Of a stretch of DNA of 64,000 nucleotides, positions 1 to 64,000 are shown piece after piece. The notes under the pieces are model-generated. The model was not told where the DNA came from and did no database searches. It was given only the letters and a program-made list of their open reading frames with translations. The DNA lies in assembly GCA_977017645.1 (NCBI GenBank), contig OZ360241.1, positions 35,836,001-35,900,000 on the forward strand, in the 5' to 3' direction. This DNA is from Torpedo marmorata (Eukaryota). Position 1 is the stretch's first letter; each line of letters begins with the position of its first letter. The translations under genes were made by a program, and so were the position numbers.

Positions 1-359
1 TAGTCCCACCTTCCTGTATTTGGCCCATATCCCTCTCAACCCATCTTATCCAAGTATCCGTCCATGGTGATTTCTGCTTACATCCAAGGCATTTGAGAAT
101 GTCTTACTTGAACTCAGTTGCAACTCAAAGGAGGAGACCATGTCAGTTGCTTTGGGCAATACCTGGACCCAACATTTGTCCTTCAAACAACGAGAAACTG
201 GAGGGGCTCAGCAGGTCAGGCAGCATCCTTGGGTAGAAACAGCCACTCAACTTTTCGAGTGGGTTTAAGCCTGCCTGGAAGGAATATTATGCATCATTCC
301 TCAAGTTTACATTTGGCCTCACCCAGGCAACAAATGAGCAGAGGACAGGCACAACTGTG

Positions 360-610
360 TAGGAATGCTGACAGGAATTGAAATAGTTGGCTACCGAGAG
401 CCTTGGCTTAGACCCACAGACAGAGTACAGGTGTTCAGTGAAGCATTCACCAAATCTGCTTTTGGTTTTACCAGGTATACCGAATATAGATCACATTGGA
501 TGACGTGCATGTTAAGCTCTGCCTCGCCTGGAAGGTCAGTTTGTGGCCTTGGATGGAGATTGGGGACAGGGCATTTTGCACTTTCTGCAGCTACAGTGGA
601 AATTGCCTGG
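360..610 (-). mobile_element. Degenerate Penelope-like element, GIY-YIG endonuclease fragment
   Basis: Minus strand reads ...GKTKSRFGECFTEHL..., homologous to the Penelope endonuclease at 46400-46726. Confidence 0.6.
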
Positions 611-1150
611 GGAGAAGGGGGGGGGGAAGGGGTGGAGGGAGAAAATTGAATGGGGAGGGAAGAGCAAACCAGGGAGTCTCTGGGAGACTGGTCTCTGTGA
701 AAAGCAGGTGGGATTGGGGAGGGCTAATTATTTTCTCTCATTTCCCTCAAGTTTCCTACTGACTCCATTCCCACTCACCTTCATGCCAGTGAAGTTTCAC
801 ATCATGATCACTGCATGCACAATTACATTTGTTAAATTAAAAATACTAAATTCAGCCCGTGATTCAAAAGAGGAAAAAATCTAGCAGATACAATGAAAAA
901 CAGCATTAGGTCCACATCCAAAAGCCTCCAAGGAGTCCTAACGTTACAGTACATTCCAGTTTTACCATCCCACAGCCTTGAGGCGATTAAGACAGAATAA
1001 ATTTCTTGAAAGCAAAACTCACCACAACCCAACAGATGATTTTGCCCAAATTACCTCAACTACAGGGATTAAGCAACATTTCACTCCTTGATTAACAAGA
1101 TGCTCAATTCAAATCAAGAGCTCAAATGTCTTATGTCAGTATATCAGTCT

Positions 1151-1395
1151 GGGGCAGCATGGATAGTGTAGCGCTTAGCGCAACACTGTTACAGCGCCAC
1201 CCCGATCAGGACTGGGGTTCAAATCCTGCACTGTCTGTAAGGAGTTTGTATGTTCTCCGTGTCTGCGTGGGTTTCCTCCGGTGGCTCGTTTCCTCCCACC
1301 GTTCAAAACATACCGGGGGTTGCAGGTTAATTGGGCAGCACGGGCTCGTGGGCCAAAATGGCCTGTTACCGTGCTGTATGTTCGAGTTTAAAATT
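1151..1395 (+). mobile_element. tRNA-derived SINE (HE1/V-SINE-like)
   Basis: B-box-like GGTTCAAATCC, body TGTAAGGAGTTTGTATGTTCTCCGTGTCTGCGTGGGTTTCCTCCGG, CR1-like 3' end GGCCTGTTACCGTGCTGTA; more than 10 related copies in the window. Confidence 0.85.
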
Positions 1396-4300
1396 TAATC
1401 TTATAACCCTTTTCAACTGTTAATACGGAAATACAGAACAAGGCAGCAATGCCATGAGGATAGTGATACTCATCTTGGTTGAAGCAGGACTGCACCATCA
1501 ATGACATCACCCATGAATGGTGTAATTGGAGAGAGAACAGGGAAAGTTAATTTGCCTCCCAATTAAACAAATGAATGCAGCTCCGCCTGTTTTGTCAGAG
1601 AGACAATAACAAAACCACACAGAAACAGCCTTGAACTGGAACCTAGTTTCTAGTTCTGGAAGACAAGAATCTCTGGGTGCTCTGTGGCATCAGTAGGTCA
1701 TCGGAGCAGCTTTCTTTTTGTTTTTAGAACCCTTCAGACTGTTGAAATTGATTTTTCTTGTCATTGTGTTTCCGCTGGTGTTGCAGTTTTGAAGGACAGG
1801 TGATGAGATTAACCAGTGAAGGTAGAGCAGTGGTTGGTCCAACAATCAGCACCTGGTGTGGCGACTGCAAATGTCACAATGCAGGACCTCCATCCAAAAC
1901 GGACAATTTCCCTCCCCCAACCCACCCCCCACCACAGATGCTGCCTAACCTGCCAAATTCCTTCTAGTTTGCTTTTGCTCCAGATTACAGCATTTGCACT
2001 CTTACATCCACAGAGAGCCTATCAAAAATATGCATTTTCCACATTCAAGGGGCAAGCCATTTCACAGCAAAGAGACACTACTAACAATAAAATTCACCAC
2101 GGCCTCTCATGAGTCACAACCTTTACGTGTCCGAGCAGGAAAAAAACGTCTGAAAATCAAGAGCTCAAACACAGCACTAAGCTCATGATCCAGTCAGTAG
2201 TGGAAGTGAGTGTTTTCTTCAGGGTCATGAACTAACTACAGCAGGCATCTCAAATCCATTGCTGAGAAAAGCCCAGCAAGGTTTACTTCCTTTCCAACAG
2301 AGGAAGAGAGGAAAAAATAATAAAACAATTAAACATTCCAGAAGTTAGAAAACTAAAGTGGCGTTGCAAAACTATTATTGCCATTGACGCCATGAAATAT
2401 ACCCCACTATTTTAATGCAACAGCTTTGAATGGATCACGACACTTCACATCTGATTTAAAATGTTTGATAATGAGAGAGATCGTCACATGCACAAGTTCA
2501 ATGAAGAGAGATGTATCGAAATTCTTGCTTGCTGCAGCCACCTAGGCACACACCAAATACAATCATACAAATTACCAAAATGTGCTACAACAGAAAAAGA
2601 TAAATATAAAAGTATAAATATTCACAGTTGCAATGAGTGCAAAATGTGACATTTCCACAATGCAGACAGATCTTTTCGTGGCACTTGAATACTTTTTGGT
2701 TTGGGTAATTCAGGGAGGTTCAAGAGCCTGATACCTGTTTAAAAGAAAACTGTTCTTGAACCTAGAGGTGCCAGACTGGAATTTCTTTTCTGTTGATTTG
2801 TCAAAGATCAGATATCACAGGTTTTTGGGCCATAATGCAGGTTTACAGTTTGGCTGAAGGTGATACAATACTGCCATTGATGTGCACCTGCTATCTCCCT
2901 GTAAACTGCAAGCCATCAGGAAACCAAAATAATTAAACATACAACACTCTTTCCTGACATCACACACTTCCAAAAAGGGATGAAAGCACAGAAGTTGCCG
3001 TCATGATGGAGTCATCAAGGCGACATGCCAGGAATGTTTACTTGAAAATCTCTTAAATGGGTCAGACAAAGAGTTTGAACTGAGGTGTTACTAGTGATTA
3101 GATGAGATAAGTGTGAAACTATTAGGTTTTTTTTTGTCTCAGGTCTGCTCATTTCCTGCCTTCCAAATGACTGGGGAATGCCCAGTATTATTCCTGAAAC
3201 TTCACCCAGAGAAAAATCTCTGTCATTAGACCACTATCTCAATGCATGGGAACAAAAGAGAGATGAACAGCAGTTCACAAAACAATCTGTGGTTTCTGCA
3301 TGGCGAGAACAGTGCTCAGACTTAAACTCCAAAAATCAGCTTGGAAGTGCTACCTTGATTTCTTTCAACACTAGTTCACAGAAACATTCACATTAAGTTT
3401 GTTTATTCAATTTTGTTCAAAGAAACTGTTCAATACCACTGATACAAGAATGGATCAAACAGATTTAGAAACAACTCAACCACATTTGTATAGTGTAGTG
3501 GTTTTAAAACTCAAAAACTTTTACAAGCATGTCAAACAAAGGCACAAGGAAAATCTAGATGTCAGGCCAAAATAGGTGACCACAGGTTTGATGGAAGAGG
3601 CAAGTTTCAAAGGAGGGAAGGGAGGCAAAGTAACATGGATGTTCCAGAGTGGGGCAGGTGAAGGAATGAAAGGATACAAGGGGTCAACTCCTTCAAAACT
3701 AAAATTCTGCTTTGTATTGTAATATGTGCAAGCATCGATTGCATACATTTACATTTTCCTTTTGGAGACGATTCCATATACAAAATCCGAGCTTTAGAGG
3801 TAGGCGGATTCCAGTGCTATGAAGTTTAGATTATAGTGACATTGCTTTTTCCTCACAAGTTTTAAATAATTTTATCTCTTTGGTTCATTCATGAAATATT
3901 CAAAAAGTCAAGTCATTGCAACCTGCATTCCATTTTTATTTAGGAAAGCAAAAATTTTAGCCCAATGAGTAGATCTTTTCAATATGGTGAATGAAAGCTA
4001 ACGTCACTATGACTCTCCTTAAAATTACACTAGAGTCCATCAAATCAACAAAGGAAGTTCAGTAACAATTTAGAATTCTTTAGTTGTATAGCAATACACA
4101 AACTTATTTATTTATATACAGAAACAATCTTGCCATCATATCGCTGGTGGAATTGTGAAATATATGAATGAATGGCGATTACCATCATGCACTATCCAAC
4201 TCTGGAGATGGAAAAAAAGCTAAGATTTAAAAGAATAAATCACCAGTTACTGCAGAAAACTTTTAAGTCACCACTAAAACACCAAAAATACAGGAACTGA

Positions 4301-4396
4301 ATTTTGGCCTACGATTCAACCTCAGAGACTCTGATGACTTTCACTTCTATGGTTTAAAGAGATCAACATCCCTCTGTTTGAACAGTCCTGCAATAT

Positions 4397-4630
4397 AAAG
4401 AAGTAAAAACACAATGCTGGAGAAACTCAGTAGGTCAAACCGTGTACTTCATATAGCAAAGATAAAGCAGGTTCGGGCGCTTGCCTACATTTTGCTCATA
4501 CCTTGATGAAGGGCGCAAGCCTGAAATGTAGGTTATTTATCTTTGCTATATAAAGTACACTGTTTGACCTGCTGAGTTTCTCCAGCATTGTGTTTTTACT
4601 TCAACCAGTGTCTGCAGACTTTTGTGTTTT
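4397..4630. mobile_element. Short palindromic Penelope-derived non-autonomous element
   Basis: Inverted arms (ACAATGCTGGAGAAACTCAG / CTGAGTTTCTCCAGCATTGT); 13-bp TSD AGTCCTGCAATAT at 4384-4396 and 4631-4643. Confidence 0.8.
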
Positions 4631-5709
4631 AGTCCTGCAATATGATAGGCTACAAGAGAATTTGGCTTGTGCCAAATCGACATATACACAGATGCTAAAA
4701 ACATTCTCAGTCATCCCACATATTTCCAAACCCTTCATGTTGGCCGATTTTGAAAATCCATATTCTGAATTAGTCAAGATTGCAGGAATACAAAAATTAT
4801 TAAAAACTATTGAAAAGACATATATAGTACTTTGCATTTTTGTTATTTAGATCATTTTCTGGTTAAAATCATTGTGATTTTAGAAGGAAAATATGTTTGA
4901 ATGTCAAAAGGGCTGTCATGATTAGAATCTTAAAATAGAAATAATTTGACATGGGGAACATTTCTTGGTTACAATGAAGTGACAGGATCAGATCAGGCCA
5001 AGCCTACAACAATGAGAAGTTCTTTAAACCTTGTGGCACTTATTTTGAAATTCCTTCCCAGCACATGGCTAACTCATCGCAAAGGTTTGGCCATGGATGA
5101 ACAATGATTACTGACCGGCTCCTCAGAACGTTAATAACTGTCCAAGAACTCATGCCCAAATATTTATCAAATGGCTCGAAACCTGCTGGACTTCGGGGTT
5201 TTGAAAATAACTATTTATCATCTATTATCAAGCTGTAATCAGCTTCTTAACCTTCACAACCTGAATTTTTGGACGTTACTACTTTGATGTTTAGCAAAAT
5301 GAAAACAATCATGAAATTACAAAGTACACGCACATGTAATCCCATTCATTCTGGAAATTATATGACCCACATGAAAACAGAAGTTATTACAAGCACACAA
5401 AGAAAATGTTGTGTCATTTAAGGAAGTATCATTAATATATCAACAGGCCACAAAGGAACCACTGCCCCAAGCAATCAGTTAAAAGTCCAATAAATTCTCT
5501 GTCTCAACATTGGAAAGACTCTCTGATGTAGGGCAATTGCTATACAAAACTCTGCCTTATAATCTGAAACCCTTTAAACAAAGAACATCTTGCATTTTTA
5601 TGTGGTTACTTCAATGCCAAAAAAAGTATTCCAAGGTGCTGCACAGGAGCATCATCAAAGATAATCTGGCAAGTCACGATGGAGAGAAAAAAAGTGCTGC
5701 TACCATAAA

Positions 5710-6024
5710 CAGTAAAAGTCCTAAAATCCAGACTGCTTGGGGATTGGGTCTGTCCAGATTTTCCAGATTCTCGGGCAGTACTTTTAAAATTCAAAATAAA
5801 GAGATGACTGGAAAATTTTGATAGTTTATTAACAAAAAATTTTCATATAAAATACAAAGTACAAAAAATATATATATTCGTTCATTTCCGCGACTTCTGT
5901 GCATCTGTTTTTTTTTTTTTTACGCATGCACGCACACAAAAGCCCCCTAAATTTAAAAAGTTTGAGAAGTCCGGATTCTCGGGTGGTCCGGATTTCTGGC
6001 ATCTGGATTTTTGGACTTTTACTG
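5710..6024. mobile_element. MITE, probably pogo/Tigger-like
   Basis: 23-bp TIR with 1 mismatch: CAGTAAAAGTCCTAAAATCCAGA (5710-5732) versus the reverse complement of 6002-6024; flanks are AA rather than TA. Confidence 0.7.
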
Positions 6025-7544
6025 AAGTTGGGAAAAAAAGAGCAGTGTTAAAGGACATGCTTAAAAATGAAGGAGAAGAATGGAAAAGATATTTATGGAG
6101 GGAATGCCAGTTTTAAACCTGGCAATAGAAAGTATTACTGTACTACCAACAGTGGACCAACAAAAGTAAAGACACATCTCAGAGTTCTTAGAGCTGGGGG
6201 AGGGGACAGAGACAGGTAGAGGAATGAATGAATGAATGAATGGCAAGTCCAATGAGGGATTTGAGACAAGTGCTTTAAAGGACTTTTCTCAACTAAGAAC
6301 CAGCAAGCATGTGGGTGACTTAGGTGTTTAAAGAGGATGCAAGTTTGGAAGATCACCAAGGGTGCAATGGAACAATAAAACTTCTAGGTAAAAAGACAAG
6401 CTGCACAAAGCAAGAGTAACTTGCAAAGGTGAATATACAGTGCCCATCAACCTTAGTTGGTTCTGAAATTTACGCCCCACATATCTCAGTTTTAAAACTT
6501 GCATGACAACCACGTAAAAGCATCAAAACAATTTGTACCGTTTTACTGTGCCATGTTAATAATAGCATTATACTTGGAGTAAAACAATGAGGCAACTACT
6601 AAATACAGTGCAAAAACAGCAGTCATTCCTGAACAGGGTCACACATCTACTTTGACAGTCAGCTATCTTACAAAGGGGACCTGGGGAAAAAAAAGAACAT
6701 TTCACTTGCCCAATGCCTACATGTCTAGAAGACTATGAAACCTTAAGCCAGGATTTAAAAAAACATAGCAAGCTGTGAAGTGAAAAAATGCAGAAAACCA
6801 CCAAAATACTAATAGTAACAAAAAAGTGTGATGATACTGGAGAGAGTGCAGAGATTTACAATGATTGCATCACAAAAGTTGTACGCTTCAAGCACAAAAT
6901 TCCTTGAGGGCGCAGAATGTAGTCATTCGGCCCATCATCTGTGTGAGCACCCAAGGCATTCCATTGGTCTCAATGTCCCCCACTCCCTCATTTCCCAGCA
7001 AACCATCGTCTCACATTCTCACAAACTAAGCGCATTGCACCGCCCATGATCATGTTGTTCACCGACACCAGGTGCATTATATCGTGGCAATTAACCCTTC
7101 CGCAAGTCTTTGGGAAACAACCTGGAAAACAAGGTGGGTGGAGGGGGTGGGAAAGAAAGAAAAAAAACAGGGAACCTCCATGCAGACAGCACCCAGATAA
7201 AGATTGAACCCAGGCAGAACTATCCGGTACACTGTCAGAGTACCCAAGGAACGCAGCAGGTGGAAGGGTGACAATTGTATACGCTTCAACCGCAAGCCTC
7301 AAAATAGAGCAAACAGGAAAAATTTTCTTTAAAAACATCCTTTTCCTGATTGAATCTGCGAGTGTCTCTGACAAAGCCAACATTTACTCCCCATCCCTAA
7401 AAGCTTTTAAACCAAGTAGTTTTCAAGCTATTCCAGAGAGCGCTGACCTTATTTATGGACCAGGAGTTACATTCTGGCAAGAGCAGCAAAAAAAATGGCA
7501 GTTTGTTACAACAGATTTTGAGTAATTTCACGATCACGACAAGA

Positions 7545-7680
7545 CTAGCTATCTTTTTTTAAAAATCCAGATTATTGATAGAATTTAAATTCCACAGCTG
7601 ACAATGTGGGAATTGAACTCCAGTCTACAGAACATTAGTCCATGCTTCTGGATTATTCGACCAGTAACATGACCACTGAA
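7545..7680 (-). mobile_element. Old tRNA-headed SINE fragment (SacSINE/DeuSINE-like)
   Basis: Minus strand reads CAGTGGTCATGTTACTGG..TAATCCAG..GAGTTCAATTCCCAC..GTGGAATTTAAATTC, resembling the head of a common shark SINE. Confidence 0.45.
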
Positions 7681-9441
7681 ACTCTGAGGAAGGTGGTAGA
7701 GACAAATCATCAATGCATTTAGAGAGCACTTGGATATATACTTAAAGAGTGGCAACTTTTCAGGGCTATGCCTTTAGTGTTGGAAGGAGGAATTAGATTT
7801 TTCCAAAAAGCACAGAAGGGCCTCCTTCTCTATCAGATTTCTATAGTTCTACCACCTCACCAACAAAGAAAATGCTGACAAAATTGTTCCCCCTGCAAAG
7901 AGCTTCACAGCATAGCTATAATATAAAAAAAAAACAAAATTTACAACCACATTAATACAAAGCAACAGATGCTGTGCAGGGACATAAAGGCAGTAATTCA
8001 ATCTCTGGATTCAACAGGCTTTCATAAACTCTTCAAGCTTTTCTGCTTTAGTTCAAGACAACAGCCAAAAACTGATTGAATTACATCTCCTACATCACTT
8101 CCGTGAGCAAGTGCAGCTTGTTTCTTTGGTTGGGGAGAGGGCTAGGGAGAAAAGGAAGGAAAGAAGATGGGAGCAGTTCAGAAGACTCCAGGAGAACTTT
8201 AATTAATATGCATGCCAATTTATTAGTGCTTGTTTTAGGTACATTTTATTCTTTGCAGGAAGTTATTGACTGCTCCTCTGCATCCCTCAAAAAGGCTTCA
8301 AGGGGCATTCTTAATTCAATGAAATAGTGCAACTAGAAATATGGCAAGACCAGCCTAAATGTTATTCTTCCCCCATTTCCCCACCAATCCCTGGAGACTC
8401 CCAAATGCCTGTAAACCTGTAAGTGATTAATGACAAGACTTAGTACACTTTGCAGCAAAAAACACTAAAATTACATAACTTTAATTATCCAAGCTTAAAC
8501 GAAACAAGTTTTCACATTTCTGCTCTACTATATTTTTCTCAACCCTTAAGTGCTTTCACACATTTTACTGCCTAGTTTAAAAATATATTCACTCTCCATC
8601 CCAAAACATTACTCAGTATGATATGGAAATCACAAATTAGGATTTTGTACAATTAAGAGAGGAAAGTCAATACACAGGCTGGATTTTGAGATGGGCTTTT
8701 AGTTCAGGTTTCAGCAACAAACCAGGAGTTTTAAAATGTGGAGTTTCATCATCTGATTCACTAGGATCTTGGAGCCAGAAACACAATTTACAAGACATCA
8801 ATCTCAATGTTACACGTGAATAATATTACTACTGCAAATGTGCAACCATTCACGCAGAAATTAATCATCTTGCATTTTAACAGTGATATTGAAATACTGA
8901 CGTCAGGACACAATGCACCATGTTCAAAACAAACTTGGGAGGCTTTTCTTGCAGTGACACAGAATGAATCACTGGACAAAATGCCCACAGCTAAACAAAA
9001 AAATGCAGTTTCCATGAGAAGAGCAGATTTTTGACTGCTATTCGAAATGCAAGACAATTTTGCTGGAGTGAAAATCTCTGATGTTAGATTTTATCCAATT
9101 AGATGGGAAAATCATCAGGATAAAAAAAAGCAACATAATTCCTGTGATTATATTTTTCTTGTTTGTCAAAGCATTGCTTTTTGTTAGTTCAGCAAAAAAC
9201 ACTCAGGCTGATTTCCAAGGTAACCTACACCATATCACATTCCCCACTAATGTCTCAACTATGAACAACGAGTTATTTTTTAAAAATTGTTGATTTTAAA
9301 GACCTAAAGTAGAACCATTTCTTTCAACTTGCAACCTCCATATAATTCAGATCAGATTCCAAGTCTGAAGATATAAACTGTGCTGCAATACAATTCACCG
9401 ATAGAATACACTGGCCACTGCAAAATATGATCGCACGGTAC

Positions 9442-9514
9442 CTGTTCCCCCAAACTGGTTGCTTCCTAACGTGGTTGGACGATTTTTTCCATTGGAGGCA
9501 GGCGGGGAAAACAT
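9442..9514 (-). CDS. TCF12: TCF12 (HEB) second coding exon, 73 nt
   Basis: Acceptor TTTATTTCTTAG, encodes MFSPPASNGKNRPTTLGSNQFGGT(G), donor GTACCG; matches human TCF12 [24 protein letters not shown]; in frame with the upstream phase-0 exon. Confidence 0.95.
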
Positions 9515-9905
9515 CTAAGAAATAAAGAATAAAGTGTCACTTGAAAAAAAAAGGATTTTGCAAGAGAGTCTCCTGTCATTTCTCCAAAAATCAGTTTGAT
9601 CAACAATACCGCAAATTTTAAAAGCAACAGAATGTTTGTTTTCGTTAATCAAATTCGTTAAACCCACAACTAGCCATGCAATTTCATTCTTGTGCCACAG
9701 TGCAAGTCTATGAACTCCTTCAAAGTGTGCCATTCGCGCACCGGTTACATTATTTCATCTGGACGACGATCTTGCAATACAGATTCTTGGGATCAAGTAT
9801 CTTTTTTTGAAAAAAAAAATGGAAACAAAAGATTGCCAAGTCCTGTACTGAATGTCTGACAGTATCATCAGCGCCGCCTCATTATGGCATTCCAGAAACT
9901 GTTCA

Positions 9906-10151
<246 letters not shown>

Positions 10152-10649
10152 TTAAAACACCCCTAAAGAAAGGTTAAAAAAAAGAAATGGAAAGCAAACC
10201 TTACTACCCTTGACCATACCGTGATGTTCATCACGAGATTCAAAATAGCCTCGCCGTCTAAGTTAATGGAGATTTGCCATTAAAAAAAAAACCAAAATGC
10301 AAACATCAATAAGTGCAAAAACAAGCTCACTTTTTTGTTATGTAAAGTCACCAGAAATTGGTGATGGATGGGGGACAAAGTAAAGGCATCTAACTTTGAC
10401 TGGGGGGTAAAATAAAAAGTTGAGGGCCCCGCTGTGAATGGCTCGGCCCCTGGCAATCGGGAATGGTTGGAGGAATCCAAGCCCAGGCACTCTCGGTCGC
10501 AGTCACACTGAGTGCATGTGCGCCCCTCGCCCCGCGAGAGGCTGCAGCAACTCCGGACGTGCCACTCCGGCCAAGGCACGGGTGACCGATCGCTTGCAGC
10601 CCAACCTACCGGGACCACCCCCTTCCCCTCTCCCACCCACCCCCACCAT

Positions 10650-11180
10650 TTTGTTCGGGCGCCTGCCCACATTTTGTCCATACCTTGATGAAGAACTCAA
10701 GCCCCAAACGTTGGTTATGTAAAAACACAATGCTGGCGAAACTCAGCAGGTCAAACAGTGTACTTTATATAGCAAAGATACATAACCCGAAACGTTGGTT
10801 ATATCTTTATTATATAAAGTACACTGTTTGACCTGCTGAGTTTCGCTAGTATTGTGGAACTACTGAGTTTCTCTGGCATTTTGATTTTACATAACCAACG
10901 TTTCGGGCTTCATCAAGGTATGAGCAAAATGAAGGTAGACGTACGAACTCGGCGTATTCTGCACAATCTAAGCCCCTGGCACAAAGCGAGTGCCAATCAA
11001 TATTCGGGGAAGTTAAAATCACTCATTACAGCAACCCTTACCTTGATGAAGGGCTCAAGCCTGAAACATTGGTGGTGTATCTTAATCTTTGCTACATAAA
11101 GTGCACTGTTTGACCAGCTGAGTTTCTCCAGCATTGTGTTTTTACTTCAACCACGGTGTCCGCAGACTTGAGTGTCTTAC
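10650..11180. mobile_element. Cluster of nested palindromic Penelope-derived short elements in the TCF12 5' intron
   Basis: Repeated arms ACAATGCTGG.GAAACTCAGCAGGTCAAACAGTGT and TTGATGAAGGGCTCAAGCC.GAAAC in both orientations. Confidence 0.75.
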
Positions 11181-12010
11181 CTTCCCTCCCCTTCCCCAAA
11201 ACCACCAGCGCTTCCCACTTCACTTGCACCCGTCCCCGAGGGCGCTCACACAACTTTCTGCCGGGCTAACAATAAAACTCCACGCCGTTTGTTTACCTCC
11301 TCGCTGAGCATCCGAGAGCCCAACATTCAACGGGGAGCACCACGGGGTTCCCTCGCCTGCCGCAGCGACCGTCACGCAACCTGCCCTTCGCGGCGGCTCG
11401 ATCTCCCGGCCAACTTTCGGGGCTATCTCATTGAAATTCTCACAGATTGCGCTGCACCGTAACAAATGCATTCCCAGCGGCCGACATATTTACCCTCTTC
11501 AACGCGATCACATTGTGAGGCGGGGAGATATCCCTGCGCCAACATCCGGGGGATCAGCCAAAATACCAGAAACAAACTGGCAGATTGCGACCGGTAACGA
11601 CGCTCCCCAAACTCTACGGAAAATCCCGTCGCAATTGGCGTGCAAGAGCGGCGGTGGAAATCCGGCTGGGGGCGGACGACCTCGCGGTTTTCTCGGGGAC
11701 AATATTCCGCGTAAGACGACAGCGGACTACTCGAGTGTTGTGGGTTCGCTTTGAGTGACGGCTGGCCGGCCAATCGGAGGGCCGGCCCGCCCTTGACGGG
11801 CACGTTGTCGGGGGGCGGCGCGCATCCCATCGGCCGGCAGCTGGCGTGATTGGTCAGCGGGTGGCGGCGGAGGAGGAGCAGCAGCGGCAGCGAGCGCTCG
11901 CGGCCACTTCGGGCGGCGGGAGGAGGTTGGTGGCCGGCTGGCAGAGAGAAGCGAGGGCGAGGGCAAGGAGGAGGGGGGCGGAGGCTGACTCCTAACCCGG
12001 TTTCTTCGCA
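11180..12010. promoter_or_regulatory. CpG-island promoter of TCF12, possibly bidirectional
   Basis: GC- and CpG-rich, about 1 kb upstream of the ATG exon; CCAAT at 11770-11774 (+) and 11849-11853 (-), several GGGCGG boxes, E-box CAGCTG at 11838-11843. Confidence 0.75.
11297..11420 (-). other. TCF12: Candidate non-coding exon 1 of TCF12 (5' boundary unknown)
   Basis: GAG|GTAAAC donor (plus strand 11291-11296) at the downstream edge of the CpG island; the ATG exon has an acceptor, so an upstream exon must exist. Confidence 0.35.
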
Positions 12011-12232
12011 AAAATAAAATGCACTGTGATAATTGCTGATGGAGATAATTGTTTAGTTGAGGAAATTGCCCAGAGTTCACGGTCTTTTTGCCAACTGGTG
12101 GGATCAGTGTTCCGAAAAAACGGGAATAAATATTTGGCAGGAAAAGGAAGTGGAGCTGCTTGGAATGGCGGTGATGTCATGGTTTCACTGGAGGCCTCAA
12201 GTCCTCCCGCCGAGTGTAGCCCCTTTGAGTGC

Positions 12233-13680
12233 TCCTCCTCGAGTTGTCCCCGGGCCTCCTCCCGAGTTGCCCCCTCCCGAGTTGCCCCCCCCCGGGCCTC
12301 CTCCCGAGTTGCCCCCCCCGGGCCTCCTCCCGAGTTGCCCCCCTCGCCACCGGGCCTCCTCCCGAGTTGCCCCCCTCCCCCCCGGGCCTCCTCCCGAGTT
12401 GCCCCCTCCCCCCCGGGCCTCCTCCCGAGTTGCCCCCCCGGCCTCCTCCCGAGTTGCCCCCCCAGTCCTCCTCCCGAGTTGCTGCCCCCTCCCCCCGGCC
12501 TCCTCCCGAGGTGCCCCCCCCTGGCCTCCTCCCGAGTTACCCCCCCCGGCCTCCTCCCGAGTTGCCCCCCCCGCCTCCTCCCGAGTTGCCCCCCCCGCCT
12601 CCTCCCGAGTTACCCCCCCCGGCCTCCTCCCGAGTTGCCCCCCCCTGGCCTCCTCCCGAGTTACCCCCCCCCCCGGCCTCCTCCCGAGTTACCCCCCCCG
12701 GCCTCCTCCCGAGTTACCCCGCCCCCGGCCTCCTCCCGAGTAACTCCCCCCCCGGCCTCCTCCCGAGTAACCCCCCCCCGGCCTCCTCCCGAGTAACCCC
12801 CCCCCCCCCGGCCTCCTCCCGAGTTACCCCCCCCCCGCCTCCTCCCGAGTAACCCCCCCCCCCCCGGCCTCCTCCCGAGTTACCCCCCCCCCGCCTCCTC
12901 CCGAGTTACCCCCCCCCGGCCTCCTCCCGAGTTACCCCCCCCGCCTCCTCCCGAGTTACCCCCCCCCCCGGCCTCCTCCCGAGTTACCCCCCCCCCCGGC
13001 CTCCTCCCGAGTTACCCCCCCCCCTCCTCCCGAGTTACCCCGCCCCCGGCCTCCTCCCGAGTAACTCCCCCCCCGGCCTCCTCCCGAGTAACCCCCCCCC
13101 CGGCCTCCTCCCGAGTAACCCCCCCCCCCCCGGCCTCCTCCCGAGTTACCCCCCCCCCGCCTCCTCCCGAGTTACCCCCCCCCGGCCTCCTCCCGAGTTA
13201 CCCCCCCCGCCTCCTCCCGAGTTACCCCCCCCCCGGCCTCCTCCCGAGTTACCCCCCCCCCCGGCCTCCTCCCGAGTTACCCCCCCCCCCGGCCTCCTCC
13301 CGAGTTACCCCCCCCCCCGGCCTCCTCCCGAGTTACCCCCCCCGGCCTCCTCCCGAGTTACCCCCCCCCCGGCCTCCTCCCGAGTTACCCCCCCCCCTCC
13401 TCCCGAGTTACCCCCCCCCCTCCTCCCGAGTTACCCCCCCCTCCTCCCGAGTTACCCCCCCCTCCTCCCGAGTTACCCCCCCCCCTCCTCCCGAGTTACC
13501 CCCCCCCCTCCTCCCGAGTTACCCCCCCCCCTCCTCCCGAGTTACCCCCCCCCCTCCTCCCGAGTTACCCCCCCCCCCTCCTCCCGAGTTACCCCCCCCC
13601 CCTCCTCCCGAGTTACCCCCCCCCCGCCTCCTCCCGAGTTACCCCCTCCCACCCTGGGCCTCCTGAGTTGCCCCCCACCC
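12233..13680. repeat. C-rich minisatellite, unit about 20-26 bp (GG)CCTCCTCCCGAGT(T/A)(G/A)C(n), roughly 60 units
   Basis: Tandem array seen directly; variable C-run length. Confidence 0.97.
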
Positions 13681-16600
13681 CGGTCCTGACGGATGGAACT
13701 CTGAATCCAGCGCTCGCAGAGCCCGGCCAAACCAATCCATGAATTCAGGGGCTTTGCCCCTCCATTTCAAACCTCAACACCCAAATATCTCGATGTCTAG
13801 AACAGATTATGCAACGTGTCTTTTCAAACACATGAGGATGACTCAGTGCAAAAGGCAGAATTTTGTCATTTTTAATGGACGAAACTTACTTCATCTTGTA
13901 TGTACATTAACCTACAATCCTATTTTATATACAACATGCATGTTCTATATATACAAAAGTAAACATCACAGAGACTTGATTTAGCATAGTTATCTGAATA
14001 TTGGCATTTGGGTTTCAGTGAAGCTCATGGATTAAAAATTTCCCAGTTTTGACTGCAAAAATTTTGCCTAAATTAGATTGACTGGTGTAGAAGGCTAAAT
14101 GCAAAATTTTACCCACAATTGTCATGTTTCATTTTTTTTTTTTTAAACATTTTAAAAGTAGCTTTAATGGTGAAAATGAACCAAAGCACTTTGTAAAAAG
14201 AAGCAATTAGAGATTTTGAGAAAGAATTGCATGACATGATTGTTGTTTTATAAGTATGGTTTTGAGTATTCATGCAAAAGTTGAATGGCAAATAGTTTTT
14301 ACAGAATGACTTCTAAAACGAGATTGCATGAAAGCTATCACAAATGAAGTAACTGAATCACAGAATTAGCTAAAATTGGGTCCAGACACTGGAATAAGGA
14401 AATTAGAGAGTGGGTGGCTGAGGTAACCAGGGGTTTTGAGGTCTCGGCTGCAACATTTAACGTGCTGACTAAGTTGGTGTCCACTTGGCTCAATTGGAAG
14501 CGGCCTCTAACCATCAAAAGTTCATTAAATGAAATCCCTCTCTCGAAGTGAAGCCTGATATTTCCATGGATATCAATTGGATGTTGTCAAAGAAGCTAAA
14601 CGTTAAGATCCCATGCCACATTTCCACTTAGGAGTTGAAAGTGAGTAGGCCTTTAGACATTTTGTTTGAACACTCATCTCTGCAAGGCTAACTAATATGC
14701 ACAGGTTCCTTTATGCTACCTGCCATTGCTGCCATCAAGAGTCTAGGTCTCAGATGGGAAGAGGACCATGAGAACATAAGAAATAGGAGCTTGTTGAGCC
14801 TGTTCTAGCATTCAATAAGATCATGGCTGGTCTAGCCATAGACTCGGCTCCACTTACCTGCATTTTCCCCAGAGCACCTTTAATTCCCCTTCTATGCAAA
14901 AATCTATCTAACTCTGTCTTAGAAAAAAGGGGGGAGAGGTGCAGGAGGCTGGGGTGCAGAGTGGATGGGATACTGAGGGATAACTAAGGTCTTTGTGATG
15001 GTGCAGGGGGAGGGGGAATGGTGGTGAGCCAATTTGCATATCTGGATCCCTCTGTATGTTAGCATATCAGACTTAAAAGGCCAGAAGAAATGTTGGTGAA
15101 CTGGTGTAAAACTTACAATAAATCCACATTTTCCCAATAAGATTATATTTTTCTTGAAATCAAATTGCAGTCTGCAAACAAAAAGACTCTACACACAGCT
15201 TTGATCACTATAACCCTGTGAATACTATCAAAATCAAAAAATAGTAAATTAATTGTGCACAGGCCGGCGAAGGATAAAATTGTTTCCATTGGTGCTACAT
15301 TTCAAAGTAAGTCTGTTATATTTGTGCTGGGAAATGCTTATTTTACGGCAATGGATACTTAATGGATATGTTGCACTCTTAATTACTATGATACCTCTTC
15401 TGCAGAAAAACACAATTTCACCACAAAAATAAATATATTTTTATAAAATTGTAAATCAGTAGGTTGTTGACACACCATGGACATGCTTTAAGTCACTCAT
15501 TATAAAACCACTACCTGCTCCTTTTGCATGGTGTATTTTGCAATAGTTTCAGTAACAGTCCCTGTTGCTTCCCTGACACAAAATATTTATCTGCAGGTCT
15601 TAAATAATCTAAGTCTGCACACACAGTATGATACCAGAAACTAAAATAATGACATTGAAAGAGAGGAAATCACACAGAATTTATTCATTGTGCTGTTCTT
15701 TAACTCCAGTATAAAATGCACAGTTTACATAAGCATGAGTCAGGAGAACTTTGGTTTAACTATTATTGAGTATCCAAATCTCAAGTCCATCTCTCAGTCT
15801 GATGTCAAAATATGAAATCCAATAGAAAGATGTCATAATTCTGACTTTTATAATCAGGCAGTACATCCTGAAGTGATAGAAATTGCCAGAATTATCTAAA
15901 TGATCTCGACAGTTATTAAATCAGTTATCCAATTTATCAGAACAAAGTATTCAATAGTATGGAATTTTTGCATCTTAGGTCAGGCCATTTGGCCCATTAC
16001 GCTTGTGGTATCATCCTCCTTCACATTCCCTATTTGTGTTAAAAGTCCTTTTGTTATCAATTTCCCCTTTGAAATTATTTACTGTCTCTGCTTCATTAGT
16101 CCGTGGCACTGAGTTCCAGATTTTAACCACCTGGTAAATAAAGTTGTTCTGGCTTCCTCTTTTTTTTTTACAACCATAAGCTTTTCACTCCATTATCAAT
16201 TATTTACCTTATTATAACCCTCCATCATTTTGAAAACATAACTTGGGTTATCTGTTAAACTTATAAGTGTCAATGAAAACATTCCAGGCTTCTCAAGTTT
16301 ATTTTTGATAATGCATCATTCCAACAAATTCCTATTGAATCTACGCTACATATTTTGTTCATTCTCCCCTCCAGGATGCACAAAACCCTGCAAGCAGCAT
16401 TGCAAAACTTGTATGGTTTCTTGCCTATTTATTTAGTACCACCTTTCTCGTCTATTTCTTAAATCTCCAACATCAGTGATTTGTTTCTGACATTTTCAGA
16501 ACATGATATGGGACCATCAATTCCGAAAGAAATTCATGATCTGTTTTCCCAGCTAATGTGCTGGCAGATCAGTGTGCATGTTATCTTCATCAATATTCTC

Positions 16601-16719
16601 AATGGTGGGAGATGGATGTTGGTGCTTTCAGGTATACTACCATGGCTTTGCATGATGGGTTGGTGAAGATGTTGGTTGAAGACCATAGGCATATCCATCA
16701 CAATTGTTGATTCACATAG

Positions 16720-16985
16720 AACCATAGAACACTACAGCACAGAAAACAGGCCCTTTGGCCCTTCTGGTCTGTGCGGAACTATTTTTCTGCCTCGTCTCCC
16801 ATGTACCCATCCAATTTTTTTTTAAATGTCAAAATTGAGCCTGCATTCACCAATTCAGCTGGCAAGCTCGTTCCGCACTCCCACCACTCTCTGTGTGAAG
16901 AAGTTCCCTTAATGTTCCCTCTAAACTTTTCCCCTTTCACCCTTAACCCATGTCCTCTAGTTTTAGTTATCTCACCTAACCTAAA
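16720..16985 (-). mobile_element. CR1 LINE 3' end fragment
   Basis: TRGHGLRVKGEKFRGN motif and 3' tail AGAACCATAGAACACTACAGCACAGAAAACAGGCCC (antisense); homologous to 53690-54140. Confidence 0.8.
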
Positions 16986-17165
16986 GCAAGAAAGTCTCAG
17001 ATGCTGGGGTCGAGTGCAGTACACAAAAGTGCTGGAGAAACTCCACAGGAAGTAAAAGGCAGTCAACGTTTTTGGGCCTGAGCCCTTTGTCAGGAATTCT
17101 TTTGCTGCTATGGATGCTGCGTGATCTGCTGAGTTTTTCCAGCACTTTTGTGTACTGCACTGTTG
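16985..17165. mobile_element. Palindromic Penelope-derived short element
   Basis: Inverted arms GTGCAGTACACAAAAGTGCTGGA / TCCAGCACTTTTGTGTACTGCAC around a GGGCCTGAGCCC hairpin. Confidence 0.7.
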
Positions 17166-17459
17166 ATTCATGTTGCCACATTGAACACTGTATACAGGAG
17201 GAGTCAATGCCTAGACAAGTCCTTTGTCTTTCGTGTTTCTAATAAAAGAACCAAAGCATGCTCATAAGCCATATAACCATACAGTTCTCCAGAATCATTG
17301 AGACATACAATTCAGAAATGGCGTCAGCCCACACTGAAAAAATGCGTTTACACTAATTGTACCAATTCCATTTTTTATTCTCATAACATTCCCATTACGT
17401 AGTTTCCTCCAAATTCTTTCACACTTTACAGTGGCCATTTAACTTTCCAATTCTAACAC

Positions 17460-17780
17460 CTTTGCAACTTCTACAGATGCACCATAGAAAATATCTTGTC
17501 AGGGCGCATCACTGCGTGGTATTAGTACAACTGCCCAAAGCTGCAGTGGATTGTGAATGTGGCTCAGACCATCGCACATACTCCCCACCCCTCCATCGAC
17601 TTCACCTATACCCTCCGCTGCCTTGGAAAAGCAGCCAACATATTAAAAGACTCAGTCCATCTCGGCCACACTCTTCATCCCCCTCGCCCATGGGGAAGAA
17701 GATTTACGAGTGTGAGATCACACACCACCAGATTCAAGGACAGTATATTTCCTGCTGTAATCAGACTCCTGAATAGTAAC
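17460..17780 (+). mobile_element. Rex-Babar/L2-type LINE 3' fragment
   Basis: RCLGKAANILKDSVHLGHTL...TTRFKDSIFPAVIRLLN, the C-terminal motif shared with 41058-41792. Confidence 0.75.
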
Positions 17781-18269
17781 ATTATGTTGCCTTTGTTCTG
17801 TACCAACTGATAACCCTCTGTAACTCTGCAAGTTTGTACCGTGTCGTTCTTGCTGTACAAAGTATGAGATGATGAGATGTCTAGTCAGACAATTCACCAA
17901 ATAAACAAACCCTGCATCTTGGTACATGTACCTGGTACATGGTAAACTTGAGCCTGAATCTTTGGGATGTGGGAGAAAACCGGAACACCTGGGGAAAACC
18001 CAGATGGTCACAGGGAGAACATGCAAACTCCACACAGACAGACAGTAAGGCCAGGACTGAAGCCAGATCTCTGGGGTCTGAGGCAGCAGGTCTACCAGCT
18101 GCCCCGTTCTGTTGCTGGAGTCATGGTTCGGAGCTGATAGCCATGCAATAGAATGATCTTATTTTGCCCACTTGAAGAACAAAGAATTTAACAGTGAAGG
18201 CAGCATAATGTACAAAACAAACAAATAAGCTGCATTTGTGAACTAGCATGCACATTAGTCCTGAGAAGA

Positions 18270-18800
18270 CTGAAGCGGGCAAGACTACCGACCACCATCC
18301 TGTCAACTTTCTACAGGAGATCTATCGAGAGCGTCCTGGCCGGCTGCATCACAGTGTGGTATGGTTGCTGCAGAGAAATGGATCGGAGGTCAATCCACAA
18401 GACCATAAGAGCAGCAGAGAGGATCACTGGAGTCTCCCTTCCCCCCCCCCCCATCAACGTTATCTACCGGGATCGTTGTCTGAAGAGGGCATGCAAAATC
18501 ATTGAGGACCCCTTCCACCCCACACACAGCATCTTTCAGCTGCTCCCGTCGGGAAAGAGATACAGGGGTATCAGAGCCAACAACACCAGGCTGAACGACC
18601 AAAGGAACTGCTCACATAACCATCCGAGACTCATATTCATGAAACAATATTTATTTATTTATTTGTATACATGAATACTATGTTTTATCAGTCTGTATGT
18701 ATGTTATTGTCTGGTTGTGTGTCTGTGTGTTTTGCACCGAGGACTAGAGAACGTTGTTTCGTTGAGTTGCACTTGTGCAATCAGATGACAATAAACTTGA
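18270..18800 (+). mobile_element. Rex-Babar-type LINE 3' fragment
   Basis: IYRDRCLKRACKIIEDPFHPTHSIFQLLPSGKRYR and tail ending GATGACAATAAACTTGA. Confidence 0.8.
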
Positions 18801-21604
18801 CATCCTGACAGCGTCCCAAAGCGTTCAAACTCAATTAAATACATTGACAAATAGGAATTGTTGTAATGGAACCAATGTATCCTCCCATGGTCATACAAAC
18901 AGCAATGTAATGTGCTTACTTGTTTTAGAGTTTTACAGCGCAGAAACAGGCCCTTTTAGAGTTTTACAGCCCAGAAACAGGCCCTTTGCCCCAACCTGTC
19001 CATACCTGCATTTGGACCATATTCCTCTAGCGATAGTGACTTTGGTTGTGATATAAGCATCGACTGGCATTCTGGGAGAATTCATCTAATCTTTTATAGA
19101 GAGTCTTTTATAAGGTTGTCCAGGGCTTTGACATCAACATCTCATCTTCAAGACCAGCTCACACACTAAACCTTTCAGTACTGTTCAGAAGTATCAGTAA
19201 GCACCACAATTTGCTGACTCAGAGGTGAATACTTACCTATAGCAAAATGGGGAATGAATGCATCCCGAATCAGCTCAGAATTCCATTAAACATCCAGAGA
19301 AAAGTCACGTTTCTTTGCTAAATTCCTTTGCTTACTAAGCTAGTCAGTCAGTTACAAGAGTAAAACACAAAAGTCGGCAAACACCGTGATTGAAGTACTT
19401 CAGTCAGTTACAACATATATGATGTGCAGCAATGAATTTGGGATGCCTTAAATATCTTGATTCTTGTGGTGTCACAGTCTTTCCGTACTAAGCTGTTCTA
19501 TCAGCAAAGATAATTCACCCCTAGTATGAGGTTCAGGCTCTCAGTCTTCTGAGAAGTGCTGTCAACTGAGCGAATGCTGATAACAAAGCAACATTGCACT
19601 TCAGATCAGTTGACATTAGAGCAAGGGGAAGAGATAGTAAATCTGACTTGAAGCTTCATCATTTCACTTTCAACAAATAATGTTATTGAAAATCTGCTGT
19701 ACAAAATTGTTTGCTGGTACATATAAGCCAAAATCGTCATTCCTTTGTAAGTACCAATAAGATATAATCAAGTTTGATTTTTCATACACAAGGATTGTAG
19801 AATTATTCAACTTTTCTCTCTTGCCCTAGCTCTCAAAGCTTGAATCAGTCATGACTTTCTCCTCTACTTTTAAACAGCAAGGTATGTTATTGAAGGATTA
19901 GAAGCAGTTCTTTCAGATAAGAAGTGATGTACATCATTCAGAGGATATATTTTAAAACTGGAGTATAACAAAGATTAACTGGAAATTCTATTCCTGATAC
20001 TAATGCAGTTTTGGTATGAGCTTGTTTAGTAGTGCAAAAGAATAGCATAGTTTCAATGAGAACAAATTCAAGGTGTGGGACCAGATTGAATTATGATCTG
20101 TTTCTGCACCAATAACTAATAAGTGACATAAAAAATCTTCTAATCTATTGCCTTTCAAATGTAAATGACCACACTACATAGATTAAACAAAATTAACAGA
20201 CAATTGCAAGTGAGTTTCAAATAATTGGGATTGACCTTGCTATAATTCAATCCAAGTGTACTGTGACATTTGTGAACCATTTGAGCTTTTTTTGTCTTCA
20301 AGTTTTAAACACCATCTCAATCAGTCAATTGATTTACAGTCCTATAACTCAGTGTTGTCCAATACATTAACTACTACCACACATGGCTAATTGGGAATCC
20401 AGATGTGGGAATTGAAGTCCTGATTAGGAAATGAAGAATGAGTTCTAAACATCATTATTGCCCGTTTGATCCCATTACTCACTCAGATGGCAAATGTATG
20501 TGGATTTCAAAATTTCTTTGTATTTGTTCATTAAACAGAATGACAAAAAGCAGAGTATGCAGGTGGTTGATGTTAGTTAAGTAAATGGCCACGTGAAATA
20601 CATTTATCTGTAGCTTGTGTGTGAATATAAGCTATTTTCTTTCAAAGTTAGCACAATATTGACACCTGTGGCCTGCCAGCAAATTCCATTAGACTACAGT
20701 GTTTAAATTTGTTGTCAATTGCTAGGCTGTAAGCAACCGTGTGGGTTGAAAATGAACCAATGTAATTTATGGCATTTCTATATGAAGCAGACTTTACTTG
20801 TGATTCAAAATTTCAGGACACACCTTGTGTTCTGTGTCCTGACCACAGAATCCCAGCGATCTGTGCTGATTGGCAGCTTAGGTCAGGCATAATTCTGAAG
20901 ACAACTTCTTCTGGGGCAAAGATACACACTTCATCATTATAAAAAAGGCAGTTCCATCTCCCTGTAAAGACTCTTTTTTAGGCCGCTCATTTTCTTTGTC
21001 ATGGGATCGTTCAGTGTGGAAACAGGCCATTTGGCCCAACTGTACTACCATGCATTTATAGGAAGGTTGCTGCATTTTAATGTAGCTGTAACTATGTACC
21101 TTGTGTTTTGGAAAGGAAAAGTCAGTACTCAGGTTATCGAGCACATCACAAATTCAAACGGTGCCCAATGTGTTTTGATGTCAAGAGTACACAAGGTTAG
21201 AGGTAAAAGCATGGATAGGGGTGTAATATGTTATTGTTGAATTGGCAACCAGTACCTCGGGCACCCGCCTACATTTTGCTCATACTTTGATGAAGGGCTC
21301 AAGCCGAAATGTTGGTTATGTATCTTTATCTTTGCTATATAAAGTACACTGTTTGACCTGCTGAGTTTCTCCAGAATTGTGTTTTTACTTCAATCACGGT
21401 GTCTGCAGACTTTCGTGTTTCACTCTTTTTTACCTGTCGTTCTTCAGAAAAAAAAAATCTTTCCATTTTCTTCTTGGTTGCACATCGTACAAAGGTAGAG
21501 CAAGGCTGACTTAGTGTTCTGTCAATCAAACTTGGCCACCACACTGTTATGTAACTGAGATTAATTTCATACAGAAATATAACTGGGAGAATTTAATTTT
21601 TTTT

Positions 21605-21852
21605 TAAATTTAGACATACAGCACGGTAACAGGCCATTTCGGCCCACGAGTCCATGCCGCCCAATTTATGCCCAATTAACCTAGACCCCCGGTACGTTTC
21701 GAATGGTGGGGGGAAACCGGAGCCCCCGGGGAATACACACGCAGACACGGGGAGAACGTACAAACTCCTTACAGACAGCGCGGGATTCGAACCCTGGTCC
21801 CGATCGCTGGCGCTATAAAGGCGTTGCGCTAACCGCTACGCCAACCGTGCCA
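21605..21852 (-). mobile_element. tRNA-derived SINE (HE1/V-SINE-like), well preserved
   Basis: Reverse complement of the 1151-1395 family, CpGs retained. Confidence 0.85.
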
Positions 21853-21949
21853 ACCTTTTGTGATATTACACTAAATTTCCTTTAGTCTACCGTAAGGCAG
21901 ACAAAGATTCGCCATCAGCAGAAATTGCCTGGCGCCGTTGCTGTAGTTT

Positions 21950-22660
21950 CTGTTTCAGATTTATTGTCAGAGTACATACATAATATCACATACAACCCTG
22001 AGATTCTTTTTCCTGCGGGCGAGGCAGAATTACCAAAAAAAACTGACTCAACGTACAGATGTAAATAAATAAAGAAATGTAAACAAACTGTGCAATATAG
22101 AGAAAAAAAATCAATAAAGTGCAAAAGTAAGAGTCCTTAAACAAGTCCCTGATTGAGTTTGTTGTTGAGGAGTCTGATGGTGGAGGGGTAGCAGCTGTTC
22201 CTGAACCTGGTGGTGTGAGTCTTGTGGCACCTATACTTCTTTCCTTATGGTAGCAGCGAGAACAGTGTGTATGCCGGGTGGTGTGGATCCATGATGATTG
22301 CTGCTGCTCTCCGATGGCAGCAATCCCTGTAGATGTTCTCAATGGTGGAAAGGGTTTTAACCCTGATGTCCTGAGCTGTGTCCATTATGTTTTGCAGGGC
22401 TTTACGCTCAGGGGCATTGGTGACCCATACCAGACCATGATGCAACCGGTCAGCATACTTTCCACCACACATCTGTAGAAATTTGCCAGGGTTTCCAATG
22501 TCATGCCAAACCTCCGCAAACTCCTGAGGAAGTAGAGGCGCTGACATGCTTTCTTCATGCTGCCATTGGTGTGTTGGGTCCAGGAAAGGTCCTCCGAAAT
22601 AGTGACTCCCAAGAACTTACATTTGCTCACCCTCTCCACCTCTGATCCCCCAATGATCAC
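21950..22660 (-). mobile_element. Rex-Babar-type LINE 3' fragment
   Basis: KFLGVTISEDLSWTQHT..KKACQRLYFLRSLRRFG; closely similar to 40830-41580. Confidence 0.88.
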
Positions 22661-22867
22661 TGGATAATTTCTGGTGTTATTTTAATATAATCTGCTGATT
22701 AAATTATTTGCTATGAGTCAATGCCATCCATTTCATTGGCTCTTAATAAATCCTATTTTGTTAATTCCTCTCTTTTTAATTCAATCATTAAAGAACTTCA
22801 CTTCTGAATTGTACTTCAAACCCCACTCAATCTCATTTTAATTCTACCATTGTTAATAAGAATGGAA

Positions 22868-23490
22868 TAACTCCACTTGGTCCTGCGTAAAGGGGCGCCC
22901 CTTTTGGCATGATATTTCTAATACACTAACCAGAATTACGGGGGTAAACTTTCCGCTCGACCCGGAGTTGTATCTTTTAGGAAATTTAATGGACATAAGC
23001 TACAAATTATCTAAATTTCAAATTCAATTTGTAAAGGTTGCTTTGTCCGCAGCAAAGAAATGTATAGCAATAACTTGGAAGTCCGATTCCCCCCTTCTTA
23101 TCACTCGATGGTCAACAGAAATGCAGCTGTATTCCCATGGAGAAAATCACGTATAAATACGATACATTTGTTAAGGTGTGGCAACCATACCTGGAGTACA
23201 TTTGGGTCCAGTTATAACTCAAACTCCAAGGTACAGTAAAATGTAATGTGTAAAAAAAAATTAATGGTGTGACGTCTCCAAAAAGGTGGGAAAAGCAATG
23301 TAAGCACTAACGGTACATTTAGTTTTCTTTTATTTGTATGTCTTGTTTTTCTAGGTTTTGTTTTTCCTTTTTAGTTGGGGGGGAGGGAAGGGAAATTTAA
23401 AAATAATGTTGTATACAATTGGAAATTGTACGATTAAGTTTATATTGTTAATCTTTTTGTGAAAAATGAAAAAATAAAATATTCAAACAA
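22868..23490 (+). mobile_element. 5'-truncated L1/Tx1-type LINE
   Basis: ORF2 C-terminal motif FWHDI..L....LYLLG...AAKKCIAITWKS....W; AATAAA and A-rich tail; 13-bp TSD AATAAGAATGGAA at 22855-22867 and 23491-23503. Confidence 0.85.
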
Positions 23491-24584
23491 AATAAGAATG
23501 GAACAAGACCTGAGACATGAGTCAGTAGGGAGGTCTTGATAAATTGATGGAGTTTGAGATACAGAGAGGTGCAGAGTTGAATGGATTTTGATGCTGGAAG
23601 ATGAATTGCCTTAGTCTGTCTCTGTGGTAGGAGCCAGATGTGAATCTGTTACCTGATTTGTTCCTAAAATACACCACCACACACATCAATGACTCCGTTT
23701 TTAATAAGATTCCCGAAAGCAAGTCTTCATCAATGATCTCGATTTTAATGTGGATCAAGACAAATGAATTTTTTAATGAGTGGCTTGTACAATTCATAAT
23801 CTTTAATCGCTTGGCCAGTTCTTCAGATTGAAAATTGTACTGTAGACTCTGCTGAGTTATTTTATTGGACTGAAAGTGTTTGAGGAAAATTATGATTCAA
23901 GAATAAAGATTAAAATATTTGTTCAAAATCCATTAATTCAGTTATCAGTTTGCAAAAGATTTTCACGTTTCATTATTCATACTTGAAGGGCTTATCCATG
24001 AAGAGCTTATTTAAACTTCAATTTGGGTTTCACTTGATGAACATATAGAAAATACAAAATGCTAAGATCCATTAAGGTGGAATTGGAACACAATATGTAA
24101 GAGGCAAATTAAATATTACCCCTATCAGCTCAATAAAAAATGACTACGAGGGATTCAAGTCTATAATGATTTCAATGCACATCCAAAAAGGGATGAGATT
24201 CTGAGATATTGTAGAAGCTCAGCTGTGTGATTGGGGACTTTCATGCCCACTCCAAGAATGTCTCAGTGGAAATCATGCAACTGCAACAGGAAAAAACATA
24301 AATTTGGCACAAAAATTGTAGCATATCAAAAGGTATTAATTACTAATCAACTTACTCAGAACTGAAAAAGCAAGCACACAAGCAAAATTCTGAAGTATTT
24401 ACTAGTGTTGTCGTGCCTTTGGTATTGTAATAACCATTGTTTTCCAAATCTAGATGTTCTTTTAGCTTGCTGTGAAAAAAATCATTATGCATTTGGCTCT
24501 GTTTTGGTAATGCTTGTAAGAACACAGAGCATGGAACAATACAGCACAGGAACAGGCCCTTCGGCCCACATGTCTATGCCGAAC

Positions 24585-24920
24585 ATGATGTCAGAATCAG
24601 AATTTATTGTCATGAACAAGTCATGAAATTCGGTGCTTTGCGGCAGCATCATAGTGCAATTAACATTCATATTAACCATTCTAACGACATTACTATATAA
24701 AATTATAAACAATAGTGCACTAGTGTCTTTGGTTCATTGATTGTTCAGGAATCTGATGGCAGCGGGGAAGAAGCTGACCTTGTGCCGTTGAGTGCTCGTC
24801 TTTAGGCTCCTGTACCTTTTCCCCGATGGAAGCAGCGTGAAGAGGGCATGGCCTGGGTGGTGGGGGTCCTTGAGGATAGAGGCTGCTTTATTAAGACATC
24901 GCCTCATGTAGATGTCCTCG
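24585..24920 (-). mobile_element. Rex-Babar-type LINE 3' end
   Basis: Reverse complement of the 60650-61000 segment, including the TGACAATAAA(TTCTGA)n tail. Confidence 0.8.
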
Positions 24921-25222
24921 AGGCGATGTCAACATTTTGTTCCATAGTGATTCATGCTTCTTGAGATATAGGGTACAAAAATAACAATATTATAATTATA
25001 GTTGTGATTAAAAGGGAAATTTTATGAATTTAAAGTGTAATGGAATCATTGAATCTACTTTTGCTATTTCTATTGACAGCTCTGAATCGAACCACTGGTT
25101 GTTTAAATTGATTTTTCATGGTCTCCATTCATGCATTGTCAAATGAGGAAGACCTGATCTTCCAGATTCCTAAGGCTATGCTCGTTAGTATTCCCTGCAA
25201 CTTGAAGTTCAATGGCAGCACC

Positions 25223-25796
25223 CAGTGGCGGATTATCCATTAGGCTTAGGCTGAAGCCTAGAGGCCCGGAGGGTAAGGGGGCCCGAGCCGCGACTCCTGC
25301 GAGATTGTGTTTACCATGTCCATGACTTCAGACGCTGTGATTGTGGTGCAATACACAAATGTGCTGGAGCAGGTCACGCAGCATCTATATGAAGTAAAGG
25401 GTAGCCTGGTCTCGGTTTATCGTTTCACACTTACTGCGCGGGTGAAGCCGGTGACTGTGGGCCAGAGTTGGTGCTGCGCCGTTGCCAGGGTGACGCGCGC
25501 GGTGGTTTCTGAGAGCTGGCGGCGGCGGCATGAAGATTTGCGACGTGTGCGAGGAGGGGGCTCCGAAATACCGGTGTCCAGCCTGTCACCTGCGGAAGTA
25601 AGTGAACAACAGGAGGGGTGTGCGGCCAGCAGTGTCTGACCGGTGGCCGGTACTGCTAAATGAGAGGCCAGTAGCAAGTGGCGGGGGTTGGCGACGGTCG
25701 GCGGGGGTGGCCTGGGCCGCAGTGGGGAGCGAGGGGCGCCAGGGGTAGCCAGGGGGGGCCTTACTAAAGCTCAGCCTAGGGCCCGGGTGGTAGTTA
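25223..25796 (+). mobile_element. Non-autonomous hAT-family element, copy B (right TIR eroded), carrying captured host sequence
   Basis: Starts CAGTGGCGGATTATCCATTAGGCT (23/24 match to the reverse complement of the copy A right end); 25754-25796 is 43/43 identical to the reverse complement of 54445-54487; 25287-25326 is homologous to the reverse complement of about 56024-56064; no TSD recoverable. Confidence 0.88.
25530..25597 (+). pseudogene. ZNHIT3: Captured ZNHIT3-like exon 1 (N-terminal half of the zf-HIT finger)
   Basis: GCGGCGGC-ATG context, reads MKICDVCEEGAPKYRCPACHLR + AA|GTAAGT; matches ZNHIT3 CxxC..PKYRCPAC at the extreme N-terminus; no following exon recognised in the window; too short for the ORF track. 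Confidence 0.8.
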
Positions 25797-26354
25797 TGCT
25801 ATTGCCACATAGTGGAATGATCACATTGGACCTGAAGCAGAATCCAGGAGCCCATTGATTTTTACAAGGAAGCAAAGGAGACAGTAAGTAATTCTTGTAC
25901 AATTATTTTACATTACATTAGTTCTCTTAAGTATTATTTGGTGTTTCATCCTGTTACCTTTTTATTTTTTTTCAATAATGCTTTCCTTAGTTTTAATAAA
26001 TGAATGTCAGAGACATGTAAAATGATTAAAATCACCCTTTATAAAATGTCAAAGTCGTATCTCTAGCTTTGTAGGCTGTCGAAGGTCCCTAAGTATTTCC
26101 AGGGGGGACATCCTCACAGCTCCACTGAAGGCACTACCACTGCTCAGGATATTGGACTCCTCCTACATGTGATAGGTCAGCAAGACTGGCTGTGTGTACC
26201 TGGCCCTGGTGTAGATGTGGCGGTGATTTTTGGCAAAGGGGGTTGGCTAATAGTATTGTTACAGAAAGATTGATTTGGGTCTGTAATGCTGATCATTGTT
26301 ATAACTGCTGCTTACTCTGTCTGGATTCATCACCATCCCTTCTCTTATGTATTT

Positions 26355-26568
26355 AAATTTAAATTAGTCATACTAACAGGCCCTTCCAGCCCATGAGCCC
26401 GTGCCGTCCAATTACTCCCAAGGGTGGGAGGAAATCAGAGCGCCCGGGGAAAACTCATGCAGACACGGAGAGAACATACAAACTCCTTACAGACAGCGCC
26501 GGATTTGAACCCGGGTGGCTGGCACTGTAATAGTGTTACGCTAACTGCTACACTAACTGTGCCACCCA
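26355..26568 (-). mobile_element. tRNA-derived SINE (HE1/V-SINE-like)
   Basis: Same family as 1151-1395, internally deleted. Confidence 0.8.
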
Positions 26569-27461
26569 CATTTAAAAGCTAAGATCCTATGTGTTAGTTC
26601 GATTGGCTTTTCCATTCAGAATTCCACATAAATAATAGTTTACCTCTTCCCCCTGATATCTAGAGAACCTCGATTGTGGGTATACAGTATTTCCATTGTG
26701 ATTTCTTTTTATGATCTGTACCAACTTACATTGAACTGCTTCTGCATTATTTATTCTCCTATTTAATGCAATCATTTTTCTGGTCATTTGTGTCCTTCCT
26801 CAGAATTTATTTTTTGAATTGACAAAAATGGTTACTGCTTAACAAGCAGCAATGACTATATTCCAAACGGAATTTTGTTGGCTGTGAACTACATTGAGAG
26901 GTCCAATGCACTATATAAATTTGTTTCTTTTCTGTTGATGGGGTAAGTGAAGGTAAAGGCAGCATTGTTGTGAAGGATTGTTGAGAGAGAATAAGTACTG
27001 TGGCCAAATTGTCTTTTTACAGTTTCTTTTATTATATTTTAAAATATCTAAGAATATTGACAGGAGCACAGACACTTTTAAAATATTTAAATTTCACCTT
27101 CGAGCCAAATTTAATAAGTGCCTGGAACAAAAGAGTTAAAAACAAACTCCTGGAGGAACTCAGTGGGTTGAGCAGCAACCGTGGAGGGGGAAAGGAATGG
27201 TAAATGTTTTGGGATGAGACTCTTCCTCTGGAACAAAAATATTTACTGCACAGTTTTAAATCTCAATTTGTGTCACATCTTCCACTAACAAGCTCAATCT
27301 TTGTAAAACTGACTTCTGCAGGAGATCTAACAATATAACTCTTCTGAGTCAGATTTAGATGACACTTAAATAAAAATGGACATATTAGAGTTTGAGAGAA
27401 CTTTGTTCATTGTGATGGATTACAATATTTTCTTACTCTGCAAAGCACTATCCCTCTAATA

Positions 27462-27708
27462 AATTTAAATTTCGAAATACAGCATGGTTACAGGCCCTTC
27501 CAGCCCACGAATCCATGCTGCCCAATTACATCCATCAACCTACCAACGCTGTACGTCTTTGGAATGTGGGAGAGAACCGGAGCACCCAGAGGAAACCCAC
27601 ATGGACACAGGGGGAACGTACAAACCTTACAGACAGCAGTGAATTCATACCCAGGTCGCTGGTGCTGTAATAGCGTTGAGCTAACCGCTACGCTAACCGT
27701 GCCACCCC
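27462..27708 (-). mobile_element. tRNA-derived SINE (HE1/V-SINE-like)
   Basis: Same family as 1151-1395. Confidence 0.82.
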
Positions 27709-30700
27709 AAATGAAAACCCAAAAAGTGAAGCTGAAAAATGTTTTTTAAAAAAAGCAGAAATAGTCAGGGACCCTCAGAATTTCAGGCAGCATTAGTAGA
27801 GAGAGAAACAAGATGAACTTTTTGGGCCCATGATCTTTCATGAATTGGAAAAGTGAGAAAATAAGTGTGGTTTAAGCTGCAGGCAATGTATAACTATGAG
27901 AATTAAGACATCATAAATTTGAGCGGCTCTGAAAGAAGGAGATGGAATTTCTTTAAAATGCATTAATTTCCAGGGCCTTGACAGAGATCATTTTATCCTC
28001 TTTAGCCAGGTCCCAAAGGACTGAAGAATAGCCAGTGTTGTTCCTCTGTTTAAGAAAAGCAATAGAGACAAACCAGGAACTTATCGGCTCTCTATGGCCT
28101 CACTTTTCCCTGTAAAGCCCTAACCCTCTGTAACCCTGATAACCTCTAATCTCCTCAAGTTAAATCTTTTGGAATCACTTTATTTTGCTTCTCCATTTGT
28201 GGTCTTTATATTAGCTCTGAAATTCCCTTCATGAATTTCCTCAGTCTTTCTACCTCTCTTCCTGCTTAAGACATTTCTAGTAACTTACCTCTGTGATCAA
28301 ATTTTTAGTGTCCTGTCCTTATATCTCCAAGTGACACAAGGTTAAATTTAATTTGAAATCACTCTGGTGAAGCAGCTTGAAATACTTGAACATGCTACAT
28401 GCTCTTTATTAATGTGAGTTGATATGTAGTGATACAGTGAACATCAGCAAACTTCCAGTGAGAGAGGATGTTAACCAGTGTGTAAGAGATCTTGAAAATG
28501 ATTACAAGTCACACCATTTTGGAAACATACGTCTTGAAGAAGTAGTTGGAATGGTTTCGCTGAGATACATCATTAAAAAGCACTTGATTTACACTGTATT
28601 TTGCAATTTTGTACAGTCCATAGCATGTTGCACCTGAACCCATTTACGGTGAGTAATCTCAAAATGATTAGTGAAGTCAATCATGTTAAAGGTATAGTTC
28701 AATATGCAGCAGAGATAAACCTTTTGAGCAAACAGTTGAAATAGGTGGAGTTTTTTTACAAAGTAGTTTTGACAACTGTGACAAGATGATATGGCAATAT
28801 AAGTGAGAAGGAAATAACTACAAAGGGTGAGAAATAGAGGAGTGTGTGAAGCACTGAGTTGCTATTTGCATAAGACCTTTACTATGGTTATATTTTTGCA
28901 CACTAACAGAATGATCGGCAAAGTTTATTCAGAAAGAATACTTCCTTTTTGAGCTCAAAATAACTGAATCTTAATTAAGCTTAATTTGCATGCAAATGCG
29001 ATCTCTCAGGCTTCATGTGAATTTTTTTTTTAACTGTACAAAGCAATACATAAAAGAAATAGATAAAAGATTCTGAAGAGCAGCGATTAGTCTGTATTAC
29101 ACCCATGTTTCAGACATGAAGAGAAACACTTTCGTGGTTGGATGGCCTGTGTCCAAAATGGTAAATTCATGGCTTCTGTCGGATATTTTAAACAGATGTT
29201 GGGACCCTTGAATATGTTATTCAGGACCTTACTCCTGAAGAAATTAAGATCTCAGTTTGCAGTACAGACGCTTACAATGTCTTTGATAATAACATCTTTC
29301 TCTATTCCTAGCACTATATTTTTGTTCTTTGCTCCATACCCTGGACTATTTGACTACTGTTACACTTCTCCTTACACCTATTTATTTGTTTATTTGTTAT
29401 TACTGCACTACCTGCTATACGAGTTGGATTGCCTGGATGGCCCGTGAAACAAAGCTTCTTGCTGTATTTTGGTACATGTGACAATAAACATTTCAATTCA
29501 GTGTTCACGATTAACACCATGGCCATCAATTTAATATAAATCTGGAATTATATTTGAGAATAAACCATTCCTGCATTGCTCGGTGTTCCTTCAATCTAAA
29601 AGCCATCGTTTTGCCACCGCTTTTATATTCTGTTCCAGCTGCCTCTCATGGAATTTACCCTAGGACTCTGACAGGCAGGGAAACTAGCCCTACATTGAAT
29701 CCTCTTGTCCAGCATGCTGAAATGGGTGTCACAACCCGCTCTTACTCCAAATACACTGATGAAGCCAAAGGACCAATGTGTATTCATCCGCAAGTCTCAT
29801 GGACCTGAAGAAAATATAGTACATGGCTCAGTTACATAACCAACTAAAATGTAAGTGATTTTTAAAAGGCTAAGCAATAAATCCTCATCCAAATTTGAAT
29901 TATGTGGAAAGTGTGCCAGGAGACCGGCAACTCTAGGTTCAAGAACAGTTTCTTTCCAACAGCTAACAAGCTCTTAAACCTCCCCTTGTTACAATAATCA
30001 GGGACTGCTCTGACACCAGAAAAGGATTGTCTGGATTATTGCTCAATCACTTTATTTGCACAAGGATAACTGATTATTATCTATTTATTTTTACCTATTA
30101 TCCATCTATAATGATTATTATCTATCTATTGTGTACTTATTGTCTCTTTTTAATTCAATTAAGTATACTGTTGATTTTTTTTAAAGTAGCTGATCAGCTG
30201 CAGCAAGTAAGAATTTTGGTGCATATGTACTTTGTACAATGTATATGACAATCAACTCATTATCATTCAAATTTTAATGAACTAACTGTGAATAAATAAA
30301 CTCTTTGAACATGTAGTGGTAAACTTGGAAATACATTTGTGGCAATTTAATTTATGTCTGGCATATGTGGGCAATTTGACTTTGTAACACTATACCCTGG
30401 ACTCTTTGACTAACTGTAACATCACACATTGCATTGTTGTTTCATTATTGCACTTCCTCAGTACGAGATGACTTGCCAGGATAGCACACAAAACAAAGCT
30501 TTTCACTGTACCTTGGTGCACATGGCAGTAAACAATTCAATTAAAATTTCCATGATTCTATGATAATCATAGCAAGTGAATGATAGAATAAATATAATAA
30601 ATGCATGTTCACAAGTCCATCATGAATGCATCAACTGAAATTTAGAATTCTCAGCCTAGAAATAAAATATATCCTATATGTATCATAAGTAAAACACGAA

Positions 30701-31249
30701 AGTCTGCAGACACCGTAATTGAAGTAAAAAGTTTCTGCAGCATCCTATTAACATCAGAGATTTTTTCAAATACTTTCTCATGAAATACATAAATAAGATA
30801 ATCCAAGCTTTCTAACTTCACAAAGGACAATATTCAGTATAAAATCTAATCAATGTGCTTGTTACCTTCAATGTCAAGTTTGTTACTGGTTTTCTCAAAA
30901 GGCAGTCAAAGTTACCGACTTTCCTTGTCTTATTTCCTTATCCCAGTGCCTCCCAGACGTCGTGAGAGGGAGAGATGTAAATGTGAAGAAATTGGACATG
31001 TACCTCGGGCCAGAGGCATCAGCTGCTTCTTTTGTTGTTCAAAGATTCTTAAATGAAGCAAGGCAGAAAGATTAAAATATGCATCTATGTGCAAAATAAG
31101 TGATTTTTTGGAAGCTTAGAAACATTGGGATCTGGTTAACTTGACTCATCATTACTTGAGATCCTGTCAAAGACAGTAATATCTGTGAAGTTATCGACGG
31201 AGTTGGAGCGATGTTTGGCCGCACAGTCATGGGTGTTAATGTTTTTTTT

Positions 31250-31490
31250 AAAATTTAGAGTTACAGCATGGTAACAGGCCCTTCCGGCCCATGAGCCCAT
31301 GCCACCCAAATACACCAATTAACCTACAAACCCAATACATTTTTGGAGGGTGGGAGGAAACTGGAGCACCTGGAGGAAACCCATGCAGATCACGGGCAGA
31401 ACATGCAAACTCCTTACAGACAGCGCCAGATTCAAACCCAGGTTGCTAGTGCTTTAATAGTGTTGTGCTAACCGCTACGCTAACCGTGCT
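31250..31490 (-). mobile_element. tRNA-derived SINE (HE1/V-SINE-like) inserted in a decayed Rex-Babar LINE (about 31140-31885)
   Basis: SINE consensus; flanks encode THDCAAKH..DNFTD and further RT remnants on the minus strand. Confidence 0.75.
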
Positions 31491-34400
31491 GTGTATAGTA
31501 CTGCTAACCATATAGTAGGGGAATGAGTGCACAGCCTTCCAGGGTACTGGTGTTAAGGATGATTGCGGAGGAGGTGTTGTCACCAATCCTCACTGATTGT
31601 GATCTGCAGGGCAGGAAGTCGTGGATCCTGTTGCAGAGTGGCCGAGGGGGATGCTGAGGCCAAAGTTTCAGAGTTTGGGGAAGAAATTATTTGATGTTGA
31701 AGACGGAGCTGTAGTCAATGAATAGTAGTCTGACATACGTGAGCTTGTTCCAGGGCTGAGTGTAGGGCCAGGGAGATGGCATCTGTCATTGACCTGTTGA
31801 GGCTTACTCAGAGACTGGAATTAAGGTAAGCCATGACCAGCCTCTCGATGCACTTCATGATGCTGGATGTCAGACCACCAGGTATTATCTCTGCCAAGTA
31901 AGAGTTATGCGACTCTAAGTTATATCTCCTCCCAGGAAGATTTTGTGTTTATTTTTTAGCTCTTTTTTCATCTTAAGCTTCACATTCTTCATTGGTTTAA
32001 CTACAGTATTGTCAAATCCAACCCTCACTGGTGCTGGTGTGTAGGTACCCGTTCCTTAATTCCCACACCTACCCTCCTGGAGAGAGCTGCCTGTGTAGGT
32101 TACACTTTCATCATGGGTTTTACTTTTCCTCACTGCCCCAGAAAGTTGTCGAACTCCCGGTTTCCTTAAGCATTTTGTGGGAGTTCTGGCCTCTAACCCT
32201 GGTCTGCCATTCACTGCGAGATGGAAATTCATTGGTAGTTCTCCAACCTGCCTATACAGTAGCTTGTCGGTGCACTCCAATTGCTACTGGATCTCTTTGC
32301 TGCCCAGTAATACAATTCTTTCCACAAAGTTGTCTCTCAATCTGTCTGACTCAATCCAACCTACTCCCATGATTGCTGGTGCATGCCCATAGCTGGACCC
32401 ATTTGCCCTGACTAGCAACTCAACAGTTTACCTCTCCAGAATGTCCCCCCTTCACATGTGCTGAAATATTTATTCCAAAATATTTATACACATTTATTTT
32501 ATATTATATTTTTATGTATATACATGATTATTATGTGCTGCACATTATGTTTGTATTGTGTGCGCACCAGGATCCGGAGAAATGCTGTTTTGTCTAGTTG
32601 CATATGTACAGTCAGATGATAATAAGCTTGAAACACCATTTTCTCCATATTCAATGACAAGTGGGTGAACTACTTCAAATTCATGTTCAGACTGACAAAT
32701 ACCAATCATACCTGTAGTTGCTTCCTCAATCAATAAGGTATCTTTCATGGTATTGTCCTCATCACAAATATCCTTGTCTCCACCCTTCTGAGACGCTTCA
32801 AAACATAATGACCTATGAAGGCAAAGAACAAAGGTAGTGTTCTCAACATGGCATCCCTTATTGAAGGTCATAAACTTTCAACCAATGGTAGAATCTGTGC
32901 CACAACACATCAATGGTTATGCCACCTGATACACTCTCAGAAAGGTTGTCATAATCCTGTAGCTTTTTGTTCACATTTTGTTGAAGCAAGATGAGTGTTC
33001 ACAACTCTGAAGTTTTTCACGTGTGTGTGGCTGGCCAACACCTTGGACCCTGTGGCCAAATGCTTGTGGGTGACAGATGCAAAAGCTACACAAGATTGAC
33101 AGTAAAGGCTATTGGTTTTCCACTATAGCACAGAGTCACATGATACTTATTTCGACCTGTAATGAGATTCTTAGTGAAAGATGAAGTCGAAAGTCTGTAA
33201 AGCATTGAATGCTTGTAAGGAACACTTTATGTGTAAGCTTGCTTTTGTTCAGGTTACAAGTAGTCATCATTTACAAACCTGCTTATTGGGTTATAAATGC
33301 TAAATCTGGCACATTAAACTGTAAGGAAAATATGGAGACCAGTTTTTTTTTTTTGTGGGTTTCCAAATCCAGTGCTCTAAAGCATAAACAGGATTTAATA
33401 GAATTCAATCTCTAACCAGTTACACCGAAGCAGTGATGGTGTTTTGTGCTGGTTTGGCGTCATGTCACTGCAGCTGGCTCATGATGGAGATGTGACTCTA
33501 CCACTGTCATGGCTATTAAACTAAGAACATCCTATACTTTTATTAGGGGGTCTCCAGATGAGCAAATTTACTCTGGGGTTGCTGCAAAATGCATCAGAAT
33601 GGTGAGATTGGAGCTGGAAACATCAGCGAGGCACCAATTACTACACTTAAGAAGCTTTTAGACAGACACTTAAATAGGCAAGGCACAGTCCTAAAATGGG
33701 CAAATGGGATTGTGTAGATGGGCAAAAAGGTTGGAGGGCCTGTTTCTATGTTGTACAACTCTATGACTTTAACCACTGTGAAAATTGTTTTAAAGGCTCA
33801 ACTGTGTCTTTACATGATAAAACAAAATGCATTGTCAGATGTTTTCTATCATGCTAATTGCTAGAATATTATAATATTCATCTATTTTAGTAACTATTTT
33901 AAATTGTTTCTCTAAGATAAAAAAAAAGGTAATGTCTGGAAGAGATAAGACTGTAAATGAAGAGATGTAGATTACCATGGCGTTTCTTGACGTGGCTGAG
34001 CTCATTTGAACATTTGTAGAGGAAATTGCCAGCAAGCCAGAAATGGAGTTATCCAGGCTTTCTGTCAACATTCCCCAACAGCCTGCCACAAGGCTTTGTC
34101 TGTCACGGAAACATTCGGTTCTTCTGGCAACTAAAAGATAACGGGAAAAATACCTTCATAACAAAAAAACATAATTACAGAAATTATATGTGTTTCTTCT
34201 TAAACTGAAGTTAATTGTACAAGTGTACTGCAAAATAAATACCAGTGACACCTCAATGATAATGCCCCTGGGGATTAACACATTCGCAAACATCATGCAT
34301 CAAGGGTTTGCAAAGGGAAATGATGCAGCCTGCCAACACTGGCATAAACACAGTGTTTGGTAGAAATAGGAGGTGTTTAAGAAACATAAACAGTATGTTT

Positions 34401-37269
34401 CTACAATAGGACAAAGCATCCATCTTGGAGTGAGTTCAGGGGTTCAAAGGCAATTAGAAAATTGCTTTAGAATGATGAGATCTGAAGCCCACGTTCAAAT
34501 GACATTATATCTCACTACCACTTTGGCAACATCATTTATTCTGAGTGCTAAGTAATGTTCACTCTCAGCAAAATCTCCTTTAGGAAAGAAGACATTTGGA
34601 CATTTGGAGGATGATAAGTTCACCAGTTATTTTCCCATTTGTTGCACTTTGTACAGTACCTCATTTACCTTGTAGGTTTGCAGGTCCACAGCAGGGTGGA
34701 GATGGTTCCTCAAATAAGACCTGCATTCAAATCACAAACTATGAAATAAAATGAGTGAGTTAGAATAAATATTGTTATCCTGATCATGTCAGAGGTTTGG
34801 ATGGTTTGGACTCAAGGCTGTGTGGTTGTGGAGGCTGCAGGAGCGCTGGAGGCGAATCCATGGACACTGGGAGGACTCACTTTTGCTTCACTTTCTCTAA
34901 GGGCCGCTGGGCAATTTCTGCCGATGGCGAATCTTTGTCTGCCTTACGGTAGACTAAAGGAAATTTTGTGTAATATCACATTTTCTGTTTTATTACGTGA
35001 CAATAAAAAATATTGAATATTAATTGGGTGTAAATTGGGCGGCACGGGCTCGTGGGCCGAAATGGCCTGTTACCGTGCTGTATGTCTAAATTTTTTTAAA
35101 AATTAAATTTAAACTGTTTTAGTCCGTTTTTAGATATTCAGATGACGGTCCAATGACAGGAAACCTTGGAAGCAATAAACACATGACAAGGCAAACAATG
35201 AGCTGCTGGAGGATATTGAGATAAAGCGTCCCAACCCTAAATGTTGGCTGACTATTTCTACCCGTGGATGCTGCCTGACCTGCTGAGTCTCTCCAGCAGC
35301 CCATTGTTTGCTCAAGATTCTAGCATTTGCACTTTTTGTGTTTCTCAGCACACAACAAGAGATGGAATAGGAATCATGGCACTTTAGCTTTATAAATACC
35401 CTGGGTTCCTTTGCAATTGTGCAAATGTCCTTTGTATGTTATAGCAAGCTAATTTGCACACCATTTAGAAATATAAAATATTTGGAAATAACTAGAAATA
35501 GGGTTTTAATTGGTTAGCAACGAGAGTGGCTTTGGATGGACAAGAGGACTCGTGAGTAGTTCGTTCACCAGTCTTTATCAGACAAGATCAGTGAAAATTG
35601 TTGTCCATATACAGTACAAAATTAAGCAGCTGCAATGAAAATTGTTCATAGAAACATAGGTGAGAGTTCCTGCATCTGAATGCTACTTTGACATTCAGTG
35701 AGATATTTATGTGGAATGAGAGGAGAGTGATGTACCTTCACCTTAACCACACAGTGAGACTCACAACCTATCCACTCAAAGAGGGTGTTGAAGTTTGTTT
35801 ATGTCTCAAAATACCCAGTGCAGTGAGAAGGGCTCTTCCATGAGCAGAATAACAGGTTATCTCTAACATTCATACAGCTATGTAAAGAGCACAATTAGAG
35901 AGTTTCAGAATAACCCAGAATGTGTTTTACTGCATGTAAAAAGCAAAAATTATTTGTCCCATTACATTGGAACATAACAAGAGAAGAACTCAAAAATTAT
36001 ATAAAATACAACATGACATTTCTTAAGATAAACTGAAAAATATGTTCACTGTATATTTAAATCTTTGATTAGCAGGCAATGTTTACACAATGTACAGCAT
36101 TGATTAAACATTTATGGAAATCTCCTGGACTTCCATCATATCTTTCATTTCAATGAAGATCAATGTCATCCACTCCTTATTTAGCAAATAGCTGGTAGTG
36201 AAATGAGTGGCAGGAGATCAGGAGGGAGTTGGTAAGTATGTTGGAGAGAGCAGGTCACTGAGAAATGTTTAGGGCAATGGGATTGGTGGAAATGAGCTGT
36301 GAGCTGGCATTGACTAAATGGACTGAATGGTCTCCTCCACTGTGTGAAATATATGAGATCTTGTGAGTGTGAAATGGATATAGGCTAATAGAGCCATCAT
36401 TCATGCCTGTCCTGATGGGTTGGGACATTACACTCCTATCACGTGCAGTGAAGTAGGAGATGAAACATACAGTTAAAGAGGGGCGTGAGGGCAGCACAGG
36501 AAATGTCAAGTGTAGAGAAGGATGGCATTTTCAAAAGCATTTCCCTCCAAGTACTTTCTCGTGAGTGATGTATCACTGGACTTAGAAACATCCTGATGAC
36601 TTGTGGTGACTCATTATCAGATGATCCAAATTCCGTTTTCCTGATGATAAATCTGTTTGTGAGTGCACCTTCTGACAACTGGCAGCTAATGCTGACAGAC
36701 TGATATTTGGTCGAGGACCTGTGTTATATCGGTTGCTGTCATCAAGTATTTTCAGGATGCTCTTGCTCACCACTTATCCATGTGTTGTCCTGCATCCTTA
36801 GATAGGTGTGGGAGTGCCGTAAATCAAATTAAATATTTAATCGAAGGTTGTTTGAAGGTGGAGCTTATGTAATGTTCACCAGGCTTCCTGTGGGCTTTCA
36901 GTAAATCTGTTGCTACACATTCTAAAACACAGCCATTAGATTTTGTTGGATCAAGATTTAAGTATTGGATGTGTTGGATCATCAGGAGTTGAATATTTTA
37001 CCAATTGAATTAACCACTTTATACCTGGATTCAGCTTTTGTTTTCTGTCTCTAGAGCAGAGTCATTTAGCCTTTGCACTCTTTAACCCAGAAATACAGTC
37101 ATTGTACGGAAAAAATTACCCTTCTAAGTACTGCATGAGCCAAACATTCTTTGCTCCCACTTCAAATATGCTCTGATTCTTAGTCGTTGAATAAGTTTGT
37201 TTGATCCTGTGATCAAGCAATAATGTACTTATTGATTTTTTTTTTTCTCAGCCTTAATTTTAAAAACTA

Positions 37270-37460
37270 CAGTAAAACCCCTGTTATCTGGAATTCAAGC
37301 AACCGGCAGCCTCAAGCAACCAGCAAAGAAATAGCGGAAAATAAATAGGTAAAAAATACGGAAGTTTAAAATTGGTGCACCTCGCCATTAGTTCACCAAT
37401 CACGTAACACACAATCGCAAGCAACCGGAAAATTCACTTATCCAGCATCTACCAATCTCC
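37270..37460 (+). mobile_element. Tigger-like DNA transposon left end, interrupted by a Penelope-derived element (about 37465-37680)
   Basis: TA|CAGTAAAACCCCTGTTATCTGG terminus with internal AAGCAACCGG repeats. Confidence 0.5.
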
Positions 37461-38987
37461 AAAAGTAAACACGAAAATCTGTAGACACCGTGGTTGAAGT
37501 AAAAAACACAAAAGCTGGAGAACTCAGCAGGTCAAACAGTGTCTTTTATGTAGCAAAGGTAGAAATACATAACCGACGTTTCGGGCTTGAGCCCTTCATC
37601 AAAGTATGAGAAAATGCCGGCAGATGTCCGAACAAAGGAGTGAGGGGGGAAGGGGGGTGGGAAAGGCAGTCTCCATAGGGACTGGATACCAAGGGTTTTA
37701 TTGCCATTGGATTCAACTTGGGTTGACCAAATTTTTTTTGTTGCCTTGCGGGGTCCAATTTTTTTGTTGCCAATATGGGTCAAGAAGATCTTCTGTTTTT
37801 GTGGTATTTTCAAAATTAAGCGGGAGTACTTCCTGAATGGCAGTCCTTTAGTAGTCTGCCTGCTTCTCTGATTTGTATCTCAAATTTTTTGAGCTGTTAT
37901 GGCTTTTTCATCATCTTGTGGTTCGAAGATTGTGCAACACAAAAGCCAAAATCTAATGCTTTGTCTACAGTAATTGTTCATGTTCTCTATTTTATTGAAT
38001 ATCTGCATTGCCATACAATGCAAAAGCAATTCTGTTAGAAGTTGCAATGGTTATCTGCTGTGGTCACTTGGTGTGGCGCCTGTGGTTGGATCATTTATTT
38101 ATCAAGTGCTCTGGATTGATATCAATTGTGTGTTTCTTTAACTTATGAATCTGTGTATGCAGAGCTTTACAAATCAAAATGTCTCGGGATTATTTGAAGT
38201 TGTCTACTCATGTGTTAAATGATTGGGTTTTTAATCAGAGAACTATTCATTCCTACATCTGATCTGAGGTACACTAGATAACATCAAGAAATGCATCTTT
38301 AGAGGGTAATTAGTGATTATTTTTAGTATGATTAATTCACTTAACCTGTGTGATTTTCTATTGTTGAAGATAATATTGTGGTTTACTATCATGGATTGAG
38401 TTTTTTTCATTTTAATTGTCATTACGTTAAATTCTGATTATTCATTTGTACTTTACTTCTCAGTATCCAACTTAAAAATAGCTTGGTGTTACTCCATTTA
38501 AAAATGTACAGATACCTTTTTATCTATTCTAAAAAAATCAATTGTTCTCAAATATTGCTGGCAATGGCTCTCTATTCCACCAATGCTGCCATTGTCAAAA
38601 GTTATCATAATTGTTCCTCAGTGTAATTGCAGGCTGCAAATAACTATGTAGTTGAAGCAAAGGTTTAATTCAGTGCCTCCCTCTCTAAACACATCCTTCC
38701 CAGTACTTCAGAACTATTAATCTCATTCCACCTTTCGTTCTTTATACTATCATTAAAGTTTAACACCTGCTTGCTATCACCTGGCCACTGTTTCCGTTTG
38801 CTCTTTTTAATCATTTGTTTGTAATTGATACAACTGTGGCTATTCACCTTGATTACTCAAATTGTTCCCTCTTCCCTTGTGTCAACTATATTAACGAAAA
38901 AAAAATCATTACCATATTTTTCAAACTAACGTTAATTTCTGAACAATATATCTGAGATTTAGTTAACAATTGATGTCAAATACTTTA

Positions 38988-39230
38988 GGGTGGCACGGTT
39001 AGTGTAGCGGTTGCACGACACCATTACAGTGCCAGTGACCCGGGTTCGAATCTGGCGTTTTTTTTCTGGAGTTTGTATGTTGTCTCCATGTCTGCGTGGA
39101 ATTCCTCCAAGTGCTCCGGTTTCCTCCCACATTCTAAAGACGCAGAGGGTTGGTAGGTTAATTGGTCACATGGATGTATTTGGGCAGCGTGGGCTCGTGG
39201 GCCAGAAGGGCCTGTTACCGTGCTGTAAAT
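38988..39230 (+). mobile_element. tRNA-derived SINE (HE1/V-SINE-like)
   Basis: GGGTGGCACGGTTAGTGTAGCGG A-box region, GGTTCGAATC B-box, family body. Confidence 0.85.
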
Positions 39231-40809
39231 TAAACGGTATTGTATCACTAACAAGTCAGACTCAAATGATTCCTGTTGCAATACCATAATTTCAAATTGA
39301 ACTATCAATTGGTTTAAATTTACCTTTCTCCCTTTTCTGTTTCAAACCATTCATTATGAATATTCAATGAGCCACCTCCTGATAGAATGCGTTAGAGATG
39401 GTTACAAGTGAAATTGGTTTGTGCTATTTTTTCCCACAGAACATGATCATTGAACAGCTTCAATTATCTAGGTGCTACATTTGGTTATCCCCATCAACTA
39501 GACAAGTATCTTGCCCCTCACCCCATCCGAGTGGGGATGAGAACAGCCTTTCACCATACATCTAGTCGAGGGAATTGAGCTTGAATTGAGAAGCAGAAGC
39601 CTCAGTAGGTGGGGAATTCTTGGGGGGTGGGTTCCCTGGACACAATAGGAATGTAATATCTGTGTTGCCTCTGACTAACTCTTCAGCCAGGACCCGCGTG
39701 ACTCATTTTTACCACAGCCCATTCGGTCAGAGAGGTACCTTTTGCAGCTCGCGTGCAGCCAGTAAGTACATTTCCCTGAGCTATTGCTTTCAGATAATCA
39801 AGTGCTCTATGGAACAGTCTCATTCCAGAATTACTGGAGCTATGGGAATGTAACCTATGGAATGCAACTGTTCAGAATTGCATAACATAGATTGTGAGCT
39901 TCGATTCACATCCTGGACGTTTTACTTGATTACCTTCAGGGCCACAGAGAATTTTCATGGTATTTTTCTCCTTGAAACTTTCAACTAATTGTACAATGTT
40001 TAGTTGCAGAAATGAATTTGACTCAAGTGTGACTCACTCAACAAATACTTGTAGACATTGTGTACAGAAGTAACTCAATCCTAGGGGTACGAGCAAAATA
40101 TTTTATCATGTGTTCCCCACTCAACATACTTCATCAGGTCTCCTCCATTAGTGGGCCAGAGATTTGGGCCAGCTGTCCACTGGTATCCACCTCATGACTC
40201 AAGGTGTCTTGATCTCATTGGTGTTTGGTGGCAGGTTCTTGTGCAATGTAACACATTTCCGATATTCTGCAACACCAATTTGTAAGAATGTTATACTATA
40301 GAAATGAGAAAAACAAAGAGTAAAACAGTTTAAAACACTTCAGAATGCATTAAAACAATTGAAGTATTAAACTAAACTCAATTAATTCAGAAAAGTGTCC
40401 TATCACTGGTTTAGACCCTTGCAGCTGTTCCTTCTGGATGAATAGAGATACCAAAATTGTGCATATACCCGGTGAAGTTTTCTTGGGAGGGTGCCCTGGT
40501 ATATATATGAAGGAACTGACTTTACTTCACATACCCTCCATAACAGGATTGCATGTGGATTTCAACATTGCAGTTGCAAATCCATAGCAACGCTATTACA
40601 GCGCCGGCGACCCAGGTTCGAATCCGGCGCTGTCTGTAAGGAGTTAGCATGTTCTACCCATGACCTGTGTGGGTTTTTTCTGGGAGCTCCAAAGCGTATG
40701 GGGTCGGTAGGTTAATTGGGTGACATAGGATTCATGGGCCAGAATATCACAATTCAGTGCAATATTCTCCATCCATTAAATGTCCATAAATACTTGTGTT
40801 AGATTTAGA

Positions 40810-42515
40810 TTTATTCAGATTTCAGATTTATTTATTTATTGTCAGAGTACATACATGACATCACATACAACCCTGAGAATCCTTTTTCCTGCAGGCGCGG
40901 CAGAATTACCACTAATGGTAGTGCAGAAATAAACTGTACACAGCGTAAAACATATAAACAAACAAAGAACTGTAAACAGATAACGAATATAAACAAATTG
41001 ACTATGCAATACAGAGAGAACAAAAAGAAAATCAATAAAGTACACAAGTAAGAGTCCCTAAATGAGTCTCTGATTGAGTTTGTCGTTGAGGAGTCTGATA
41101 GTGGAGGGGTAGCAGCTGTTCCTGAACCTGGTGATGCAAGTCTTGTGGCACCTATACCTCTTTCCTGATGGCAGCAGCGAGAACAGAGCGTGTGCTGGGT
41201 GGTGAGGGTCTTTGATGATTGCTGCTGCTCTCCGACGGCAGCTTTCCCTGTAGATGTACTCAATAGTGGGGAGGGTTTTGCCTGTAATGTCCTGGGCTGT
41301 GTCCACTACCTTTTGGAGGGCTTTATGCTCAGGGGTATTGGTGTTTTCATACCAGACTGTGATGCAGCCGGTCGGCACACTTTTCACCACACCCCTGTAG
41401 AAATTTGCCAGCGTTTCTGATGTCATACCAAACCTCCGCAAACTCCTGAGGAAGTAGAGGCGCTGACGTGCTTTCGTCACGATGCCATTGGTGTGTTGGG
41501 TCCAGGAAAGATCCTCCGAGATAGTGACCCCCAAGAACTTAAATTTGCTCACCCTCTCCACCTCTGATCCCCCACTGATCACTGGATTGTATACCTCTGG
41601 CTTTGCTTTCCTGAAGTCAACAATCAGCTCCTTAGTTTTGGTGACATTGAGTGCAAGGTTGTTGTTGGTGCACCATTCAGCCAAGTTTTCAATCTCCATC
41701 CTGTATGCTGACTCATCCCCTTCCTTTATACAACCCACTACCGTTGTATCGTTGGCAAATTTGTAGATGGTGTTATTGTCGTACCGAGCCACCCAGTTGT
41801 AGGTGTAAAGTGAGTAGAGCAGGGGGCTAAGAACACAGCCCTGTGGTGCTCCGGTACTGATGGAGATTGTGGAGGAGAGGTTCTTACCAATCTACACTGA
41901 TTATGGTCTGGAGGTGAGGAAATCCATGATCCAATTACACATTGGGGTGTTGAGTCACAGGTCTTGGAGTGTGCTGATCAGTTTTGAGGGGATGATGGTG
42001 TTAAGTGCCGAACTGTAGTCAATAAAGAGCATCCTGATGTATGCATCTTTGCTGTCCAGGTGTTCCAGGGCTTTGTGTAGAGCCAGTGAGATGGCATCCG
42101 CCCTAGATCTATTACTACGATAGGCGAACTGGAATGTATCCATGTCACCGCTCAGACAGGAGCTGATATGCTTCATCACCAGCCTTTCAAAACACTTCAT
42201 CACTGTTGATGTAAGTGCTACTGGTCGATAGTCATTAAGGCAGGTTACTACACTCTTCTTGGGCACCGGTATTATTGACGCCTGTTTGAAACAGGTGGGT
42301 ACCACGCCCTGCTGGAGTGAGATATTGAAGATATCCGTGAATACCTTGGTAAGTTGGTCAGCACAGATTTTTAATACTCAGCCAGGTACTCCATCCGGGC
42401 CGGATGCTTTCCTCGGATTCACTCTCCTGAAGGCAGCACGCACTTCATCCTCAGATACGGACAGGATGGGATCATCAGGGGACGTGGGGGTGCGGAGGGG
42501 TGGTTCTTCGCTGTT
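40810..42515 (-). mobile_element. 5'-truncated Rex-Babar-type LINE, reverse transcriptase region, degenerate
   Basis: [70 protein letters not shown] (YADD-like motif mutated), 3' tail TGACAATAAA and TCTGAA repeats; stops and frameshifts. Confidence 0.92.
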
Positions 42516-43579
42516 ATTGTCGTCAACTGTTATACCTATTTGATTCACTTTCCAAAAATTACATGGGAAAATGCCCTCTTTCTCTGTACTAATTGGCTTG
42601 TCTGCTGAAGCAAAGGACAAGTTTGGCTCCATTCAGCTGACGAATGGCATTTGTCGAGGACTTGAAGCAGATAACCTGCCTTACGATCCTCACCGGGAAA
42701 TGAAGGTGACTACGGGGGAGGGAAATTGTGACAGGGTGGGGTGGGATGAGGGTGGACTGCTCGAGAGGCAGACAAATGAGACATGGATTAAATATGTAAA
42801 AGTGGAACAAAATATACAGGTTTTGTTAGCAAAGAATACACATGACCTCTAGACAGACTGTCTAACCACACTTTTTGTAAAATTCTTTAGAAATAAATAG
42901 CAGTCAAAAAACTTCAAACATGTGAAATGAGTCACTTGTTACCCGGTGTCTACAAGTATTTGTTAAAACTGAGTCACACTTGAAGAGCATACAATTTAAA
43001 TAGTTGTCTACTGACACATTTGTGTCAGTTTGTCGAAATACAGCGGATTTAAACACAAGTTTTGGACGGCAAGAGGAAGATATTGCTCTCCAGGAACAAG
43101 ACTACAATTTATGTGTCAGCTGCAGCATTTATAGGGCTTTGACTGTAAATGCAGAAGCCATTTTCACTGATAGTTAGATAATTTCTTTAATAAAATGACC
43201 TTGATATGTGAGTGAATTTGAACCTGTTAACGTTGTCTTCGGGTAACTGAATCAATGACTAAATTCATTTCTAAATGATTTATTTCTGGTTAATATTTTT
43301 AAACACTTCCACTGACTGAGATATTTGAATGATAGTAATCTAAAGCTATGCCTCAGAATATTTGAAAAGGAAACAATTGCAGTTGTTATTACATTGTAGA
43401 GCTTGCCTGAGGTGAATGCTTTAGCCAACTGTAGTGGGCTCTCTTAACATTCATTGTGTCGTTCACTCTATACATTCACAGTGTCAAGTTAGTACATCCA
43501 GAGTGTCATCAAGTTGATATATTCTCTGTGCAAAGCACCAATGCCACTCATGTAATGACTTTGAATAATACCCCCTTCA

Positions 43580-43810
43580 AGGGCAACATGGTTAGCTATT
43601 ACAGCGCCAGCTACCCAGGTTCGAATCCACCACTGTCTGAAAGGAGTTTGTATGTTCTCCCCGTGTCCGTGCGGGTTTCCTCTGGGTGCTCCGGTTTCCT
43701 CCTGTGTTCCAGAGATGTACAGGATTAGTAGGTTAATTGGTCACATGGGTGTAATTGGGCAGCGCGGACTCGTGGGTCGGAAGGGCCTGTTATCGTGCAG
43801 TATCTCTAAA
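43580..43810 (+). mobile_element. tRNA-derived SINE (HE1/V-SINE-like)
   Basis: Same family as 1151-1395. Confidence 0.82.
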
Positions 43811-44384
43811 TTATTTGAATTAATAAAAATCATTAAGTAGCAGCTCAGGATGAACTCCACAAGGTTCCTTCCAGATCAGACCAGATCAGTAATTTGTAAG
43901 AGAACATATCCTCATAAGAGACCTTAGTTCACCTATGTGTCAACGTGTCTCTGGCCCAACCACCACAAACATTATCACCCTCCTCTTCACTTGTCCGGCT
44001 ACTTCTCTCTACGCTGTGTCCTTCCTGTTGTCAATCTTGTTCACCCCAAGAACTCTTCTACTCATACCATGTATAGGTGACTGGCTGAGTCCACTCACCA
44101 AAGTATCTGTCACATCCACTGGCTGCCATCATCACATTTCTACTCGAAGAACCCACTTCTCCAATTTCTTACTCTGGATCATTGTCCCACTATTCTCTCA
44201 ACCCTCTAAGTTCTTCCTGCAGATTATGTTTTGCTCCAGATTCCAGCATGTGCAGTCTCCTGTGTGATCCCAACTCTACTATTTTATACTCTGATCTGGG
44301 AGGGCAAATACGCAATGTGCCTTCCTCACGGACCTGTCCCCCTGTATTGTCACTTTCATGGAAGTACGGACTTGGATCCCTGGG

Positions 44385-44535
44385 ACATTCAAGAAAAATT
44401 TGCACAGGTACATGGATGGGAGGGGTATGGAGGGATATGGTCCGGGTGTAGGTCAGTGGGACTAGGCAGAATAAAAGTTCGGCACAGACTAGATAGGCCG
44501 AAGGGCCTGTTTCTGTGGTGTAGTGTTCTATGCTT
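44385..44535 (+). mobile_element. CR1 LINE 3' end
   Basis: ACAGGTACATGGATGGGAGG...GGCCGAAGGGCCTGTTTCTGTGGTGTAGTGTTCTATG. Confidence 0.75.
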
Positions 44536-44937
44536 CTACAGTCTCTGAGTTCCCTTAATGCTACTGTAAATGTCATACTTGACTTCCCAAAATGCAGGTT
44601 ATATGACTTCCCAAATATCTATAAGGTGTTTAGAATTCTTTCTTATAAAGGCAACTAACGTGTTAATAGAACATCGTTTACTGAAGATAGTAACTCTCAA
44701 TTAAATGCCAGTCTCTATTGCAATGCTGTACGAATACCAGACCACCTGATACACTCAGTTGTTGCTAAGTACACTTACATTTATGCACCATCCAGGAAGA
44801 TTTAAACCTGTGTAAAATGTGATGTGTGGTTGGTGAACTGCAGTTTCAATGTAAAACTTGTTTGAACTTCAACAACATTTCATTCCCTGGATGAGGGGTT
44901 GACCTTGTTGTGTGTGGCAGGACTCAGTCATTGGCTG

Positions 44938-47000
44938 AGTGAAACACGATAGACTGCAGACACTGTGATTGTAGTAAACACACTGAAATGCTGGAGGAAC
45001 TCAGCTGGTATTTAAGCATCTGTAGGAGACAACGATATATTGCCGATGTTTCGGGCCTGAGCCCTTCTTCAAGGAAAAATCAGAAAAGGCAGAAGCAGGA
45101 TATATCAGGAAGTCTCAGAATTCAAACAATGGGGGAGGAATCCAGACCAACAAAAGGTGTTAATTGGATGTGATAAGGGTCTAGGTAGAATTTATCATGT
45201 CTGTGCGAAAGGAGACAGGGAATGGAGAGACGACGGGGGGGGGGGGGAAGAAGGGGGTGGGGGAGGGGGTTTTAACGAAAGCCAGTGAAGTCGATATTAA
45301 TGCCGTCCGGTTGGAGGGTGCCCAGTCGGAAGATGAGGTGTTGTTCCTCCAATTTCCGGGTGGTCTCAGTCTGGCAGTACATGAGACCATGGACAGACAT
45401 GTCGGCAAGGGAATGGGATGGAGAATTGAAATAGGTGGCCACTGGGAGATCCACGCTATTGCGGCGGACAGAGCCGAGGTGCTCAACAAAGCAATCTCCC
45501 AGTCTGCGTCCAGTCTCTCCGATGTAGAGGAGACCACAGCGGGAGCACCGGATGCAGTAGTTAACCACTGCAAATTCACAAGTGAAATGTTGCTTCACTT
45601 GGAAGGACTGTTTGGGGCCTAGAATGGTGCTGAGGGAGGAGGTGTGGGCGCAAGTGGAGCATCTCCTGCGGTCACAGGGGTAGGTCCCAAGGGGACGATT
45701 GGAGGGGAGGGAGGAGTGGACAAGGGAGTCATGGAGGGAACGGTCCCTCCTCCGACCTCAAATTCACTTGGTCCATCTCTAGCAACACTCTCCCTTTCCT
45801 CGATCTCTCTGTCTCCATCTCAGGAGACAAACTCTCGACAGACATCTTCTATAAACCCACCAACTCCCACAGCTACCTCGACTACACCTCTTCCCACCCT
45901 GTCCCCTGTAAGGATTCCATTCCATTCTCTCAATTCCTCCATCTTGTCGCATCTGCACCCAGGATGAGGACTTCCATGCCAGATCATCAGAGATGTCCTC
46001 CTTCTTCAAACAATGTGGCTTTCCCTCTATCACCATCAACTCAGCACTCACCCGCATATCCTCCATTACCCGCACATCTGCCCTGGCCCCCTCCGCCCCC
46101 ACGTGCAACAAGGACAGGATTCCTCTTGTCCTCACCTACCACCCCACCAGCCTCCGCATCCAATACATCCTCCTCCGCCATTTCCGCCACCTACTACGTG
46201 ATCCCACCACTAGACACATATTCCCCTCTCCTCCCCTCTCTGCCTTCCGCAGGGACCACTCCCTCCGCGCTCCCTTGTCCACACCTCCCTCCCCACCAAT
46301 CGTCCCCTTGGGACCTACTCCTGTGACCACTGGAGATGCTCCACTTGCGCCCACACCTCCTCCCTCAGAACCATCCGTGGCCCCAAATAGACTTTCCAAG
46401 TGAAGGAACATTTCACTTGTGAATCTGCAGGGGTCATCGACTGCATCCGGTGCTCCCGCTGTGGTCTCCACTACATCGGAGAGACTGGACGCAGACTGGG
46501 AGATCGCTTTGTTCAGCACCTCGGCTCTGTCCGCCGCAATAGTGTGGATCTCCCAGTGGCCACCCATTTCAATTCTCCATCCCATTCCCTTGCTGACATG
46601 TCTGTCCATGGTCTCATGTACTGCCAGACTGAGACCACCCGGAATTTGGAGGAACAACACCTCATCTTCCGACTGGGCACCCTCCAACCGGATGGCATTA
46701 ATATCGACTTCTCTGGCTTTCGTTAAAAACTCCCCCCACCCCCTTCTTCCCCATCGTCTCTCCATTCCCTGTCTCCTTTCGCACAGACATGATAAATTCT
46801 ACCTAGTCCCTTATCACATCCAATTAACACCTTTTGTTGGTCTGGATTCCTCCCCCGTTGTTTGAATTCTGAGACTTTCTGATATATCCTGCTTCTGCCT
46901 TTTCTGATTTTTCCTTGAAGAAGGGCTCAGGCCCGAAACATCGGCAATATATCTTTGTCTCCTATAGATGCTGAAAAGACCAGCATTTCGGTGTGTTTAC
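44938..47000. mobile_element. Penelope-like retroelement with inverted 3' arms (minus arm about 44938-45748, plus arm about 45749-47000)
   Basis: Plus arm encodes the RT C-terminus (LKFTWSISSNTLPFLDLSV..YKPTNSHSYL) and a GIY-YIG endonuclease (CSRCGLHYIGETGRRLGDRFVQH..VATHFN..EEQHLIFRLGTLQPDGIN); the minus arm repeats the endonuclease; 14-bp TSD TCAGTCATTGGCTG at 44924-44937 and 47001-47014. Confidence 0.93.
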
Positions 47001-49700
47001 TCAGTCATTGGCTGTTTGCCTTTATGTTCCTTTATCCCTGCAGTCCCATGGAGCCTTCCCATTGTGATTGCTGCCAAACATGAGAGGTTCACAAGCACCT
47101 TTTACATTGCCTGGTCCTGAATTGTTACGCGTGGAAATTGAAAGCTAAATTAAATGAGTGCAACACTCTTTCTTGAGGAAGAGATTTGCACTTCCCCACA
47201 GAGGCCGGGAGCTGCGTTGTAAGGCTCCACGGTGCTGTTCACAGCTGCTCAGAGGTGCAAAGTGAGGTCTCCCTCTGACTTCCTTGTTTGTTCAGCTCAG
47301 CAAATTCTATTTTTAAAATCCAGGTTTTAAAATAAGTTCGGGAGTGGTAAGAATGACTGCATTCTTCCTGAATCCAAACATTGAGAGAGTGAAATTAGAA
47401 ACCATCTCTGTTGCTGAGATAGTGCGTGGGTTCTAGCACCGCTGCCTGCTGGCAAATGATGCCCATTCTCCCATATCCAATTGGGGTATCATCATTGGAG
47501 CAATCCTCCTTTGCCAAGGTGTTTGCTACCTCCACATCAATTGTTTGCTCAATCAGAAATGATGGTACAGTGGCTGTAAAATTCATTGCATCAGCCTATA
47601 AAATGGAGCCTTATTTTGATATTTAGCCTGTTCCCTTCACAAAGTCAAGGGCTTGAAGTTCATCTGCACATCTCCGAAAAGCATTGTGCTGATGATAACT
47701 GGCTGAAGATTCACACACGTGGGATCACGCACCATCAGGTTCAAGGGCAGTTTCTTTCTCGCCACTATCAGACTCCTGAATGAACCCCAAAATCACAAAA
47801 TTATGTTGCCTTTGCTCCGTTCCAACTGGTCTCTCTCTGTAACTCTGCAATTTTGTACTGTCTTACTTGTTGTACTATGCATAAGATGTCTACTGGTCAG
47901 CTTGCAAAATAACCTCCAGTGCTGGATGTGACATTGCGTGATCCCAGACTTGTGACTCTTTGTCCTGATGGGACGGGGGTGAAGAGAGTGTGGCCGGGGT
48001 GGGATGAGTCATTTAACACATTGACTGCTTTTCCAAGGCAGTGGGAGTTATCAATGGAGGGGATGGGGGTGTGATGGTCTTGCGGTCTTGGGTGGAGCAG
48101 CGATGGACCCAGCAGTTGGGAGGATTGCCCAAACTCCATTTTCAAGGAAAGGGAGCTTCTTTCACTTTTCCTCCAGTCTACGTAAATGAGTAGAGTGGAC
48201 ATGAGGATTTTCCTGCATAGCACATTTTCTCAAAGTGCAGAGCACTCAAGCCTTCACAGAGACCTTGGCAACCTCGCAGCATGACGCCCTGAACACAACA
48301 ACACAAGAAAATAGGAGCAGGAGTAGGTCACCAGGCCCCTCAATTCTTTCAATATGATCATGGCTGATCTGACCTAGGCCTCAATTCCTCTTCTGTGCCA
48401 GTTCTCCATCGTCCTTAATTCCCCAGTCTCCCAAACATTGATCTGCCCCCATCTTAAATACTCCTAATCATCTGAAGGGTCTTTCCTGTTTCACAGAGAT
48501 CATGCATCCTGTGGATATAGCCCTTGGCCAGTCTCTGTGGATTCCCCTGCCCATTTGGGAGCATGCAATTCCCCTGTGGCTCTGACAGGCATTCTTTGTA
48601 GAGCAGTACGTGTCTCTTGGCCTGGCTGACTCTGACAACTTTGATAATTCTCAACACACCAATCGGAATGATGCTGTTGGATTGGGAAAGCCATCAATGC
48701 TTATCCATGAATCTCAAAACTGAGGTTTACCACCATCACAAAGGTAATCTCCAGCATGGTTCCAACACCAATATAAAAGTAACATTCTCACCCCCGAAAG
48801 CCAAATGAATCCGGCCTGCAGGCTCAATGTACTCAATGCGGAGGCTGATCAGGACAAATACATTTGGATCCACTAGCTATTTGGACAGATTCCCTATTAC
48901 CCTGGTGCTGTTCCAAGTCTGAGCTGCCACATTTTTAATTAGGATCCAAGCCAAATTCAGGAAACTATTGTTTTTACAGTGTGCTTCAAACTGAACCTTC
49001 CTCTGCATTATTTTTTAAACTGGATGTGTAACTTTAATTGAAGTCTATGACACACATTTAATTGATACCTACTGTTAAAATAATTGTGCAAGAAAGTTTA
49101 GCTTTAGCTGTCAACTCGACAAATGTGGCAGATATGATTATTGGCTGGCCACAGAATTTGACTGTCTGAGGTTGCCAAGCTATGAAAATGTAATTCTGTT
49201 GTGCAATTGCCTAGCAACTACTTTAAATATTGCAAAATCAAAAACAGTAAAGCTTTTCTTTTTGATTTTCATCTGTAACAAGAAACTTCTTTAAAATTAA
49301 TCCTGAATTATTTAAGACCTTCCAAATGCTAATCAATAAACCAAACTATTCTGATTTGTTTTATAGATTAGTGTACATAATCAATTTATACTATATATGC
49401 TTGTAGTATATATTAGCCAGGACATCTTATCCAATCAATGCAGTGTTGTTTAGTATGAGAAGATTTACATACAGTATGTAAAAAAGTAGTTACAAAATGG
49501 GTCTAATATATATTCCAGTGTTTTTAAATGATATACGCATTCCAAATGTAACAGTGCATCAAAGTACTTGTGAGAATTTTAATATCAACATTATCAGCAT
49601 GCAAAATAATAATGCAAATCTGAAGTAATAACAGGCAATGCCAAATTAATATAACCACACCTGTACAGAAATTAAATGAGAGGTAATTCTCTCAGATGTC

Positions 49701-49742
49701 GAGCTTTCATCAGAACAATACATTCAGTTCTGATGAAAGCTC
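49701..49742. repeat. Perfect 16-bp inverted repeat with 10-nt loop, centre of an old palindromic element
   Basis: GAGCTTTCATCAGAAC-AATACATTCA-GTTCTGATGAAAGCTC. Confidence 0.8.
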
Positions 49743-50264
49743 TATCTCCAAAAAGATAACTTATCTTTTCTTTGAAGAAAAACATCTGAACTGCTGCAAT
49801 TTTTTTTAGTATTTCCTCTTCTCACAGCATTATACTTAAAGCTTATTGCAGCTTTGGAAAAAAAAAATCCTCCTCAGTTCTCAAATCCTTCCTGTGTTAA
49901 AAAAAATGATTGAACATTCTGAAGCATGACGGTATCCTTTGAGTTTTCACAAGCCACATACTAGCTGAAAGGGAAATCCCATTCCCAAACCTCTGCCAAT
50001 GTGCTGAGTAGGATGAGTCATTGCCTTCACCTGTGAAGACTCTGAATATGCAGCAATTTATAGACATGGATACTGTTGTTTGAATCTTCTTCTGTTCATT
50101 GAATTTAGTTGAACCTTTTCATTTTTTTTTGTGGATACTTTTTCTGTGGTTTTGTACATAAATTGTTAAGTCAACTATTTTTATTGCATTTCAAACTAAC
50201 AATAATATATGACCCGAGCCATTACTACTACCCGTTAATTACAGGACGATCAACACATGCGCAC

Positions 50265-51180
50265 CTCAAGGATGCGTGCTTAGCCTACTGCTCAACTCAC
50301 TCTACACCCATGACTGTGTGGCTAGGCACAATTCCAATGCTATCTACAAATTTGCCGATGACACCATGGTTGTCGACAGAATCACAGATGGCAATGAAGA
50401 AGCGTATTGGAGGGAGAAAGATAAGCGAGTTGAATGGTGTCACAACACAACCTTGCACTGAACGTTAGCAAAACCAAGGAGATGATAATGGACTTCAGGA
50501 GGAAATCAGGAGAACACGGACCAGTCCTCATCGAGGGGTCATCAGTGGAGGGGGTCAAGAACTTCAAATTCCTGGGTGTTAACATCTCCGATGATCTGTC
50601 CTGGAGCCTCCATGTCGATGCAGTCACGAAGAAGGCTCACCAGCGGCTATACTTTGTGAGGAATTTGAGGAGATTCAGCATGTTACCAAAGACTCTCGAA
50701 ATCTTCTACAGGTGTACCATGGAGAGCATTCTGTCTGGTTGCATCACTATCTGGTACAGAGGTACCAACGCTCAGGACAAGAAAAAAACTCCAGAGGGTT
50801 GTTAACTCGGCTTGCAACATCACGGGCCCCAGTCTTCACTCCATTGAGGACATCTACAAGAGGCGATGTCTTATGAAAGCAGCCTCTATCCTCAAGGTTC
50901 CCCACCACCCAGGCCATGCCTTCTTCACTCTGCTACCATCGGGAAAAAGGTACAGGAGCCTGAAGACAAACACAAGGAACGCTTCTTCCCTTCTGCCATC
51001 AGATTCGTGAATGAATAATGAACCACAGACACTGCCTTACATTGACTTTTACTTTTTATTGCACTATTTTTATTTATTTTGTAAGGTGGTGTGTATAAAT
51101 GTTTGCACTGTGATGCTGCTGCAAAACAACACATTTCGTGACATGTTCATGACAATAAATTCAGATTCTGATTCTGATTC
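50265..51180 (+). mobile_element. Rex-Babar-type LINE 3' part
   Basis: LYTHDCVA..IYKFADDTMVV, LNVSKTKEMIMDFR, FKFLGVNISDDLSW, tail TGACAATAAA(TTCTGA)n. Confidence 0.9.
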
Positions 51181-51369
51181 TAAGTCAGTTCTCATTGAAT
51201 GAAAACATTTTTTGAATTTGCTCCCAGATAAACCTCAGAAATGGAATAAGAATAAAAAATGCTAGAGACACTCAGCAGGTCAGGCAGCACCTGCAGATAG
51301 AAAAATAGTATTATTGTAACTCCCTGCCAAAGAATTGTAGATGGAAGTTATCTCAGAGAAGATAAAAAC

Positions 51370-52250
51370 AAAATGGCGGTCGTGCTGGAGCTGCTTGTAA
51401 GGGCAGCGCTGCCGCTGGTGCGGACCCACGGGGAGCGGAGTCACAGCCCTTCCCCAAAGGGCCCTACTGCCAAGTTCGACTGCCGACGGCTCTATACAGC
51501 CTTTAAATGGTTTGTTAAAGGAGTCGTCAGTGTTTTATTTTAAATCCTACGACCGCAGGGTCTGAGTCCAAGATGGCAGGGCCTGTGTATGGCAGTGACC
51601 ACAAGGGGTTGCAGACTCGGGGGAGAAGAGGACTGGTGCAGCCCCAGAAACAGGGAGAACACCGCCCCCCCCCCCCCCCATTGAGAAGGAGAAGCAGAGG
51701 AGACGGCCCCAAGGACAATGACCATGGCAGCAGACCAGCGAGGGGCTCTGCGGCTGGAGGACACACACAGGTGGCATGTTGTTGGTGACTTGCGGACAAG
51801 GAACCCACACAGGCTGTGGGCTGCTGGTGACTTGAGGTCAAAGGACTCACACCAGCTGCAGGCTGTTGGAGACTGGCTCCTGAGAACCAGCTATCGGAAC
51901 CGGGATTCGAGAGGATGCTGAGGGCAAGAAGGGCTCCCGAAGGGCTCTGGGTGCTGAAGGCTTCCTCATCATGTTGGAGGTTTGGATCTGGGCTTGGGTT
52001 GCCGATGGTTTGAACTGAACTGGCCTTGTGTGGCTGCAGAGGCTGCGGGAGCACTGGAGGCGAATCCACGGTCACTCAGGAACTCTGAGGGGACTCTTCT
52101 TTTGCTTTTCTTTCTCTGACTGTAAGGGGCGCCGGGCAATGCTAATGGTGAATCTTTGTCTGCCTAATGGCAGACTAAAAGGCAATTTTGTGTAATATGA
52201 CATTTTAGTTTTATGATATGACAATAAATAGTAACTGAATCTGAATCTGA
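51370..52250 (+). mobile_element. Non-coding non-autonomous retroelement with Rex-Babar-like tail
   Basis: GC-rich head AAAATGGCGG, 3' hairpin TTTGTCTGCC..GGCAGACTAAA, tail TGACAATAAA..(TGAATC)n; 3' fragments also at about 34790-35020 (+) and 21855-21940 (-). Confidence 0.65.
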
Positions 52251-52339
52251 AGTGTGAGGTATTGTACTTGGATAGGTTAAACCAGGTCAGGGCTTACACG
52301 GTGAATGATAGGGCTCAGGAATGTATTGCAGAAAGAGAT

Positions 52340-53090
52340 TTCAGATTTAAGATTTATTGTCAGAATACATGTATGACATCACATACAACCCTGAGATTCT
52401 TTTTTCTGCGGGCGAGGCAGAATTATCACTTATTGGCAGTGCAAAAAAAAAACTGACTCAACGTAGTCATGTAAACAAATAAAGAAATGTGAACAAACTG
52501 ACTTTGCAATACAGAGAGAGAGAGAAAAAAAATCAATAAAGTGCAAAAGTAAGAGTCCTTAAATAAGTCCCTGATTGGGTTTGTTGTTGAGGAGTCTGAT
52601 GGCGATGGGGTAGCAGCTGTTCCTGAATCTGGTGCTGCGAGTCTTGTGGCACCTATACCTCTTTCCTAATGGCAGCAGCGAGAACAGTGTGTGCTGGGTG
52701 GTGTGCATCCTTGATGATTGCTGCTGCTCTCCAATGACAGTGTTCCTTGTAGATATTCTCGATGGTGGGAAGGGTTTAACACATGATGTCCTAGGCTGTG
52801 TCCACTACCTTTTGCAGAACTTTATGCTCAGGGGCACTGGTGTCCCCATACCAAACTGTGATACAGCCGGTCAGCACACTTTCCATCTGTAGAAATTTGC
52901 CAGGGTTTCCAATGTCATGCCAAACCTCCGCAAATTCCTGAGGAAGTAGAGGCGCTTACGTGCTTTCTTCACAATGCCATTTGTATGTTGGGTCCAGGAA
53001 AGATCCTCTGAGATTGTGACTCCCAAGAACTTAAATTTGCTCACCCTCTCCACCTCTGATCCCTCAATGATAACTGGATCGTACACCACT
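52340..53090 (-). mobile_element. Rex-Babar-type LINE 3' fragment inserted in a CR1
   Basis: Closely similar to 40830-41590; flanks 52250-52340 and 53090-53690 are CR1-like. Confidence 0.85.
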
Positions 53091-54145
53091 GGATTGAGAT
53101 TGAGGAGTACAGGTGCACAGTTCTGTGAATGGGGCGACGCACGTAGAAAGGGTGGCGAAGAAGGCCGTTGGCACACTTGCCTTCATCAGCATTGAGTACA
53201 GCAACTGGGGGGGGGGGGGGGGAAGGGTCATGTTACAATGATACAAGATGTTGGTGAGACTTCACTTGAAGTATTGTGTGCTGTTCTGTCTACTCTGGGA
53301 ATGATATCATTAAGCTGAAAGGGTGTGGAAAAGATTCATGAGAACATTACCAGCTCTGGCAAGCTTGAATGGGGAGAGGTTGATTAGGCCAGGACATTTC
53401 TCCTTGGAGCATTAGAGGCTGAGAGGAGACCTCATATAGGTTTATGAAATCATTAAGGGCTTAGATGTCAATAGTAATAGTCTGTTTTTTCAGGGTAGTG
53501 GAGTCTAAAACTGGATGGCATAGATGAGAGAGAAAGATTTAAAAAGGACCTGAGGAATACCATTTTCACACAGAAGGTGGTTGGTATATGGAAGAGCTGC
53601 CAGAGGCAGTGGTAGAAGCGGATACAATGATAACTTTTAAAAAATACATTGAGACAGGTACATGGATAGGAAATGTTTAGAAGGTTATAGAATCATAGAA
53701 CATTACAGCACAGAAACAGGCCCTTTGGCCCATCTAGTCAGTGCCAAATTATTATTCTGCCTAGTCCCGTTAGAACCATAGAATCATAGAACATTACAGC
53801 ACAGAAACAGGGCCCTTCGGCCCTTCTAGTCTGTGCTGAACCATTTTTTTGCCTCGTCCCACTGACCTGCACTCAGTCCATAGCCCTCCTTACCTCTCCC
53901 ATCCATGTACCTGTCCAAATTCTTCTTAAATGTTAAAATTGAGTCCACATTCACCACTTCAGCTGGCAGCTCATTCCACACTCCCACCACTCTCTGTGTG
54001 AAGAAGTTCCCCTCATGTTCCCCCTAAATTTTTCCCCTTTCACCCTTAACCAAAGTCCTCTGGTTTGTATTTCACCTACCCTCAGTGGGAAAAAGTCTAC
54101 CTGCATTTACTCTGTCTATCCCCCTCATAATTTTAAATACCTCAT
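53090..54145. mobile_element. CR1 LINE 3' fragments, plus strand (about 53090-53690) then minus strand (about 53690-54145)
   Basis: GGCTGAGAGGAGACCTCATATAGGTTTAT (RLRGDLIEVY-like) and antisense tails AGAATCATAGAACATTACAGCACAGAAACAGGCCC. Confidence 0.75.
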
Positions 54146-54530
54146 TATGAACTGAATGTAGGTATATACAACCAGCTTTGGTAGACAGACTCTTAAAAGA
54201 TAATGTCTTTGGACAGTTTAACTGTACTTTTCTCCATACTCTACATTTTGTTCTATTAACGCAACACCCTGCACTTTTGTTTTATTCTTGCACTACCTGC
54301 TGTACTTGAGTATAGGTTGACTTGCCTGGATAGCATGCAAAGCAAAGCTTTTCTCTATATCTTGGAACACATCACAATGAATAATTCAATTTTTTTCAGC
54401 ACTGAATTTATTAATTACCGATAGCAGCGTAGACAGTGGCGGATTAACTACCACCCGGGCCCTAGGCTGAGCTTTAGTAAGGCCCCCTCTGACCTTGTCC
54501 CTCTGCCCCACGGCCCCCACCCTTCGTCCG

Positions 54531-54705
54531 ATGCTGTGACTGTGGTAAAACACAGAAATGCTGGAGGAACTCAGCCGGTCTCATAGTGTCCACAGGAGGT
54601 AAAGATACCTTGAAGAAGGGCTCAGGCCCGAAACGTCGGTAATACATCTTTATCTCCTACGGACGCTGTGAGACCTGCTGAGTTCCCCCAGCATTGTGAT
54701 TTTAC
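54531..54705. mobile_element. Palindromic Penelope-derived element nested in hAT copy A
   Basis: AATGCTGGAGGAACTCAGC / GCTGAGTTCCCCCAGCATT arms with hammerhead-like core at 54606-54641. Confidence 0.75.
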
Positions 54706-55071
54706 AACTCAATTTACAAACACGAGTTCGGCTTCTCCCTTTCGTTTTGCTGAGATTTCATTCAAAACAATTTATACATTACACGTTTTCTACAACTGTC
54801 ACACGAATAATAACAGACCAAATATCCCTGCAGCGAAGGAACGAAGTCAGCTTTCATTTATTAATAAAACTTGATTATGCAAAATCACAGAAAAACAATG
54901 ATTAAAAACGTAGACATATTAAAGTTTAAACAATCGCTATCACCTTTGGTTGTGTAATTTGAAGAGACATCACTGATTTAGTTTAATATTATGTAAATCC
55001 AACAATTAATTTAATGTGCAACCTTTTTTGCTGACCCTGCCTATTTCAATGAAATGTTAAAGCGGTGGGCC

Positions 55072-55172
55072 CGTCCCCCGTCCCGCTGGGCAGGGAGGAG
55101 GTCGCCGTCCCCCGTCCCGCTGGGTAGGGAGAGGTCGCCGTCCCCGTCCCGCTGGGCAGGGGGAGGTCGCCG
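55072..55172. repeat. About 3 copies of a 30-31 bp GC-rich tandem repeat inside hAT copy A
   Basis: CGTCCCC(C)GTCCCGCTGGG(C/T)AGGG..AGGTCGC repeated. Confidence 0.85.
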
Positions 55173-55573
55173 TGCCGCTCAGGCTGGGTGGGCGACCGCG
55201 GAAACCCACCGCGGCCCCGGGAGTAGACACGGGGAGGAAGGGCGGATAGTGGAGCGATACCAGTAACATAGAATGCCAGTTGATGAGTTGATTTCGGAGT
55301 TAAGATTGGAAATGTTAAACCAACAATAGAAAGATTAAAAAGTTGCAACTGCAGAATCCAAATTGGATTACAGTATTGATTTCCTTACTTCAACCTTTGT
55401 GTAGTAATTGTGAACAGTGTCAGAAATAGTCTAATAAACAAATTCAAACCAAACAAGCCTTGAAATCATGAACAAGAACCTAAACAATTAATCAGAGATA
55501 AGAAAGCAGCTTTCGCACAAACTGTGTTAGCAGGTGAATAGCCTTCAAATGATTATGGCAGTTGCTGACTTAC

Positions 55574-55953
55574 CTTCCTTCTGCTTCTGGTAGTCAGCTC
55601 CAAAGATTTCGTAGGGTGTTGAGCCGGCCCTCGATGCCGGGATGATGCCATTGGTGGCCGTGGCAGCCGTCGCCATGGCTAGCCCGGCTTCTGCAGCCCC
55701 TCCTCTGGCGTACATGCACTGCAGCTCCCTGGCCTCGTTCTCTTCTTGCGCTTGCTGCTGCCGGAGAGCCACCTGTGCAGCCATGACCCGTTGCCTCTCG
55801 GCGATCAGCATGCACTTGGCACATATGCAGTCCCTCCAGCGGCATAAGCGCTTGTGACCCTTGAACGCCAAGACCACGCCATGGTTACGACAGCGGGCGT
55901 GGTTCGGGGGTAACGCTCGGCGGCGGCTCTGAGCTGCAGGACAGGAGGCAGAC
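55574..55953 (-). pseudogene. Captured DMRTA-type (DMRTA1/DMRT4 or DMRTA2/DMRT5) DM-domain exon fragment, frameshifted
   Basis: [17 protein letters not shown] / frameshift / [81 protein letters not shown]|GTAAGT (donor at plus strand 55568-55573); 5'-truncated, no start codon, no downstream DMA exon in the window. Confidence 0.9.
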
Positions 55954-56102
55954 CTCAGACTCACTTTTTCATTGTTTGCGCCAACTTTTCGTGACGTGTG
56001 ACGGGTGGTGACGTAATAATGTCGTCATGGAGATGGTAAACATAAGCTCGCAGGGAGTCGTGGCTGCAGCCTGCAGTACGAAGTAAGTCCCTAAAAGTAT
56101 TA

Positions 56103-56331
56103 AAAAACATAAATGCTGCAGAAACTCAGCAGGTCAAACAGTGTCTTTTATGTAGCAAAGATAGAAATACATAATCGACGTTTCGGGCTTGAGATGAAGG
56201 GCTCAAGCCCGAAACGTCGATTATGTATTTCTACCTTTGCTACATAAAAGACACTGTTTGACCTGCTGAGTTTCTCCAGCATTTGTGTTTTTTACTTCAA
56301 CCACGGTGTCTACAGATTTTCGTGTTTTACT
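56103..56331. mobile_element. Palindromic Penelope-derived element nested in hAT copy A
   Basis: Near-perfect foldback about 56105-56292; 15-bp TSD TCCCTAAAAGTATTA at 56088-56102 and 56332-56346. Confidence 0.85.
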
Positions 56332-56999
56332 TCCCTAAAAGTATTACTTGTTTACTTCTGAATGTTTATATGTTTGGAACCTAATTTAGATAACAAAATA
56401 GTTTTTGTAATGAAAAAAATATATACAAAAGTACTGAAAAACTCAGGCAGCTCGGGCCCCTTCAGCCTCGTCAGCCTAATGGTTAATCCGCCACTGAGCG
56501 TAGACAAACACATTTAATGGACCGTTAAGCCACACACTTCTACTTTTCAATCTATGACTCTTTAAATATGTCTTTTACGCAAAATATAATTTCCTGCAAA
56601 AGTGCAATGGGTATGTTCGCGAAAATAATATTGTAGACTTCAATGGAAATTTACAGGGTATATTTCCTTTCAAATGGAGGGCGAAATCTTCCTGGAAAAT
56701 ATGTGTGCATTAGTGACACACGCCAGAATTGATATATAAAAATCAAATAATAAATAGTGAGGATTCAATAATGTGCCATGAGGTAATATTGCCAGGATCT
56801 GCCTCTTGCTTCAACACAAGAAGAAGTTATTGGCTGGGGTATTAGTTACCTGTTAACTTCACTGAAAGGAAGATAAGATTAAGAATGTACAGGAGTGAGA
56901 AGAAGTCAGTATTGGTTGGTACAGTATATTGGTAAGAAAGTAGCTAACGCAGTCATTATGAATGGGCTGAATTGACAAATGTTATTGAGAAGAGATAAG

Positions 57000-58330
57000 A
57001 TCATTAGGAAATGAGAGTTGGAGGAGGGCACTCAGTATCTCAAACCTTTCCCACCATTCAAGAAGGTCATGCCTAATTTGCCTTAGGCATCTCTCCTGTC
57101 TTGTGAAGTTCCCCACAGCTTTCAATTTGACAATCTTTCAAAAATGTATCTACGGTACCTTTCCTTTAAATTCCCACCCCTATCCAAGACTTCACCTGTA
57201 CAACCCTCCATGGTAGAGAATTCCAGATATATACCATGCTTAGCAGGAAGAAATGAGTTTAAATGACCACCTCCCTAACTTGTAGCTATGTCCCCTCATT
57301 TGAGATCCTTTCACTAATGGAAATCTTGTGATATTTACTCTTTCATGCACCTATACCATCTTATACATTTCAGCAAGATCACCGCTGATTCTTTTGCTCT
57401 CTGAAGAAGACAGATCTAATTTCTTTAGCTGCTGGTGATAATATGTCAACACGCCCATCGTAGGAATTAGCCTTGGAAATCTCTTCTGGACTGTAACCAA
57501 TGCTAGAATATCCTTTCTAAAATAAAGGGACTAAACATGTGGCCTCAACAACAATACTTCCTTATTTCTAATACTCCAGCCCTCTTGTAATAAAGATCAA
57601 TATGCCTCTTGCCTGCCTATATGCTGCTAATGTATTTCAATTTGTGCCCAAGGACATCCAGATTCCACTGCAATCTTTCTACATTTAGATAATAGTCTGG
57701 CCTTAGATTCTTGTGCACAACTTCACACTAGACTTAATTTGCCAAGTTTTTGTCTGGCCATTCAACTTACCACTATCCTGTGGCAGAGTCTAAATATTCT
57801 TGTGGAGACATGCCCTTTCACTTATTTCCATGTCATTGGCAATCTTGGTTATCTTACACTTTGCCCCTCCTTCAAGTCAAGAATATACTGTACATCATGA
57901 ATAATTGAGGGGCAGGAACTGGTTCTTGGGAAACCCCACTCTTTACATCCTTGTAGCCTGAAAAATGATCCATTCCTTCCAACTCTTTGCCATCACCAAT
58001 CTTCAGTCCTTGGTCACTCACCAGCCAGAACACAGGGAGCTCTTGTCCCGTGCACCAGCCTTTCATGTAACTCCTTGTCAAATGCCTTCTGGAAATCCAG
58101 ACACACTAGATCTACAGGTTCCTCTTTATCGACTCTGCAAGTTATGAACTCAAGGAACTCAAACAAATGTGACAAACATGATTTACCTTTCATAAAAGCA
58201 TGATGACTTGGTTTGATTGCATTAAACTTCTCTGAATGACTAGCTATCTCTCCATTTAATATAGACTGCACCATCCCAATAACAGATGTTAAGTTAACAG
58301 GGCTATAGTTACCTTTTGTTTTCATCTTGT
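57000..58330 (-). mobile_element. Old CR1 LINE RT region and 3' end
   Basis: NYSPVNLTSV..HHAFMKGKSCLSHLFEF..VDLVCLDFQKAFDK..VKSGVSQ. Confidence 0.85.
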
Positions 58331-58664
58331 CTTCCTGAACAAGGGAATCACATTTACAGATCTCCAGTAAGAAATTTGAATTATTTGCACACCCGATAAA
58401 TCTGCTTTTAATGAAAGGGAAGTGACAATGGAAAACACCCCTTTGTCATATTGTGTTATAGATCTGCCCAAAGATGAATTTCTGACAAGAAGGAGATAAA
58501 AGGTTGCTGGGGCAGGCGGGACTGTGGTGGCGAGATTACAATCAGATTAGCCATGTCCATATTCAATGACAGAGTGGATGAGAGGGACTAAATGACCTAC
58601 TCCTGCTCCTGATTCACATATTGTGAGGACAAACAACTCTCAGGCACACAAAAAATGAGCAATT

Positions 58665-59180
58665 AGAGTCATAGAGTTGGCCCCACTTGTCCATCCTGAC
58701 CAAGTTGGCATTCTGGGCTAGTCCCATTTGCCTGCATTTGGTCCATATCCTAAGCTCTTCCTATCCATAAATCTGTCTGTTTTTTGAATGTCAAAATTGA
58801 GCCCACTTGTACAGTTTTATCTGGCAGCTGGGAATACCCTCTAAATGAAAAGGTTGCCTCTCAGGTCCTTCTTAAATACCCCCTCTCTCATTTTAAATCT
58901 TTGCTCTCTAGTTCTAGAATCATCTACCCCAGGAAAAAGACTGTGAGCATTCATTTTATCCACACGCCGCTCATGGATTTTAAAACCTCTATAAGGTCAT
59001 CCCTCCGCCTCCTACGCTCTCGAGAATAAAGACCCAGCCTGCCCAACCTTTCCCTATAACTCAATCCCTCCAGTCCTGGCAACATCCCTGGTGAATCACC
59101 TCTGCATCCCTTCCAATTTATTGATATTCTTTCTATCGCTGAGCGACCAGAACGGCACACAGTATTCTTAGTGTGGCCTC
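58665..59180 (-). mobile_element. CR1 LINE 3' part
   Basis: MLPGLEGLSYRERLGRLGLYSRERRRRRDDLIEVLK. Confidence 0.85.
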
Positions 59181-59199
59181 ACTAACAGCAACAATTGAA

Positions 59200-59695
59200 C
59201 GATCGCTTCAGGCTGGGAGGTTGGAGCACAAGATGGACTTTTCCTGGTTGCCCCTTTCTGCAGCCTTCTGCATTCCTTGGCACCTGAGTTTCCAAACCAG
59301 GCCCTGGTGCAACCAGTCAGTGTACTTTCCACAGTGCACCTGTGGACATTTGATGGAGTATTTGACAACATGCCAAATTCACTAATATTTCTTAGAAAGT
59401 ACAGGCATTGGTGTGCCTTCTTTATGGTTGCCTCGATGTGCTGGATCCAACATGTGGACTCCCAGGAACTTGAAGGTATTAACTCTCTCCACTAATCAAT
59501 GAACATATGTGTGTGGTTCCTCAGCCTCCCCTTCCTAAAATCAACAATAAGTTCCTTGGTGTTCGTGATGCTGAGAGCAAGATTGTTGTTCTGACACCAC
59601 TCAACCAGGTTCTCAATGTCCATCCTATATTCTGACTCTTCATTTCCTGTTATTCAGCCAACAATGGTGGTGTTGTTGGTGAAATTATAGATTGC
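59200..59695 (-). mobile_element. Decayed Rex-Babar-type LINE fragment
   Basis: RCTVESTLTGCTRAWFG; ACCAAGGAACTTATTGTTGATTTTAGG (TKELIVDFR) on the minus strand. Confidence 0.7.
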
Positions 59696-60499
59696 ATTGC
59701 TATTTGACAGATTGACTCTGTTTCAGATGCTGTATAACCTGCTGAGTATTTCCAGCATTTTCCATTATTGCTTCATCTGCTTTGGTAGAAACGGACTCAT
59801 TACCAGTGAGCAGTGATGATCCTCCAGAGTGGTGGAGCCCACACCCTCTGTTGATGTGGTAGAGCTGTTGGATGCTTCAGGCTTCAGATGGAAAAGCATT
59901 AGAAGCAGAGGCCAGTTTGCGAGTGGGTGTGAAGAATTCGAGATGCAGACAAGTGGGGGGTGGACTGATAGCTCTCTTCGGCAAAGTGATCAATCAATTT
60001 ACATTTGGTCTCTGCGTTTTAGAGGAGGCTGCTCTGTGACAAGTAATGACAGACACAAACTCGGAATAAATGCAGATAAATTGATGTTTTAACTGAAAGG
60101 AAACTTTGGGCCCTGGGGAGAGGTGGAAGGTTAGGTGACATAAAGCAAGTTGCAAATGAATACACGTGACTGAATAATGTATGATTAATTATTAATCCCA
60201 TCATTAATTTCATATTTAATCAGCATGTGTACTGGAACCAAGCCACATTTGAAGGTTTTTTTTTAAGTGGCCTGGCACCACACAGCAAGTAGTGCAAGAG
60301 ACCCAGGTTCGGTCCCGAAGTGGGGTGCCGCGTAGGTCTCCCCCAGGGCTCCTGATTCCTCCCACATCCCGAAGACATGCCAGTTATTGGGCTAATTAGC
60401 CACTGCAAATTTTCCTGAGTGTGTAGGTGAGGGGTAGAATCTAGGGGTGTTGATGAGGATGTAGGATTTGTTCAAATATGTGGTTGATGATCAGCATGG

Positions 60500-61000
60500 A
60501 CTTGGAGAAAACTTCTACAGCTGTACCGTGGAGAGCATTCTGGCTGGTTGCATCACTGTCTGGTATGGAGGCGCCAACTCTCAGGACAAGAATAAACTCC
60601 AGAGGATTGTTAACTCGGCCTGCGACATCACAGGCACCAGGCTTCACTCCATCGAGGACATCTACATGAGGCGGTGTCTTATGAAAGCAGCCTCTATCCT
60701 CAAAGACCCCCATCACCCAGGCCATGCCCTCTTCACTCTGCTACCATCGGGAAAAAGGTACAGGAGCCTAAAGACGAGCACTCAATGGCACAAGGACAGC
60801 TTCTTCCCCACTGCCATCAGATTCCTGAATAATCAATGAACCAAAGACACTGCCTTACTTTTCGTGCACTATTATTTTTATTGTTTTTTATATAGTAATG
60901 TTGTAAGATGGTTATAATATGAATGTTTGCACTATGATGCTGCTGCAAAACACCGAATTTCATGACTTGTTCATGACAATAAATTCTGATTCTGATTCTG
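60500..61000 (+). mobile_element. Rex-Babar-type LINE 3' end
   Basis: FYSCTVESILAGCITVWYG..KDPHHPGHALFTLLPSGKRYRS; (TTCTGA)n tail. Confidence 0.88.
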
Positions 61001-62363
61001 AGAGCTGAAGGGCCTATTTCCATCCTGTATCTCTCTATGGTTACAAATGGTAACAAAACCCAAAAACTTTGTTTTAAAGAAACTGGCACCTTTAACACCC
61101 AAATGATAAAGTTAGATTTAGAATTTACATGTTTGCTCTTCATAGACTGGGTTGTTAGTGGTTTTCCACATTAATTCGTACTCTTCTTCTTTTACCCTAA
61201 CAGCAGGTTGCTCTCACATGGATGGTGTGCCCTTTCTGTCTTACTGTACAAAAGCAAAGAATAATAACTTTTAGATCCAGAGAACATAGACCACCAGTCT
61301 GCATGTCTGCAGCCCCCCTGAGTAAAATTATAAATACAGTTTAAAAATTACTCCTTCTATTCAGTATTCCTAAATCATTTAATGTTTTTTCCCCAATTGT
61401 TCTGAATTTACAAATGAGAATTTGAAAGTAATTTTCTAAAAATATTGTTTTTCAAAACTTTGTATTTGCAACAGTGCAATGTCACATGAAGCTAAAACAA
61501 AACTGTTACAGCAGTGAATATTCTTCTTGTCTCTAACTAACCATAAAACACCTCATGAGACAAGAACCCAGAATGAACTTGAATGTTGCTCCAAGTGAAA
61601 TAAAAAGACACTTTAACCATCTATTATACAGATATGATTGGTGGTCAGATATTTCATTGCCATAGAGTTTTACAGCACGGAAACATGCCAACCAAGCTAG
61701 TCCCATTTGCCTGCGTTCAATCCATATTATTCTAAACATTTCCCATCCAAGTACCTGTCTAACTGTCGTAAACATTACCATTGTTCCCACCTCTACCACT
61801 TCCTCTGGCATGGGTTACAGAAACTATTCACTTTTAGGTCCAGGTTTATGTGGAGCAAGTAACGTCTAACTGATTGGTCCTGGCTAATTTCAGCCTCATC
61901 TCACTCAGCTGAAACAAACATTCCTAAATCCCAGTGATCAGCAAAACTTTCCTTGCAAACTTTCAACAAGTTCACATGTGATTGAAAGGTTAAATATCAA
62001 CTCTAAATACTGACAATTAATGTATCAAGGTGATCGGGGTAATTTTATCCTGTCATAATTATAACCCTGCACTCCCTCAAGTTTAGTTTATCATTTGCAT
62101 ATTATCCTGTTGCTCTGAGAATGTCTCTAAAATAAATAAAAAACTGGTAATTGGTTTGTGTAGCACCCTTGTTTTTGGTTCTATGCGATACAATTTTGAT
62201 TTTAGTCAGAGTAGATTGAGCTGCAGTTCATTCCTGGATGAACTCATCGAAGACACCAAGATGAATTAGTTACCCCTGTGTGCTATTATTAACACACCTG
62301 GTATTTCCCTGCTCATTTTCTTTTGGCTAACCCATGAAGATGTTCGTGTTTTACTCCCTGCAG

Positions 62364-62490
62364 ACCCTGCCCTTGGAGTGAGTGATGGGACAGTGTAGAG
62401 GGGGATTGTAAGTGTAGGGCTTTACTCTGTATCTAACCCTGTGCTCTGTATCTCCCTGCCCTGGGAGTGTCTGATGGGACAGTGTAGAGG
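62364..62490 (+). repeat. Two partial units of the common elasmobranch ~68-bp tandem repeat
   Basis: CCCTGCCCTGGGAGTGT.TGATGGGACAGTGTAGAGG...CTTTACTCTGTATCTAACCC. Confidence 0.65.
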
Positions 62491-62794
62491 AGGTGGTGTA
62501 CAGCATCGCCAATATTTGCATAATACCCATTTCTACCCTAGCAACAACAATTGGAGCAGAGAGCTCTGCACTGTGACTGTCTCAGTTTCAATAGAACTAG
62601 GAACAGGTCATGAAAATTTGTTTGGTGATTTGTTATCTAAAGGTACACTCAGGCATCTGGGTACGTTTGAAGTAGGTAAAGTCTACAGTGTGCTGCAAAT
62701 AATTGGAAGTGTAGGCTGAATGTTGCCAAGTGGGATGAGTATAGAGAAGTACATGGTGGGCTGAGAGGACTCTATCCCTGCTGTCTGATTCTAT

Positions 62795-63850
62795 GAATCA
62801 GAATCAGAACTTATTGTCACGAACATGTCACAAAATTCATTGTTTTGCAGTAGCATTACAGTGCAAATATTGCTATAAAATTACATTTAATAATAAATAA
62901 GTTAGTGCAAAAAAATAAGTGAAAGTGAGGTAGTGTCTGTGGTTCGTTGTCCGTTCAGAAATCTGATGGCAGAGGGGAAGAAGCTGTTCTTGTGCTACTG
63001 GGTGTTCATCTTCAGGCTCCTATACCTCCATCCCAATGGGAGCAGTGTGAAGAGGTCATGGCCTGGGTGGTGAGGGTCCTTGAGGATAGAGGATGCCTTC
63101 TTAACACTGCCTCTTGGATAACACCAAAGAAAGCTCTGAGTCCCCCTGATGAATGGGCCCCCTGCATAGCCGCGGCCGAGGTGAGGAGAAACCTATCCAA
63201 GGTGAACTCACACAAGGAAGTGGGATCAGACAACATACCTGGTCGGGTACTGAAGAACTGAACAGACAAATTGATGGAGGTCTTCACGGACATCTTCAAC
63301 ACCTCACTGCAGCAGTCCACCGTTCCCACAGGGTTCAAGACAGCCACCATCATCCCGGTACCCAAGAGGGCGACAATAACAGATCTCAATGACTACTGCC
63401 CTGTGGCACTGACCTCCACCTTATGAAATGCTTTGAGCGTCTGGTGAAAGAACGTATCAAAGCACACCTCCCAGAGACGCTGGACCCATTTCAATTTGCC
63501 TATAGAAGAAACCGTTCCACAGATGATGCTATAGCCTTGTCGCTTCACACTGTCCTGTCCTGGAGAACGACGCATCATATGCAAGGCTGCTGTTCATTGA
63601 CTTCAGCTCGGCGTTTAATATGATCATTCCACAGAGACTGGTGGATAAGCTGTCCTCGCTGGGACTCAACACCCCTCTCTGTAATTGGATCCTGGACTTC
63701 CTAATGGAAAGACCACAGTCTGTCCGGGTCGGTAACAGAATGTCGAGCACTGTCACACTGAGCACTGGCGCACCTCAGGGCTGTGTGCTCAGCCTGCTCC
63801 TGTTCACGCTACTGACCCACGACTGCATCGCCAGATCCAGCTCCAACAAT
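62795..63850. mobile_element. Rex-Babar-type LINE with inverted parts (3' tail on minus strand about 62795-63119, RT on plus strand about 63120-63850)
   Basis: Antisense tail plus sense RT motifs [38 protein letters not shown]. Confidence 0.85.
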
Positions 63851-64000
63851 AGACAATAGGTGCAGGAGTAGGCCATTCAGCCCTTCGAGCCAGCACCGCC
63901 ATTCACTGTGATCATGGCTGATCATCCACAATCAGTACCCCGTTCCTGCCTTCTCCCCATATCCCTTGACTCCGCTATCTGAGCTCTATCTACTCTTTCT

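Follow-up and report, generated by a model that had tools for sequence, protein, structure and literature searches.

A copy of the ZNHIT3 first exon in a damaged hAT-type element of Torpedo marmorata, probably a captured gene start

We analysed 64,000 nucleotides of the Torpedo marmorata genome (contig OZ360241.1, positions 35,836,001 to 35,900,000; hereafter the window), which hold two copies of a hAT-type element, each with a piece of a host gene inside (Table 1). Copy B (25223-25796, plus strand) contains the first coding exon of ZNHIT3, and copy A, 29 kb away, contains part of an exon of DMRTA1. The closest gene recognised, which lies on the minus strand, encodes an E protein that we take to be TCF12-like; the first coding exon of this gene lies at 10071-10142 (PDB matches to E2A) and its CpG-island promoter at 11140-11990 (minus strand; about 11.1-12.0 kb), placing copy B approximately 13 kb upstream of this island. 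Directly upstream of the same island, 12254-13650 consists of 53 repeats of a 26-bp GC-rich unit in which CpGs are mostly retained (o/e ~0.8). A large inverted duplication at 45011-46976, with arms of 474 and 248 nt that are 93-94% complementary, is retroelement-like and carries a GIY-YIG-like motif; this piece, presumably Penelope, gave no Pfam match.

Table 1. Coordinates of the features in copies B and A (positions within the window)
Feature	Position	Strand	Remarks
Left end of hAT-type copy B	25223..25288	+	TIR 25223-25236, 13/14 against copy A, plus subterminal sequence
Internal 41-nt segment common to copy A (56024-56065)	25286..25326	+	BLASTN 88% over 42 columns
Truncated dispersed-repeat remnant, many copies in the window	25327..25404	+	Boundaries approximate; local alignment 63 against shuffled-query maximum of 42; BLASTN
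Promoter/5'UTR-like cargo	25405..25529	+	CpG o/e 1.09
GTAAGT, candidate donor of a putative head-to-head partner gene's first exon	25429..25434	-	95 nt upstream of the ATG
ZNHIT3 first coding exon copy	25530..25597	+	22 codons + AA; ATG at 25530, translation 25530-25595
Splice donor GTAAGT	25598..25603	+	Directly after exon AA
Intron-1-like cargo	25604..25749	+	25598-25749: GC 0.68, CpG o/e 0.74; assigned to the ZNHIT3 intron by position
Right subterminal end of copy B	25750..25796	+	46/47 identical to copy A; ends 11 nt before TIR tip
Sister copy A	54434..56496	-	Perfect 14-bp TIRs; 8-bp TSD 54426-54433 / 56497-56504
DMRTA1 DM-domain exon, 3' part, with GTAAGT donor 55568-55573	55568..55948	-	Frameshifted near 55900

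An earlier note on this DNA had described a start codon, a 22-residue peptide and AA followed by GTAAGT within copy B, and all of these are present in the sequence exactly as described. Unspliced read-through past the donor adds a single codon, Lys, and then a stop. The four cysteines of the peptide form the first part of a zf-HIT finger, and the proposed zf-HIT/ZNHIT3 identity was upheld. The peptide scored 30.4 bits against the Pfam zf-HIT profile (PF04438; cut-off 24.7, E=3.1e-7) over profile positions 3-22 of 30, and its closest named protein was ZNHIT3 of the pufferfish Takifugu, with 16/22 residues identical in a gapless alignment starting at Met1. Conversely, residues 1-22 of pufferfish ZNHIT3 matched the exon site at 44.7 bits, against a maximum of 23.5 bits in 100 Markov-shuffled windows. 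Human ZNHIT3 was the best PDB match of the peptide, albeit a weak one (E=0.15), and a language-model atlas search returned clusters below 0.9 and no recognisable family. An elasmobranch ZNHIT3 protein was not recovered by a representative search, which gave nine weak nameless matches, nor by two alignment searches, where the named matches were solely from Takifugu: two among ten candidates in one and all three in the other.

The earlier note had further proposed that the first intron of ZNHIT3 splits a Tyr codon, and that a substitution has changed TA to AA in this copy. Named pufferfish ZNHIT3 continues from R22 to Y23, and the human chain also has Tyr in this column. A 59-residue library ORF, whose stretch matching pufferfish residues 1-22 is identical to them, terminates right after R22, which would follow from an exon ending in TA if the first intron base, G, completes what reads as a stop. 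These observations indirectly favour the split codon, at an intron site predicted from the proteins, and TA may have changed to AA in this copy; the available part of PMC13736010 holds no exon-boundary data. Judged by its sequence, then, the exon at 25530 is a copy of the ZNHIT3 first exon with its donor and the start of its intron. A chance Cys-rich peptide or a processed pseudogene might be entertained, as the match covers just 22 residues, the PDB match is poor and the language-model search pointed to no family, and we give this next to no credence. Chance is made very unlikely by the gap between 44.7 bits and the shuffled windows, the alignment from Met1 and the end of similarity at the inferred intron site, and a donor and intron that are kept while exon 2 is missing are the reverse of a retrocopy.

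No other part of ZNHIT3 was found in the window. When two pufferfish ZNHIT3 isoforms were searched against it by tblastn, residues 1-22 alone matched, and the next best alignment had E=0.12. An acceptor-anchored scan for exon 2 across 2371 downstream AG sites peaked at 17 (self score 59), and none of the six frames contains the pattern C[SG]xxCxxxH. Neither a later ZNHIT3 exon nor the C-terminal domain (PF21373) was present in the 38.4 kb downstream or elsewhere in the window, where Pfam was run on 228 of 312 non-repeat ORFs of at least 50 aa plus five chosen extras, a set that comprises all but two beyond 13.6 kb. Only retroelement-type families (RVT_1 and ALKBH8_N) passed the curated cut-offs, and no hAT transposase was found among the window ORFs scanned. 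Rfam gave no match in 24000-27000 at E<=1, nor in the window at gathering score. The later-exon probe was teleost ZNHIT3 and its downstream reach 38.4 kb, so that exon 2 beyond an intron of over 38 kb would have escaped it. The earlier note had held that splicing to a downstream ZNHIT3 exon 2, with no second genomic exon 1, would speak against a captured copy; no exon 2 lies in the 38.4 kb downstream of 25597.

A zf-HIT finger requires, for ligand pairing, further Cys and His ligands beyond its first four cysteines. With those four cysteines alone and no C-terminal domain, copy B is, as far as its sequence indicates, incapable of encoding ZNHIT3, and a protein role for its peptide is unlikely. 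ZNHIT3/Hit1 is a zinc-binding assembly factor of box C/D snoRNPs with two domains (PMC9418376). The exon copy shares with it the N-terminal CxxC...PKYRCPAC stretch from the start codon but has neither the remainder of the finger nor a C-terminal domain, and is therefore a fragment (PMC9418376).

The note had placed the exon in an isolated GC- and CpG-rich patch enclosed by hAT termini. The patch is as described: 25405-25749 has a GC content of 0.66 and a CpG o/e of 0.92, against 0.42 and 0.41 for the window. The enclosure proved sound on the left, where 13 of 14 TIR bases agree with copy A, but not on the right, where copy B stops short of the TIR tip and the 8-bp duplication is absent. After 44 further matching subterminal bases, 3 of the 14 bases of the right TIR are left, and copy B thus does not have a TIR at both ends. 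The left 8-mer has no exact copy in 25223-40000, and none of its six one-mismatch sites adjoins a TIR tip; a search for a displaced right TIR tip, allowing up to three mismatches, found none with a matching duplication. A GCCAC 7 nt past the break, and a TGCTAT in common with the copy A flank, were judged to be chance. Because the right tip (11 nt) and the target duplication are missing, copy B is probably immobile and stranded, to judge from these remains. Just beyond its right end, 25813-25889 contains an AG...GTAAGT pair that could delimit a 71-nt exon; the acceptor at 25813 has a weak pyrimidine tract, and the candidate exon gave no Pfam match. The repeat remnant between the left end and the cargo is presumably Penelope-associated.

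Copy A is a structurally complete hAT-type element with both TIRs and a TSD. Copies A and B have their common segments in the same order and orientation, with 7 mismatches in 129 aligned bases plus indels, and so belong to the same family; the right end of copy B alone found copy A at E=2e-15 in a self-search of the window. Pegasus, the class of the silkworm element BmMITE-14, we take to be hAT. The first 13 bases of the copy A TIR are those of the BmMITE-14 TIR, which belongs to a "Pegasus-like" MITE with an 8-bp TSD (PMC2997013), and hAT elements have 8-nt TSDs (PMC8903248).

The DMRTA1 cargo of copy A is clearly dead. It is identical to the little skate sequence at 98 of 113 residues, and the similarity stops at the GTAAGT donor; a database search returned one odd top record and then seven elasmobranch DMRTA1 proteins in succession. 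Its frameshift falls where the DM domain begins; further DMRTA1 exons were not found in the window. Relative to all seven elasmobranch proteins the cargo has 11 residue changes, 4 of which, in our reading, fit CpG transitions. Two ATG-led mini-exons with donors, at 56027-56088 (plus strand) and 55959-55972 (minus strand), stand back-to-back over ~55 bp of CpG-rich DNA. The plus-strand donor, at 56083, ends a short frame that opens with ATG and takes in the 41-nt segment present in both copies, and the other is a GTGAGT at 55964. The arrangement suggests a captured two-way promoter of unnamed genes, 41 nt of which was kept in copy B. The shared segment may itself be older cargo, as its copy A counterpart sits in a putative mini-exon ending at GTAAGT. 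Approximately 380 bp of copy A (56066-56447) are not in copy B and have AGC at both bounds, which fits either a microhomology deletion in copy B or an insertion in copy A; a near-perfect palindromic repeat (56101-56294) lies inside this stretch. A second GC-rich patch, 55065-55260 (GC 0.76, CpG o/e 0.84), contains a 32-bp tandem repeat, gave no Pfam match and is possibly another captured CpG-island piece.

We considered whether the exon in copy B could be exon 1 of the genuine, live ZNHIT3 gene, in which case exon 2 would lie over 38 kb away and the hAT ends would be coincidental or co-opted, and regard this as very improbable. A live exon would explain why the start codon, each of the four cysteines and the donor are undamaged, why the CpG o/e of the patch (0.92) comes close to the 1.02 of the genuine CpG island nearby (p=0.57), and why the window contains no second copy of ZNHIT3 exon 1. 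It would nevertheless turn the conserved Tyr position into Lys or Asn, would have no later ZNHIT3 exon in the 38.4 kb that follow, and would be flanked within 574 bp by matching left and right hAT ends, in the same layout in which the sister copy carries its dead gene piece. The neighbourhood argues against it as well: human and mouse ZNHIT3 sit in a MYO19/PIGW/HNF1B block (PMC10655816), unlike the E-protein gene surroundings of copy B, in a comparison that covers these two mammals.

From the retention of CpGs relative to the DMRT cargo, the earlier note had suggested a more recent capture or an unmethylated state for the ZNHIT3 cargo. The direction of the difference stands (CpG:GpC of 31:38 against 27:48; o/e 0.92 vs 0.73), but it is not significant (Fisher p=0.31), so neither later capture nor an unmethylated state is borne out. 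The 5' part of the ZNHIT3 cargo alone gave 20:21 against the same 27:48 (p=0.24), and its intron part, at an o/e of 0.74, is like the DMRT cargo. An RFX X-box-like site at 25481-25494, assigned by what we take to be the X-box consensus, occurs once in the 64 kb and arose in 36 of 20000 shuffles. The minus-strand GTAAGT in the 5' cargo has a chance of ~0.02 per 125 bp and was spotted post hoc. Copies A and B together contain 4 of the 25 GTAAGT hexamers of the window (1.0 expected, p=0.018) and 5 of its 54 GTRAGT sites (p=0.07), p-values that are partly circular because two of the donors are the already known cargo donors. For frames at the extra donors and the copy B flanks, Pfam gave nothing above cut-off (0 of 11 other frames and 0 of 2) and PDB gave no match. 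The extra donors and the X-box-like site suggest captured two-way promoters and serial capture, and we treat them as leads only.

The same features bear on whether the cargo could be functional, as an unmethylated ectopic promoter or enhancer that would give rise to a chimeric or non-coding transcript or tune the E-protein gene 13 kb away. We consider such a role unlikely. The high CpG o/e of the 5' part (1.09), the X-box-like site and the donors on both strands are what it would predict, and human exon-bearing Pack-TIRs are transcribed in 5 of 8 cases (PMC8277862). However, CpG retention is not significantly above that of the decayed DMRT cargo, and splicing in silico to three pyrimidine-rich acceptors within 2 kb and to the 25813 acceptor adds 4-34 unrecognisable residues and then a stop. 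The copy B cargo is most likely a neutral relic; any activity as an ectopic promoter and splice donor would be weak at best.

The explanation that we favour, at a probability of roughly 80%, is that a non-autonomous Pack-type hAT element captured the 5' end of ZNHIT3 as DNA and that the result is now a non-coding relic. Because the donor and intron-like DNA are retained, the copy is one of DNA rather than mRNA; both copies hold exon, donor and intron, which is to say genomic DNA. The capture is inferred from this anatomy; no ZNHIT3 parent lies within the window, which extends 25 kb upstream and 38 kb downstream. Under this scenario, a hAT-type element would have taken approximately 350 bp of the host ZNHIT3 5' end (promoter/5'UTR, exon 1 and the start of intron 1) into its interior, perhaps when a break inside the element was mended by template switching or gap repair at the ZNHIT3 5' region, a mechanism taken from the literature. 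The common ancestor of copies A and B would already have had the shared internal segment, and the cargo would then have diverged to DMRTA1 in copy A and ZNHIT3 in copy B. A hAT transposase supplied from elsewhere would have moved the element, which would have landed ~13 kb upstream of the E-protein CpG island, and a later deletion would have taken the right tip of copy B together with its target duplication.

Capture may have preceded the move or may have occurred in place. In the latter case an empty hAT element would already have sat there when repair of a break inserted the ZNHIT3 fragment, and no transposition would have followed; this differs from the favoured explanation in the order of events alone, and we regard it as rather unlikely, with a share of probability that overlaps that of the favoured explanation. 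Copy B has no target duplication that would show movement with its cargo, and its own transposition is presumptive, given the missing TSD and the 3 of 14 right TIR bases. Most animal Pack-TIRs are, moreover, single-copy and made by gap filling (PMC8277862). Yet 56.9% of the cases in PMC8277862 lie within 15 kb of their parent, whereas here none lies in the 25 kb upstream or the 38 kb downstream, and the fact that both copies carry cargo, each from a different distant gene, fits ongoing capture by a mobile family better than patching in place.

Gene capture by hAT elements in animals is already known and is reported to be rare; its frequency here and the lineage would be new. In 100 animal genomes 370 Pack-TIRs were described, 208 of them hAT, or about 2 per 10,000 TIR elements (PMC8277862). 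Like those, the copies described here have non-autonomous hAT ends around a short piece of host DNA, an exon with adjoining intron copied at the DNA level, and the cargo of copy B (~350 bp) compares with a median of 224 bp (PMC8277862). Unlike those, which are rare and mostly near their parents, two of two copies here carry cargo and have no parent nearby (PMC8277862), although the capture rates are not directly comparable because that pipeline was strict and the present window had been flagged for these features. Of the rules used in PMC8277862, which call for at least 10 bp of terminals at both flanks and for 100-5000 bp of host DNA that is no intronless retrocopy, copy A satisfies the terminal rule and copy B fails it on the right; the cargo of copy B agrees with the second, at ~350 bp of exon, donor and intron-like DNA. 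A further rule there asks for a unique parental copy of at least 90% identity that the element does not itself flank; the window holds no parent. Copy B is thus a damaged relic acting like a Pack-TIR, rather than an intact Pack-TIR. The elephant shark row of the available PMC8277862 supplement, the one row found for a chondrichthyan, has 0 cases, and ZNHIT3 and DMRT do not occur in that part of it. No report on gene-capturing hATs in sharks or rays, or on the copy B locus, was found among the literature matches listed.

Plant Pack-MULEs and Pack-hATs offer a second comparison (PMC5861414, PMC8903248). There, too, the cargo differs from copy to copy within one family, consists of GC-rich gene pieces and can combine several loci in one element, and hAT elements have an 8-nt TSD; the plant families are genome-wide, with many copies and measured expression, whereas here we have two copies and their sequence (PMC5861414, PMC8903248). 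Among vertebrates, the bat Helitron HelibatN3 carries the NUBPL promoter, 5'UTR, first exon and part of intron 1 (PMC4224331). The anatomy of that cargo is the same as in copy B, with the same bias to 5' gene ends and a vertebrate host, but Helitrons are rolling-circle elements, while copy A has TIRs and an 8-bp duplication (PMC4224331).

On a tentative reading of the sequence, to which we grant somewhat less than even odds, an elasmobranch hAT family would repeatedly copy CpG-island gene 5' ends, several per element, and spread them genome-wide. The two copies would then hold, besides ZNHIT3 and DMRTA1, up to three further putative gene starts (donors 25434, 55964 and 56083), in a sample of two cargo-bearing copies out of two that is tiny and pre-selected. 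Taken by itself, the single locus amounts to a damaged transposon enclosing a dead piece of a gene, with a risk of ZNHIT3 mis-annotation or of confusion in read mapping. If the capture-prone family is real, the plant Pack-MULEs and the bat Helitrons would have a counterpart among the TIR elements of vertebrates, and some captured starts might still be promoters near developmental genes. A bias towards open CpG islands and the order of serial captures would then be testable in one assembly. A genome-wide pattern of this kind, if true, would mean that a cut-and-paste element shuffles promoters and first exons at a high rate in a vertebrate lineage that evolves slowly.

What the first reader, a model, noticed from the sequence alone, without database searches (positions are those of the whole stretch)
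25223..56504. One hAT transposon family, two copies, two different captured host first exons: a Pack-type gene-capture system
Seen: two elements in opposite orientation, 25223-25796 and 54434-56496, share termini. There is a 43/43 identical subterminal block, a 23/24 match at the other end, and a shared internal segment of about 40 bp. Their interiors are unrelated: a ZNHIT3-like exon 1 in one and a DMRTA-type DM exon in the other. Both cargoes are GC-rich 5' gene ends that keep GTAAGT donors and following intron-like sequence, so they were copied from genomic DNA, not mRNA. Established: plant Pack-MULEs preferentially capture GC-rich 5' gene fragments; Pack-TIRs are reported in animals but are much rarer. 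Inference: finding two copies with different cargo within about 30 kb suggests a high-copy exon-shuffling family that samples CpG-island promoters across this genome. I do not know of such a family described in cartilaginous fish.
Basis: partly seen in the sequence, partly recalled or inferred. Interest (0 to 1): 0.93.

Follow-up and report, generated by a model that had tools for sequence, protein, structure and literature searches.

The report
hAT transposon carrying captured gene pieces
Two related non-autonomous hAT transposon copies each carry a fragment of a different host gene, and the copy carrying the DMRTA-like fragment belongs to a repeated subfamily, which makes this a rare but already known kind of gene capture.

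Summary
Elements at 25223-25797 (e1) and 54434-56496 (e2) lie in opposite orientation. They share both ends (43 identical bases inside a 46/47 match, and 23/24) plus a 42-bp internal block (37/42). e2 is a clean hAT-type insertion with a perfect 15-bp TIR and the 8-bp target duplication AGCGTAGA. e1 lacks the outer 11 bases of one end and has no target duplication.

Pfam confirms a DM domain in e2 (72.6 bits) and a zf-HIT start in e1 (30.3 bits). Each is followed by GTAAGT.

- The DM piece is not a 5' gene end. It lacks the ATG and about 48 codons found in the closest named protein (whale shark, DMRTA1-like). It also has a frameshift and has lost the first zinc-binding Cys.
- The DM piece is not a one-off cargo. 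Contigs of two organisms show the DM-bearing interior, joined to the family's block, in several diverged copies (8-11 and 7-14 distinct contigs per variant site).

The best reading is one capture followed by spread through transposition (a multicopy Pack-hAT), plus a second, truncated relative with different filler. I could not test a genome-wide, promoter-sampling system. Parental genes, an autonomous partner and e1's copy number remain unseen.

The parts
54426..54433 (.). target-site duplication AGCGTAGA, left copy, of e2
   Evidence: identical to 56497-56504
54434..56496 (-). e2: complete non-autonomous hAT-type element, 2063 bp, in the opposite orientation to e1
   Evidence: perfect 15-bp TIR (I8) and 8-bp TSD; 0 of the 6 interior ORFs that I scanned (15 ORFs of 40 aa or more overlap e2) has a Pfam match above its cut-off, so no transposase domain was seen
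54434..54491 (-). e2 'right' arm: TIR 54434-54448 plus the subterminal block shared with e1
   Evidence: 46/47 to 25750-25796; many contigs cover 54459, including 61 X1 contigs for one variant alone (table 4)
54536..54700 (.). nested copy of a very abundant palindromic repeat
   Evidence: inverted arms I3; matches to at least 8 other window loci
54707..55069 (.). AT-rich interior module of unknown origin, repeated in both organisms
   Evidence: contig pieces 54670-55141, 54671-55014 and 54751-55097 (table 8); GC 0.33
55076..55173 (.). three tandem copies of a 32-34-nt GC-rich unit
   Evidence: D1
55201..55573 (-). intron-like sequence after the DM exon piece; GTAAGT donor at 55573-55568
   Evidence: organism B contigs run through it (55200-56087, record 12)
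55574..55952 (-). partial DMRTA1-like coding exon: DM domain plus the following region up to the conserved exon end; broken
   Evidence: Pfam DM 72.6 bits; tblastn with whale shark P0155 residues 49-174; frameshift and Cys-to-His change
55953..56023 (-). 71-bp spacer of unknown origin between the family block and the DM piece
   Evidence: no match to e1
56024..56065 (-). internal block shared with e1
   Evidence: 37/42 to 25286-25326; 20 X1 contigs at 56043 (table 3)
56088..56346 (.). nested palindromic repeat (56103-56331) with 15-bp direct duplication TCCCTAAAAGTATTA
   Evidence: D7 and I1; hairpin -106.8 kcal/mol, z -25.7; one X1 contig joins 56096 to 56344 without it (table 5)
56347..56496 (-). 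e2 'left' arm, with TIR at 56482-56496
   Evidence: 23/24 to 25223-25246
56497..56504 (.). target-site duplication AGCGTAGA, right copy
25223..25797 (+). e1: shorter relative of e2, lacking the outer 11 bases of one terminus and any TSD
25223..25326 (+). e1 left arm (TIR 25223-25237), continuous with the shared block 25286-25326
   Evidence: read
25327..25404 (+). piece weakly similar to the palindromic repeat
   Evidence: 79% over 42 and 76% over 38 at word size 7 only; not found at E 1e-3
25405..25529 (+). GC-rich, CpG-rich sequence upstream of the ATG (5'UTR/promoter-like)
   Evidence: GC 0.66, CpG o/e 1.09
25530..25597 (+). zf-HIT (ZNHIT3-like) exon-1 piece: ATG plus the first half of the zinc finger
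   Evidence: Pfam zf-HIT 30.3 bits, profile positions 3-22 of 30; best solved structure is ZNHIT3 2yqq at E 0.15, then yeast Hit1
25598..25749 (+). GTAAGT donor followed by GC-rich intron-like sequence
   Evidence: GC 0.68
25750..25797 (+). e1 right subterminal block; the terminus itself is missing
   Evidence: 46/47 to e2

Best explanation
Both loci are non-autonomous members of one hAT-type DNA transposon lineage. Its 13-nt terminus, CAGTGGCGGATTA, with an 8-bp target duplication, is the same as that of 'Pegasus-like' MITEs. Neither copy encodes a transposase. e2 is a Pack-type (transduplicating) element. Between the family's arms it carries a copy of part of the first coding exon of a DMRTA1-like gene, running from just before the DM domain to the conserved exon end, and it continues into intron sequence. 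That pattern means the piece was copied from genomic DNA. The likely mechanism is template switching while a gap or stalled fork inside an element was repaired (inferred). The chimaera was then moved in trans by a transposase encoded elsewhere (inferred) and became a small repeated subfamily present in two related organisms. The window's copy is a later insertion that has picked up a nested palindromic repeat. Its DM piece is dead: no ATG, a frameshift, and the first zinc ligand lost. e1 is a close relative. It shares both arms and the block that sits directly upstream of the filler in both elements. Its filler is different: a CpG-rich piece that reads as 5'UTR, ATG and the first half of a ZNHIT3-like zf-HIT finger, followed by a donor and intron start. 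I read e1 as a second acquisition at the same position in the backbone. It can no longer move because one terminus is gone.
For: Element identity comes from TIR, TSD and shared arms. The identical 13-nt TIR with 8-bp TSD is listed for silkworm BmMITE-14, 'Pegasus-like' (table passage). No transposase domain turned up in 8 ORFs scanned from the two elements (6 of e2's, 2 of e1's). Host origin of the DM piece: Pfam DM E 2.3e-20. The closest named protein is Rhincodon typus EP00061 g25806.t1 (P0155), at 83% over 80% of the query. The best full-length hit is an eel DMRTA1-like protein, 69% over residues 8-119. The piece ends where read-through ORFs from other fishes also leave the exon, and GTAAGT follows. 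Evidence that it is a fragment: homology starts at P0155 residue ~49, 'AAERYPRT' is readable only in a shifted frame, and the first Cys of the domain is His. No other DMRTA exon occurs anywhere in the 64 kb. Evidence for repetition: at 55717, 55791, 55824, 55887 and 55999, X1 has 11, 11, 8, 9 and 11 contigs carrying a letter other than the window's, and X2 has 9, 10, 14, 7 and 4. In table 8, 3 X1 pieces (about 10% different) and 4 pieces in each of X2 and X4 (X3 repeats X2's records; about 85% alike) lie on 55200-56087. Those from organism B run from the DM exon through the shared block to 56082-56087, which ties the DM piece to the family backbone. One X1 contig joins 56096 to 56344 without the nested repeat. 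The single-copy right flank is covered by one contig. An X1 contig crosses the junction (56470-57000). The organism B flank contig aligns only from 56503, which is the element's edge. For e1: zf-HIT above Pfam's cut-off, ZNHIT3 and Hit1 as the best solved structures, CpG o/e 0.92 confined between the arms, and no second half of the finger on the + strand downstream.
Against: I saw no parental DMRTA1 or ZNHIT3 locus, so I could not test the feature that defines a Pack-TIR, a separate source copy. No autonomous element was seen. The evidence for repetition comes from short contigs. The tool itself warns that summed depth is not a copy number, and 436,462 pieces were not shown. I saw no second DM-bearing copy with both termini and its own TSD. 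e1 has no TSD and lacks one terminus, so it may never have transposed in this form. Its gene assignment rests on 23 residues (E 0.15 against ZNHIT3). With the GTAAGT donor, the codon that should give the conserved Tyr of the finger would read Lys or Asn. Searches for further copies of e1's filler and of the arm were blank. The TSD AGCGTAGA does not fit the nTnnnnAn preference that I recall for hAT elements; I did not check that preference here.
Confidence: 0.68

Rival explanations
1. The DM-bearing module is a separate repeated unit (another mobile element, or a segmentally duplicated pseudogene family) that ended up inside one hAT copy by nested insertion. The hAT element did not capture or spread it.
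For: e2's interior is a mosaic holding at least two nested repeats and modules of differing abundance. No second DM copy was seen with both hAT termini.
Against: In organism B, 4 of the 4 table-8 pieces on the DM exon that reach its upstream side (records 12, 14, 28, 30) continue through the block that e1 and e2 share, up to 56082-56087. An X1 contig links 56096 to the outer left arm at 56344. I saw no internal TIR or TSD framing the DM module.
Confidence: 0.12
2. e1 is not a gene capture. It is a rearranged or deleted remnant of the family, or two fragments brought together, and its GC-rich filler resembles a zf-HIT finger by chance or comes from non-genic DNA.
For: Only 23 residues match (30.3 bits; E 0.15 to ZNHIT3). 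There is no TSD and one terminus is missing. The split codon at the donor does not give the conserved Tyr. No other copy of the filler was found.
Against: The score is above Pfam's curated cut-off. The ATG sits at the start of the finger, as in ZNHIT3/Hit1-type proteins. A consensus GTAAGT follows. The CpG-island-like composition is bounded exactly by the two arms in correct order and orientation.
Confidence: 0.15
3. These are the true DMRTA and ZNHIT3 genes, whose first exons happen to be flanked by transposon fragments.
For: Both pieces keep exon/intron junctions. e1's filler has undecayed CpGs like a live promoter.
Against: For e2: the exon lies inside an element with an exact TIR and TSD, lacks the ATG, is frameshifted, has lost a zinc ligand, and is repeated in two organisms, and no DMA-domain exon exists in the window. 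For e1: no continuation of the finger occurs in the 38 kb downstream, and the GC-rich stretch is only about 345 bp and ends at the arms.
Confidence: 0.05

Closest known systems
Pack-TIRs of animals, especially multicopy Pack-hAT such as Pack-hAT-N8_XT of Xenopus tropicalis (Tan et al. 2021, PMC8277862; passages read)
   Same: A non-autonomous hAT element with foreign host sequence between its ends. The captured piece is short and GC-rich, was copied from genomic DNA, and the chimaera then spread. That paper states that multicopy Pack-TIRs tend to capture high-GC regions.
   Different: The paper found only 4 multicopy cases among 370, and the frog example has three copies. Here 7-14 distinct contigs per site in each of two organisms point to a larger and older subfamily. 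The cargo is coding exon plus intron from a developmental transcription factor gene. The parental copy, which that paper requires at 90% identity or more, was not seen here.
Pack-MULEs of rice and other plants
   Same: Transduplication of gene fragments between transposon ends, a bias towards GC-rich gene parts, and frequent multicopy families (as summarised in PMC8277862).
   Different: Different superfamily: hAT with an 8-bp TSD and 15-bp TIR, not Mutator with 9-10-bp TSD and long TIRs. Animal host. Only two cargo types seen here.
Maize Ds elements and 'Pegasus-like' hAT-type MITEs (silkworm BmMITE-14, PMC2997013)
   Same: Heterogeneous non-autonomous elements that share only short termini and subterminal sequence. 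The first 13 nt of the TIR and the 8-bp TSD are identical to BmMITE-14.
   Different: Those elements are not reported there to carry host exons. The identical TIR in an insect and in this vertebrate is a lead on the lineage, not proof of relationship.
dm-W of Xenopus laevis (PMC9250109; search listing only)
   Same: A partial copy of a DM-domain gene combined with hAT-family transposon sequence.
   Different: dm-W is a functional single-copy sex-determining gene in which transposon sequence became coding. Here a broken DM exon is the passenger of a transposon, and no function is shown.

Membership tests
hAT superfamily, non-autonomous element | 8-bp target-site duplication | tested here: met
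   e2: AGCGTAGA on both sides. e1: none, so it is not met for that copy.
hAT superfamily, non-autonomous element | short terminal inverted repeats beginning CAG/TAG | tested here: met
   15-bp perfect TIR CAGTGGCGGATTAAC (I8). The same 13 nt with an 8-bp TSD appear in a published 'Pegasus-like' MITE.
hAT superfamily, non-autonomous element | an autonomous partner encoding a hAT transposase with matching termini | not testable with these tools
   The window holds no further copy of the family, and no transposase domain turned up in 8 ORFs scanned from the two elements. The genome was not available.
Pack-TIR / Pack-hAT (criteria of PMC8277862, methods passage) | non-transposon host sequence lying between the two ends of a TIR element | tested here: met
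   DM exon piece in e2 and zf-HIT exon piece in e1.
Pack-TIR / Pack-hAT (criteria of PMC8277862, methods passage) | a separate parental copy elsewhere in the genome (at least 90% identity, unique, not flanked by the element) | not testable with these tools
   Only an orthologue-like model from another species was found (whale shark P0155, 83%). Nothing was found for e1's filler.
Pack-TIR / Pack-hAT (criteria of PMC8277862, methods passage) | captured from genomic DNA, not a retrocopy (intron sequence retained) | tested here: met
   Both pieces end at GTAAGT and continue without further exon sequence. The intron identity itself was not checked against a parent.
Multicopy Pack-TIR | several copies with the same chimaeric structure and different TSDs | tested here: inconclusive
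   Several diverged contigs join the DM piece to the family block in two organisms. No second complete copy or TSD was seen.
Functional DMRTA gene | start codon, intact DM zinc module, downstream DMA-domain exon | tested here: not met
   No ATG, a frameshift, first Cys replaced by His, and no other DMRTA exon in the window.
Functional ZNHIT3 gene | complete zf-HIT finger and downstream exons | tested here: not met
   Only profile positions 3-22 of 30 are present. No second half occurs on the + strand in the 38 kb downstream. Large introns are not excluded.

The most novel reading that the evidence does not exclude
An elasmobranch hAT lineage that has repeatedly picked up GC-rich gene starts and exons at one position in its backbone, and has scattered a DM-domain exon with its splice donor to tens of loci in at least two species. 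It would be a standing supply of DM-domain exons for chimaeric transcripts, of the kind that produced dm-W in frogs, and by far the largest multicopy Pack-TIR family known in an animal.
Probability: 0.2. Interest if true: 0.75.

Novelty: new member of a known kind. Interest (0 to 1): 0.45.

Why it matters
Gene capture by cut-and-paste transposons is common in plants. In the one systematic animal survey I read (PMC8277862, passages), 370 cases were found in 100 genomes and only four had multiplied. A hAT element that carried a transcription-factor exon and then spread in cartilaginous fishes would be a useful natural case for two questions: how multicopy Pack-TIRs arise, and whether scattered DM-domain exons are ever spliced into host transcripts or yield small RNAs against the parental gene. 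The two copies here share the same backbone junction but hold different fillers, so they also give a direct handle on the template-switch model. The window's own copies look dead, so any functional claim needs other copies.

Tried and rejected
Rejected: true genes. For e2 this fails on TIR, TSD, the broken exon and the repetition. For e1 it is unlikely, not excluded.

Rejected: a transposon-encoded DM protein. The piece ends at the conserved DMRTA exon boundary and is 83% identical to a shark DMRTA1-like model.

Rejected: reading the 101-base depth bins as copy numbers. The bin 56020-56120 (41,443) is inflated by the neighbouring palindromic repeat, while the block itself at 56043 has 676 with 20 contigs. 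I therefore used per-site contig counts, and I note the tool's warning that depth is not copy number.

Searches that led nowhere:
- A 20-mer from the arm against JGI metagenome contigs gave 0 matches.
- An ORF across e1's filler against 5.8 billion proteins gave 2 candidates, none scoring.
- An ORF across e2's arm gave no candidate.
- Rfam on the whole window gave 0 families.
- Paper searches for hAT or gene capture in sharks or elasmobranchs, and for DMRT plus transposon plus shark, listed nothing that looked relevant (listings only). The main text of PMC8277862 contains neither 'shark' nor 'Callorhinchus'. Its Supplementary Data 1, the list of species and cases, could not be seen and may include cartilaginous fishes.

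I could not measure e1's copy number, because the single read-laying run went to e2.


Full report
**What is there**

The window is repeat-rich vertebrate DNA, with LINE reverse-transcriptase tails and a very abundant palindromic repeat. The closest named relative of the one host-gene piece I could place is a whale shark protein.

The family's terminal motif occurs three times in the window, at 25223(+), 54434(+) and 56482(-), against 0.16 expected by chance. The 32-base subterminal block occurs twice, against 0 expected.

blastn of the two loci against each other gives:
- 23/24 for 25223-25246 against 56496-56473;
- 37/42 for an internal block, 25286-25326 against 56065-56024.

Nothing else in the two interiors aligns. 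No other part of the window matches either the family or its fillers.

**Anatomy of e2 (54434-56496)**

e2 has a perfect 15-bp TIR (I8) and identical 8-bp flanks, AGCGTAGA. It is a clean hAT-type insertion.

Read in the orientation of e1, it consists of:
- the outer left arm, 56496-56347;
- a nested palindromic repeat, 56103-56331, with its own 15-bp duplication (D7 and I1);
- the shared block, 56065-56024;
- a 71-bp spacer;
- the DM exon piece, 55952-55574;
- a GTAAGT donor and intron-like sequence down to about 55200;
- a 32-nt GC-rich tandem repeat;
- an AT-rich module, 55069-54707;
- a second palindromic repeat copy;
- the right arm, 54491-54434.

None of the six interior ORFs that I scanned has a Pfam match above its cut-off, so no transposase domain was seen there (15 ORFs of 40 aa or more overlap e2).

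**Anatomy of e1 (25223-25797)**

e1 has the left TIR and arm running straight into the shared block. It has the right subterminal block, but it stops 11 bases short of the terminus. The flanks show no duplication.

Its filler, 25405-25749, has GC 0.66 and CpG o/e 0.92, against 0.41 for the whole window. That composition ends exactly at the arms.

In both elements the foreign sequence begins right after the same block (...CCATGAC).

**The gene pieces**

The DM piece scores 72.6 bits against Pfam DM.

A phmmer search of 1.84 billion representatives gave 2,396 hits at E 0.001 or better, of which 150 were listed and I fetched 10. The best full-length vertebrate hit is an eel DMRTA1-like protein, 69% over query residues 8-119.

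The 90%-cluster search gave 1,371 hits at E 1e-10 or better among 1,517 candidates, with 120 listed. Two stand out:
- P0155, Rhincodon typus EukProt model g25806.t1, 174 aa, 83% identity over 80% of the query.
- P0156, an unnamed 106-aa ORF, 89% identity. Its ORF starts inside the DM domain, so it looks like another broken copy.

The alignment and tblastn show that the window's piece matches P0155 only from about residue 49. The start codon and the N-terminal region that P0155 and the eel protein share are absent.

A three-frame translation shows 'AAERYPRT' in one frame and 'ARCRNHG...' in another. So there is a small deletion at the start of the domain, and the first Cys reads His.

The piece ends exactly where read-through ORFs from other fishes leave the exon, and GTAAGT follows.

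No other DMRTA exon is present in the 64 kb. This is therefore a genomic-DNA copy of the 3' two-thirds of a coding exon plus the start of the intron. It is not a 5' gene end or a promoter.

The zf-HIT piece scores 30.3 bits (cut-off 24.7) over profile positions 3-22 of 30. The best solved structures are human ZNHIT3 (E 0.15) and yeast Hit1. It starts with ATG and ends at GTAAGT.

With that donor, the split codon would give Lys or Asn where the finger has a conserved Tyr (my recollection of the consensus). No second half of the finger lies downstream on that strand. 'ZNHIT3-like exon 1' is plausible but rests on 23 residues.

**Copy number and spread**

The one read-laying run used Logan contigs of X1 (organism A) and X2-X4 (organism B, one sample), at 80% likeness. 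The tool warns that summed depth is not copy number, so I lean on distinct contigs instead.

- The right flank, 56525-57000, is covered by one contig per run.
- Inside the DM exon and just upstream of it, at 55717, 55791, 55824, 55887 and 55999, X1 has 11, 11, 8, 9 and 11 contigs carrying a letter other than the window's. X2 has 9, 10, 14, 7 and 4.
- At most of these sites nearly all the depth carries the other letter. The window's copy is therefore a minority variant.
- Of the 32 pieces listed in table 8 (436,462 were not shown), three X1 pieces lie on 55591-55974 with about 10% differences.
- Four pieces in each of X2 and X4 (X3 repeats X2's records) lie on 55200-56087 at about 85% likeness.
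- The organism B pieces that reach the upstream side all continue through the shared block to 56082-56087. That is where the window's private nested repeat begins.
- One X1 contig joins 56096 to 56344 without that repeat.
- The block at 56043 is covered by 20 X1 contigs.
- The right arm at 54459 has 61 X1 contigs for a single insertion variant.

The right arm therefore looks very abundant. The block and the DM-bearing interior belong to a much smaller subfamily. That subfamily exists, with the DM piece attached to the family backbone, in both organisms.

An X1 contig crosses the element/flank junction (56470-57000). The organism B flank contig, 2,337 nt long, aligns only from 56503. This suggests, but does not prove, that this particular insertion is absent at the orthologous site. 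That would mean the chimaera moved after it was formed.

**Interpretation**

e2 is a Pack-type hAT element: one capture of a DMRTA1-like exon fragment, followed by amplification.

e1 is a truncated relative with a different, CpG-rich, ZNHIT3-like filler at the same backbone position. It is most simply a second acquisition.

Template switching during repair, and mobilisation in trans, are inferred from what is known of such elements (PMC8277862, passages). They are not shown here.

I could not test it further.

**Comparison with what is known**

Pack-TIRs are described in animals: 370 in 100 genomes, 208 of them hAT, and only four multicopy. That paper says the multicopy ones tend to carry high-GC sequence.

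The 13-nt terminus with an 8-bp TSD is identical to that of a 'Pegasus-like' silkworm MITE.

My paper searches listed nothing that looked relevant for cartilaginous fishes (listings only).

Xenopus dm-W combines a partial dmrt1 copy with hAT-10 sequence (listing only). It is a loose parallel for what scattered DM exons could become.

**Verdict**

This is a real feature and a new member of a known kind. The notable point is that it appears to be a multicopy Pack-hAT shared by two species and carrying a DM-domain exon.

The defining test for this class, a separate parental gene copy, remains undone.

Noticed in passing
window 56088-56346 and 54536-54700; also about 4400-4631, 10712-10856, 11039-11187, 17066-17153, 21282-21424, 37463-37607, 44938-45074, 46913-46964: A palindromic repeat of roughly 190-230 bp. 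The copy nested in e2 has 93-nt arms that are 97% complementary, folds at -106.8 kcal/mol (z -25.7), and is flanked by an unusually long 15-bp direct duplication, TCCCTAAAAGTATTA. It is by far the most abundant sequence in the contigs of both organisms (summed depth up to 14.6 million against about 9 for single-copy flank). No Rfam family matches it.
   Followed up: partly
window 54434-54446 / 56484-56496 / 25223-25235: The 13-nt terminus CAGTGGCGGATTA is letter for letter the TIR listed for silkworm BmMITE-14 (8-bp TSD, 'Pegasus-like') in PMC2997013. The same terminus in an insect and a cartilaginous-fish-like genome hints at a widespread hAT lineage, or at horizontal transfer.
   Followed up: no
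window 11000-14000: A GC-rich block (GC 0.59-0.70, strong negative GC skew) with proline-rich repeat ORFs open in three frames at 12026-12852. It is a tandem repeat or CpG island of unknown meaning.
   Followed up: no
window 45181-46865: An inverted pair of similar ORFs, 45197-45622(+) and 46136-46765(-), sharing '...EVDINA.RLEGAQSEDEVLFLQ...'. They probably represent two copies of another repeat, head to head.
   Followed up: no
window 41058-42305(-), 50434-50805(+), 60468-60839(+): LINE reverse-transcriptase C-terminal fragments. ORF 41058-41792 matches Pfam ALKBH8_N (41.6 bits), a match I recall as typical of such LINE tails, and RVT_1 weakly.
   Followed up: partly
window 54000-54143: A further extremely abundant repeat just left of e2, with summed contig depth of 1.2-1.6 million in X1. 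I did not identify it.
   Followed up: no
window 55076-55173: Three tandem copies of a 32-34-nt GC-rich unit inside e2. No listed contig bridges it, so its length may vary between copies.
   Followed up: no
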